64,000 nucleotides of DNA from Styela clava (taxonomy: Eukaryota): assembly GCF_964204865.1 (NCBI RefSeq), contig NC_135250.1, positions 1,426,001 through 1,490,000 of the forward strand. The letters are read 5' to 3'. Below the pieces are notes generated by a model. The model worked only from the letters and a program-made list of their open reading frames with translations. It had not been told where the DNA came from and searched no databases. The translations under genes and the position numbers were made by a program. How positions within the stretch are numbered: the first letter of the stretch is position 1; each line of letters begins with the position of its first letter. Positions 1 through 64,000 of this stretch are shown in pieces.

Positions 1-1191
1 ATCAAAGGTTCAAGCAACATTCATTCAGTTTATTGCTCAACTAAAGGCCACCAATACCTTATCAAAGAATACATAGTCTTGCCCAGACAAAATGTGAAAC
101 ACCATTACAAGCAGAAAGTTACCCCCACCAAAATGAAGCATAGATCAGCAAAATGAAGATCTTGAGGGTCCACGAGATAGAGGGACAACCAAACCACAAG
201 ATGTCAAAGAATTTAATAAATTTATTTTAATTCAAGTGGGTGTGATGAGCTCGATTTTATTGGCATTGTCTAATGGTTGAATCTTCTGAGTGAGTATAAA
301 TTTAGGTAGGCAATGCAGAACAGGCCAGCTAACTGGCTGGCTGCTTGCACAAAGACATAAATATCAATTTTAATCAAAAATCAAACAATTGGTAATCATC
401 ATTTAAATATTATAATATTGTCATGTATAATCAAAATATAGATTTAATACAATTTTGCAATTCAGAAAACAAAAAATTATTCTTTATGGAGTCAGCTCTG
501 GAAATTTTTTTCACTTTCCTAAAAACAAAATAATTTTGATTAGGATAAGAATTTCATGCCCAAGAGTTTTATCAAAATCAAACACAGTGAACGCTTTAGC
601 CATTATGGTCTATTTCTTTATATTTTAGAATGAATATGGAGGGGCGTTGACTGATTGGGGATTGGACTGAAAAGAGCAATACGACTGTTCTCGGTTAAAT
701 CAGGTAATCAATCAATCCCACAACACAAATAGACTACGGTAATTCACAGTTCTGTATCCAGTGAAAGGTTAATTTAGAGCAAGAATTGACCACAAAGATT
801 ATTTCTGCAAATTCCATAGCAGTTTCATTTGAAATATTATCATTTCGTACAATGAAAGCGTCACAGTGTGACTAAAATTTTCATTTTATTCCACAACTTG
901 TGACTTGTGTCAAATATTATGTTAAAATGTTCTTCAACCTGACTTATCGCAGCATAATCTTAGTAAAATAGGAGGCTTGAGTCAACCAAACAAAATGACA
1001 GTGACTCAACTTGGCTTTTTCCCCAAAAAAAAGGCTTTCAACAAGCTGCCACTAACATTAGAAAACCACCACCTCTAGAAAAAACAAAATCTTTGTAGTT
1101 TAGCATATTGCCTCATAATTAATTACACAGTTGTTGAGAAAAAAGACATAGATTTTGAATAGACACTTTCTTGACTAGAACAAATACTCAC

Positions 1192-4100
1192 CGATTCTAT
1201 GATAAACTTTTATTTTTTCCCCTTTTATACCATCAGAGTTTTGTACTCTTATCTGGAACTCGTATTTGTCTCCATATTCCCATTGCGGCAGATCGACTAG
1301 AACAAAATTTTCTTTAACGAAGTATGTGCGAATGTATTGATTTCGAAAGAGTTTCACTTTCTTAATCTTGACCTTGTATCTGATGATTCCTTCACATACA
1401 GCTCCCCACTCAACTTTGATCTGGCCTTCTTCTTCAGAAACTTGTGGATCTTCTGGCACAGGAATTTCTAAATTGTGAAATACCAGCTGCAGTTATTGGA
1501 CTTTCATAAATATTAAATATTGTGAAAGCCTTTTAAACAAAAATATCTTGGAACAACCGGGGTTGTAATCAAATTCTTTTTCAAATGGCTGGGAATTTGA
1601 TGTCAAGTATAAATTCTAGAACTCACCGCCCAGATTGGGGTCACAAACAGCGTTAATTAAGTAGAAGTCCCATAAAACTAAACTAGCAATCCTAGACGAG
1701 GGTCACCAGAGTCTTGAGCCGACCAAAACTCCTACTTGATATCTTATAAGTACGATTAATTTCATTTATATGAAGCTAGTCTTTGATAAATGATGACTGA
1801 AGTCAATGAATGGAGCCTCCCGAACAAACACCTCGTGGGGAGACTGATATTGATTGACAGTTGCCACATTGCATTGCATGTTAGTCACGATGACATCTCT
1901 GATAACACTGAATGCGTGAGCAGGCTTTAATCTTGTTCTAATTATCCCCATAATATTTACTGCAAAAACATACTAGTTTTGTAGTCGGTTGATGATACTA
2001 GTCCTTCACTATCAGCTGAATTTTTTGGGCAAACCTCAACAGTATATTGTGTTGCAGCACACTTCTCCCATTTATATTTTTTCCTTCTGACATGTTTATT
2101 AATATCAAATGGCTGAAAATGAAAATATGAAAGCTTTAATGATTCAGACACCATTCAATTGGTTAATCTGCATTTCCCCTCCAGGGAAGGATTTGAGTAC
2201 AGAAATTTTCCAGAACAATTTGCTCAAAACACACTCACTTAGCAGTAAAAAAGACTACTAAACAAGGTTACAGGTGACCACAGTATATCAACAGCTACTG
2301 AAAGTTAAGTTCATGGTTCTGAAAACAAATAACTGGCTAACTAATCCCATACCGGATAGGGCTTGTAACCGGACGAGAGACTGTGATTCGTCATATGATT
2401 AAGCTGTTTTATCAGTTCTCCTCTCCCTTGGGATAATTATGTAAATCCTATACTAACTATAAAGATATGGTAATGCACTCACTCAGAAGTAAAACAGACA
2501 AATGTCTGTGTGAATGTTATGGCCAACCATGATAATACCAAGAGCTACTAAAACAATATGAAAAGATAAGGGTGTATGAGATGAATTAATTTCAAATAAA
2601 AAAGGTAAAATTTAAACAATAATCTAAAATCTAAACACATATAAACATCATGCTTCATTATTTTATTCACACTCTAGAAGTCATAACATGAAACCAGAGT
2701 CGGGAATTGAAGAAATTTGTGAAGATGCCGATGATTATACTAAGTGAAACAAATTACCTCAGGGTCTCTAACACTTTTTTCAACAGCAATATTTTTCTTA
2801 TAAATCCTAACTTCACATTTTGCAGTGCGTTGGTCCTGTTTCCAACTAGCTTTCAACTTCTCAGAGGAGCTCTTCTTGATTGCTAATGATGTAACTTTGG
2901 CCGGAGCTGTTTTTACAAAGAGGGAATGTTATTTAAAAAAACGATGTACTTGGGAGAGATATTAGTTATAAACATTCAAGGCATTTCAATTAAATTACGG
3001 TATGTATGACATTGATAAGTTGTTTGAAAATTTTTTTTTTACAAAGAAATTCTGAATTCATCTGAAAATGTCAGGTTAAATCCCATGACAACTCACACAT
3101 CCATAGGATAGGATAGGATTTACATATTTATCCCGGGGGAGAGGAAAGCCGATAAGACGGCTTATCCATATGGCGAACCACGGCCTCTCGTCCGGTTACC
3201 ATTCCAAGTCGGGTATGGGATTAGTTATATTGTTTGTCTTCGGAAGCATGGACTTGGTGGTGGAGGAAGCCGTAACCGACCAGCGGTTACGTGAACCACC
3301 CAACGACGGCGAGGAGTCCAGCAATCCTCTCGCACATAACCATCCCTGCATGGGATTCGAACCTGCGAACCCAAGCAGAGTAATCAGAGGTGCGGTGGCG
3401 AGCGTATTCCTAACGCCTAGCCCGTTGAGCCACACCGCCGCGCCATATTGTACCTAGTTAACATGTGACAAATCGGCGATGTGACACATCGAACTATGCG
3501 CTAGGGATACGTGTGCCACTGCACCTCTGATTACCCTGCGTGGATTCGCAGGTCTGAATCTCATGCAGGGTTGATGATGTGCGAGAAGATTGCTGGTCAG
3601 TTACGACTTCCTCCAACATCTAGTCCATGCTTCTAAATAACTGGCTAATTAATTCTATACCCCACATGGACTGGTAACCAAACGAGAAGTCGTGGTTCGC
3701 CTTATGATTAAACCGTCTTTTTGACATTGACATCTTATTAACATCTGTCTTTTAACCACTAACAGGATACATGTCACTCAATACAATATTTACTTTTGAT
3801 AACAGCAGTTTTCATCCGAAATCAGATCAGATTGCATTGTTATCTTTTGAATAACGTAATAGATGTACATCTTGTCTAAATCTTAATTCACCTTATTTCA
3901 CTTCCAAGCCGTCTCATTGGCTTTTTTTCTCTGATAAATCCTATCCTTTTTAAAAAAATTACGGTACATGAAATGTTATGTGGGAGAAACTTCCATTATT
4001 TTAGAATTTATAAAAAATAACACGAGTTAACAAATAACATATAACATAGTTTTATGTAGACTTACTAAACTGAACATTTGCCTCCTGTGCTTTGCTGTGC

Positions 4101-5685
4101 AATCCATATTGATTTCGAACTTCAACTCTAACAGTATACACACGATTATCAGTGAAGCCTTTTCCGCGATACTCATTCCTGTCCAGTATCTTGCTTACTA
4201 CTTTTGGCTTCGAAGCCTCATCCACATTTATCTCATAATCTATAAATTTTCCATCTGGTATGTCCCATTTCGCTTCTATCTTGTCGTGTCCAGAACAGGT
4301 GACCTCAAGATTTTTCACACAGTTTGCAGCTGAAAGTGAGAAATAGCTCAAAACCTATAATACTGACCTATATTATTTAAACAAAACTCAAAATTTATGA
4401 TATTTCATGAAAATCACTTTTTGGAATTCTTATTTTTATTTAAAATGATAATTCATCATTCAATTTTAATTTTATAATATAACACTATTCGAATATGATT
4501 GCCCCCATGTTAAATATAGTCTAAAAAATATAACTGGTATTTCCCAATTCCATTAGAAAGTCAAATCTTGGGACAGTAAAATAGGGATATCCTATCCTAG
4601 TAGCTGAATAAAGTGATATAGTTTGCAAATCGCCTCTTCAGTTGTTATAGCAGCCTTGATTAAACCATGATTGATAAGAAAATTCCTGACCTGTATAGAT
4701 TTTGATGCCTATTATTAATTAAAAACCAATATTTGTTTTAACATAGCACCTATTTTTCCCAACCTGAAGACTTACGTGTATGCACAATTTCAGAGGTGAG
4801 AGATTGTTCAGAATTCTCAATTGTAACTTTAAACCTATAGCTTGATGATGGTTGTGGTTGATTGTGAATAAAACGATTATCATTATATTCATTATGAGCC
4901 TCCCCTTCTTTTGTGCCATTTTTAATAATTTCGATGAGCACTCGAGCATCATTCTCATCCGGAGCATTTACAAATTCCCACTTAACCTCGATACAACTTT
5001 GTGAACCGTCATCATTCAAGTATTTAAATTCAGCTTTCAAATCACTGATTTTCGGTCCTGTATGAAAAAATTATTTATCTTCAGCTATAGTTGTGCAACT
5101 ATGATAGGATAGTATAGGATTTGCATATTTATCCCGGGGGAAAGCATATGGCTGACCATGTTCGCTTATCTGGTTACCAGTTCATGTCGGGTTTGGGATT
5201 AGTTGGCCAATTATTTGTTTTTGGAAGCATGGACTTGATGGTGAAGGAAGCCGTATGGTGGTTTCTTGTACAAAACATACTCGCCTTACTAACTGTTATT
5301 TGTAACTTATTGTTAGCCAGATATTTTCCAGGTAGGGCGAGAGACTTGGAAAATTCTAAAAAATGCCGTGGCTCAAAAAGTTTAAGAACTCTTCATCTAG
5401 ACAGATAAAAGAATGTAGGTACCATGGACAGCATCAATGCCCTGTTAAGATAATAATATTATTCTGGCTACTCATGCTCCATTGATTTCTGGCAGTGGGT
5501 GAGTCGACCCCCAAACAGAAATGTATTTTTACTAGCATTTTTTTCTTCATTTATGATATTTTAGTGTTTTACTTTTGTCAACATTACTAAGAATGCCAAT
5601 TATGAAAGGTTTTTATGAACACTTTTAACTCACCAAGGTTTTCATTCTGTTCCCCATTGTCCAATGCTCTTGCAGCTGCAGCCAT
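1192..5685 (-). CDS. Intracellular fibronectin type III repeat protein, paralog B (4 FN3 domains visible; 3' part presumably continues beyond the left window edge)
   Basis: Phase-compatible GT-AG exons 5685-5634, 5057-4776, 4329-4066, 2906-2758, 2112-1974, 1467-1192 give MAAAARALDNGEQNENLGPKISDLKAEF..IEVKWEF..SSSYRFKVTIEN / PANCVKNLEV..IEAKWDIP..VYTVRVEVRNQYG / TPAKVTSLAI..LKASWKQ..QYTVEVCPKN / PVPEDPQV..IKVEWG..KYEFQIRVQNSDG. Each repeat has the FN3 P..L..W and Y.h.V...N..G hallmarks. The first exon and start codon are less certain. Confidence 0.8.
3103..3444 (-). mobile_element. Full-length SINE copy (same family)
   Basis: Reverse complement of 28793-29140, with an (ATAGG)n tail on the left and CCATA at both flanks. 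Confidence 0.92.
3500..3720 (+). mobile_element. Degenerate, internally deleted SINE copy, head-to-head with 3103-3444
   Basis: gcacctctgattaccctgcgtggattcgcagg...ggtaaccaaacgagaagtcgtggttcgcc matches the SINE consensus. Confidence 0.8.
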
Positions 5686-6208
5686 TTCTTGATCGTGTTG
5701 CTTTAGAGTTGCAAACAGTTATGATTGTTACCTACTGTAGGGCATAAGACAGTTGCAAACCAACCACAGTCTGACAATATCAAACTGTCATCACACTCTT
5801 AATTCTGTAAATAGAATTAAGAAAAGAGTCACATTCATATTCAATAAACTTCAATAAACTCAAACTTCAAATGGAGTTGGCATATGAAGGAGGACAAAAC
5901 GCTTGCACAGACAACTAACTAAAGACAACTTGCCAACTGAGAGAAGTGGTTAGTTGTCTGCCTTGTCACATTTTCTACGGCAACGTTTTAAGATTAGTTT
6001 CACCTTTTCAGACCTAATGTAACAAATTTAAAAACATTTTGATTTTGAATTGGACAAATTTTACAAAATGCTACTTCTATTGCTATTCAAATCAATGTTG
6101 AGTAGAATTACCCTGACTGATTTTTGAAGTCGAGTCAGTCATTGAGTTAAGAAGTCTCAACGGTGGATAGTTGAGTAAGAGTCCAAATCATTCCAATTAG
6201 ATGACATA

Positions 6209-6480
6209 CCGTATATCTTCGCATATAAGACGAGTTTAAAACTCAAAAAAAAGGTTGCCAAACTAAGGGATCGGCTTATACATGAATAACTCTGATCCCA
6301 CTAAAAATTTGTCTAATATGTACATAACTCCGATCGTACTGATTCTCTTCTGCAACCATTTGCTGTGATAGGAGCGTATATGGCGTGTTATGATTTGTAG
6401 GGTCGGCGGATATGCAAAATTTAATAAATTCATCATTTTAGGGCCATTTTTATGTTCAGCTTATATGCGAGGATATAAGT
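6209..6480. mobile_element. Decayed Tc1/mariner(pogo)-type MITE with CCG terminus
   Basis: TA-CCGTATATCTTCGCATATAAG ... CTTATATGCGAGGATATA inverted ends. Confidence 0.6.
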
Positions 6481-7928
6481 CGTTTTTAGTCTTTAATGAA
6501 TGGTAATTTCAGTTGAACCCATGATATGGGCCTCCCTCACAATTTTTCAAATAGGCACAAATCAAGATATGGGATAGTTGCATTTTTCCAAGCAGCGTAC
6601 TGAAGCTTTCAAACAAGGAGATATTGCTTCAATATATCAAGCTCATATAAAATAGTAAATTCATGTACATAGAGTGATGAAGCAAGGAAGCACCAATGAA
6701 AAAAATAAGAACCATAATGAAGTGCAAAGATAATTCAGTTGAAGAAATGATGAAAATATACGAAGCAGGTATGGTACAGTTCACATAGAAAAAAAGTGAA
6801 ATAGAAGCCACATAATATAAAAATTAGGAACTTAATGGATGAAGCAACAATTTTACTATGCTGTTACTAGTAGCAAATTTAAGATCTCGAATGAGGTTGA
6901 CAAAATATTTGGCCGCAGTAATAAAATTGAAATGCAGATTTGTAGCTTTTATATTTGTATAGTAAATCCCAAAAATGGACATAGAAATAAAACGAAAAAA
7001 AGTACAGCATCGAAACACAGACAAAAATGTGGCATCTGGTACGAAATGACATACCGTAAGATAAAAAGGCTCAATTCTGAAAAATGTGGCATGAGTTACC
7101 ATGGCTTCACTGCGAGTATTTACAAATAATTAGTATCAAACATGCAAATTCATACTGACAGTCAGCATATAGCGATCAGCAGCTAAGCATTCAGTCATCT
7201 TATCGACTTTCGTTGGAGCAAAGATATACAGGGGGGCTATAATGTAAAAAAGCTTGAAATTTCAAATGGTTTTTATATGCTACTGTAACAGAATATTATA
7301 ACACCCTGTATATAAAACTTAGGACATTTTTCAGTTATAACCCTCCCCCTCTCCCACACACACACTAAATAGCGGATGTATTGATTAAAATGAAGGAGCG
7401 CATAAACAAAATACTTTCATTAGCGAGTGTGAGTAACTGGAAAGGTCTAAAATTTTAAGTTGGGTATTCTTGAGATCTAACAATGATTTAAGTATTGTGT
7501 ATGAAATCCATGTTCCCAAATATAATGAAATATAGCTAAAAAATGGAGAAAAAAATAAACAGCATAAAAGTATGAAAATATCAGCTGAACAAAGAATTCT
7601 TTGAGAGGTTGCGAGAGGTTTTATTGTTCTGAAGTAGAACAGACTCAGACATTTATGTGCAATAATCAATGTAAAGCAATGAAATGCATATAATAATAAA
7701 ACTAACAAAAACGGAAAATGTTGATTTCATAGCAGTTCATGAGGGTCAGCGTCACTACCTTGCTGAATTTGAGCAGCAAATATAGCGAAAAAACAAATTG
7801 ATAAGAAATCGGGTTAAAATACACGATTAAGAAAAATAAAATATTAGTGTCAGGAACTGAAGAAATGAAGATTTATTTCGTGTATATAGTATATCAGTGA
7901 CATCTAGTCGTAAGGATATGCAGCAATC

Positions 7929-8141
7929 GGCGCTCCAGAAGTGTGTGTACTAATATGAGGTAACTGATTTTGTTCGCCTACTTTACATCAAGTTGTGTAA
8001 AGGGACTGAAACCTATGGGCAGGGGGTATATTCACTTGGCTAACACAGACAGTCCCCGAACTTTTAGTAGAACTAAAAAAAAGAAAATTCGAATGAAAGT
8101 ATGGCCTAACCCTGACCTGGTACATACACTATGGGAGAACC
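7929..8141. mobile_element. Related MITE (second copy inverted at ~12138-12343)
   Basis: GGCGCTCCAGAAGTGTGTGTAC...CCTAACCCTGACCTGGTACATACACTATGGGAGAACC; TSD CAGCAATC. The shared spurious ORF motif YIHLANTDSPRT appears in both copies. Confidence 0.8.
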
Positions 8142-9039
8142 CAGCAATCAGCGCAAGCGAAGCAAAGTTATGCTGTGTGGAATTACCAGGCAGGTGTTAG
8201 ACCAGTGGTTCCCAATCTTTATTAATTCGTGGCACATTTTACTTGCAGAAAAATTCTGTAGAACATCAACTTTTTTATACAAGGGAAGAATTACAGAAAA
8301 ACAAAAAATTTTTTTTATAAAAATAGACACATCACTTTATTATCATTCATTACTACTACAATAAAATTGAACCTCTTCATAAATAACAAACATATTGTGG
8401 CCCATGAAAATGTTACTGTGGCCCATGGCCCACTGGTAGTGTAGTAGTGATAGATTGCAAACCGATGTGTTAGACTACGTGGGCGTCACAGGTTGCACAG
8501 CTTGGATTTAAATTCCATAGTCTCAAAATAAATATCTCTCATCATTTTAAAACTCTTATTTTTGAGGTGTTTTCTCTGCCAACAAGAGGCCACTGTATAT
8601 TAGGGCTACAAATATATTTGGAAAACAATTTACTAAAGCTCTACATTAAGTAAAAAGCTTCTCATTGTGCATTTTCTCAACCAGTAGACCCAGGTCTGGC
8701 CCTTGGGCCCCATTAGGTGGCCACCAAGCAGATCTCTGGCAAGCACGAGGTACCATTAGCATTGACTGTGATTTGATAAAAATTTTTATCTCTGATTCAA
8801 TTATCTTTTTGCTTTTGTTTGTTGGCTTTATTCCTATTAAACATGGTTAAGGGCACAAAATAATTGATGAAATACAATTGGCATTTTTCGAAGTGTTGAG
8901 GGGTCGCTAGAGATCAAAAAAGTTTGAGAATAACTGCACCGGACCCCCTTTAGAAATAAAAAGTTTCCATCTTCCGAAAAAATATCAAAAATCATATTAA
9001 CTCTTCAGTGCAATAAAGTCTAGCAGTGTCGTTGTCTTC

Positions 9040-12000
9040 TTATTCGAATGCAGCATTCGAGGAGCCAGAACTTTCACCTTTCAATGCTCTAGGGACCACA
9101 TGAGCACTCACATGTCCTGTAAAAAAACAAACGGAATCATCATCACAATTATTATCTGTCAATATTGGGCATGTCTGCCACCAGGTATATTCATGTAGAG
9201 CAGGGGTGTGCAAATTGCGACCGGCGGGCCAAATGCGGCCCACAAGGGAAAATTGTGCCCACGGAGAAGTGCCTGAGTGCAAACCTAGCAAGCAAAATCT
9301 TGTTGTAAAATATACAATGTTATAGAATACATGTTTTTCACCGAATTCGTTTGAAGTAGGTGGGACCATGAATTTGAAGACCAGTTTTCTTCAGAAATTT
9401 ATGCGTTTTAACTCACCATTTCTGTAGGACCCTAATAATGCCGTAAGATTAATAATATCAATTTCGTGCTGGCAACTACTAGAAAGGCTATCTTAAATAA
9501 AAGTGTGGCCCGTGGCTTCCCCCAGTTTTTTAGTATCAGGCACTCCTGTAATAAAGGTTGCACACCCCTGATGTAGAGTAATGATGTTGTTAGCAAAGCG
9601 ATGTCATTTGCCAGTATTTTGAATTTATTCCGAGCAAAACTTCCCCGGGGCGTCATGTCGTATATACAAGGTGTCTCAAAGTAAGTATACACTCTTCATT
9701 TTGATTTGCTTTTCTCGTACTAATCATAGAGCGTTTATTTCTTCAGAAAACACAGTATGGATTAGTTGTAAAATTTAGGTATTGTTTGCATTTTTTGTCA
9801 ACCCACAGAATGACAAGGAGATTAAGCCAAAAAATGAGGTGCAAAATTGCTGGCAAGAAGCATATAAATCAGTAAGGCAAACTCAACGCCTCTTTAACAG
9901 AGAATTTGGAATTAATTCGGCTCCTACACGACGCACAATTATGCAATTCATCATAAATGTATGGAAACTGGATCTGTAGTTTATGCACAAAGATCAGGAA
10001 GACCAAGGAGCGGTCGCTCTGGGGAAAACATTCGGAGCCAAATTAATTCCAAATTCTTTGTTAAAGAGGCGCTGAGTTGGCAGCTGTTTTGGCTTTAGTA
10101 TGTGGTGATTGATAATTCTCTCTGATTCGGAATAATCGGATAATTCAGAAAGAAGGTTGGGAACCAGTGATGTAGAGGAATCGAGTCACTTTGATAAATG
10201 ATGACTAGGGTCGATTCAATGACTCAGACCTTCCCTACCTGCTTTAACTGAAAGATGGTTTTGAACTTGATCCGGATTCACATTGATATTTGCACCATTG
10301 TTGAGAGTAACTCTTCCTCCATTTTCACCAAGGTTACATAGAGCTGCATGCAGATGCCCAATATGGTTCACAGTAGTAGGTTGCAGCTGTGCACCTGAAT
10401 ATCAGATAAGATAAGATTTAGATATTTATCTTGAGGGAGAGGAGAGCCGATAAGACGGCTTAACCATATGGCGAACCACAACCTCTCTTCTGGTTACCAT
10501 TTTATGTCGGGTATAGGATTAGTTAGTTATTTGTTTTCGGAAGCATGGACTTGATTGTTGAGTAAGCCGTAATTGACCAGCAGTTACTTGAACCACCCTA
10601 CTGCGGCGAGGAGTCTAGCAATCCTCTCGCACATAACTATCTCTGCATAGGATACAAACCTGCAAACCCACGCAGAGTAATCAGAGGTGCGGTGACGAGC
10701 GTATTCCTAACACTTAGCACGCTGAGCCACACCATCGCACCACGCACCTTTTTTAGAATTTTTCACGTTTCAAGCAGCGCCCTCTTTTTGGAATTTGTCA
10801 AGTCTCAAGCCCCATCTCAAAAATAAATAGCTAACAATAAGCTACAATTAACTGCTTGTAAGGCAGGAAAATAAGACAAGCACGATAGCTCTCTGCAATC
10901 TCTCAACAATGAAAAAATGTAAAAATCCATAACAAGGTGATCAAGATCAAATCTACAAATATTTTCATATTTAATTAGTTTCAAGCCCCCTCAAAAATTG
11001 TTTAACCCCCGTTGTGGGGCGCATCTCACCGTTTGAGAACCACTCCACTAAAGCATAATGCTTCATTATCAGTATAAATATTTTTAATAGCTGTTGATAT
11101 TTCAGTGCTTGGCCGTGATTTTGCTAACAGATAGAATATTAGCTTGGATTTTCAAGTTTGACCAAATGAAATTGACATATGGAAAACACTACTATCTATC
11201 TATACCTGTATTAATGGTAAATGGATTCGTTCTCAAAGTCCTGCTTGCTTGTCCATCTTCTTCTAGCTTGAATTCGAGAGTGTACTTTCCACTGTGGCGC
11301 GCTTCAACGCAGAAATTCAGTGACACCGCTTGGGCACCGAGCATGCATTGTTGTTCCATTTCATGGCCTTCCGCCGGGAAAATTTGCACGGTATTCTCTT
11401 TGCAACGAATGTTGTTCTTGTATTTCTTTGTGCTGTGAAGAACCACAGACATTGGTTTGGGATGAGCGGACTTGTAACCGTTTTCTTTCCACTCTTCAAC
11501 ATCGGCTTTCAAACTATTTTCTTCTGAGCCGTAAATAACTGTGATATCATGATCAGCCTTTACAAGAATATGCATCCTAATTTTGACCAATCCACCTATA
11601 AGGCAAGAAACATAGAACACATGGAAAAGTTTCATAATTCAAAGCTTTCAAGGTGACTTAAAATTGGTGGTTAAAGCATTCGACCCGTGGTTTCCCACCT
11701 TTTATGGATCATAGCCCAATTCCAAAGGCGTTTAGCACTCAAGGTCCTCTGTTTTTCATTCCTGTGGTATTCACAAGGTAATTTTGATTGATATATTCCA
11801 AATTCCATTATGTTTAAACAATATATGGAGTTTCTTGCGGAGTGAATGTGAAATAAGTTTTTCTCCTAGCTTTGTGGCCCTTCTCCAACTGTTCTGTGAC
11901 CACCTTGGGGGCCACGGGCCCCCAGTTGAGAATCGCTGTGTTAGACTTAATTATATAGATGATGCAGGTTAAATATCTTACAATTTTCAATTTCCATGCT

Positions 12001-15000
12001 AATCACCTAATCCAGGATATATTCAAAGGGGTGAGCAACAAAAAGACCCCAGTCCCTACAATGGCTAGCAGCTCATTGCATGTTGATAAATATCAAAGAC
12101 TTGTTGATGATGGATTAATGCCGTAGAAAAACAAGCAGTACTCCCGTAGTATGTGTACCAGATTAGCATTAGGTCATAATTTGATTTTTCTTATTTTAGT
12201 TCTATTACGAGTTCGGGGACTGTCTGTGTTCGCCAAGTGAATATATCTCTTGCCAATAGTTTCAGCATCTTCACACAACTTGATGTGAAATAGGCGAACA
12301 AAAAAAGTTACCTCCATATTGGTACACATACTTCTGGAGTACCAAAAAATATTTTCAAGTAAATAAATAAATTCCCAACTCACTGAATATGTGTGAAACT
12401 TTTCTGGTTCTCCCTTCAATGCCGTATGAATTTTTCACTTTTATCTCAAAATCGTATTTCTTTCCCTCTCTTGCCTCCGGGACACTGAATGAAACTTCAT
12501 TTTTGTTGAAGACTGTGAAAGTTTGAAGATACACTCTGCGAAAAAAACCTCGTTTACTGAGTTTCACTTTGTATTTTAAATTATTCTCTTCTGGTTTGTT
12601 CCATCTAAGATGGATCTGCCCATTTTCTTCCTCAGTGCGCAGCTCTTTAATCGGAGAAATATCTAAACAAGAAAGAGGAGAGAATTCGCTTAAAGCAAGG
12701 GCACAATCGAAGATATTTATCCAATGATGCAAACCGCTGGGTCAGGGCTATTTAACCAAGTATTCGATTCGGGCCACACTTGATTCTTTATTTTGGATCA
12801 TCGGTCCAACTTTGGATACGTGAAGGTTTTCTCTGACCTAATGACTTTCATAGTTTTAATGGTCATTGTAAAATTTGCTTATATTTGCGCCAGACTATAT
12901 ATGAAAAGAACTGTAACACCGTAGAAATGTGCGTTTGAGGATGTCGAAATATAATTTCTGGAAAAATCGGACCGTAGTACCTAATTTTAAAAACTTTTTA
13001 GGCCGTGCCTTCTTTTTTAAATTTGTCAAGTCCCACGCCCTACCTCAAATATAAATAGCCAACAATATGCTACAAATAACAAATAATAAGGAGAAAATAT
13101 GTTTTATTCCAAAATCATGTTAAAAATATGTGAATGGGATGTAAATATCCAAAATAAAGAAATGTGAATAGTCGCAATAAGGCAGACGAAATCAAACATC
13201 CCAAATATTTTTGTTTTTAATTACTTTCATGCCCCATCGAAAAATGGTCCAGCATCTTTTTCAAAATCAGTGCTACCCATCAATTTTACAGAGCAAAATC
13301 CTGCATCAATTTAAAAAAGACTCCAGCAAAAATTGACTTTATATCTTGCATGCCAATGACTATACCTGAGTAAAAAGTTCCTTCTGCTGCAGATCCAACT
13401 AAGTTGAATAAATTCTTCGGTGAAACTTTAACAGTATATCTTGATGATGGTCTGCATTGTCTCAATGTAAATTCTTGGCAAGTGATATTGTTACATTCAC
13501 ACTGTAGTAGAATACCAATGTGGTATAAATAATGTTGAACAATTTAAAAAGAAAGACCATATTTCAATGTTATAGACGCAACCTTTAATACAGCAGGGCC
13601 AAATATAAATAACTGGTTGAAACCGTTGGGCGCATCTTTATTCAACATAGGCTTTCAAGTACTTGCAGTCATAAAAATTTTGATTGTTGATCTTATGACA
13701 TGCGTTGTTCACTTCTCACGAGCAATTGCAGCGCAAAGAAATTGAAATTATTGGCACGTACTAAATTAAACTAATTTAAAAACTCATTTTGTGGGCAAAC
13801 CATTTAAAATTGTCACTTCTTTGCAGGTCACACAATTTTTGCTTGTGGGCCACATTTGGCCTGCGGGCCGCAGGTTGCACACCCATGTCATAGTTGCATT
13901 GATACAGCCTGCAACTCAGTTACCATACATTTTCATTTTTTTGAACGACTCTTACTCTTTGCTTCATTTACATCGTACAAGGTCTTGTACAAGCAGCCAA
14001 TAAAAACCAGAATCTTTCTGGTTCAACAATGCCTACCCATTTATTATGGTTCTAAGAAAATTCGCCGCAGAAAATTTGCCATAGGAAAAAAGGCGCAAGA
14101 GCATCTAGCTGTAAACAAGTATTTGTGATAAAAACCGTTAGGTTTTTGAAGTACCTTTTTCTTTAAAAAAGATTCATTATTTAAGACCATACCCTAACTG
14201 TTTGTATCACAAATGCTTGTTTTACGGTAAAATGCTCTTGCGACGATTTTTCCTATGCAGCAAAATTTCCAGAGACGAGATATACTGCGGCAAAATTTCC
14301 AGAGGTAAATTTTTCGGCCACGATCTATTACACCCTGGTTGTGGTGGGGGCATAAAATTGGAGTTCAAGATAAAAAAGCATCATTGCTCTTACCTTCAAT
14401 TTATTTTCTCTATAAACTTTCACATCACAACTATTTATAGCTTTAGATTGTTTCCACTCGACCTTGAAGCTGGAACCAACAGCTCTGATTTTCAAATAAC
14501 GTACAGGAGGAGGAGCTAAAAAAAAAAATTGATGATAAAAATAGGATTTACAGATTTATCCTGGGGGAAGAAAAGCCGATAAGACGGCTCAATCATATGG
14601 CAAATCACGACCTCTCATCCGGTTACCATTCCATGTCGGGTATGGGATTAGTTAGTTAGGTGGCGAGCGAAATCCTAACGCATAGAGGTTTTGAGGTTTT
14701 AGGAAAGGCTTTTTATATTCATTCGCAAGAAATTGGGTAGTTTCAGCATACTGCAAACTACAGCCTATCGTTGAGATACAAGTCCATGTCAGATACGGAA
14801 ATAGTTAGATATTCATTTCAGACACACCAATTTGATAGAGGAGAGAGCTGTAAATAACCATTGGTGGCATAAATCACCATACGACAGCGAGGAATCAACC
14901 TGCCATATATAATTTCCCCTGCCTCAAGATTCAAACCTGCAAGCCAGGCAGATTAATCCAGGTTTGATGATAAGTGTGTTCCTGACACTTATTCTGATGC

Positions 15001-17525
15001 AGCAAGAGCAGAGCCAAGCAAATTTTAAAAATGGTCAATGGGTAGATGATTGTGTAGATTGTTTATTTATGTAAAATAATAAAATCTGGGATACGGCCTA
15101 TGATAGAAAGAACCAAGAGTTTTACTAATCCCATCAGATTAAACTCCATACTTATCACCTCACCCGGGGAGGGTGTAATGAATGAAAGGTAGAGTTATAG
15201 CTGAACTGAATAGGCTGCACCCCCCCCCCCCCCTCCTCAAAAAGAAATAAATAAACGTTTTTTCTATAGATCAGTGCCTGCTTGTCTACGGCCTTGTTTA
15301 AAATGAAAAATAAACTATTGAAAATATCCTTCATCACTTACGCAATGCAACTTCTGTTTCCACTGGTTTGCTGTATATTCCATTTTTGTCCTTTACTTTA
15401 ACCTCGATGCGATAAGGTTTAGAAAGTTTGCAGTGGCGTACACAGAACGCATTTCTGTTTAATCTCTCAAGTACCGGTGATATCAACTTCTTGTCCATGA
15501 ACACTTCTATCTTATATTTTTCAAATTGCCATTCTGGTGTGTCCCATGTCACGTTAATTTGGTCTCCATAAACCGTTGCTTTGAGATTTTTCAGCTTATC
15601 GGGTCCTGAATTTTAAAACAAGTTTTATTTAATTTAGAACGTAGGTAATTTTGTATGTGGGAATCTGGAACAATATTATTAAATTTAACATTGTCCTGCT
15701 CGGTAGAGAAAAAATGAGTACAAATCAGTGCTTATTATAGGGATTCAATTTACGTAATTTCAGAAAGGCGGGCTTTTTTACAGGAATATGGCGCATCCAC
15801 AACTAATCATGCTGTCCATGGTCCAGTTCTTATAATTGAAGTAATGCCTCACAATCGTTCCAATTGGTTTCTGTAGCTCTGAGCATTTAAGTAATCGCAC
15901 ATAGCATAGCTCTGAGACCTGTCTACTTTACTCTTGAGTGAGTGCGCATTATCTTGCTGTGGAAAATTTCTCTTGAAAATTGAAAAATGCTTAAATACGC
16001 CAAGTACATGAAAAATAATAAATTGCATATTCCATTCTATATAGCAGTGGTTCCCAACCATAGCCATGGCTCCCAAAGGGGACCCCAGAGCAGTTGAAGA
16101 GGGACCACAGGCAAAAGACTGATTTTAGTTTTTCCTTAACATGAAACTGCCCTGATGCTTTCACCTTGTTGCATTGTTTGAAAATAAAGAGATTTGTAAT
16201 TTATCAATCATTATAACACTATCAATACCAATGAAATGATAAACATGGGGCCATGAGTGCTAAAAAACTCATGTTGGTAGCCCCTAGCCCTACAAGGTCC
16301 AGAACCACTGCTATATTGTATCATATATCACTGAATAAGCACTTAGAACCTTGATTCGAACAATTTTCACTGTAAACAGTGGCATATCTAAGTTATGGCA
16401 ACTGTGGCTGGTGTCATGGGGACCATTTTATAAGATACACCAACGATTTTAAATATTGACTTACGAGTGTACACAATATTAGACAAGGATGGTTTTGTAT
16501 TAAAATCTTCATTTTCAATCCAAACTTTGAACTGATAACTTGATGAATGTTCTGTAGATTTGTACTCGAAAAAATTCCCAATACATTCCCGTTCTTCTAA
16601 CTGAAAATTAAAAAAATTAAAATTATTTTATCTTAAATTGCCCATTTTTTGACCAGACTCTTGTAGCAAAACAGATTTTCATCCAATGACCACTCCAGAT
16701 TGAGTCGGATAGCATGTTCAGTTCTTAATTATGCATGGAGTTGATTGGTGAAACAAGCCTTGAGTAATCAGTGTGGGCTGTGGGGTGCAGAAAGATAATT
16801 ATCATAAATAAATGAATCATTATCATAAATAAAAAAACTTGGAAGTCACCTCCAGTCCATTTTTGAAAATTTGTGTAAACACGTCTGCAGAAATGCCACG
16901 TACTGGTTTCCATGAAACAATGATAGATGAGTCTTCCTCAGATAGATTTGCTTTTAAACCATGGATTTCCAAGTCTATATATAAATTGGGGGTAAACTTA
17001 TTACCGTAGGTTTCTTAACTAAAATATAGCTGATATCATCAATCCATGCATCTGAAACAAATAATTCCTTATTCCTATTCCTGACATGGACCAAACGATA
17101 GACCGTGTTTTGCAATATGAATAAGCTGTCTTAGGATGGAGAGAGGAAAACTGATAAGACGGCTTAACCATATGGCAAACCACGGCCTCTCGTCCGGTTA
17201 CGATTCTATGTCGGGTATGGGATTAGTTAATTACTTGTTTTTTCGGAAGCATGGTGGAGGAAGTCGTATCCGACCAGCGGTTACGTGAGCAGTCCTACGG
17301 CAACGAGGAATCAGAGGCGAGCATATTCCTAACGCTCAGCACAATGAGCCACACCTTCACGCGTCTTATCGGCTTTCTTCTCCCCCAGGATAAATATGTA
17401 AATCCTATTCTAAATCATCGGGAGAAACTGTTTCAAACAAATAATTTAGAAAAAATAGTTTAAGGTAAATAATTACCTGGAAGAAGTTTGTCTTTGTCTT
17501 TATTTGCAGACTGACAGCAACCCAT
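9040..17525 (-). CDS. Predicted N-myristoylated/palmitoylated protein, 577 aa: MGCCQS - 4x FN3 - UPA-like beta domain - N/H/V-rich RHIM-like tail (paralog A)
   Basis: Ten phase-compatible GT-AG exons 17525-17477, 16974-16850, 16600-16465, 15605-15342, 14515-14394, 13501-13366, 12662-12384, 11595-11206, 10394-10239, 9116-9040 sum to 1734 nt with an open frame from MGCCQSANKDKDKLLP to ..GESSGSSNAAFE*. FN3 hallmarks occur in four repeats. No signal peptide or TM segment seen. Confidence 0.85.
9201..9570. mobile_element. hAT MITE
   Basis: TIR CAGGGGTGTGCAA / TTGCACACCCCTG; perfect TSD ATGTAGAG. Confidence 0.9.
9665..10035 (+). pseudogene. Tc1/mariner transposase N-terminal remnant (frameshifted)
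   Basis: TA-CAAGGTGTCTCAAA TIR-like start; WQEAYKSVRQTQRLFNREFGINSAPTRRTI / AIHHKCMETGSVVYAQRSGRPRSGRSGENI (HTH plus GRPR motif). Confidence 0.75.
10405..10741 (-). mobile_element. Full-length older SINE copy in an intron of FN3 gene A
   Basis: Aligns over its full length to 3103-3444, with several CpG-type transitions. Confidence 0.9.
16045..16310. mobile_element. hAT (Charlie-like) MITE
   Basis: CAGTGGTTC...GAACCACTG; TSD CTATATAG / CTATATTG. Confidence 0.8.
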
Positions 17526-19184
17526 AGTGTTACATGTTAAGGCTCACATTTTAATACTAAAACTGTAAAGGTACTAAATAAAGACGGAAAATTTAGGAAC
17601 AATTCACACTTGGAACGAGGGGCAACAAAAGAATAAGATTCGAATAATAGGGACTATGTTACTAGCTGTTATTACAATTTCCCAAGGCATAAGAAATAGG
17701 AAATGATCAGGCATTTAAATAAAACTAAGTTGCACCTACAACACAGCACCCATGTCGGATTTTATTCGTAATAAAAATGCGAAGGCATTTAGAATTTATT
17801 TATTAATTTTGCTGACTTCGTGTTCAATTATCACATGACTTCGCAGTTGTTTACCTCAATCAAGTTATTGGTTTGCTTCAAATGTGGCCGATGCAAACAA
17901 ATCCCAAACGATAAGCATAGCCACCTTATGTTTGCTCAAACAGTGCAGTTGTTTATGCTATACACGTTCGTGTTTCTTATCTTTCTTTATACATGCTTGT
18001 GTGAGTTAGATAGATGGGCGCCAAGTTCACTGTTTCATTGTTCATACAACTCTAACCAAACAAAAAAAATCCTATTGAGGCTCATGGTATGTTTTTTCTC
18101 TTTTTTGTTAATTGAACTTGCATGTTCTTTTGACCTGTCTACTAATTATACTTAGAGAAATCTAACAAAGAGCCGACATCTTATGGAAAGAAATCCTCGG
18201 ATGTTCTCGGGCTTAAATTATTATTCATCGCTTACCCGGGGAATACCCCGGGTACGTTTGCGGTAGAGCTATTTGGGAACTTCTGGGAATGATTGGATAC
18301 AATGTGAACATACCAATCGTTTTGCCAACTTTTTATTGTTCTTGTTGTTGATAAAGTAAAAAATAGCCTTCATCCGTAACTAATGGAACAGCTGATTTCA
18401 AATTTTTGGTACGTATAAATAGTCGCTATATGTCAAGTCCACGCGCCTGGAAACAAATAACCGGGCTACCCGTATCTAATCTCATACCCGACATGGACTG
18501 GTAACCACGTCCCTCGTTCGGTATATGATTAAGCCGTCTTATCGACTTTCCTCTACCTCGGGATAAATATGCAAATCCTGTTCTATTGTAAAAATTTGAT
18601 TCAGTCCTAGTGACAAAATAAATTACTGAATATGAAAAACTATCTCTCGTGTTTTTTCACTGTTGGAAGAGACAACCGTCAGGATATAAGAATCAAAAGC
18701 TGCGTCCCTGCAATGATGAATCCATTCCAACACGACCAAAAAACGATTCGAACAACGAAATTTATTTCAGAAACAACAGACAAAACAACAAAATTATCAA
18801 AAATGACAGACAAAAGCTAAGCACTGAACATTAAACTAACAATAATGGCAGTAATAAAATGTTTCACGTTTATCAGGAATAATATTGTAATCCAACAAAC
18901 AAATAAATTCATAACCGCTCTGATGAGTGGCCACTGATAAATATGGCACCACTATGTACCATAGAGGGTGTTTACCTGTTCAGAAGGACATAACGAAAGT
19001 CTACTAACCCTTGGGACAGCAGGGCTTGGGGTTCCAACCTTAATCTGCAAACCGCATGCTAAATTCTAGAAGAGAATTGCTGTTAGGCTTACCATAGTTT
19101 GTACATTGGTAAATAATAAGTTTCAAAAATATTAACAAAAAGGGATGAAACAGGATTTCTGAGAGTTCCACATAATGAAATGCT

Positions 19185-19294
19185 GGACCTCCTGAAGTAT
19201 GCGCACCAAGATAGCGCACAACCTGAACTCAGGTTGTGTACCAGGTTAGGGTTCAGGTTGTCCGACATCTTGGTGCGCATACTTCAGGCGTACC
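19185..19294. mobile_element. Short palindromic MITE, related family
   Basis: CCTGAAGTATGCGCACCAAGAT...ATCTTGGTGCGCATACTTCAGG; TSD GAAATGCT. Confidence 0.85.
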
Positions 19295-21082
19295 GAAATG
19301 CTAAATCATTCACCAAGTAAACAGCAAAAGCATGTTTTTATGGAATCACACAAAATTCAACAGAAAAGGACATCGACCATCAAAAAATCACCCATAAGAA
19401 TTCAAGAACTCATAACTACTTTAAAAGTATAATTTTAATAAGATGTCATACATCTTGCTCGAAACAAAGCTCTAGGAAAGCAGCCACCCAAAACATCAAA
19501 AAGATTTTTTAAAATATGAACCCCCATTTTATATATCACAGCTTGAACGCTGTGAAAAATGCCTCGGCTTCAGGATTTGAATTTGATGTCTGCCTTGCGT
19601 TCTCAACATATATGAGTAATGCACTGAACTAAGGTTCCCACATACACGATATGATCAGTCGCACACATTCAAAATACAGAACAAATAATAGTAGCAAGAA
19701 CAGCCAAGACTAAATAATTACATTTTCAAAATACTTTCTAAAATAATATTTCTGAATATTGAATGCATTCCAAATTTTGTCAAACACCACATAGAAAGCA
19801 AAGTTTTGTCAATGAGTGTGAATTTGGAAATGCAGGAAAGTTGCAGTTGGAAAGTTGATTGATTTGTCATTTTTTTTACAATTTTGAATATAATTTATTT
19901 TTAATTAATTTGAATCGGTTTGGACAGCCCTGCCTAAGATGCATAAGCTTTTATCGCTGTAAACCAATGGTTCCCAATGTTAATTGACCGGGCTTAAATT
20001 AGAAGCAGAAAGATATGTGCAGGCCAGTAGAGGAGGCGCCCGCAAGGGACCGATACCGGTATCAGTACAATTGAGTTGTGACGAATATACTTGTGCTTGA
20101 ACTGTGATAATGACGTAACAATTGACATGATCTATTTTTTATTTGTGGGCCATATTAAATCACCATGTGAGCCGTAACTGGCCAGCTGGCCGCATTTCAG
20201 GAATCACTGCTGTAAACCAAAATAGATGCATATAGCAGTACTCAACATTGAAACAAACAGTACAATTATTTTTTCATTGTTTGGCACACAGGCAAGCTTA
20301 CAATCAGCAGATAACAAATAAAAGCTCAGAGCAGCAGTTGGGTGGGGGTGTCCATAAATAATAGTGGTTGATATTCTATCAATTTTCTTAAATTTGAAGA
20401 GGATGCTTGAGCACTCTATGAATGCTGAGCCACTACTTTTATTTTCCATGCATATTTAAAGGGAAAAATCAAAAATTTAAATAAACTGTGTTGTCAGTTT
20501 TACACAAGTAACAATTTCCCATTTCTTACAAAGGCAGTTCTGGTAGGTAGTAAAAAAAGCAAAGCAAAGGAGAGACGTAGCCTGATTAGGAATAAACTCT
20601 AATTCAGAAACCATTGGCTTTAAACTATATAGTTTGATTGAATACTGATATTTCAGCCATATTCCAGCTTCGATGTAAATTAGTAATCCATTTCAAAATT
20701 GATAAAATGGGAACAAAAAGTTTTATCTAAATTCATGAAAACACCTTTAAAAATATCATTCGGTTTTATTTGCAAAATCTCTGGAACAAGCTATAACTGG
20801 TCTCTTGAACAAGAGATAACAAGTTACCCAATCCATTGAAATTGAGTTACCTAATACCCTCAAACAGGGGATACTCAATATAACTGAGTCCCATGAACAA
20901 GAGCTAAATGTACAATGTCCCTTGAACAGAAAAAAAATGACAAGTCCCAGAAACAGGGGACAAATTAAGTTAGCGAGCCATGTATGTTTTCCCATTTTAG
21001 TATCACAGAATTGCTTTTTTGAATATCCTGTAAGAACCACTCTTCAAGCATAAACGACTGCAACAGAAGCAACAGAAGCTTT

Positions 21083-23027
21083 TCAGCACATTTGTTGAAT
21101 CTTTTCATCAATGTCATCTATCAGTGACTTTAAATTTTGCCACTGCTCGGCTGGGAGGCTGACACCTGGATGTATAAATTAAAAAACATTTAAATTTGGA
21201 AGGGAAAGAGTAGTACTTTTCACATCAACCTTGATCATGCTAAAAATTGAGAGCACTTCAGAATAATTTTGTCTATAAAAACGTTGGCATTTTTAGTTCT
21301 AGTTGAAAGGTTAATTTAGGAAATAAAACATAAGCCAATTATTTGGAATCTGCAGTCAAATGCTGGTATATCAAAATAAAACCATATAAAACAATGCAAG
21401 AGCTCTTCAGATTTCAGTGGTAACCTGTAACTTTGCTCAGTGATGAGTCTGCTCTTCTTCTGAGTGATTGCACATGAAATTGCTTCAAGCAAATTCCTAT
21501 CAAAAATTACAGTTAAAATAGTTCACCAACCTTTCCTTCCTGGAAATAATTCTCCATCTTTTTCATAATGTTCACGAATATCAACATAAATTTTATTCTT
21601 GAATTCTCTCACGGTGACGAATTTCATTTTACCAATCTGCAATCAAAAGCTATAGTTATTCCCGACTGTTGAAAGTGGCAAAGTTAACATCTTTCATCAA
21701 ACCTTATGTGCCAAAAGCAGTGGTTCCCAAACAGTGGCTCGTGGGCCAATTACGGCCCGCATAACAAATTGAAATGGCCCGCTAGATAGGACCGTGAAAT
21801 GGTTTAACACTTTATGAACGCTAAAACTGAAACTCAGCGAAATTCCACTTGATGTGTTTTGGATTTTCATAAAAGAAAAATATAAGCACATTTCCAATGC
21901 AGCTATTGAAATATTGCTCCAGTTTTGCACTACTTATGTGTGCGAACAAAGCTTTTCCTCTTTATTACTGATCAAAAACGATCAACGATCCTGTATAAAA
22001 GATGTTGACGGCGAACTTCGAGTTGCTCTTTCACGTATTGTGCTCATTAAAACAACCACAAATCTCTCATTGAAATATAAACATAAAACAAACTTGCACT
22101 TTGTTTTTTTCGTTTGTTGTGGTGTGCCGTCGAATTTGGCAAGATTTATAAGTGTGCCCAAGTTTAAAAAGGTTGCGGAGCACTGTTCTAGATACTATCT
22201 AGGTTATTATCACAGTTTAAGCATTTGAATATTCGTAACAATTCAATCACACCAGTATAACAATTATACGTAACGGTATTACGGTAACATACTGTTCGGG
22301 ACCTTGCTGTTGCTTCCAACGCCTGGTGCGCGAATATCAAGTAACCAGGTATGACACTAGACTGAAATGCGTATAACAACTTTCTAACAAAAATGGACCA
22401 CATGACAAAATTTTAATCTTACCGATAATTTTTCTTCTTTATTACCATCCTGTTGTCTGCTATTCCCAGCAGGTCGCTTTGCTTCAGGTGCCGCTGTATC
22501 TGCTTGTTTGCGCTTTGTTGCAGATTTCTTCTGTTCTCTAAAAATAATTTTATTCTAATTTATTCTTTTTAATTACTAATATCTGTAAGCAACAATATAT
22601 ATGTGATATATATATAGGGTGTCTCAAAATAAATAAAACTGATTAATTCGATTACCAATTTTGTGCAACAATATAAATATATATAATACAATGAAGATGC
22701 ATATATATAATATAAAGTCTTAAAATACCAAAACTGAAAAAGGCCTTTAAATACAATCCTGATGTTGTAAAATCATGAGAGAGCCTATAGTGGTCGCTTA
22801 TACCTTTCCTGCCGGTAAACAGGAAGGAACTTAAGACAGAAATATTCTAGTTCTCCTTTACAGTAGCACCCGTCCTATTAGTTGATGCTTGTGTAGAACT
22901 TTGCTCAGAGTAGACATGACTTAAGAACAGAAATAATTGAAGCATCTTACTTTCTCAGCTTTGCTTTTATCTTTTTCTCATTTTCAGAATCACTTGAGTC
23001 TGACAAAGCTTCCCCTTTGCCTGACAT
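21083..23027 (-). CDS. SUB1: Activated RNA polymerase II transcriptional coactivator p15 (PC4), 126 aa
   Basis: Exons 23027-22951, 22537-22423, 21636-21531, 21165-21083. Ser/acidic N-terminus ([10 protein letters not shown]), Lys-rich linker, and PC4 domain [58 protein letters not shown]. Confidence 0.95.
21718..22185 (+). mobile_element. hAT (Charlie/Buster-like) deletion derivative with C-terminal transposase dimerisation-domain remnant, in SUB1 intron 2
   Basis: Ends CAGTGGTTCCCAAAC / GGTTGCGGAGCACTG; translation [64 protein letters not shown]. Confidence 0.85.
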
Positions 23028-23109
23028 TTTATTTGGCTATTTGTTTGATTTATCTGGCAAATAGTGTAAAGTAAAAAAGAGTGAAATAAATTAATGTAGT
23101 AGACTATAG

Positions 23110-23422
23110 CAGGGCTACTTCGCTGGCGGACCGCAGTCTATATCCGGACCTTTGGGTATTCGATTCGGACGCACCTAATTCTTTATTTTGTATCCTTATC
23201 CCCACTTTTGAAGTTTTCTTTTATAAAATGACTTTTATATGTTTGAATATATATGAAAAGAACTATAACACCATAATAAACAATCTTAATTAGCTAATAA
23301 TAATTAGCCCGTCGAGGAAGTGCACGTTTAGGGATGCGAAACATAATTTATGGAAAGACCGGATCCAAATAATTTTGAAGTTTTTTATGCGGATCTTCAG
23401 TGAAAATAGTTGAGTAGCCCTG
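23110..23422. mobile_element. hAT MITE
   Basis: CAGGGCTACT...AGTAGCCCTG; TSD GACTATAG / GGCTATAG; related fragment near 12743-12990. Confidence 0.8.
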
Positions 23423-23869
23423 GGCTATAGTATTTTATACCCGCAGGGCAGGCATTAGTGATCAGGTTAGAATACATTCTTGATCCCAAATAGTCAACAA
23501 AAAGGTCATTTCATAAAAGGTAGTTTATCTTTACCCATACTGAAAATACATACTATATAAACAGAATATAAAGAAGGAACTAAAATGACTAAGTCCTAGA
23601 GTGAGACACAATAAAACTAGTATATAAAATGCTAGGAGTTATCGCCCATAAATATCCTGTGTCCAAGGAGACGCGTGATTAGGGGGAATTTGAATTGATC
23701 ATCGCCCATACAATCATGCTAGAATTGAAAGAAATCTAAATGCATGAAGGTCCTTCCATAAAATGCAAATTTTTATTTGTCAGTATCAGTGGATACTGAA
23801 GGAGACCAAGTAGAAGACCAAACACCGCACATGTTGAATGTTTCAAATATAGAGTTATACAGAAGTTTC

Positions 23870-24107
23870 AAGGCTCCCGAAGTATGCGAACCAAGATGGC
23901 GGACATCGGAATGTAATATGTGTACTAGGTTAGGGTTAGGCCATAATTTTAGGTATAAATACTACGGGAGGCTCTTGGCTAGTCTTCGAACTGATAATAA
24001 GACCAAAATAAAGGAAGAAAATAAAAAAAATTATCGCCTAACCCTAACCTGTTACCCATGTTACGTTCCGATGTCCGCCATCTTGGTTCGCATATTTCGG
24101 GAGCCCC
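23870..24107. mobile_element. Palindromic MITE, same family as 36523-36747 (opposite orientation)
   Basis: Same TIRs; TSD GAAGTTTC. Confidence 0.9.
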
Positions 24108-24791
24108 GAAGTTTCTATAGAACAGTGACCATTGTTTTGAGGGGTTAAAATTTGAAACACGAGAAGTGAATGTTGCACTTTGTTTTTAGCTTGGTTTGTT
24201 CAGCCCGATTACAGGCAACAGTAATTGAGCCATCTGCATAGCCTACTTTTATTTTAAATAAATTCTTAGTGCTTTAACCTTTGTGTGCTGCTAATATCTA
24301 GTACAGTGGTTCCCAAGGGGTGCGCAGCGACGCACTAATATCGAACATGAGTGATTTTTTTTAGTATTTTAAAGAAAAATCAGCCAGAGCCTTTATTCCT
24401 TAGGCCTACATGTTTACAAACTTCAAAAAGCATGAGGTACACATTTATGATCACAAAACTTAGTTTCATTTAATAGCGGCATTTTTTTCGTGCAAGTGCG
24501 CCATGCCTTTTTTTCTGATAATTTTGCATCATGCGAACAAAAAGTTTGGAAACAGCTGTCTCAGTGAATTAAGGCCCAGTCCCCAGTATTCGTGAAACTC
24601 ATAAGTTGTTGGCGAGATAATGAACCAAACTTGGGTAACAACAGTCAGATTCCCCATTCTGGGGAGTAAAGCAAATTCTATCTCAGCTAAATTCCACTAA
24701 CATCTCTTCTCAACTGGTTTCCTAACTGGTGAGGTGAGGATTCCTCCTGAAGGATTATTGTTCTTGGGGAGGAAGCATTGGTTTATAGTAA

Positions 24792-25082
24792 TTACTTATC
24801 GATCTTGATCGGTAAGTATGTTGATAGGTATTTGTCTGTCTGTATGTCTGTACGGTAGATGCACGCGATATCTCACGAAAGCGAGGTTTAATCTGCTCCA
24901 AATTTTGCAAGTGCATTCATCTTAGAAGCACATTGATTTTGAATGGATTATGTCGTATAATTAGCGAGGTATTAATTAATTAGTGATGGGACACACGGTG
25001 TCACTATGGAGTAAGACCACTGTTTTGGGGGATCCCCTAAAATCGATCGATAAGTCTTGGGGTTTTCAACCGAATTCTAGTT
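24792..25082 (+). mobile_element. Helentron-associated / DINE-1-like non-autonomous rolling-circle element
   Basis: 5' subTIR TTACTTATCGATC, GTCT microsatellite, core tagatgcacgcgatatctcacgaaagcgag, 3' inverted GATCGATAAGTC, short stem-loop, ends CTAGTT; no TSD. Confidence 0.7.
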
Positions 25083-27629
25083 TAGTTGTTTATCGATATT
25101 TTACACATATTAATGCACACGTTATAAACTATTTAAACTGCACAAAAACTAGAATGCGACCTGCGTGTAAGGCAAGAAAAGGTTCCATTAAATATTGAAC
25201 ATATTGAGTAGTTCGGAGTGAAGAGATACGAAATAAGCTGAAGAAGAAATTTATCAAAAATTGTTGGGAACCATGTCTTATCCCAACTGATCCCTAGCAG
25301 TATTTTTTGACAACCATAATTATATCCCAGTTTCTTTCTGAACCAATTCTTTATCTTTTGATGTTGCTCTCAGCACATAATTCAAGAATAAAGCTTAACG
25401 GTATTTATATTTAATATTATTATCTGCTAAATAAAATAACTTTATTCTAGTACAATAAAAACTATCGTATATCATTTATCTAATACGGTATTATAAAATG
25501 TAAACTCAAGCAGAGTTGGGCAGAACAATTTGGTCTGGTTTGCTTTGATATTATTCCGCATCTGCATTACTAGGAATAACACAAGCATGACTAATCGGAA
25601 ATAATTTCCCGCCCATATCGAATAAAAGAGTAAAGGAGAACATAGCATGCAAATATTGGAATGAGGGGTGAATTTGGCATCTGAGGTGAAATCAATTAGT
25701 CCTTGAGTGAAGATAACTCTATTTTTGGACAACTGTTACCACCTAAATTATGTCTTTTTTTCAAGTAATTGGGATATTGAGGTCAAATGGTCTTATGGTT
25801 ATGATAAACTCGAATAATCCTAACTTGAGGGGGAAAAGGTACCAACAAATCTAGTTCGTCTTTAAACTAACTTCATCCTCATCTACCAAACTATGTCACC
25901 GCAAGCAAAAATGCGGAAACAGCAGCCATATAGAATCAGTTTGGTGGGCATTATTCTGACCAGTCACGCTTCAACGATTCCTAATTACAGAAGCACCGAA
26001 GCGAATCAGACAGCACCCACATTGCAGTTCAAGCTAATATTAAATCATCATTCTGAACCAAACTAGACTAGGATTAACACTAACACCTACTACAGAATAA
26101 TATTTTACACATAATACGTATTTTTAAACATTGATTTTATATAAATTTATACTTGACATATAGAAAAACGAATAAATGAGTAAGAGACATTGGTAATGAC
26201 TGAAACAGCAAAAAAACAATCGTTTGTAGACGATTTGACTACTAAAATACATTATTTTGGGTTTTGTGAAGTATATGGCTAAAGTTTGGTGTATTCGAAT
26301 CGCTAAAGCATTGCGTTTGTAGGTGATCCTATGTGTAATGACAATTTTTCTTACTTTGATCATTTGCCCCAAAGTTGTATATCTATGCTAACCCTGTACA
26401 TATCATGAATCCAATCTACTATTTTTCAAATGAGTTTTTGCACATTCTGGTCCCTAAAATACCAGTTTTATATTTTTAACCCTATTTTTTCCATCTCTTT
26501 TACATTTTCAAGTCATTTCCAATGTCTATATTATTGCACTGAATGCTTGAATATTTTGTCATTATAAGCATAATTGATATGAAATCTCCACATGAGAAAC
26601 GTTCATCTAAACATGACAGATATAAAAAGAAATTCCAGGGCCTGGAGTACTTTGGCAAAAGCGATAGGCTTCTTATCGAGAAGAATGACTATTGTACAGA
26701 ATAATATCGTCCATAATGAGAGATTAGTGCAAATCACTTATTATTCTAAGAAGTCATGCGTGTATTTTGTGTAGGATATCGATGCGGTTTCCCGATTTGA
26801 CACTACCCATGAGATAAGTACCACATCATTCTGTACTTCCCTTAATTGCTCAAAAAGTAAGCATATATGCTCGTCAGCGATATAAAACAATTTTCAGAAT
26901 TTGCCCCTTTGCCTGGTTATTCTGTTTATTTTATTACTGTATTTGTACGAGACTTGGCCTTAGTTTTGTTAAGATAGAGCGACAAAACTCTTGAATGATA
27001 TCTACATTTAGGCAGTTACAAAATTTGACTGAAAGTAGCAAAACCATAATATATTATGTATATATGTAACAAAAAATTATCATAAATCATAATTCAACAG
27101 TCAAAAATCATACAGAAAAATAATAATTTCAATCATTTTCCGAATCCATTTTGTACAAGTAGGCAGCATTATGTAGGGTGTTCATAAAGTCATAAATTAA
27201 ATAAGTTGGGAAAACTTTGATGTGCTTCGTGTACCTATGATGTAAAAAACTTAAATAAACAAGGACTATATTAAAAAAAACTTAGATGAGATGTATTGAG
27301 ACTTGATAATAAAATTTAAATGGTGAAAGAATGGGAAAAGGGGTTGAAACCAGAGATATTTGGGATGCGACGCCAACATAGTTTGGCCCAATTAACATCA
27401 ACTTGGAAAAAAAAAATTACAGCAACAGCACTTAGTTATATAGATCAGGATTATTCTGACTAGTCACACTTGATAATTCCTGAAAATGCAGAAGTTGAAA
27501 GTGTTTGAAAGAACAGATATAAATTTCATAGGGGCTATTAAATAAGTTTCACCCGAAACAAAACAACTTATTATGATATAAAATTACTTTTTAAAATCAG
27601 AATAAAATCAATTGCAAAACTATTCTTCT

Positions 27630-28430
27630 TTAGCTAAGTTTACAGTTCGAATCATCTCTCCTCGATTCTTGTTGCGTTCGGCGTCTACTCGCAGCTCGTC
27701 TTTCTTCTTCCTCTCGTTGAAGCTCCTGAGCCATGATACGATCTTTCTCTTCTTGAGTGAGGGGTTTGGGTTCATCTGCTAATGACATTTGAAGTGCCCG
27801 GGCTAAAGCTTCGTCCTCAGAAAGATTTCCTTGTAATTGTGAAGTCGATATTCCACGATTTTGTCGCTCTGCATTTAAGCTTCGACCAAGATCGTTTAAA
27901 GTTGTTTTTTGTGGTCGTGTTTGCCTCGGTTGTGAAACCGTGTTTCTCGAACTTGAGGCTTTATTAAAACGAAAAATTGCAGCCACGCCAGAGTTTGAAA
28001 TCCCTCGTCCACTGCTTTGAAATCCTTTACAGTCATGGTCTTGCGTATGGCGGTGTCGCAAACAAAAGTTTTGCCGACAGTCTGGGCAAACAACTGGTAT
28101 GAGTTCTTTCTGTTTACACTTTGGAGCTGAACAACGATTAGAATACGCCTGCCTATGTTTTTTCGCTGGATCAGATTGACAATCTCGATCGATATGTTCT
28201 CCAACTTTTATGTCCGCCACTTCACCTCGTGGCACTGGCACTGGCTTATTACAAAGTGGGCAAACTGGAACTTGGACATCTTTCTTATAAGAAGATTCAC
28301 ATTTATGATCTTCGTATCGAATATGGTTTTTACAAAATTGCTTTTCACAAGCGTCGCACTTTATCGGTAAAAAGTCTAACTGGCGACAAAATGAATCTGA
28401 GCAATGGTCTCCTATTTTTGGCAACTCCAT
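27630..28430 (-). CDS. ZFAND2B: AN1-type zinc finger protein 2A/2B (AIRAP/AIRAPL-like), 266 aa, intronless CDS
   Basis: MELPKIGDHCSDSFCRQLDFLPIKCDACEKQFCKNHIRYEDHKC (AN1); CPLCNKPVP..VGEHIDRDC; second AN1 CSAPKCKQKELIPVVCPDCRQNFCLRHRHTQDHDC; VIM-like SGVAAIFRF; UIM LSEDEALARALQMSLAD; C-terminal CAAX CKLS. Confidence 0.95.
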   Translation of the reverse strand: MELPKIGDHCSDSFCRQLDFLPIKCDACEKQFCKNHIRYEDHKCESSYKKDVQVPVCPLCNKPVPVPRGEVADIKVGEHIDRDCQSDPAKKHRQAYSNRCSAPKCKQKELIPVVCPDCRQNFCLRHRHTQDHDCKGFQSSGRGISNSGVAAIFRFNKASSSRNTVSQPRQTRPQKTTLNDLGRSLNAERQNRGISTSQLQGNLSEDEALARALQMSLADEPKPLTQEEKDRIMAQELQREEEERRAASRRRTQQESRRDDSNCKLS

Positions 28431-28576
28431 GATTTCGAAGAAAAATAAATCTGGTCTAAATGTAAATCCAAAACGTCTGTTTCAATTGATGTAACGTAGA
28501 GCAATAGAACCTTCAAAATATAATCGCAATTAAATACCGCAAGACAAGCGCGCGAACAATACCGTACTGTGAAGTC

Positions 28577-28601
28577 CGAAACGTCTAGAAATATCGTGAA
28601 T
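28577..28601. promoter_or_regulatory. Heat-shock-element-like array upstream of ZFAND2
   Basis: cGAAac GTCta GAAat ATCgt GAAt: three perfect GAA at 10-bp spacing with alternating single-mismatch TTC units, about 150 bp upstream of the ZFAND2 ATG. Mammalian AIRAP/ZFAND2A is a known HSF1 target. Confidence 0.5.
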
Positions 28602-28792
28602 CATCATATTTTACAAGTAGTCATGTGATCAAATGCGCTGACTAAAGATATGACGTTATTTAAAATGCCTGTCAAGGTACGATAAAATTGACGCATTCAA
28701 AAGTATTATCCTGGCTTTTTTTTTTCATTCGAATCGTAAATAATCACATTTAATAAATTCACTGAAACGAAATTATAATATTTTTCAGTCGC

Positions 28793-29140
28793 GGCGCGGC
28801 GGTGTGGCTCAACGGGCTAAGCGTTAGGAATACGCTCGCCACCGCACCTCTAACTACTCTGCGTGGGTTCACAGGTTCGAATCCCATGCAGGGATGGTTA
28901 TGTGCGAGAGGATTGCTGGACTCCTCGCCGTCGTTGGGTGGTTCACGTAACCGCTAGTCGGTTACGGCTTCCTCCACCACCAAGTCCATGCTTCCGAAAA
29001 CAAACAATACAGTAAAACTAATCCCATACCCGACTTGGAATGGTAACCGGACGAGAGGCCGTGGTTCGCCATATGGATAAGCCGTCTTATCGGCTTTCCT
29101 CTCCCCCGGGATAAATATGTAAATCCTATCCTATCCTATC
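28793..29140 (+). mobile_element. Full-length young tRNA-derived SINE (~350 bp)
   Basis: A box TGGCTCAACGGG (28805), B box GGTTCGAATCCC (28874), 3' hairpin AAGCCG-TCTTAT-CGGCTT, (CCTAT)n tail, flanking CAGTC repeats as likely TSD. Near-identical to 3103-3444. Confidence 0.92.
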
Positions 29141-29822
29141 CAGTCACAAGATGCCGTAAGAGTTTTTTTTTTATTTTGGGCTAGTTCGATTGCGATCGTC
29201 GTCTGGTACGGAATTCTAAAAATTTTGGATTTACTTCTGTCTGATTTGGAACGGGATATTAAAGGGGAACTCTGAAGCAGTCGAGAAAAGATTTACTAAG
29301 ATCTGAAGTTTATGTGAGTAATACCTATCTAACTACATTTTGTTGTACTGTGGCTTTATCGTATGTAATTTGGCGAAAACGCGATGTGGGTTGTTGGATA
29401 ATTTGTTTTGCTACCGGTACATTGGGTGTATTGTATTGTAGTGCTATTGTGGTTTTCCTCGGCAAAATCGATCAACTCTCAGTATTGAAAGTATTTCACT
29501 TCAATAGGGATAATGGTAGTTTTTCTATTTTACTGAAAAGTCTAGACGAGAGATTACTCTTACAGTCGTACTAGATTACTAGAACTAGTCTGTTTACTCT
29601 TTCTAAGTACCGTACTCTTACCGTTATGTTAGTGTGATGTTGCTGACTTTTTTTTTTATTTACATTTCATCTTTATTCTCCGTATTATATCATTGGTGTA
29701 CGCCATACATATATATCGTAAATAAGGCAGGCCTCGATTACCTCCATCGGTACCAGTACCGGTAGGATATGATTTACATAATTATCCCGGGGGAGACTGG
29801 GAGAGGAAAGGGATAATAAGGC

Positions 29823-31788
29823 TAGGGATGCCACTTTTGGATTTACGAATCGGATCGATTCGAATCGCATCTTTTCCGAATCGATTCGAATCAGATTTAC
29901 GCGATTCGGAAACAGAGGGCGATTTACCGGAAAAAAAAAACATTGAACGTTTGTTAAATCGTTGTTTTCGGCGGCTTTAAATCTGCCGAATGCGTTTATG
30001 CGGCACTCCAAATACCACCAAATTACGAGACCGAAAAAAATACATTGCCCGTTTGTTAATCGTTGTTTTCGGCGGCGTTAAAACTGCCGAATGCGTTTAT
30101 GCGGCAGTCCAAATAACACCAAATTACGGAACGGAAATAAATGAAAATGAATTTTCGTGATTGACTTTTTTACTTATCTGCTGTCTTTTGTTCAAGTTCG
30201 GCACAACACACTCTTTTACGCTTCACTCGTGATGATTGTGTGGCGTAATTTCCACCGAACTGCGAGTTCCGTTTTCCACTAAATAGCCTAAGTTTCTCTT
30301 TTGCGCGAATTTGAATAGATCGTATACCTAAAAATTCGTGACAATTTTGATGGAAATTTTCAACAGCACACCTGCGCTGCGACTAAGTTATTGTACGCCC
30401 TTACATGATTGGATAAAGAATCAGCTACCGACGTCTGGATAATATTTAATTTTGATTGGAATTTGATTTAAACTTTGTTCTGAGTGAAATATTTCGCGTA
30501 CATTCGAAGAGAAATATTACTGAATGAGTTCATCGGCCGGCAATGTTAATTGACAATCATGGTTCTCATCCTAAAATATATATTTATTTTGTTTGCGTTT
30601 GTCAGGCTTCCACTCGAGTGGCGGTAAACGAAATCAGGAAGACACAATGTAATAGTACATACACGTCTTTTTTAAGCTGTCCCAAAAAAAAGTATTTTCT
30701 TTTAATTTTGTTAGCGCGATACAAGCGGGAATAAAATATTTCGGATTATTTCTAGCAAATGTCATAACGGACAGGTGGGAGTAAATAATACTTGAGGAAT
30801 GGCAACTTGTGCAATGTTTTACATCAACACGTGCCAGATTTCATACCAGACCAAGCATACTGTGCTAATGTCGTCTTACTTTAGCCCCAGCGACCATGTT
30901 TGATCGAGATAAAGCGCCTACCAATTATCGCTCGTCAGCGCGGCGTCCATTATGCACATTTGGACTTTCGAATTACGAAATTAAACGTAGTCCACGATAA
31001 TAATGGTGCCCGAGTTAGCCAATAACGCTGTTAGCCAATAATATTGTCCCTAATATTTATGGAAATTTTTGTTTGCAATCGTAGTCTGGTGAACATTTTT
31101 TTCTCGAAATTAATGTAATTTAATCGTGGTTAATTTTATCGTTTTCAATCATATTCTTGCAAGCATTTCCCATTTATAGTAATTCAGATGCAATTAGAAT
31201 GTTTTTGTCGTATTACTCTATGCTGCTAGCATAAATATAAAATATTGTACTAAAATTTTAAAGATAAAGAATCGGTAATAAGGCCGGCCTTAATTTAATA
31301 TAACAAGTGAAATACCACAGTCACATATACTGGTGTGGGACTAGGGAAAGCAGTGCTGTTACTGTGTTTATGACATAACAGTACAAATGTTCCCTATTTA
31401 TCTTCTCATATGAATTCCATCAAATTGCCTCAGTCCTCATACAAGTATGACACAATAATAACTCAGTATTGTAAGACTCACAGATAAGTTGCAACAGCAA
31501 GTTTTTCATCAATGCGTTTATTGGTGATATCTATGACCTACCTCTTTTTTTATCATGATGGAAATAAGTGTGGCTTATTTACTGAAAAACCCTTATCATC
31601 CTTACTATATAGCGTATTCCATTTTCAAGTTTTTCTCTTCTAGATTTGAGCCTTTTTGTGACTTTAAGCAAACATACGCATGCAATGAAAAAAAAAGCTT
31701 AATGGAATCAGATTCGGAAAGATTCGATTCGAAAATTTTTGATTCGAGATTCGATTCGAAAAAAATGTATCCAGAAGTGGCAACCCTA
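29823..31788. mobile_element. Non-autonomous hAT-type DNA transposon (1966 bp) inserted into a SINE
   Basis: TIRs TAGGGATGCCACTTTTGGAT / ATCCAGAAGTGGCAACCCTA; 8-bp TSD AATAAGGC / AATACGGC; subterminal GATTCG arrays at both ends; internal ~100 bp tandem duplication at 29928-30135. SINE halves lie at 29763-29822 and 31789-32066. Confidence 0.9.
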
Positions 31789-32329
31789 AATACGGCTTAA
31801 CCATACGGCGAACCGCGGCCTCTAGTCCGGTTACCATTCCATGTTGGGTATGGGATTAGTTAGTTATTTGTTTTCGGAAGCATGGACTTGATGGTGGAGG
31901 AAGCCGTAATCGACCTGTGTTTACGTGAACCACCCTACGGCGGCGAGCAGTCCAGCACTTCCCTCGCACATAACTATCTCCGCGTGGGATTCGACCTGCG
32001 AACCCATGCAGAGTAATTAGAGGTGCGGTGGAGAGCGTGTTCCTAACGCTTAGCCACACTGCCGCCCCTGCATGGTCTTGAAAAATATCTTCTAGGAATA
32101 CACGTTCTGTTAATTCACCATTTACCAACTGAGCAGAAGTATATATATATATAAACGTTGCTACTTTTTCTGCGTCCGCAACCTATGCAATTTTTGCGGT
32201 CCAATTTTCTGTTTGATTAATGAATTTCTAGCTTTAAAATTTTTTGTATATATTAAATTGCATAAGATGATGACATGATGCATATTATGTAATATATGGC
32301 GAATTTGAAACTCGCAGATAGGTTTTCAG

Positions 32330-32640
32330 AGGATAGCATTTCCATATTTATCCCGGGGTAGAGGGGCCGATAAGACGGCTTAATCATATGGCGGACCACG
32401 TTCACTTGCACCTGTTATCTGCCCATGGCGTGTATGGGATTAGTTTACCATTTATTTATTTCAGATGCATGGACTTGATGGTTGAAGCCATAACCGACCA
32501 ATGGTTGCGTGAACCACCCTACGGTGGCGAAATGTTCAGCAATCCTTCCGCACATAATTCTCCCCACGGGATTCGGACCTGCGAACTCAAGCAGAGTAAT
32601 CAGAAATGCGACGGCAGGCATATTCCTAACGCTCAGCCCG
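32330..32640 (-). mobile_element. Diverged SINE copy
   Basis: catatttatcccggggta..gccgataagacggcttaatcatatggcg..gaaccaccctacgg..attcctaacgctcagcccg. Confidence 0.85.
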
Positions 32641-33688
32641 TCAATTAACTATTACCGTATTTTACGGATCAAGGCGCACTTTAAATTCCTTTTTGCCAAA
32701 AATTGATTATGCGCCTCATAAGCCGGCTCGCCTACTGTATTGATCAGGTACTGTGCTTTATTACCTACAATCAAAACCATTACCAGTACCCGTAAAGTCT
32801 TATAATCCGCTTTATATAAGAACGAAAATTCAATCTGAGCATTTTGTTGCTTTATTTTTAACAGTTTTTTTTCGTTCGCGGTGGGAAACGATTTTGTAAA
32901 ATGTTTTTTTTTGTAAAAAATACAGCATGACAAATATAACACACACAGAAATACAAATTGCAAAGCCAAACACGGCGATGTGAAACATTCTCCTGGTTGA
33001 AATTACGTACCTGTATCGCCTTTCCTGCGTTTTTATAACTATATGTGTAGGATATTATCATTTGCTATCTTGAAGGCATATTTAAGTATCAAGAGTAAAA
33101 CTTACGATATATCTCCGCTAGAATCGTATGTGAGCTATATGCAAACATTGTTTACCATCCGGGAGTCTAGTTCAAGTTCCCGTTTGCAACAATCGTCCTT
33201 TGTTCGTCTTAACTTCGGTCGGTTCTAGTATGTGCAGAAAGAAAGAAATGTTGTCTGTATTGAGTTGGTTCAGACAGTTAAATCGGGGAAATTGTTCCTG
33301 CGACCGAAAATCGGCTTTGGCATCGCATATATAGTTCAAGTGTGTACACATAAAAATAACTGTAATAGAGATGGTACACGGAGTAAGTTGTGTGAAATCG
33401 TTCTTGTAATTAAAGTTCAATTATCAAGGATTTGAATATTTTCAAATTTCATTACAGAGTCACCTTAATTGTGACTTAGTTTCATTTAATTCATACTGAG
33501 TGCTTATTGCCGCGATATATGTATATATATCAACAAAACAAAATACACTTCATATTTTTTCACAAAAATTATTTTTGGTTATTTTAAAAGAGCAATGCTG
33601 AGCAATATTTTTGAAAACAGCTAGAGTCTTGGACCATAATTAATGCATGAGCGTCGTTATTGTTCATTCAGAACTAGGAATAATAAAT

Positions 33689-35647
33689 ATGGATTTGTTA
33701 AAATTGTTAGGTCAGTCAATGGAAGGTGTTGGAGATCGACCGAGCACCTCGCGCAAAAATTCCGGACCGGTAGATATCCATAGTGGATTCCAGGGACTTA
33801 TTGACGAGCTCGATACAATGGCGGAAGCTGTAGGCATTCCCAAGAGTCAACTTCTTGACACATGGGCCACCCTTGGTATTACCAAAGCATATCGTCACAG
33901 TCGACAACGCATATTCAAAGTGGCTGATAAAATATCGGCGGGCTTGGTTGGCAATGAAACTATAAAGAATATCAGAGGCGTTGAAACGCCATTATCGAGC
34001 GTGGAAGAGTGGGATTTTCAATTGGGTGATATGGTAAAAGTTAAATACCCATTAAAAGATTTCGAGTCCATTCAGAGGAGGACTATAGGTTGGGTGCCAC
34101 GTCTTGCTTTAGTACATGGTCACATTGGAGTAGTAACTAAAATCGCGTCAAAATTTGACAATGCTATCAACGTTTTGTTTCGCGATATTTTCCATAGTTG
34201 TACTCTGTATGCAGGCGTTCTTGAAAAGGTCTCAACTGACAACATTGTTCATCGTTCTTCGCGATGGAAAGTCGGAGATATAGTCAAACTAAATTCTGAC
34301 GGTTTACTTGTACCTTTGTTACAGATCGGATTGGGATATATTCCCAAGGAATGCTTCGGTAAGAAAGGGAGAGTCACGGCCATAGCTCCTTTTCACGTGG
34401 AGGTGACGTTTAATGGGATGGAAAGCATCCAAATATCTTCTGCTTTGTTAGAATCGTGCGCTGACCAGGTCCCTATCGCAAGAACTAACACAGCTTCAAT
34501 TACCAACTTTGGAGTCGGCGAAAGAGTCAAAGTAATTGACAACATGAAAAATCTGATTGCAAATCAAAAAGATGAAGGTGGCTGGTACAAAGAAATGAGC
34601 AAAATTAAGGGACAGGAAGTAACCATCGTCATTATCGGAGAAGACTCAACTCTTCATGTACAAGCTATACATGGTCGATCTTGGATAGTTTCATCCAAAT
34701 CCTTATTAAAGTTAGACGCCCAACAACCTGCCTTCGACGATGATTTGAAATTTTCTCCAAAGGATTTAGTCAAAATAAAAATTCCTCAAACTATTCGAAT
34801 GACGCTCGGCTCACAAAATATTCCGTTCATATTTCTTGAATATCTGAGAACAGTTGGTGAAATAGTGTACGTTGATGACACGCTCAACTGCTATGTCAAG
34901 TTCAACAAATCGCAAAAAATTATGGTGAACCCCCGAGCTCTCAGAAAACCTACGGCGAACGAAGTCGTGAACTATCAGAACATTCAAGCTCAAGTTGACA
35001 ATATCAAGCAAGGTGACGACGTTCTTCTTGATGTCGGCCCGCCCAACTATGTTCAAGCCGTTCTTCAAGATTCAGATTTTGATGGACAGGTGAAAATGGC
35101 ACTGACTAATCCTGCAAAACTTGTGGGTTTTATTGACTACGACACAGCGGTCATTGAATACCAAAGTGGCGTGAGATACCGAATTGGAATGAAATATCTA
35201 ACAGTTCCTGACAAATTCAAGGCGAAAGATACTAAAACTATATTGGATTTCAAGACCGCGGAAGCGATACGTGACATGATCGCCAAAGCCGTACGTGCCC
35301 TCACTGCCCTGTATAATGAAGATGATATGGATGCAATTAACTGTAATGTCGATGTCACATCCCTGGTATATGGCTGCCCTCCTTCTATAGAGGTGCGCAT
35401 TCAATTATTGACCGCACAACTTGAAGATGTGGTTAGTTGGCTACAGAAATATTCCGGTTGGGAAATTTTCGAATTTTTCCCAGGCCAATTCCTCTTGACC
35501 GAAGTCGACGGATTTGATAGCGAGATAAAGCTGTCAATTATTTTCAACGACAACGGAAATGTTGTTGAGGAACAACGTCTTACCGTCGCCACGAGAAATA
35601 TTATCAATATAGCCCACGTAGATCAGGTGAACAACGTGATTAACTGA
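33689..35647 (+). CDS. Mind bomb SH3 (REP/SH3_15)-repeat protein 1, about 652 aa, single coding exon; no RING/ankyrin/ZZ
   Basis: Long uninterrupted ORF. Five repeats of the form F.hGD.V.h......Q...GW......G..G.V..h.....h.V.f......h....L (DFQLGDMVKV, RWKVGDIVKL, NFGVGERVKV..QKDEGGWYKEM, KFSPKDLVKI, NIKQGDDVLL). The start was moved to MDLLKLL (33689) because it aligns with the paralog's MDLAELL and follows a splice acceptor ttcattcag at 33671. Confidence 0.85.
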   Translation: MDLLKLLGQSMEGVGDRPSTSRKNSGPVDIHSGFQGLIDELDTMAEAVGIPKSQLLDTWATLGITKAYRHSRQRIFKVADKISAGLVGNETIKNIRGVETPLSSVEEWDFQLGDMVKVKYPLKDFESIQRRTIGWVPRLALVHGHIGVVTKIASKFDNAINVLFRDIFHSCTLYAGVLEKVSTDNIVHRSSRWKVGDIVKLNSDGLLVPLLQIGLGYIPKECFGKKGRVTAIAPFHVEVTFNGMESIQISSALLESCADQVPIARTNTASITNFGVGERVKVIDNMKNLIANQKDEGGWYKEMSKIKGQEVTIVIIGEDSTLHVQAIHGRSWIVSSKSLLKLDAQQPAFDDDLKFSPKDLVKIKIPQTIRMTLGSQNIPFIFLEYLRTVGEIVYVDDTLNCYVKFNKSQKIMVNPRALRKPTANEVVNYQNIQAQVDNIKQGDDVLLDVGPPNYVQAVLQDSDFDGQVKMALTNPAKLVGFIDYDTAVIEYQSGVRYRIGMKYLTVPDKFKAKDTKTILDFKTAEAIRDMIAKAVRALTALYNEDDMDAINCNVDVTSLVYGCPPSIEVRIQLLTAQLEDVVSWLQKYSGWEIFEFFPGQFLLTEVDGFDSEIKLSIIFNDNGNVVEEQRLTVATRNIINIAHVDQVNNVIN

Positions 35648-36522
35648 AACCAAATTTCCACTTTACCACAGATTTTTTTTTATAGTATGTACATATCAAG
35701 ATACTGTTCACAGTTTGATAAAGTACTTCATATTTAAATCAAGTGTTTTTTCTCGTTCCACTTTCGACTGAGCGATTTCTGAATTCTATAAAATGGAAAT
35801 ATTGTCGATCGAACTTATTTGGCTTCGGTTGTCTTGCGCAATACCATCCATCACCCAAATATGTTAATATTTGTATTTGTGATACGGAGTGGAACACGGC
35901 AATATGCAAGAAAACCTTCTGTATGTTAAAAACAATGAGCAAAAGTAACCCTCTCGGAAAGTTGTTTCTGACAAACTAAATGGGAGATTGAACTGTTAAG
36001 TTCGATGCTGTATAGTTGTAATTTTGTAAAGGCATGATCGTTTTTACTCGTATTTTATTTGTATATATTGCAACTTTATATTATATTAAAAACTGGAAAA
36101 AAAAAATTCTGATTTCTTCTTATTTCAAAAGTGCAAACATTCTATCGTATTTGGGCCGTACATTCATATATATATTTTACTTATTCATCCATAACTATTA
36201 CGGCACACATGTTTACCAATGCTTTAAAACTACATTAACACTATGAGCAATGTGTCGCGTAACACTATACTAGGGTTGAACACTGGTGACGGTGGTTTAC
36301 GGGTAAAGGTCGACGAATTTGTACAAACTCTATGGTAAATGCTTGAATCACCCAAGCATAAACCCTGTTCGACATCTTCGTTCAACAAGCGCTGTTCAAT
36401 CTACAGTTAATTGAAACATTAACATCAATTCCAATTATCAGAACAATATTGTGGATCTTCATTCTGACAAAAATATTTTGACAAAATAATTATACACACA
36501 AACATTTATATATACATTTTAC

Positions 36523-36747
36523 GGTGCTCCCGAAGTATGCGAACCAAGATGGCGGACATCGGAACGTAGAATGGGTAACAGGTTAGGGTTAGGCCATAAT
36601 TTTCCTTATTTTAGTCCTATTATCAGTTCGAAGACTAGCCAAGAGCCTCCCGTAGTATTTATACCTAAAATTATGGCCTAACCCTAACCTAGTACACTTA
36701 TTACATTCCGATGTCCGCCATCTTGGTTCGCATACTTCGGGAGCCCC
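36523..36747. mobile_element. Palindromic MITE with long TIRs, internal GGTTAGGGTTAGG and 8-bp TSD
   Basis: GCTCCCGAAGTATGCGAACCAAGATGGCGGACATCGGAA inverted at both ends; TSD CATTTTAC. Confidence 0.9.
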
Positions 36748-37761
36748 CATTTTACTATTCGCGTGATTTTAAGCTTTAGTGACAGCTATAACAAGCATTT
36801 CAGATTTCAAATCTTAGATTGTTTTGATATCATGGGTGAGGGATAAGCCCAACGTGAGAATGGCCAACTAGGGAAAAGAGTTTGGACTTCGAATCAAAAA
36901 AATCAAATCTTCGATTGGAGTAATGGATTCATTAACTCTCTTTTTCCTAATGATATATATATTCGTACTACCATCCTTGGTCATAATATGACAATAATAG
37001 TTATTTTCGGACTATTTTACGTTTATGTTCATGTTTTGTGAAGTATTCCCGCACTAACTAAAATCCTTTTAGGCTTCCAACTATGATCCGTGCTTGATCC
37101 GTCAAAATTTTTTTTTTTGTAAATTTTTTATTCTACTACTAGGTGAATTTTATTTGTGTAGATATTTCAAAGCTTAGAGATACACGAAAGTATTTGTCAT
37201 TACTTCAAAGATAAGTCATTTGATCGAGCGGGAAACAATTTCGCGCACATAATAAACAAACAAAGATTCCAGACAACTATCGTGAACATGCTCTTACATA
37301 TCATTGAATATTTCGCGTTTCGCTTCGCTTGCGAAGCTGAGTCTGGTTTTCTGCAAAGGTGACGTAATGCTCTTTGAGCAGAGCGCTTAAATCTTGTTTC
37401 TTTGTAACACGTGTTCATCGGAGCGATGAGAGTGTGAAACGTTCTCTCAAAATTTTTTGAAATTTCTCTCTTCTTACCGGCGTAAGGTCGAACAGTTTGC
37501 GGGTACGTCATCTGGGCGCGTTTTAGTAGGAAGACGCGAAAATAAGCTTTTCAAAGAGATATTGGGGGTGTTCCTGGCACGTTTGGTTAACTAGTCATTA
37601 CATATTATAAAATGGTACAAAAATCGATTGTAACCAGCGGAAAAAAAGGGTTTTAATCACCGTGATTACCGCCATACTCAATATGTATTGAAATGGCAAT
37701 ACCAAATAGGGAAGATCCCGTTTAAATTCTGGCAACGGCACATTTGTTTACCAATGTTCTA

Positions 37762-38160
37762 ACGAGAATATCGGTTGGAAACCGAAGACTTATCGATCGA
37801 TAGTTAGGGGATCCCCAAAACAGAAACTGCAGTTTCGATTCATCCGCTCTTGTAACTTGCGCACTGCGCATCGCACACACACACTCGGCGGGTTTCAAAA
37901 TTCTCTCGCTTTACAAAAATCTAGATCACTATATCAATAATTGATTGATAACTCGCTAATTATACGACATAATTCGCCCAAAATCAATAGGCTTCTGGTC
38001 CGAGATAAGATGAATGCACATGCAAAATCTGGAGCAGATTCAATCTCGCTTTCGTGAGATATCGCGTGCATCTAACAGACAGACACACAGACAGACAGAC
38101 ATACATACATACATACAAATACCTATCAATATACTTACCGATCTTAAGATCGATAAGTAA
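37762..38160 (-). mobile_element. Second HINE/DINE-like copy (longer, inverted)
   Basis: Reverse complement of the 24792-25082 ends and core; (AGAC)n(ATAC)n microsatellite; hairpin tcggttggaaaccga. Confidence 0.72.
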
Positions 38161-38658
38161 CTACATTAACACAGTGAGTCGTGTAACACTATATTAGTGT
38201 TGAACACTGGTGCCGTGTGACATGTTTGTATTTTTATCAGCGGTTGTTTACGAGTTAACGTCGGAGAATTTGTACAAATTTTATGATAAATGCTTGAATC
38301 ATTCAAGCATAAACCTTGTTCAACATCCTCGCGCGGTAGCATTGTATTTTAGCAAGCGCTGTTCGATCTATAGTTAATTGAAGCATAAACATCAATTTCA
38401 AATATCAGAAAAATATTGTGATCTTTATTCTAACAAAAATATTTGGAGTAAATAATTATACACACAAAGTATAAGAGCTTTTCTACTGAGGTTGCTACTT
38501 CTTTAGGTTTAGATCGTTCGGAATTCCATAAATCGGGTAGCCGTTTATCCGAGGTCATCAATTAGATATCCTTATATATATTTTTTGATCATTTGCATAA
38601 GGATAACAAATCATTTTTATCACGGGGGTGAAGACAGCTGATACGGCTTGATGATTTG

Positions 38659-41600
38659 TAGGGGAGGGGGAGGGGCAAATTATTCGATTAGCGAATTGAA
38701 TATCAAAATATTCGAATGGCATTTCATTATTCGCATATCCGGTACCAGGTGACCTGCGACGCTTTGGTTGGGCGCGGAACTCGCGCGTTTCTAAATCAAT
38801 CGTGGAATTTTGCGAGAATTCACCCACGGCGCTTGCTAACAGACAAAAGCTACAAATTCGAGAAGTTTTTGTGTTTGCGTTATGGTGATATTTGCTTTTA
38901 TTATGAGCCTAACGTATTGTTTCAATCGTCTCGTAAATTCAGAAACATCAAACCAAATTACCCAGATTCTAAACTCCGTATGTCTGGTGACATGCAATTA
39001 GTAGGGATGCGACAAGATTCGGATTCGTGGCCGAATCTCTCGTAATTTGATACTCGGATTCGGCCCGAGTCTTTGATGATTTTACCCGAGTCCGGGATAT
39101 CATACGTCACGCGATAGTCAAGCGCAGACTGGTGGCGGATTCGACGAGAAATTCTATTTTCTCTACGGTGAAATTAAAACTAGGCGCCAAAACTACAAAT
39201 TCACGAGGCCGTAAGAACAAAATAATGTCAGCGAAAGTCAGCTGAATAAATTCCAGTGTTGCGCGTGTAGCTTGTCTTCCAGTGCCAGACGTCGTTTAGT
39301 GAATGTTTACCACGTCCTATTTCAAGCATATACTTGCTAATCCTCTAACAGTGATTAATCCGTAATCAGCGGTAACCATGTCGCGCTGTTCGCCTTTTAT
39401 CGTTTCATAAATGATCTAGCTATTTTCGGAGAGAAACAAATGTTAGAAATAAAATAGTGAAAATTACGGTTCTTTTAAGAGAAAAGTACAACTCGCAGAT
39501 GTCAGTGGCGTTACAATCGTATATATGTACAAAAACAATCTCGCAAGTCGCATCGATTAAATGTGCATAAATTTGAAAACTATTACTCGTGGTAATTGGA
39601 TGTTAATCGGGCCGACTTCTTATTTTTATTCAATGATTATTTACATACGCCGCGATTAGTGACGGGCAAGATCGAATTTTTCCTGATCGAATAATTCGAC
39701 TACCGTATTTCTTTTAATTTACCGATAGTAGAAAATTACTAGAACACTGGAGACTCGAAAACAACGCGGCGTCTTTACTTCTTATCCGTAATTTTATCAC
39801 AATCGTGAATTGTTTTTTTGTCACCGCGATCGTTTCGGCGACCGACATCCTAATTATGGTTGGTAAACTATATTTTTAAAGCACCCTTTTTCACTATCAG
39901 TTCTCACGCAACGCCGGACATCGAAGTTTCGTTTTTATATTTCAGGCAGAAGTGTGAGTACAAATCGGAGAAGATATTAAAGACAGCTATTAATTAGTGA
40001 ATTCATAAACATATTAATTTTATTCTGGTCTTATCTTCTGGATTTGATCTTCCATATCACAGTTTGTAAATTACGGTCCCTATTTTAAGCGAACAATACC
40101 TATCGTGGCTGTGTTATTTTAATATTAGATAATAAATAAAAACTCCGGAAATTTACCATTGCGTGCTGTTTCGAGTTATGGCATTTCTACCTAGTCGAAA
40201 CAATATTTCCATATAATACATAATTTACCTGCCTCACTTAATCTGGTTTGACGTTTCTATATGTGAAAAGGTGTTGGCGCGCTTTATGCAAAATTGGGAA
40301 TTGTTAAGATAACGATAGGCGCAGAAAGAAAACCCTAATAATTCTCACATTTATCGTTTCTGTCTGTTAGCGAGAGTCGTATGTGAATTCTTAACTCGTA
40401 ACTCTCACTTCTAAATTAATGTTAATAAATTTGATTTTGCTTTTTGAAGCGCCGTTATTTGTATTAATGAAAATGGTTGTGTCATACAGCCGTAACTTAG
40501 CATATAACACATTTCGCCTTTTGCGTCTCTCTTATTGAATCAAAATCAACAATTACACATTCTTATTTTCCGCGGATTCGACAATAGCTATTGATGGTTT
40601 TCAAACGAAGAATAGCTAGCTTTTTTGTTACGATATATTTATAAGATACATTTATTCGATGCTTCCACAGTTGGCAATTCTTTATTAATATCTCAATTTT
40701 CACGGAGATGGGCGTCTGTATCAGCGCCGACTAAAAAAGTTACATATGAGTAAAAATTTCCCATAAAAAATTTGTTCCAAACGTGTGGGTTATGGCCCGT
40801 ATTTATCGTGACAGGACACGAGCGCGGCGTCATCAGCAGTCGACGCGGCGGTCGATCAGAGTTACGTAACAAAGTATTCCTTTGACCGGGAATATGACCT
40901 ATTTATTCTAATTTAAACTAGTCGCTCAGAGAATGATTGTCTCGCAAGTAATAGTGTTTATGTGCAACGTATTTAAATTACATAGTCTTTTCATACAGAA
41001 TGTTTAATTTACGGCCAATATACGAGAACAACAGCATTACTTTAGGTATTTGTTTCGTAGCTATGTAAAAGTATTGGACTCGGGACTCGGACACGAGTCC
41101 AGCACAAATACTCGGGATTCGGCCGAGCCGAACCTTTTTGGATTCGTCGCATCCCTAGCAATTAGCCATTTTTTGCATGACCCAAACACAAAATTGATTA
41201 AAATGACGTTTTCGAGAGACCATACATGGTGAAAAAGAAATTTTAGGTTGTCAAAAAATTCGATTATATATAAATGCCATCGATTTGAAAATGACCTTTC
41301 AAGTTATTCCCAAAACTGGTATCAGTACTTGTATAAAAAACACTTATCAAGTTGTAATCAGATGAGAAATGTCAGGCCATAACCTTTAATATACTTTCTA
41401 TTAGCTCTTCAGAGATCGCTTTCATCCTTAACCAAGTAATGTTTCGAAAAAGCTAACATTTTGCTTGGCAATGCATGGACAGTGGAGTGTTGAAAGTGAG
41501 GGGGGGGGCGAACTTTGATCGCCAACGAAAAACACCACGCCGTATATCGTTACGCAACAATAACCTTTGAATGTCATTCTCTTAAGAATTAGAATGCCAT

Positions 41601-42542
41601 TTTACTACTTATGTATCGAGTACCTAATCCGCTTTGCTTGGACACGAAACTTGCGCATCACTAAACGGATCCCTTGAACTCCGCGAAAATCTCACGGCTC
41701 TAGCTTAGCAACAGAAATACCAAATTTGAGTCCCATTTAGGCGTTGTTTCAATTCTCAGTTTTGCATATAGCGCACCAACGCCGTTTCGTAAAATTGAAA
41801 TTGTCAAACAAGTTAACAAATTATTGAGCGAACTTTTACCAAGGAATTATTATTTTAGTAGTAGAATTGTCATTATTGCCTATTTATTGAATCGTTATTT
41901 GAACTCAAAATAACATTCAGGATTCAATGCAATGACTTTGCAGGGTTTTTATATATTATTTAATACGGAAATAAACATGCACAATTGAAAAGTAAATTCA
42001 TAAGTAGGCCAACTATGTTCTTCAAAAATATCCGCATCCGGGTGTCAGAAATGATAACGTTGTTTACCTAAAATTGGGACAGTTAATTTGCAAACGGTGA
42101 CGGAAAAGATCAAAGCCGCCGCAAAAGATAAAATGGGAATAAAATTCCGAATTCACTCCCTAAAAGCCGTCTTTAACATATGTTGCCGATATGAAATCGT
42201 AGTTCTCCCAGCAATATAAAACCAAACTTCGACGTGGCGTAAGTATTGGTGCTTGTAAAAAAAGGGGACAGCGGAAATGTAGCTCACCAAAATTAGAATG
42301 TCTCGCGTTATAGATGCGTGTTGTATATTTATTAAAACTACCCGATAATCGACAATTCACTGAAATATTGGAATTATTCAATTTACCGCTTTGTTGCCGA
42401 CTTTGCGATATTTATATTAATTTCCAACGGGAGTATCGACCTCCGACGTCCTAAACCCGTTGTGTATAAAAATAGATTCGTTATTCGGAATTCGTTAAAA
42501 ATATTCGATTCGAAAAAAAATATTCGATTTTGCTCACCTCTA
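38659..42542. mobile_element. Older hAT-like element that contains 39002-41157 and itself splits a SINE
   Basis: Degenerate ends tagggg..gaggggcaaattattcga / tcgattttgctcacctcta; subterminal ATTCG arrays; degenerate 8-bp TSD ATGATTTG / ATCATGTG. SINE pieces lie at ~38600-38658 and 42543-42630. Confidence 0.6.
39002..41157. mobile_element. Non-autonomous hAT-type DNA transposon (2156 bp)
   Basis: Perfect 12-bp TIR TAGGGATGCGAC / GTCGCATCCCTA; perfect 8-bp TSD GCAATTAG (38994-39001, 41158-41165); subterminal GGATTCG/GGACTCG repeats; no transposase ORF. Confidence 0.93.
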
Positions 42543-43413
42543 ATCATGTGGCAAACCACGGCCTCTTGTCCTGTACCAGTCCATGTTTTGGACTTTTTGA
42601 TGGAGAAAACCGTAACCGCCTAGCAGTTATGTGGATTTTAACAGGATATTTTTAAACCGTCTTCCTGGATAAGAAGCTTCCAAGGAAATGGTTTATAATG
42701 ACCGACGCTTTCCTGTTCGGCGCAGTCTACTTATTACACTCTGGTTCTCATGGTTTGACCAGGATGCCGATATCTTCTACCCGTGATATAAATAAGTCAA
42801 TATGTAAGTCAATATAAGCCGCTAGTGTCGTGTAGGAGCTACAAATATGGACCAAATGGCACCGCCCATGGTTATGGAGCCAAAACCATTCTGAATCATA
42901 TACGTTTTCCGGCAATAGGAAGACTATGCGTTTTAGTTAAGCTGTTAGCGCGCCTTCTCTTTTGAAAATCTTAGGGCAACTTTGTTTTCGAAAATCGTTA
43001 GAAAATACGATGTCTGTGTGCAATTGTTATTATTTTTACTGTTTTTAGTTAATACTGAACTTATCAGTATTACCGGACTTATTTCCTGATAGTTATAGCA
43101 CTATTAGGTTGAGTTAAGAATAGCTCATGTAAATCGGGCAGCATTTATTCAACCTGACATCGGAACCAAAATCAACAACGAGTAGATATATCGTCCCAAC
43201 CAAGTTGGTTTCGCCTCTAACTCAATATTTACTCGTTCACAGATGAAATTTCAAATTTCGCAAAGACTTGCATTTTTTGCAGATTCATACCAGGTAGCTA
43301 AGTTACAATCTTTTTTTTTAAATAGCTTTAAAAGTAATTCTTGACTTGAAATATTCTGGTAGTCAAGTTCAAATTGACACTTATTCAGACTGGTTCAATA
43401 CATATAATAAGGC

Positions 43414-45630
43414 ATGGATTTAGCCGAATTGTTACGTCAATTGAAGGATTGCGATGATAGCCTACCCGACCTTATGAGTCCGGAATCTCCAGGTGACAAA
43501 TTGACCGACGCTCTCGATGCCTCGAAAGCACTCGAAGCCTTGAAAGAACAGCTAGGGATTTCTAAACCCAACCTTTCCAACATTTCGTCGCTAATTAACC
43601 ACATATATATTAGTAGTCGATCGCGCATATTCAAATTGGCTGATAAATTAGCGGTGACGTTTGATGGAGACGAAATAGTAAACGCAAAACGAGGCCAAAT
43701 TCCCTTACCAGCCGAGGAGAAGTGGGATTTTAAATTGGGCGATCGGGTCAGGGTTAAATGCTCACTGAAAGATTTTGAATCGGTACAGAGAAGAACCATA
43801 GGCTGGACAACCCGTCTTGTCGTAGTTCATGGCCATACCGGGGTGGTGACCGACGTCGCATCTGAGTACGACAACGTGATCAATGTTTTATTCCTGGATA
43901 TTTTTCAAGGCTGTAGTCTGTACGCAGGCGTTCTTGAAAAAGTTCCCACTGTAGATGTTACTAGCCATCTTTCACGGTGGAAGATAGGAGATATGGTCAA
44001 ACCCAAGGTCGATACTCTGCTCGCAAAAAAGCTACAGAGTGGGCTGAAAGCAATTCCCAAGAATTTGTTAGGCAAGAAAGGGAAAGTTACTGCAGTAGCA
44101 CGTTTTCATGTTGAAGTTACGTTTGACGACAAAGAAAGCGTTCAAGTCTCTGCTGCTCTGCTGGTTCGCAGCGAGGACCAGTCGCCTATCACAAAATCAA
44201 GCCCAATCAGCAATTTCAAGGTTGGCGAAAAAGTTAAAATTATTCGAAACATGAAAAGCCTGATTTCGAACCAAAACAACAAAGGTGGTTGGAACAAGGA
44301 AATGTGTAAATTGCGAGGACAAGAAGTGGTGATTGGTAGTATTCACACAGATTCCTCACTTATCGTACACGCAAAACACGCTCGACCATGGAGGGTGTCT
44401 CCTGATTCAGTGTTGCCGCTCGATGTTGAGGAAATTGTCTCCACCAAAGACTTGGACTTTTTACCCGGCGATTTGGTTAAAGTAAAAATCCATCCGAATG
44501 TGGGAATGACACTCGCATCGCAGAATATTCCGATGGTGTTTCTTGAGTATCTCAGAGGGGTTGCTCAAGTAGCTTCCGTGGATGATGATTTTGACTGCTT
44601 TGTCAAATTTAATCAGTCGCAAAAGTTCATGATGAAACCTGACGCCCTTGAAAAACCCACTGCAGCGGAAATCGAGAAGTTCAAGAGGATTCAAGCTCGT
44701 GTCAAGGATCTCACAGTGGGTGATGAAGTTCACATAGATGTCGGTCCTCCGAATTATGTCAGAGTGATTCTTAGAGATTCAGATTTTGAGGAAAACGTGA
44801 GGATGGCACTGGTCAACCCGGCTAAACTTGTTGGTTTCATTGATTACGACACGGCTGTCATTGAATACCAAGGTGGCTCAAGATTCAAAATCGGAATGAA
44901 ATATTTAACGGTTGCCGATAAATACTTGGTAAAAGATGCCAAAAAGATTTTGGATTTTGACACCGCTAAATCCTTACGTGACATGATTGCAAAAAGCGTT
45001 CATGATATATGCAATGAGCAAGATTTAGGTGAAAACAACTGCAAAGTCGATGTCACCTCTATGACATACGGATCTCCTCCTTCCATAGAAATACGCATTC
45101 AATCTGTGATGGCTCAACTTGATAATATCGTTCAACGCTTACAGCAAGTAACTGGATGGAAAATCGCCAGTGTTTGCGACGGACAGTATTTTGTGACTGG
45201 AGTCGCGGGATTTGATAGCGAGATAAGCCTGTCCATAATCTTTAACGACAGCGAAAGTATTGTTGAGAAACAAGGTGTTAGAACTTCAATCGAAACTTTT
45301 GAGGAGCCTATAGCCAGTGAAAATGAAGCAATAGGTTTCGTAGATGACGAGGAACCAATCGCTTCTCCGCCCGGTGGTAATCAGCAGCAACCCCTGGCTC
45401 ATCGCAACCCAAATGTGAGAAGTCTAAGAGAATTCAGATATTATTGTCTCTATGATCGCCAACTTGGGCACACTGTCTACTTCCCATACGTTATCCGGGG
45501 TCAGAGACGGGTTTCAGCTGAGTTCCTGGAAGAAGGACTTCCGGACCCGAGAGAACCAACCGTGATAAATAATAATTATGTGCAATGTGCTGGGAATTTC
45601 GGAAAGATCAAGTATTCCCAGATTGTTTAA
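43414..45630 (+). CDS. Mind bomb SH3 (REP/SH3_15)-repeat protein 2, 738 aa, single coding exon; tandem paralog of 33689-35647
   Basis: Collinear with paralog 1 (e.g. KDFESVQRRTIGW, LYAGVLEKV, NPAKLVGFIDYDTAVIEYQ, GFDSEISLSIIFND), plus an extra C-terminal segment of about 90 aa. Acceptor ttattcag at 43388 lies just upstream of the ATG. Confidence 0.88.
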   Translation: MDLAELLRQLKDCDDSLPDLMSPESPGDKLTDALDASKALEALKEQLGISKPNLSNISSLINHIYISSRSRIFKLADKLAVTFDGDEIVNAKRGQIPLPAEEKWDFKLGDRVRVKCSLKDFESVQRRTIGWTTRLVVVHGHTGVVTDVASEYDNVINVLFLDIFQGCSLYAGVLEKVPTVDVTSHLSRWKIGDMVKPKVDTLLAKKLQSGLKAIPKNLLGKKGKVTAVARFHVEVTFDDKESVQVSAALLVRSEDQSPITKSSPISNFKVGEKVKIIRNMKSLISNQNNKGGWNKEMCKLRGQEVVIGSIHTDSSLIVHAKHARPWRVSPDSVLPLDVEEIVSTKDLDFLPGDLVKVKIHPNVGMTLASQNIPMVFLEYLRGVAQVASVDDDFDCFVKFNQSQKFMMKPDALEKPTAAEIEKFKRIQARVKDLTVGDEVHIDVGPPNYVRVILRDSDFEENVRMALVNPAKLVGFIDYDTAVIEYQGGSRFKIGMKYLTVADKYLVKDAKKILDFDTAKSLRDMIAKSVHDICNEQDLGENNCKVDVTSMTYGSPPSIEIRIQSVMAQLDNIVQRLQQVTGWKIASVCDGQYFVTGVAGFDSEISLSIIFNDSESIVEKQGVRTSIETFEEPIASENEAIGFVDDEEPIASPPGGNQQQPLAHRNPNVRSLREFRYYCLYDRQLGHTVYFPYVIRGQRRVSAEFLEEGLPDPREPTVINNNYVQCAGNFGKIKYSQIV

Positions 45631-47963
45631 CAAGTTGTGTTACATCACTTAACCCAAGCAACAACAACATATAAGTCATTGAACAAATCGTGTCGTCCAA
45701 TCACAACCAACCTCTCTGAGAAGAGATAATTTAACAAAACTATTGGAGATGTCTAACTCTTAATTTTAGGCCGTCTGCAGCGAATTGCAATATATATTCG
45801 ATTGCGCGTTCGCCATACCAATTATGAGTGTATACATTAATATATTAGTAGTAGTTGCATAATTTTTGAACAAAACAGATTGTGTGTACATGCGTATTCA
45901 AAGCATAGCGCATTAGTGTTCGTCACCAATTCAACATTTTATCCTCGTTGCAAAATACGAGACATTGATGATCGTTTACATAATTATATTACAATTTTTT
46001 CATTACTTATGTTATATGGGCTAAGTGCACTAGGATATTGTTTATTGAACTGCAGATCCTTTTTCTTTGTTTATTTTCTACGGATTCGTATCTGCCGTTG
46101 TCATTAGAATGCTTGAATGGGATGGTAATTGAGGCGACAAATTGAACTTCTCATTTTTTTCTGAAAAATTAGACTAGTGATCTGACAAATGTACTTACTA
46201 TTTCGTGAAAAGTGATTAGGTTATTCTTAATTACTCAAGGTTCTCCATTATATTGGAGGATAAATTTAGACACAGATAAGGAAATTTGGTTCGTCATTAT
46301 AAGTCAAAAATTCCAATTCGTTATTTTATAGAGTGAAGTATACTATTGCATGATTAACCATTGTTAAAATACAACTTTACATGATTATTTATGTACGTAA
46401 TATTAAAAATTTCTTGTAATTTATTTTTCCAAGTTCATTCATATATGGTGACATTGGGTAGTCGTTAATTTCAATTCGGTATTAAATGAGGAAACCTTTG
46501 AATTTATATTGGACATGTTTATCCATATACGCAATACATCTATATCCTAGGCAACAACGTCTTGTTTTTGGTCATATTCATGCTGTCGCTGTTCCACTTG
46601 AGGAAATTAGCATATATATCATACAGTTTTAATTTTAGAATGACGAGTCATTAAAAACAAAGAGGCTCATTGCAAACAAAGGTGGGAGAGCATTAACAGA
46701 TACGCGGAAGGAAATGATTTTGAATCAGTCAGATGCGCCAACATCAATGATAACCACTTACTGATTGAAGGCTGAAACAGTTAGTTGTGGCCTCGAATGA
46801 CATAGCATATTCATGCCTTTTTCAATATTTGGCCGAGCTCTACGTAGAAATGTTCTTGCATTTGTTCAATTTAAACGTAATTACTGTTAATCTAAAATCA
46901 TCTTAAATGGCCACGCTAAATGAGCGCAACTCAAACGTGTATTCAAATCGTAGTTTCGCTTAAGACCTTGTCAGCCAAATTATAGCGTATAGCGCTGCAT
47001 GTTCCTTGCTTATCTTATTTAACATCTTATTCTTTGCCTTTAATCTATAAGAAATCTAATTGCGTCTTCAGTCGACTACGGGACCTATACAACTAACTAA
47101 TCGAATTCGTTCAAGTCAAATCCAAATGTTAATTTAGTCCTTTTTCTCCGGTTTAATTAACGGTGGAAATATTGCACACATATACTTTTCCCGGCAAATG
47201 ATGAGACTGAGGCCCCACATATGAAACAAAGACATGACGAGGTTAGCAATTTCACAATTGAATTATATGGGAAAATTTGTGCTTTGAATTCTCAATACAC
47301 TTTTGTTCTACTTAGGTGTGGCGAAGACAGCTATCTGAGTTGTCACCTCCAATTATATATACAAGATGTACAAAAACAGCGCCCGTCATATGCCCTATTA
47401 TTCATGTATCTATGTGGTCATAAAACGCTCATAAATCCTTAAAAAAATGTTTAAGTTGCAATCACTAGTGCGCAAAAATGAGTCTTCCTTACTTCGCGTG
47501 ACATTCCAGTGGGAAATTTCTCATAAAAAGGTATATACAACGGGACCGATCAGTTGTCAAATACTGAAGCTGCTGTTGGAAAATTTATTGATATTGATAA
47601 AAAACAAGGCAAGTCTAATAAGGCAGCGCCGAACCGGAAGGATATCGGTCATTTCAAATGAGAGTAGCTACTTCGATATCAGTGACTGCTTCTACAGGGA
47701 TATATTCGGAGCGTAAGGCCTGAATAAATGTCGTAAAAATTTTTTTCTGTTTTTTGGAATGGCTTGTTTGTCGTAAGCATGATGTCAACCTTATGTTAGT
47801 GCTACAGCGTGAGGCCCACCGCCATGTTTCGCCTAATTTTCAATTTTCGAATATAATTCTCTCATTCTCCCTTTTTGCATCCAGTATTTTAATTCGAAAT
47901 GAATCACACAGAAACAAAATACTATTTCTATATTTATTTCTCAGATTGTAATACATCAATTTG

Positions 47964-53907
<5,944 letters not shown>

Positions 53908-55005
53908 GTTGCTCCAATTTAGCCGACGTAGTAACTTTGTTAAATATGTGCTAGTACCCTACTCGATCCACTCTATTCTGTTTATCCAGTTGTGTTATTT
54001 AATAGGGATCCGCCAGAAAAAAAAATTCACGCTCATAGAATAACAGGTAAAATGCGCAAATATTTTGTCGTGACTGTAAAAAATCGGGAATATTTCATCC
54101 GCTACTCGTTCGTTGGTTACCTAATCAAAAGTAAGCTTGCTTCAGTTGAATTCAATAGACCTCAATTAGAGTCTGATATACTGGCGAAATTTTCACTAGT
54201 TTTTAAATAAACACCTACATCAATATTACACGCAAATATATTTACAGTATGAGAAATTGATACAAGGGATGTCAAACAACATTCTACGATAATTTACATT
54301 ACACCATGCATGGCCGTTTATAACAAACGGTTTGTTTTACGTCACTCTCTGCCAGGTGGCAAGTTCTCACGCAGACGAAATTGAAAGAACATAATGACAT
54401 CAGTTATCGTATAATATAAATTAATCACAATGAATGGGATTTCCTCTGCCATAACTATGTTATTAAGTATTTTATACTTTTACTGCGAAGGAATTTTAGA
54501 CTTAAATAGACTATTACGCAATGAGCGTTTCAGTTTTACTGGGTGTCTCGTGGTGGTCCGTTGCGAATTTTGAACTATATGCCTAACATCGTATACGCCA
54601 GCATATTTGGTCCAGAAGACTGAATGTGGGCGAGAAAATTGATCGCGGTCTCAGGATGATGAATAATTCGCTTGTCAGTGTTGGCCTCTTTCACCATATC
54701 ATTGTACCTTAAAACCCATCACCCACCCAGTATGTTTCATCACAAAATTTGCACGCCCGGACGACATGAGTCCACGTTATCACTAGAAATTTATACGTAC
54801 TGGGGCTGCATGTTTGTATATTATGCTACATATAGAATAGGCAGCGGTGGAATCCAGTAGGTTTGCGTGAATCCTTGGAATGTCGTAATGATCAGCAAAC
54901 CCGAAATTGTGCATGGTTTTGTTTTGTTAGTGAGTTCGATATGGAAAAGAACCCGTTCCTAAACTTTTGAAATCCCATCACTCTGTAATCTGAATCATCT
55001 ATTAC

Positions 55006-55452
55006 GGCGGTGTGGCTCATCGTACTAAGCATTAGGAATACGCTCGTCTCTGACTACTCTTGCATGTGTTCGCAGGTTCGAATCCCATACAGAGATAGTT
55101 ATGTGCGAGAGGATTGCTGAACTCCTCGTCGCCGTCGGGTGGGTGACGTGACCGCTGGTCGGTTACGGTTTTCTCCACCATCAAGTACATGCTTCCGGGA
55201 ACAAATAACTGGTTAATTAACCCCGTATCCGGCATGGAAAGGTAGTCATTCAGTACCGGTAGTTTATTTTCCACTTAAATGAGCATACACTTGACAAAAA
55301 CTGTGGAAAAAACATAAAAAAAAGGCATTTTATGATGAAGGGTGGCGTGAAAAAAATTATTGTTGGTTATCAAACAGGTTACCGGACGTGAGGCCGTTAA
55401 TCTGCGTTATCGGCTTTCCTCTCCCCCGGGATTAATATGTAAATCATATCCC
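55006..55452 (+). mobile_element. SINE copy with ~130 bp internal insertion
   Basis: ggcggtgtggctcatcgtactaagcattaggaatacgctcg...ggttcgaatcccat...; the tail resumes at ggttaccggacgtgaggcc...ttcctctcccccgggattaatatgtaaatc. Confidence 0.85.
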
Positions 55453-56177
55453 ATTAAAGATAATTCATCTTGAACTCTACATAGTACAACCAAAAAAATA
55501 GGATGGGAAAGGATTTACATATTTATCCCGGGGGAGAGGAAAGGGATAAGACGGCATAGGACCACAATATTTATACCTATTTGTGGCACTGATTTTGCCA
55601 ATCTTCCGTGTTTTTGTTTTTAGGCTATATGTTTCATTGGGACGCGGGGCACAATTATGGTGCCTGTTATAGAAATTGTGTTTGATCCGAATTATGCTCA
55701 CCATCGGACCTTCGCGTTCTTTGCACGGATTCGCAGGTTTGAGTCACGTCCGGTTACCGGTCCATTTTGGGTATAGGATTAGTTAGGCAGTTACGGTATT
55801 TGTTTCAGATGCACAAGCTTGATGGCGGGGGAAGCTGAAACCGACCGACCAAAGGTCTGCAGGCACGCCACCGGTACCGGTACAGTGCAATACGATTTTT
55901 CAATAATGAACAAAAGTTGGGATAGGCAAAATGTTGCGTTGATTTATTTTTTGATTTGGTTTTACTTTATGTTACCGATAGCGATACCTGTAACCAGTTT
56001 CATTTTTCCAGATGCCAAACATTGCAGATAACTCTATCCCTATCCTGAATGTATTTGATACCGGTACCGGTACCAGTACATTTTGTACGGTACCGGTACC
56101 TCATAATATTGTAATACCGGTACCGGTACTAGCAGACTTATGTTACCGGTACCGGTACTGTATTGTGAGGATAGCCT

Positions 56178-57090
56178 AGGATAGGATTTACACGTTTATC
56201 CCGGGGGAGAAAAAAGTCGATAAGACAGCTTAATCATATGGCGAACCACTGCCTCTCGTCCGATTACCAGGTCAGGTATGGGATTAGTTAGCCAGTTATT
56301 TGTTTTCGGAAGCATGGACTTGATGGTGGAGGAAGCCGTAACCGACCAGCGGTTACCGGTACGTGAACCACCCTATGGCGACGAGGAGTCCAGCAATTCT
56401 CTTGCACATGATCATCCACGCATGGGATTCAAACCTGCGATCCCACGAAGGGTAATCAGAGATGCAGTGGCGAGCGTATTTCTAACGCTTAGCACGATGC
56501 CGATGCGCCACACCCGGTGTCTGGATTTCATGGCCTTTTCGAACGAGAAATCGGGCGTGCAATCAGAAATTCCCGCGTGCAAATAAGAATTTCTGGCGTG
56601 CAATTATAGCTCACGGCGTGCAAAACAACTGCGCCCGCTAAACTGATTTCGACCTAAGATACCTCTCAATACATCCGAGTGTTTGTGCGACTTTAGATAC
56701 CGGTACGGTACTGTTCAGTACATCCGTGTAAAATTATTGTATTAAAAATACGCTGAATCAGAGCCATAACTGGCCAGCGTCGGTGAGGAGGCGATTTTTC
56801 TCACGGGATTCCTATCATTCAACACGATATGGTGATTTTTGCTTCGCATTTTTCGATCAGGCCAAATCTTGCAAGCAAGTATTAGTCGACAATTGTAAAG
56901 TTATAATTTTTTGGCATCTTTATATTACTAGATTATTGATTTAAAAACTATTTAAACCGATTTACATTGGTGAGCAATTGCAAATTTTCGGCGTGCAAAA
57001 TTGAATTCGCTCGCGTGCATTTTTGTGGAGCGCTAGCGCCCTCGGGCGTGCATCTGCCATGGAATCCAGTCTGACGACACCGCCGAGCCA
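56178..57090 (-). mobile_element. SINE (56178-56514, last bases at ~57075-57090) interrupted at its head by a ~560 bp TIR element (~56515-57074)
   Basis: SINE consensus runs to gcgccacacc. The insert has inverted ends ctggatttcatggc...gccatggaatccag and internal cggcgtgcaa repeats. The SINE head resumes acgacaccgccgagcc. Confidence 0.7.
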
Positions 57091-57785
57091 CAGGTCTGAG
57101 CACTTTCTTCACAGATCCTGTTCTTTGATTTGTATGGTGCCAATATTGTTATTACTGTAATATGATTTGATAGGATAGAATTTACATACCAGTATTCATC
57201 CCGAGGAGAGGAAAGACAATAACACTGTTTTTTGCGAGAAAATCAAAATATACTTATATACGGTACACTGCTTAATTAATAATATGTATACCATGGCAGC
57301 ATGGCCTATCGTCCTTTACAAATTTTTCGAAACAGTGCTAATATGAATCAGCTTAGCTTATCATGCTAAGTGTAAGGAGCACTCTTCCTCTAGCACTGAA
57401 TATTTAACAGTTCAAATCCGGTAAGGAATAATTTAATGTGGAAGAATTTTTGGATTCACCCTATTTTATTATCAAGTCCATTCCCCTGAAACAAATAACT
57501 GGTGAACTATCCAATATGTCACCTGGACTGGTACGGTAATCGTAAGGAGATGCCGGTTTGTATACTATAAGTTTAAGCCTGTTGATAGCCTCCGTCTCCC
57601 GGTGATAACTTGAAAATTCATGCTCCATAATTGTATAGCTCACTTTGGTTTAAAAATAATCATTGGCAATACTTATATTATTAATGTCTCGCTTATTTCT
57701 AAGTGATTAGGTGGCCAATCCCATAATACAAAATAAATCAGTAAAACTTTTCTCTCTTTTTGTACAGCGTAGAATATTATATAGG

Positions 57786-59664
57786 ATGACCTTCTACCGA
57801 CCTTTCACCTGCTTTGACCTTTTGAAATTCAACAATGTGAACCTTGATCCTTTGACAGAAACTTACGGACTTTCATTTTATCTTCAATATCTTGCAAAAT
57901 GGCCAGAGTTTTTTACAATTGCAGAATCACCATCTGGAGAAACTATGGGATATATTATGGGAAAGGTTGGAATCATTTGATTATCTGAATTTGTGAAAAA
58001 AGAATTTTCTGATCGCAATAATTTTCAATTTGTTTAATCTAACTCTTTAATCGAAAATCGGGTCAGTTTCGACAATTAAGATACTCAAGTCATTTAACAT
58101 TCAATGATCTTGAATACATCAATGCAAAGTAGTTGAAATAAATGTTGTTTTGATTAATTTTTACAGTGTCAGTAAATGGAGCTTACTTTATGTGAGGATC
58201 ATATCTTGAATTCTCAAATGACCAATTTTGAAATTCTAAAATCAACAAAACACTTTATCGAACATTAACAACTGATGAATTTTTGCCATCCTTGTCTGAT
58301 TATGTGAATAAACTTGATTTCGATAGTTTCAAGTTCAAACATAAAATTCTATGTTTGAAATCATAACTTTCAACATAGGATAGGATTTTTATATTTATCA
58401 TATGTGATAGGAAAACAATAAAATGTCTTAATCATATGGTGGACTCGGGCCTCTTGTCTGGTTACCATTCCATGTCAGGTATGGGAATAGATATGAGGTA
58501 GTTGTTTCTGATTCATGGACTTTATATTCATGTTACTTCCTTCTCAAGGTCGAAGGGCGTCAGCCTGAAGAATGGCATGGTCATGTGACAGCAGTAACCG
58601 TGGCGCCAGAGTACAGGCGTCTCGGACTAGCAGCAGAGTTAATGCGAAGACTGGAGGAAGTTTCAGAGCAGAAACAAGGATATTTCGTGGATCTATTTGT
58701 AAGGAAGTCAAATGAGGTATGATAGAAAGTTTTCACGAAATACAGGTTGTCCATAAACTCCCTTTATAATTTCAATTTTGTTGTTATGTAGTCAGTTCTC
58801 AATATATCTCAATCAGGTTTGTTGTTTCTTAGTCAGTAATTGTAAAGTATTTTCACTTCATTTAATACATCTGTGAGGGCCAGAACAATATATGGTATCG
58901 ATAAATTTCCTTTGCAGATTTAAAAATTCTTAAGACTTTCTGGACACCCTATGTTTCTCAATTTCGCGACAGTTGGCATATCATCGCTATAGCACAAGTT
59001 TGCACATTCGAATCCCGTTTTGTGGTGTGGTTGGGGATAATTATATGTGAGAGGATTGCTGGACTTCTTGTCCATGTAACTGCTGGTCGGTTTCGATTTC
59101 CTCTATAACTGGCGAACTAATTCGATACCCAACATGGAATGGTAACCGGACGAGTGACTGTGGTTTGCCATACGATCAAACTGGCTACCTCTCCCCCTGA
59201 ACGCTTTGTTAAATTGTGACTGTTGATCTTCATTCTATTGAAGTAGTTTGAGATAAAAATGACTCCCAGAAAGGGTTGTTTGCAAATTTAATCCAAATTT
59301 TATGGATTTTTTATAAAAATTGTGCCATTAAAAGAACATTGATTACAGTAAGCTCATGCTTGCTAAATGGAGATATTTGTGTGGTGTCAATTTTTTGTGC
59401 TTTGGCGCTCAGAAATATTACTATATCCATATTTAGAGTGACAGTCCATAGTTCTCATTTAACATTTATTTTATTCAGATTGCTGTTGGGATGTACAAAC
59501 GTCTGGGCTATTCAGTCTATCGAACTGTTATTGGATATTATTCATCACCTGGAGGCGATAGAGATGAAGACGCTTTTGATATGAGAAAAGCACTCAGCCG
59601 TGACATTTTCAAAAAATCAATCATTCCGCTCAAAGAACCTGTTAAACCCGAAGATCTTGAATAA
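57786..59664 (+). CDS. NAA20: N-alpha-acetyltransferase 20 (NatB catalytic subunit), 177 aa
   Basis: Exons 57786-57965, 58549-58716, 59479-59664: MTFYRPFTCFDLLKFNNVNLDPLTETYG..WPE..MGYIMGKVEG..WHGHVTAVTVAPEYRRLGLAAELM..FVDLFVRKSNEIAVGMYKRLGYSVYRTV..EDAFDMRKALSRD. Confidence 0.97.
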
Positions 59665-61721
59665 TAAAGAATCCCAGTCAGAAATAAGTGGAAATTGACC
59701 AAAGCACTTTAGTCTGCCATTGTAATTTTGCTCAGTTATCAATCTTATTTATTACTAAGTTACTTATTTACTCAATTACTTGGAGCAAATTCATCCAAAC
59801 AAAAAACAGAATTTATATCATAGGAACTTTAACTCAATGGTAGATTTTACTTTTTTTGAGAGAAACCTGTTTGGCTTATATTTTATCATGAAGCCCCTTT
59901 ATATTTCTACTCTAACCACCTGCCTTAGCTGTCTAAATGCCTAATCTCTGATGAAATTCAACTATCGTTTTGACGTGTGCATGAAAGCTCGTGAATCTGA
60001 ATCGAATTACTCGTTAACTAAATATATGCCTGACATGGAATGGTAACTGGATGGCAGAATATATAATTAGGCCATTTTATCCGCTTTACTTCCCTCATAG
60101 TTAAATGTGAAATCAGTAATTTATTTCTTCGCCATACTGAAAAAATGAACTATAAATACACAAATTCAAAGAAATTTAAAAAAATCTAACTTCAGAGTGA
60201 AAGGAGATGCCAAAACCAATTCTGAAAGTCCATTCTGTAATGAATTCGTTGTCATTTATTTTTTCAAACCAATTGCTTTGGTTTTGCATTCTACAAATTT
60301 CTTTGCAATCATTCTGTTAATGAGTTTGCTCTGAACACAGGCTTTGTTCAAGCGATAATTCAGAAAGGGTGTCTGCTTGACATTCGGAATGGATGTTTTT
60401 GGATAGTTTATTGAATTTTTTCTTTCTGTGCAAAAAGTTTCACAAGTGGAATGGAATATTTTCAATTTGTGATGTATGAATATTATGAAATAATATTTCA
60501 TCATTTTAGGTAGCCTATGCAATAAGCTACAATCCTGGGTAATTTTAAAGAAAAACAATCAACCAAATATTTCTGATTGGGAGATTGAAGCTTCTTTTTT
60601 ACATATTTTTTTTCATATTAAACCAGATTTTTTTTTATGTGTACTTTCTTGTCATTCCAGAATGATAGCTTCACTTTCACATAGTGTTTTGTAACTGGGG
60701 GGAAGGGGTATAAAAATATCGTAAGTGCCTATTGAGGTTGCAAACATGGTGTGTTTCAAAGCGTATAAAATCTTTCGTAGTACGGGCAGCCTGACAACCA
60801 GATCAGATAAAGTGAGTGAATGAGGATAGTTTTAGGCTCCATTTTTATATTGATTTTCTCACTGACGTGCAATGCATTCTAGTGAGGGCCTGACTTTTAT
60901 CAGTTACGCTTCTAGTCGTAATTTCAGGTCTGTAGATTAAACAGTTCAATGATACAGGTTTGTTTCAGACCACCACCAAGGCAGTTTTTATAACTTTTAT
61001 TTTGATCATAATCAGAATACCAGGCAAAAAAATGGTTGGTATAAGCATATAAAAACTGATATGAAATCTGGTTAATTTTGATTCGACGATCAACGTAATA
61101 TACCGTGAATCAACTGAGGAAAGGCAGTTCGGTATGGAAGAGCACGAAGTTTAAAAAAACACAGAATCTGAATATATATTAAAATAAAAACGTGTTGCCA
61201 ATTAAAAAATTGCTCGAAATATATAGTCTCCGTGGCATTGTAGCTTGGCCGATAGCGTCAACATATTCATATTGAACATGTTTATTTTTTATATATTTCG
61301 TATTTTCTAGCTATGTAACAGATTTACCATAAAAACGATAAGACATTAGTATTTGTCAAAATATTTTGGCAATATTCTTCTACTGCTTTTTAACGTTGTT
61401 TGTCGAAATCGAATCTCTCTCTCTCTCTCTCTTGATAAATATTAGGCCTTCATAAATGTTATAGTATCGTCCAAAATCTACAATTGTTGCAAGCAATTTT
61501 GTGATTCATTACTATTATATAATTTTTAATTATTTCTTTCGTCGTTAACATATTTCAGGATTCACTAAAGCTGTTCTATACCGCTCCTAGTGGTTGTTTC
61601 ACACGTGCGTCACAGTCTGGACCTCAATTTCCTTATTTCTCGTTGTTTATCGTGCACCTGTCTACGTTTCTTAGCCAGTATTGTATTTAATAGATATCTT
61701 TTCTTCGCGTTTTCACAAAAA

Positions 61722-64000
<2,279 letters not shown>

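Follow-up and report, generated by a model that had tools for sequence, protein, structure and literature searches.

Do two neighboring gene families of the sea squirt Styela clava, one with FN3 domains and a UPA-like exon and the other with Mib-SH3 repeats, form a single signaling unit? The question arises from a window of 64,000 nt, the whole stretch of DNA analyzed here (RefSeq GCF_964204865.1, contig NC_135250.1, 1,426,001-1,490,000, forward strand), with positions 1,192..45,630 as the region of interest (Table 1). The initial annotation had proposed a linked sensor/adaptor pair that polymerizes via common RHIM-like motifs. That proposal failed all tests run, and a single common signaling unit made of both families is not supported. 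The genes themselves are real, as exon models, open frames and the identity of gene A with a named record indicate. The domain calls were mostly correct for FN3, Mib-SH3 (Pfam, profile) and the NTase fold (VIA Z 8-9), and the tails of both families are genuine conserved features. Our best reading is that both families are mutually unrelated scaffolds or decoys with private tails for which self-stacking is probable.

Table 1. Positions of genes and features within the 64,000-nt window
Feature	Position	Strand	Description and basis
Gene B, four FN3 domains	1192..5685	-	exon model, Pfam fn3, profile search of 124 kb
Gene B exons	5685-5634, 5057-4776, 4329-4066, 2906-2758, 2112-1974, 1467-1192	-	exon model
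Probable long 3' UTR of gene A	5814..9039	-	RNA-like contigs tile 5814-9115, small gaps
Gene A (Styela clava LOC120348508)	9040..17525	-	577 aa; exon model, record P0009, RNA-like contigs, Pfam
Gene A tail exon	10239..10394	-	phase 1-1, 52 codons, Gly/Asn/Val-rich
UPA-like exon of gene A	11206..11595	-	beta-sandwich, helix after second strand; predicted model
MGCCQS N-terminus of gene A	17508..17525	-	sequence; predicted myristoylation and palmitoylation
Presumed PC4/SUB1-like gene, between families	21083..23027	-	exon peptides
ZFAND2-like single-exon gene, between families	27630..28430	-	Pfam zf-AN1, ZFAND2 C2H2, UIM
Mib-SH3 gene g1	33689..35647	+	652 aa; repeats followed by an NTase-fold domain; its Asn/Ile end is short
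Last 17 residues of g1, rich in Asn/Ile/Val	35594..35644	+	matches C6 paralogue end, z 5.7 vs shuffles
Mib-SH3 gene g2	43414..45630	+	738 aa; five repeats of SH3-like type, then an NTase fold and a disordered linker; hairpin motif ahead of an Asn-rich end
g2 residues 507-618, Pol-beta superfamily NTase palm	44932..45267	+	VIA; alignment
g2 FRY...VYFPY motif, predicted beta-hairpin (low confidence)	45433..45492	+	conservation, model
g2 terminal Asn-rich segment	45556..45627	+	z <=0.5 vs in-genome paralogues

The FN3-UPA family

Gene A was modeled with 10 exons, with GT-AG at all of them, and its predicted product is identical to record P0009. It holds, in order, MGCC, four FN3 domains, the UPA-like exon, the Gly/Asn tail and an unconserved last exon. 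RNA-like contigs (no source run is registered as RNA) cover the exons, and one of these contigs runs from the UPA exon into the last exon, the two being separated by 155 letters, which is close to the 156 nt of the tail exon. Pfam placed fn3 alone above cut-off on the full protein. The N-terminal MGCC, which we take to be a motif of the myristoylation plus palmitoylation type, makes a lipid-anchored gene A protein likely. The earlier claim that one family is membrane-anchored stands in the form of this lipidation-type motif but not as a transmembrane helix, none being found in gene A (highest 19-residue hydropathy 1.03).

Gene B begins with MAAAAR and lacks MGCC, and a profile search of 124 kb revealed neither a UPA nor a tail exon of its own; the statement that each family pairs an array with a signaling domain and a tail does not extend to this gene. 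Its exons have thin RNA-like contig cover, which carries no weight either way. Copies C and D, two further FN3-UPA copies with a damaged appearance in this assembly, lie immediately left of the window. The 124-kb search returned four FN3 units, three UPA exons and three tail exons, and genome searches restricted the family to this one array. For a giant FN3-array gene at C1:26.5 Mb, 60 kb contained no UPA or tail profile match.

The UPA call proved plausible as a fold but unproven as an identity. A low-confidence model of the exon (pLDDT 58.7) was compatible with UNC5B 706-828 at Z 5.4 (rmsd 4.8, 92 aligned), a score of rank 32 that is tied with many sandwiches. Foldseek with this model gave zero matches at E<=0.001, and no Pfam UPA match was obtained for the exon. 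All three genome matches of the exon fell inside the FN3-UPA array. When a UPA profile was run against 1.84 billion representatives, two of the seven matches were genuine, both from Styela clava; the other five were rejected as bacterial repeat proteins (three named Cna-B or LPXTG-anchored, two unnamed). Gene A resembles the ZU5-UPA-death domain proteins (UNC5, PIDD, ankyrin) in its membrane-proximal scaffold logic, but an FN3 array replaces ZU5, a short tail replaces the death domain and a lipid motif replaces the TM helix; Pfam on the full P0009 protein found neither a ZU5 nor a death domain flanking the UPA. The protein displays four FN3 domains and, plausibly, a UPA-like sandwich. We hypothesize that N-terminal lipids hold it at the inner face of the membrane and that it oligomerizes via the Gly/Asn tail exon, at the place of the death domain in UPA proteins.

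The tail exon is conserved in three paralogues. Identity between A and C is 45% in this exon (z 9.2) versus 30-34% in the folded domains, and the last exon displays no conservation between them (z 1.0). Recent constraint on the tail is not strong, because the C and D tails differ by 12 non-synonymous versus 3 synonymous codon changes; the corresponding UPA changes are 23 and 15. A tail-like match 6 kb upstream of a NACHT exon on C1 was dropped, exon signals being absent. ESM Atlas returned no usable match for the C-terminal part of either family.

The Mib-SH3 family

Both g1 and g2 consist of a single open, intronless frame, and the two are 53% identical. Five Mib-SH3 repeats were recognized (profile E 4.5e-16; VIA Z 12-13), tandem SH3-like units in common with the REP part of Mind bomb MIB1/MIB2 (PDB 4tse, 4xi6), which is the only part of Mind bomb that the family retains. 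Unlike MIB1/MIB2, these genes have five repeats, no introns and an architecture that is not that of an E3 ligase; neither full frame had a Pfam match to MZM, ankyrin or RING, and the predicted model has no room for them. MIB2 binds RIPK1 through MZM (PMC5912950), the region behind the known Mib-RIPK1 link, and g1 and g2 are without it. Most short forms of the family begin with MG and end at or shortly past the last repeat, and the long forms add an NTase palm plus the hairpin and an Asn/Ile tail.

The g2 palm was matched by VIA to Pol mu (Z 9.0, rmsd 3.4 over 100 aligned residues), Pol beta (8.9), and cGLR1 and PAP (8.1). It has the palm fold of the Pol-beta NTases (Pol mu, TdT, PAP/TUTase, OAS, cGLR) over ~95-108 residues at Z 7-9, but identity is 6-15%, a disordered chain stands where the helical lobe should come and no subfamily is prominent. 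The catalytic motif of NTases is hG[GS]...DhD plus a third acid. Remnants persist in the family as a Gly retained in 6/6 sequences and then one D/E, but the catalytic acid set is absent from the long forms, with R or N at the second acid position in 6/6 and S or G at the probable third (register inferred), and the domain is predicted to be catalytically dead. Searches by sequence against PDB and Pfam produced spurious matches alone, Foldseek with the whole g2 model detected the SH3 repeats alone, and a homologue search with g2 residues 505-738 recovered 0 of 791 candidates. Without catalysis of their own, Mib-SH3 proteins would serve as adaptors or competitors, in a pathway shared with a RIPK-like kinase bearing the same repeats. 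Such a kinase, fused to five Mib-SH3 repeats, was observed on C10.

The best conserved C-terminal element is the aromatic FRY...VYFPY hairpin, which precedes the Asn-rich end and is kept in long paralogues and other-source homologues; g1 is without it. In six of the seven in-genome long forms, the C-terminal end exceeds all other 20-mers in Asn content; in g2, 2.5% of windows equal or exceed it. This end is absent from short forms, and the tail type is also present in the other-source homologue P0006. The terminal segments align poorly among themselves (most z <3), and that of g2, which carries VQCA and not VQCG, is the most divergent in the family. Residues 613-738 of g2 are mostly at pLDDT<50, which places the motif within a predicted unstructured region.

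The prominence of the hairpin is consistent with tails that are common short motifs, binding a folded domain as beta-strand or hairpin ligands, on non-polymerizing scaffolds, possibly outside immunity. UPA and Mib repeats serve in guidance and Notch functions too, and the FN3 tail profile matched no solved amyloid chain among PDB sequences; seven PDB matches at E 0.35-5.6, to DARPins and a low-complexity repeat, were rejected. We nevertheless consider this account possible but unlikely, as an Asn/Ile/Val bias reappears at the very C-terminus of most long Mib forms despite sequence drift, and the FN3 tail is made of repeated hydrophobic-Asn-Gly units within its own phase 1-1 exon.

RHIM tests and the significance of adjacency

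The core tetrad of RHIMs is (V/I)Q(V/I/L/C)G (PMC13506858). Both families had been described as ending in a RHIM-like motif, but the tetrad occurs in no tail among the 19 sequences scanned; the sole tetrad among them belongs to the C6 paralogue, inside one of its SH3 repeats. Pfam matched 0 of 8 tail pieces to any family, including RHIM PF12721, at E<=10 (a short model with limited sensitivity), and a genome search with the Pfam RHIM gave two sub-threshold matches, neither from the FN3-UPA or Mib families. The VxxG core of cRHIMs, a pattern too loose to count, occurs in the tail exons of C and D; neither that of gene A nor either Mib terminal segment in the window contains it. According to PMC4262963, the RHIM and cRHIM of RIPK1-RIPK3 and PGRP-LC-Imd are likewise short Asn/Val/Ile/Gly-rich motifs in unstructured regions, positioned where death-fold domains often stand, and tunicates appear to be without RHIMs. 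The tails studied here differ in that no motif common to the two window architectures was found.

The FN3 and Mib tails could not be aligned (hhalign probability 0.1%; cross-family z <=2.4). Genome-wide scans for tail motifs on other architectures, carried out with single short queries that distant motifs may escape, yielded own-family matches alone (3/3 for the FN3 tail, 6/6 for the Mib tail), and a non-exhaustive search of 20 NACHT loci and two kinases gave no significant match. In fungal NLR-effector pairs (nwd2/het-S, PNT1/HELLP), neighboring genes are coupled by an amyloid motif common to both, one gene being an NLR and one a pore-former (PMC12881547). The window genes are unlike these pairs, with differing tails and neither an NLR nor a pore-former in the window.

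Clustering was also part of the initial proposal, but the Mib family is dispersed as 13 matches over four chromosomes (C1, C6, C10 and C13), of which the window holds two. Around the other Mib loci and the locus of the kinase, 12 flanks of 10 kb each gave zero matches to the UPA, FN3-array and FN3-tail profiles. It is very unlikely that the neighboring families are one membrane-proximal sensor/adaptor system co-polymerizing through matching amyloid tails. In favor of such a system, the C-terminal segments of both families are conserved, Asn-rich and Pro-poor, a lipid anchor is predicted for one family, 16 kb separates the two, and partial cross-seeding of differing motifs is known (PMC12881547); weighing against this, besides the dissimilar tails and the RHIM results, are the two unrelated genes that intervene and the absence of an effector domain from both families. 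Adjacency is likely due to chance. The region may not be functionally random, given that a Tollip-like gene and weak death-domain exons were seen at 40-55 kb to the left of the window.

The best explanation is that the two families are of ascidian type and mutually unrelated. We put at about an even chance the full account, in which these chance neighbors encode cytoplasmic scaffolds or decoys that cluster with their own paralogues via private, non-RHIM tails. Composition predicts that either tail might undergo beta-stacking. The two architectures, lipid motif-FN3x4-UPA-like-tail and Mib repeat x5-dead NTase-tail, appear to be undescribed in the literature searched, and the records found contain no named function for either.

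Repeat exons of NLR genes

Exons encoding 33-residue repeats were observed in in-frame arrays before NACHT (NLR) genes, in at least 150 copies. Each of 36 distinct repeat copies examined is an open exon of phase 1-1 with AG-GT borders. At 8 of the 12 array sites checked, a NACHT frame lies downstream in the same orientation, and one more site has a fragment. The repeats are rich in Ile, Val, Asn, Gln and His (composition I, V, E, N, Q, T, H), as are the Mib ends, and the likeness of the window tails to them is in composition alone.

The arrays and the RIPK-like kinase leave room for an amyloid-type system. Sea squirts would then have evolved amyloid or beta-solenoid immune signaling of their own, received by one or both tails: NLRs with N-terminal arrays of dozens of repeat exons would be the sensors and, as built-in templates, recruit unlinked Mib-SH3/pseudo-NTase and lipid-anchored FN3-UPA adaptors via the C-terminal tails, the kinase joining via its Mib-SH3 repeats. 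We judge this improbable; the copy number, exon phase and NACHT linkage of the repeats argue for it, but tail-versus-repeat z ranges from -1.3 to 3.0 (g1 0.4, g2 -1.3) and hhalign gives 0.1-0.3%. The private, self-clustering tails of the scaffold or decoy account remain our preferred reading.

Among invertebrates, tunicates are the closest relatives of vertebrates. If any tail or NLR repeat exon forms signaling fibrils, it would represent an independent replacement of the RHIM beside the vertebrate lineage; if none does, the locus holds an ordinary pair of lineage-specific expansions. A stretch upstream of NACHT exons on C8, selected post hoc (E 1.4 in a set of 6,727 peptides), resembles the FN3 tail at z 2.9-4.0 in one copy, with a second copy at z 1.2-1.6; it is damaged in 3/5 copies and may be 5' UTR, and we regard it as a weak lead to a look-alike of that tail.

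FN3-UPA and Mib-SH3 gene architectures

Our exon model of gene A is identical to Styela clava LOC120348508 (P0009) and encodes, in order, an MGCCQS start, four FN3 units (Pfam fn3) and a sandwich exon of 130 residues; after these come a tail exon of 52 codons and a short last exon. The exons are covered by contigs from four RNA-like runs of two studies (RNA type as guessed by the software), one contig joining the UPA exon and the last exon across 155 letters, about the tail exon length. A 6-letter deletion in the second FN3 exon (window:15474), present in all four runs, agrees with the 575-residue record of gene A as against 577 residues here, and is allelic variation. The initial annotation called one family membrane anchored; because no transmembrane segment was found in gene A, its anchor would, judging from the sequence, be a lipid at the MGCC start, which we take to be a lipid-anchoring motif. 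The UPA-like label of the sandwich exon is only plausible, because its predicted model is weak (pLDDT 58.7) and the match to the UNC5B UPA domain (Z 5.4) is level with matches to many folds of the Ig type, the best of them at Z 6.7. In the 377-Mb genome this exon matched three times, always at the FN3-UPA array, and a search of 1.84 billion representatives gave two real matches, both from Styela clava. When 4,213 peptides from 124 kb were searched by profile, four FN3 units stood against three UPA and three tail exons, with no UPA or tail exon of gene B's own, so the proposed combination of repeat array, signalling domain and tail fails for gene B, which has FN3 only. Copies C and D, paralogues at most 28 kb left of the window, are both damaged here, C by an in-frame stop in the last FN3 exon (intact in another record, P0016) and D by an insertion in the first.

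Positions of the features (bare coordinates refer to the window; C1 to C13 are chromosomes of the genome, G000)
Feature	Position	Strand	Description
Gene A	17525-9040	minus	10 exons, GT-AG borders, 577 aa
Gene B	5685-1192	minus	same four FN3 units as gene A; start MAAAAR
g1 (Mib-SH3)	33689-35647		intronless open frame
g2 (Mib-SH3)	43414-45630		intronless open frame
RIPK-like kinase with five Mib-SH3 repeats	G000:C10:21450901-21453480 (L041:415-2994)	minus	intronless, 860 aa
C8 stretch	G000:C8:1248788, 1778775, 2132047, 2358740, 2404360		5 copies; a NACHT exon lies downstream of each
33-residue repeat arrays, part 1	G000:C1:31.36-31.77 Mb, C1:24.46-24.48 Mb, C5:0.11-0.29 Mb, C13:4.0 Mb (L139-L178)		
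33-residue repeat arrays, part 2	G000:C3:22.82 Mb, C8:1.13 Mb, C2:9.99 Mb, C6:17.84 Mb (L139-L178)		

The Mib-SH3 genes g1 and g2 (53% identical) do carry Mib-SH3 repeats, of which three pass Pfam and five appear in the predicted model, with the MIB1 REP domain as best PDB match. The NTase-like domain was likewise borne out: structure comparison places g2 residues 507-618 with nucleotidyltransferases of the Pol-beta type (Z 9.0 for Pol mu, 8.9 for Pol beta, 8.4 for TdT, 8.1 for cGLR1 and PAP). The catalytic acid set, defined by what we assume to be the activity motif, is retained in none of the six aligned copies, and the modelled g2 chain is disordered after the domain; for both reasons we read the domain as a pseudo-enzyme. 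Thirteen matches to the family lie on C1, C6, C10 and C13 of this genome, several of them broken, and there are six unnamed homologues elsewhere (28-40% identity). In short forms neither the NTase domain nor the hairpin motif is present, and five of six begin MG or MMG. An inverted pair of short genes with MG...S starts, without NTase domain or tail, lies at G000:C1:1985681-1993609 (L005, L006).

A genome search with Pfam SH3_15, which gave 25 matches, exposed the C10 kinase, whose nearest PDB structures are RIPK2/RIPK1; its kinase part is followed by five Mib repeats and no tail, and it has neither death domain nor RHIM. Because a RIPK-like kinase carries these repeats, we infer that they, and not the tails, are tied to RIPK-type signalling in Styela clava, and the Mib-SH3 proteins would be linked to this kinase. 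Unlike Mind bomb, whose contact with RIPK1 requires the MZM according to PMC5912950, the window Mib-SH3 proteins lack the MZM.

Absence of RHIM features from the tails

Between A and C, identity is 45% in the FN3 tail exon and 30-34% in the folded domains; no such conservation was found in the last exon. The recent copies C and D, however, differ in this tail by 12 non-synonymous and three synonymous codon changes. Long Mib forms share the hairpin motif FRY...VYFPY (missing in g1) and an Asn/Ile-rich end. The g1 end matches that of a C6 paralogue (z 5.7), most other pairs of Mib ends fall below z 3, and the g2 end has no match among in-genome paralogues.

The terminal RHIM-like motif ascribed to both families was not recovered. 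The tetrad that defines the RHIM core in PMC13506858 is absent from all tails, none of eight tail pieces matched Pfam, and Pfam RHIM found nothing over cut-off genome-wide, in agreement with the apparent lack of RHIMs in tunicates stated in PMC4262963. FN3 and Mib tails do not align with each other (hhalign probability 0.1%; z at most 2.4), and genome searches with the tails returned own-family copies only (3/3 and 6/6 matches). We give roughly even odds to the reading as independent families with private self-associating tails; the tails would then stack on themselves, and the proteins of both families would act as scaffolds or decoys. That the tails are instead ordinary binding motifs is a less probable reading, at about one chance in four. 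Neither family, nor tunicate amyloid motifs, was found in the published literature, with thin coverage of subscription journals.

Linkage of the families and their neighbourhood

The proposal of one local module drew on the proximity of the two families. Gene A and g1 are 16 kb apart, with a ZFAND2-like and a presumably PC4-like gene between them. Mib-SH3 genes are dispersed over four chromosomes, and no UPA, FN3-array or FN3-tail profile matched in 12 flanking 10-kb stretches, taken at the kinase locus and the remaining Mib loci; a joint local module is very improbable. As the genome holds roughly 100 NLRs, if not more, along with numerous arrays particular to this lineage, two odd families within 45 kb would be unremarkable.

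Intronless Tollip-like (C2+CUE; L014:205-1122 +) and HEAT-repeat (L014:2832-5792 +; we assume PP4R1-like) genes adjoin the FN3-UPA array on its left side. Some 55 kb beyond the left edge of the window are two death-domain-like exons, L016:4563-4748 +, judged by eye only, and L016:6618-6785 +, with a weak Pfam Death match (E 0.0035). A frameshifted LINE-like element with endonuclease and reverse transcriptase pieces (L011:1697-4705 minus) separates gene B from copy C. Right of g2 lie a trypsin-like protease gene (window:48501-52728 minus), a GNAT gene (window:57711-58719 +), which we take to be NAA20-like, and a presumably PRMT1-like exon (window:63051-63341 +).

NACHT loci and repeat exons

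At least 97 NACHT matches were found (97 of 194 candidates scored); around half lie in a dense expansion of near-identical exons at G000:C2 0.02-8.9 Mb. Over 20 NACHT loci, the tail profiles reached no E-value below 0.12. Two elements were noticed upstream of NACHT genes. The C8 stretch, possibly a first exon that includes 5' UTR, is conserved, ends in a poly-Lys run and splice donor, and is damaged in three of five copies. Picked after the fact, it resembles the FN3 tail weakly in one copy, for which 3-11 of 1,000 shuffles scored as well, and not in a second, for which 86-125 of 1,000 did.

The other element is a 33-residue exon (Ile/Val/Glu/Asn/Gln/Thr/His) with an internal 8-residue rhythm and no Pfam match. 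Of 215 candidates 150 were scored, giving at least 150 copies, which form arrays on C1 and C5 apart from a few elsewhere. All 36 distinct copies examined are open, phase 1-1 and bordered AG-GT. A NACHT frame lies downstream on the same strand at eight of 12 repeat sites checked, with a fragment at one and none within the DNA examined at three; arrays and NACHT exons together make up candidate NLRs whose N-terminal repeats, beta-solenoid or amyloid-like, would be very long. The window tails resemble the repeat in composition and do not score above shuffles (g1 z 0.4, g2 -1.3, A 1.8; hhalign 0.1-0.3%); the best tail score was z 3.0, for homologue P0006. We consider a link between the window families and the NLR repeat arrays improbable. 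Dozens of FN3 exons form one giant run at G000:C1:26.51-26.57 Mb minus (L065-L068, L082, L083), and near its end a 532-residue P-loop frame, with weak Pfam matches only, is possibly a STAND-type NTPase.

What the first reader, a model, noticed from the sequence alone, without database searches (positions are those of the whole stretch)
33689..45630. Tandem pair of intronless Mind-bomb-repeat-only proteins: 5x Mib SH3 repeats, no E3 machinery
Seen: two collinear single-exon ORFs, each with five repeats resembling the MIB1/MIB2 REP (SH3_15) unit. Known: animal Mind bomb has only two such repeats, framed by MIB/HERC2, ZZ, ankyrin and RING domains. The REP module helps bind substrates such as Notch-ligand tails, MIB2 acts on RIPK1/cFLIP death signalling, and long SH3_15 arrays are known from plant KEG. 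Inference: these are a lineage-specific, multivalent substrate-recognition family without ligase activity. They could be adaptors, sensors or dominant-negative decoys of Mind bomb. Both copies keep intact frames despite substantial divergence, which suggests selection.
Basis: partly seen in the sequence, partly recalled or inferred. Interest (0 to 1): 0.8.

Follow-up and report, generated by a model that had tools for sequence, protein, structure and literature searches.

The report
Ascidian kinase-less Mib-repeat scaffold genes
Two neighbouring intronless sea-squirt (Styela clava) genes encode proteins with five Mind-bomb-type SH3 repeats, a probably inactive nucleotidyltransferase-like end domain and no ubiquitin-ligase parts; they belong to a small, uncharacterised, ascidian-only family that most likely acts as non-enzymatic adaptors.

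Summary
There are two intact same-strand ORFs: W1 (33689-35647) and W2 (43414-45630). They are 54% identical, and both score far above Pfam's SH3_15 cut-off. A structure model plus repeat-to-repeat profile comparison support five SH3-like repeats in each.

No RING, ZZ, MIB/HERC2 or ankyrin signal occurs in either protein or anywhere in the window. A probable RNA assembly carries W2 as one unspliced 3.2-kb contig. dN/dS between W1 and W2 is about 0.22.

The genome is Styela clava, where RefSeq names paralogs "uncharacterized protein". The genome holds about six intact paralogs plus broken copies. A search of 1.84 billion protein representatives found only about 21 family clusters, plus one distant Clavelina member.

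The proteins are not "repeat-only". After the repeats comes a roughly 100-residue Pol-beta-like nucleotidyltransferase fold without the catalytic acid motif. A conserved beta-hairpin motif follows, and an Asn-rich C-terminal motif ends the protein. That end motif does not match RHIM models.

The nearest array outside the family that I compared directly is an intronless RIP-like kinase with five SH3_15 repeats in the same genome, not Mind bomb.

Best reading: a kinase-less, ligase-less multivalent peptide-binding adaptor family. It is a new variant of a known kind, of moderate interest.

The parts
33689..35647 (+). W1 gene: 652-aa ORF from the start homologous to W2, stop codon included. An in-frame upstream ATG lies at 33647. 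W1 is the long form but lacks the linker and hairpin motif.
   Evidence: No W2-tail homology lies downstream of it.
33998..35242 (+). W1 five SH3_15-like repeats: R1 33998-34246, R2 34247-34492, R3 34493-34732, R4 34733-34990, R5 34991-35242.
   Evidence: Pfam per repeat and alignment to W2.
35246..35557 (+). W1 C-terminal nucleotidyltransferase-fold-like domain. Bounds are approximate and were transferred from W2 by alignment.
35582..35644 (+). W1 Asn-rich C-terminal motif.
   Evidence: Alignment A3. No RHIM hit.
43324..46547 (+). W2 transcript as seen in one collinear 3190-nt contig of a probable RNA run. The 5' UTR is about 90 nt and the 3' UTR about 917 nt. There is no intron.
   Evidence: tables 2, 5 and 8. 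Run X1 has zero depth in the flanks, while DNA run X10 is flat across the stretch.
43414..45630 (+). W2 gene: 738-aa ORF, stop codon included.
43530..43565 (+). 36-nt in-frame indel allele in the disordered N-terminal region. Its ends are AC..AA, so it is not an intron. The reference form is also present in run X4.
   Evidence: tables 5 and 8.
43564..43656 (+). W2 conserved N-terminal helix (aa 51-81).
43711..44949 (+). W2 five SH3_15-like repeats: R1 43711-43959, R2 43960-44199, R3 44200-44439, R4 44440-44697, R5 44698-44949.
44953..45255 (+). W2 C-terminal domain (aa 514-614) with a Pol-beta-like nucleotidyltransferase fold. The catalytic acid motif is not conserved.
   Evidence: pLDDT 84-97. 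Foldseek top 50 are nearly all NTase-fold proteins at E 3e-3 to 1e-2. VIA-align Z 8.7 to Pol beta and Pol mu. Motif reading from alignment A2.
45409..45495 (+). W2 conserved tail motif (aa about 666-694), predicted to form a beta-hairpin.
   Evidence: Conserved across the family. pLDDT 62-81 in the domain model.
45544..45627 (+). W2 Asn-rich C-terminal motif.
   Evidence: Alignment A3. Also present in the Clavelina relative. No RHIM hit.

Best explanation
W1 and W2 are a tandem-duplicated pair from a small ascidian-specific family of intronless genes in Styela clava. Each encodes a cytosolic, non-enzymatic scaffold.

The architecture, from N to C terminus, is:
- a conserved N-terminal helix;
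- five degenerate Mind-bomb-type SH3 (SH3_15) repeats;
- a small Pol-beta-like nucleotidyltransferase-fold domain that has lost the catalytic carboxylate motif;
- a disordered linker with a conserved beta-hairpin motif (lost in W1);
- an Asn-rich C-terminal motif.

Shown: the genes are real, W2 is transcribed unspliced, both copies are constrained, neither carries a ligase or kinase domain, and the family is confined to ascidians in what is sampled.

Inferred:
- The repeat array binds short linear peptide motifs multivalently, as the MIB1 REP domain binds the C-box of Notch-ligand tails.
- The pseudo-enzyme domain and tail motifs mediate partner binding or self-association.
- The array is collinear with that of a RIP-like kinase + SH3_15 protein in the same genome. 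The family also evolves by birth and death: tandem and inverted duplicates, frameshifted and transposon-broken copies, and polymorphic N-termini. For these reasons I think the proteins most likely act as kinase-less adaptors or competitors in that kinase's signalling, plausibly stress, innate-immune or cell-death related, rather than as regulators of Mind bomb.
For: Genes and domains.

Unspliced transcript. One 3190-nt contig is collinear with 43324-46547. Coverage is restricted to the gene in runs with 55-60 Mb of contigs, while a 360-Mb DNA run covers the stretch evenly. A second study (X4) also covers parts of the gene.

Selection: dN 0.34, dS about 1.55, omega about 0.22, and below 0.5 in every 80-codon window that could be computed. 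Younger paralog pairs give omega 0.33-0.46.

Family size and range:
- 13 matching places in the own genome, about 6 of them intact genes.
- Only about 21 full-length-type clusters among 1.84 billion representatives, followed by a clear gap to generic SH3_15 arrays.
- Named members are only Styela clava "uncharacterized protein" entries and a distant Clavelina lepadiformis protein.

C-terminal domain. The family consensus after the G-x-P-P turn is acid-h-Arg/Lys-h, not acid-h-acid-h.

Kinase relative: an 860-aa intronless ORF with Pkinase plus 5x SH3_15. Its kinase is closest to RIPK2, RIPK1 and RIPK3 (E about 1e-26). hhalign gives 99% probability that family repeats R1-R4 are collinear with its last four repeats.

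Peptide-binding role of REP: PMC11887331.

W1 and W2 are sister genes (SH-aLRT 99, quick tree).
Against: - No binding partner, localisation or phenotype is known, so the function is inferred from homology alone.
- The repeats are very diverged from MIB REP (17-20% identity in structural alignments), so peptide binding may not be retained.
- The runs taken as RNA are only guessed to be RNA by the tool.
- W1 expression was not tested.
- The NTase-fold assignment rests on Z about 8-9 and Foldseek E about 3e-3, which the tool itself calls borderline. No Pfam NTase model hits.
- The link to the RIP-like kinase is evolutionary (a shared array), not functional.
- There is no evidence of induction by infection or stress.
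Confidence: 0.55

Rival explanations
1. Mind bomb decoys. The repeat arrays compete with the MIB1/MIB2 REP domains for C-box-like motifs in Notch-ligand tails or other Mib substrates, damping ubiquitination.
For: They share the SH3_15 fold with MIB1 REP. REP binds the C-box of JAG1 and Delta. In flies, a Mib1 lacking MZM is dominant-negative in a REP-dependent way (PMC11887331).
Against: The repeats are only 17-20% identical to MIB1 REP in structural alignment. In the one direct comparison I made, they are collinear with a RIP-like kinase's array. MIB2 binds RIPK1 through MZM, not REP (PMC5912950). The extra conserved C-terminal domain and motifs have no place in a simple decoy model.
Confidence: 0.12
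2. Amyloid-type signalling adaptors. The Asn-rich C-terminal motif is a RHIM-like or other functional-amyloid nucleation motif that assembles the proteins into a signalosome, with the repeats recruiting clients.
For: The extreme C-terminal motif alternates Asn with hydrophobic residues. It is kept across the family, including in W1, which lost the linker motif, and in the Clavelina relative, which lacks the C-terminal domain.
Against: - No tail matches any Pfam family, the RHIM model PF12721 included, at E up to 10.
- A profile of the motif finds no RIPK1, RIPK3 or ZBP1 chain in the PDB at E up to 10.
- No RHIM hit occurs anywhere in the genome at E up to 1, although that is a weak test.
- The motif profile is so weak that its own members score only 13-15 bits, and it does not pick up the neighbouring FN3 gene's Asn-rich segment.
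- The motif is predicted disordered.
Confidence: 0.12
3. Active nucleotidyltransferase sensors (cGLR/OAS-like). The SH3 array senses a ligand and the C-terminal domain synthesises a nucleotide signal.
For: The C-terminal domain has an NTase fold. A cGAS-like receptor, OAS and CD-NTases are among the structural matches.
Against: The domain is only about 100 residues and lacks the helical second lobe. The second catalytic carboxylate position is Arg or Lys in most members, and the first and third are not conserved (alignment A2). No Pfam NTase hit. Short-form paralogs and the Clavelina relative lack the domain entirely.
Confidence: 0.04
4. Decaying retrocopies or transposon cargo without an organismal function.
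For: The genes are intronless and multi-copy. Several copies are frameshifted or interrupted by reverse-transcriptase-like ORFs.
Against: Both window copies keep 650-740-codon frames. Omega is about 0.22. W2 is transcribed. Similarity between W1 and W2 is confined to coding sequence, with no shared terminal repeats. Copy number is low, the copies are 36-57% identical to one another, and relatives exist in another ascidian order.
Confidence: 0.04

Closest known systems
MIB1/MIB2 REP domain (two Mib repeats, Pfam SH3_15 PF18346)
   Same: Same Pfam family, scored above the cut-off. The best solved-structure matches are 4xi6 and 4tse. In Mind bomb, the repeat is a peptide-binding module for the C-box of Notch-ligand tails.
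   Different: Five repeats instead of two, and much diverged. There are no MIB/HERC2, ZZ, ankyrin or RING domains. The genes are intronless, whereas the canonical Mind bomb genes of this genome are multi-exon and lie on other contigs.
RIP-like kinase + SH3_15 array proteins of invertebrate chordates (Styela clava C10:21.45 Mb ORF; amphioxus entries labelled ANKK1 or RIPK4)
   Same: Both are intronless in Styela and have five SH3_15 repeats. The family's R1-R4 are collinear with the kinase protein's last four repeats (hhalign 99%), including the unusual helical insertion and acidic strand of the fourth repeat.
   Different: The window proteins have no kinase domain. Instead they carry a fifth divergent repeat, an NTase-like domain and tail motifs.
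Plant KEG (RING-kinase-ankyrin-HERC2-like repeats)
   Same: A long array of repeats of this type is used for substrate binding and is combined with a kinase (PMC3697954, for the HERC2-like repeats). That these repeats fall under SH3_15 is from my own knowledge.
   Different: KEG is an active RING E3 with ankyrin repeats. It is a plant protein and no close relationship was shown here.
Pseudo-nucleotidyltransferase interaction domains (the DZF domains of NF45/NF90)
   Same: A Pol-beta-like NTase fold without the catalytic triad, used for protein-protein contacts. The NF90-NF45 dimerisation domain is the top Foldseek hit (4at7).
   Different: Only the minimal ~100-residue core is present here. 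There is no sequence similarity, and no dimerisation has been shown.
RHIM (RIP homotypic interaction motif)
   Same: A short C-terminal Asn- and hydrophobic-rich segment in proteins evolutionarily tied to a RIP-like kinase's array.
   Different: It fails the Pfam RHIM model and a PDB profile search, so it cannot be filed as RHIM.

Membership tests
SH3_15 / Mib-repeat-containing proteins (PF18346) | Whole-protein score above Pfam's gathering cut-off (24 bits) | tested here: met
   76.9 bits (W1) and 79.1 bits (W2). R1 and R3 each pass the cut-off on their own.
SH3_15 / Mib-repeat-containing proteins (PF18346) | SH3-like barrel fold matching solved Mib repeats | tested here: met
   Five barrels in the AF2 model. 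Foldseek gives 4xi6 at E 1e-10 and 4tse at E 4e-8.
Mind bomb E3 ligases (MIB1/MIB2) | N-terminal MZM module (MIB/HERC2-ZZ-MIB/HERC2) | tested here: not met
   No PF06701 or ZZ hit at E up to 1. MIB_HERC2 exon hits in the genome lie only on C6, C8, C17 and C19.
Mind bomb E3 ligases (MIB1/MIB2) | Ankyrin repeats and C-terminal RING fingers | tested here: not met
   No Pfam hit. No RING or ankyrin pattern in any frame of the window. The W2 transcript has no further exon.
Pol-beta-like nucleotidyltransferase fold superfamily | Core alpha-beta-alpha-beta-beta-beta palm fold | tested here: inconclusive
   Consistent NTase-fold hits: Foldseek E 3e-3 with prob 1.0 and VIA Z 8.7, rmsd 3.0, 94 residues aligned. 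The tool warns that Z near 8 can be a common arrangement. The Atlas structural neighbours are weak (TM < 0.4).
Pol-beta-like nucleotidyltransferase fold superfamily | Catalytic motifs hG[GS], [DE]h[DE]h and a third carboxylate | tested here: not met
   Alignment A2 shows G-[SC] kept in some members. The next strand reads acid-h-Arg/Lys-h, and the acid is itself lost in several members. No carboxylate is conserved on the third strand. The register was set from predicted secondary structure, not from a superposition.
Pol-beta-like nucleotidyltransferase fold superfamily | Sequence match to a curated NTase family | tested here: not met
   No Pfam NTase family at E up to 1.
RHIM-containing proteins | Match to the RHIM model (PF12721) or to RHIM segments of RIPK1, RIPK3 or ZBP1 | tested here: not met
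   Ten family and neighbour tails scanned at E up to 10 gave no RHIM hit. The motif profile against the PDB at E up to 10 found no RIPK or ZBP1 chain.
RHIM-containing proteins | Amyloid assembly of the motif | not testable with these tools
   This needs in vitro fibrillation or SDD-AGE.

The most novel reading that the evidence does not exclude
Ascidians, which show no canonical RHIM in this genome scan, use a private signalling module. In it, a RIP-like kinase carrying an SH3_15 array and its kinase-less relatives (this family) assemble through the Asn-rich C-terminal motif and the pseudo-nucleotidyltransferase domain. The result would be a higher-order, possibly amyloid-like, immune or cell-death signalosome: an independent invention analogous to RHIM-based necrosome assembly.
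Probability: 0.1. Interest if true: 0.75.

Novelty: new variant of a known kind. Interest (0 to 1): 0.42.

Why it matters
The finding defines an uncharacterised, ascidian-restricted protein family. Public annotation, where I could see it, calls its members "uncharacterized protein".

The family re-uses the Mind bomb substrate-binding repeat outside any ubiquitin ligase. It joins that repeat to a likely dead nucleotidyltransferase fold and two private tail motifs.

Its array is related to that of a RIP-like kinase in the same genome. This gives a concrete, testable entry point into how invertebrate chordates wire RIP-kinase-type signalling without the vertebrate adaptor set. It is also a natural case for studying what SH3_15 arrays bind.

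It is not a new principle. Lineage-specific adaptor families and ligase-free SH3_15 arrays exist elsewhere.

Tried and rejected
- **Splicing into a Mind bomb gene.** Rejected for W2 by the collinear 3.2-kb contig. Also rejected by the location of the real Mind bomb genes on C8 and C19.
- **RHIM identity of the tails.** Rejected: there is no Pfam or PDB-profile support.
- **A tail motif shared with the neighbouring FN3/UPA-like gene, as in amyloid gene pairs.** A motif HMM over the six-frame window did not find that gene. Paralogs of the FN3/UPA-like gene lie only in the same C1 cluster, not beside other family members. Not supported.
- **A missing W1 tail hidden in another frame or downstream.** tblastn found nothing.
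- **Literature search** for Styela clava with RHIM or Mind bomb. Nothing relevant was found.
  - The protein Atlas does not hold W2. With paralog P0157 it gave only weak structural neighbours.
  - The careful phylogeny did not finish, so only the quick tree is used.
- I stopped that step. The motif coordinates in "parts" were derived by hand from residue numbers and are approximate to a few codons.
- **W1 expression** could not be tested.

Full report
**What is there**

The stretch holds two long open frames on the + strand: 33647..35647 (666 aa) and 43414..45630 (738 aa). I call them W1 and W2.

They are 54% identical over about 637 residues. At 37% GC, I calculate by hand that frames of 650-740 codons without a stop have a chance of about 1e-20 or less. 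The window has no N runs, and no further family fragments lie elsewhere in it.

**Repeats**

Pfam SH3_15 (PF18346, "Mind bomb SH3 repeat domain") scores 76.9 bits for W1 and 79.1 bits for W2, against a cut-off of 24. No other family is credible.

Scanned one repeat at a time:

| Repeat | Result |
|---|---|
| R1 | passes the cut-off (28-32 bits) |
| R2 | weak (about 17 bits) |
| R3 | passes the cut-off (36-45 bits) |
| R4 | weak (15 bits, W2 only) |
| R5 | no hit |

An AlphaFold2 model was built from a 16-sequence family alignment. It shows five consecutive SH3-like barrels (W2 111-176, 194-252, 273-335, 354-407, 438-494; pLDDT about 78-90) behind a conserved helix at 51-81. Foldseek puts the MIB1 MZM-REP and Mib-repeat crystal structures first (4xi6 at E 1e-10, 4tse at E 4e-8). 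Spt5 KOW arrays, another SH3-like repeat, come next.

hhalign between the five repeat sub-alignments links R2-R4 (91%), R4-R5 (85%) and R1-R3 (74%). The five-repeat observation is therefore confirmed. R5 rests on structure and on the R4-R5 profile match.

**No ligase parts, no extra exons**

Pfam finds no MIB/HERC2, ZZ, ankyrin or RING domain in either protein. A regex scan of all six frames of the 64-kb window finds no RING, ZZ or ankyrin pattern.

Nine of the 13 public runs that hold W2 have only 51-79 Mb of contigs each, against a 377-Mb genome. The tool guesses these are RNA.

I laid three such runs and one DNA run on 41800-47799:
- Run X1 has one 3190-nt contig collinear with 43324-46547 and zero depth in both flanks.
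- DNA run X10 covers the stretch evenly.
- The only gap is a 36-nt in-frame skip (43530-43565) with ends AC..AA. It is an allele, not an intron, because run X4, from another study, carries the reference form.

W2 is therefore made as a single-exon mRNA with about 90 nt of 5' UTR and about 0.9 kb of 3' UTR.

The canonical Mind bomb genes of this genome are multi-exon. They lie on contigs C8 (23.198-23.203 Mb) and C19 (12.646-12.650 Mb).

**Selection**

Between W1 and W2, dN is 0.34 and dS about 1.55 (near saturation), giving omega about 0.22. Omega is below 0.5 in every 80-codon window that could be computed. Younger paralog pairs elsewhere in the genome give omega 0.33-0.46 at dS 0.13-0.36.

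**Organism and family**

A spliced RefSeq model identical to one broken paralog locus is named "uncharacterized protein LOC120331983 [Styela clava]". Two further paralogs are also Styela clava "uncharacterized protein" entries. The genome is therefore Styela clava, or something indistinguishable from it.

The assembly (377 Mb) has 13 matching places:
- W1 and W2 in the window.
- Full-length genes on C10 (721 aa) and C6 (730 aa).
- An inverted pair of short forms on C1, about 0.5 Mb away (489 and 493 aa). These end right after repeat 5 and start Met-Gly, a possible myristoylation site.
- Frameshifted copies on C13.
- A transposon-interrupted copy on C6.

All full-length matches are single open frames.

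A profile search of 1.84 billion representatives found 245 hits. Only about 21 clusters match over most of the profile in one stretch (E below 1e-58). After those comes a gap to generic multi-stretch SH3_15 proteins.

One weaker single-stretch hit is a Clavelina lepadiformis "uncharacterized protein". hhalign aligns its residues 85-525 with the whole five-repeat region at 98.8%. The family therefore spans at least two ascidian orders.

In a quick tree, W1 and W2 are sisters (SH-aLRT 99) inside a Styela-rich clade.

**Beyond the repeats**

The proteins are not repeat-only. W2 residues 514-614, folded alone with an 18-sequence alignment, give a confident alpha-beta-beta-alpha-beta-beta-beta domain with pLDDT 84-97.

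Nearly all of the 50 best Foldseek hits are Pol-beta-superfamily nucleotidyltransferases: the NF90/NF45 DZF domain, Pol mu, Pol beta, Cid1, TUT7, PAP and TdT. Their E-values are 3e-3 to 1e-2 with probability 1.0.

An exhaustive VIA-align scan gives Z 8.7 (rmsd 3.0, 94 residues) to Pol beta and Pol mu. Its top 21 rows are all the same fold, including a cGAS-like receptor, GLD-2 and OAS2. The tool warns that Z near 8 is borderline. I rate the fold as likely, not proven.

Reading the family alignment in the register of the predicted strands gives the following:
- The G-[SC] turn after strand 1 is partly kept.
- Strand 2 reads acid-h-Arg/Lys-h instead of acid-h-acid-h, and the acid itself is lost in several members.
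- No carboxylate is conserved on strand 3.

Together with the missing second lobe and the lack of any Pfam NTase hit, this points to a pseudo-enzyme used as an interaction module, as in the DZF domains.

A disordered linker follows the domain. Then comes a strongly conserved motif (W2 about 666-694), predicted as a beta-hairpin with pLDDT up to 81 in the domain model. W1 has lost the linker and this motif through a clean in-frame deletion.

At the very end of the protein there is an Asn-rich motif. It is kept in W1, W2, the paralogs, the foreign members and even the Clavelina protein, which has no NTase-like domain.

**Is the end motif a RHIM?**

I tested this four ways:
- Ten tails scanned against Pfam at E up to 10 gave no RHIM hit.
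- A profile of the motif found no RIPK1, RIPK3 or ZBP1 chain in the PDB at E up to 10.
- The Pfam RHIM model finds nothing in the genome at E up to 1. This is a weak test, and its controls were also silent.
- The motif profile does not pick up the Asn-rich segment of the neighbouring FN3/UPA-like gene. That gene's paralogs are not paired with other family members.

The motif is real and conserved, but it cannot be filed as RHIM. An amyloid role remains speculation.

**Closest relatives of the array**

SH3_15 arrays without Mib domains are common elsewhere:
- PH + 9 repeats in Paulinella.
- Neuralized + 13 repeats in amphioxus.
- 7 repeats + kinase in amphioxus.
- Ankyrin + 5 repeats in a protist.
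- A five-repeat-only protein in a tubeworm.

In Styela itself, C10:21.45 Mb holds an intronless 860-aa ORF with a protein kinase domain and five strong SH3_15 repeats. Its kinase is closest to RIPK2, RIPK1 and RIPK3 among solved structures (E about 1e-26).

hhalign aligns family repeats R1-R4 collinearly with its last four repeats at 99% probability. The alignment includes the unusual helical insertion and acidic strand of the fourth repeat.

The family therefore looks like a kinase-less offshoot of, or sister to, a RIP-like kinase's substrate-binding array, rather than a piece of Mind bomb.

**Mechanism**

*Known:* the MIB1 REP domain binds the C-box of JAG1 and Delta tails. A fly Mib1 lacking MZM is dominant-negative in a REP-dependent manner (PMC11887331). 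MIB2 binds RIPK1 through MZM, not REP (PMC5912950).

*Inferred for W1 and W2:* the five repeats bind short linear motifs multivalently. The pseudo-NTase domain and tail motifs provide partner binding or self-association. With no catalytic domain, the proteins would act as adaptors or competitors. The most plausible setting is the pathway of the related RIP-like kinase. The birth-and-death pattern of the family fits that setting: tandem and inverted duplicates, pseudogenes, a polymorphic N-terminus and very uneven presence between runs.

I hold the structural part of this reading at about 0.85 and the pathway assignment at about 0.35-0.4.

**Verdict**

This is a previously uncharacterised ascidian family with a new domain combination built from known parts. 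It is a new variant of a known kind and of moderate interest.

Noticed in passing
G000:C10:21449000-21454500 (L013:1902-4481, minus strand): An intronless 860-aa ORF encoding a RIP-like protein kinase domain followed by five strong SH3_15 repeats. Amphioxus has similar kinase + SH3_15 proteins, labelled ANKK1 or RIPK4. The architecture seems uncharacterised in chordates and recalls plant KEG without the RING.
   Followed up: partly
window 27630-28430 (minus strand): An intronless 266-aa gene with two AN1 zinc fingers, a ZFAND2-type C2H2 finger and a UIM (a ZFAND2-like stress protein), lying just upstream of W1.
   Followed up: partly
It is one of three tandem paralogs on C1. An Asn-rich ORF segment at 10216-10371 superficially resembles the family's tail motif, but the motif profile did not pick it up.
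   Followed up: partly
window 43324-43565: The expressed allele in run X1 differs from the reference at 13 of 206 bases at the 5' end and carries a 36-nt in-frame deletion. Over the remaining 2982 bases it differs at only 10. The N-terminal region is therefore unusually polymorphic.
   Followed up: no
window 42502-42532: A roughly 30-nt element with very high depth in all runs (about 575 against about 9 in the DNA run). It is a high-copy repeat fragment and is also present in the RNA-like runs.
   Followed up: no
window 36248-36503 and 38172-38470; 36523-36747: Two copies (85-90% identical), about 1.95 kb apart, of a ~260-300-bp composite segment made of four adjacent direct-repeat pieces, lying between W1 and W2. 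An 81-nt-arm inverted repeat (90% complementary, MITE-like) sits next to the first copy.
   Followed up: no
G000:C1:1985681-1993609 (L005, L006): An inverted pair of short-form family members (489 and 493 aa, 88% identical). They end right after repeat 5 and begin Met-Gly-Ala-Glu-Leu-Ser, a plausible N-myristoylation site. Several foreign short forms also start Met-Gly.
   Followed up: partly
G000:C6:2745468-2752531 (L010, L011): A family copy split by an insertion carrying reverse-transcriptase-like and zinc-knuckle ORFs. RefSeq models it as a spliced 441-aa "uncharacterized protein" (P0012), but it is probably a broken gene.
   Followed up: partly
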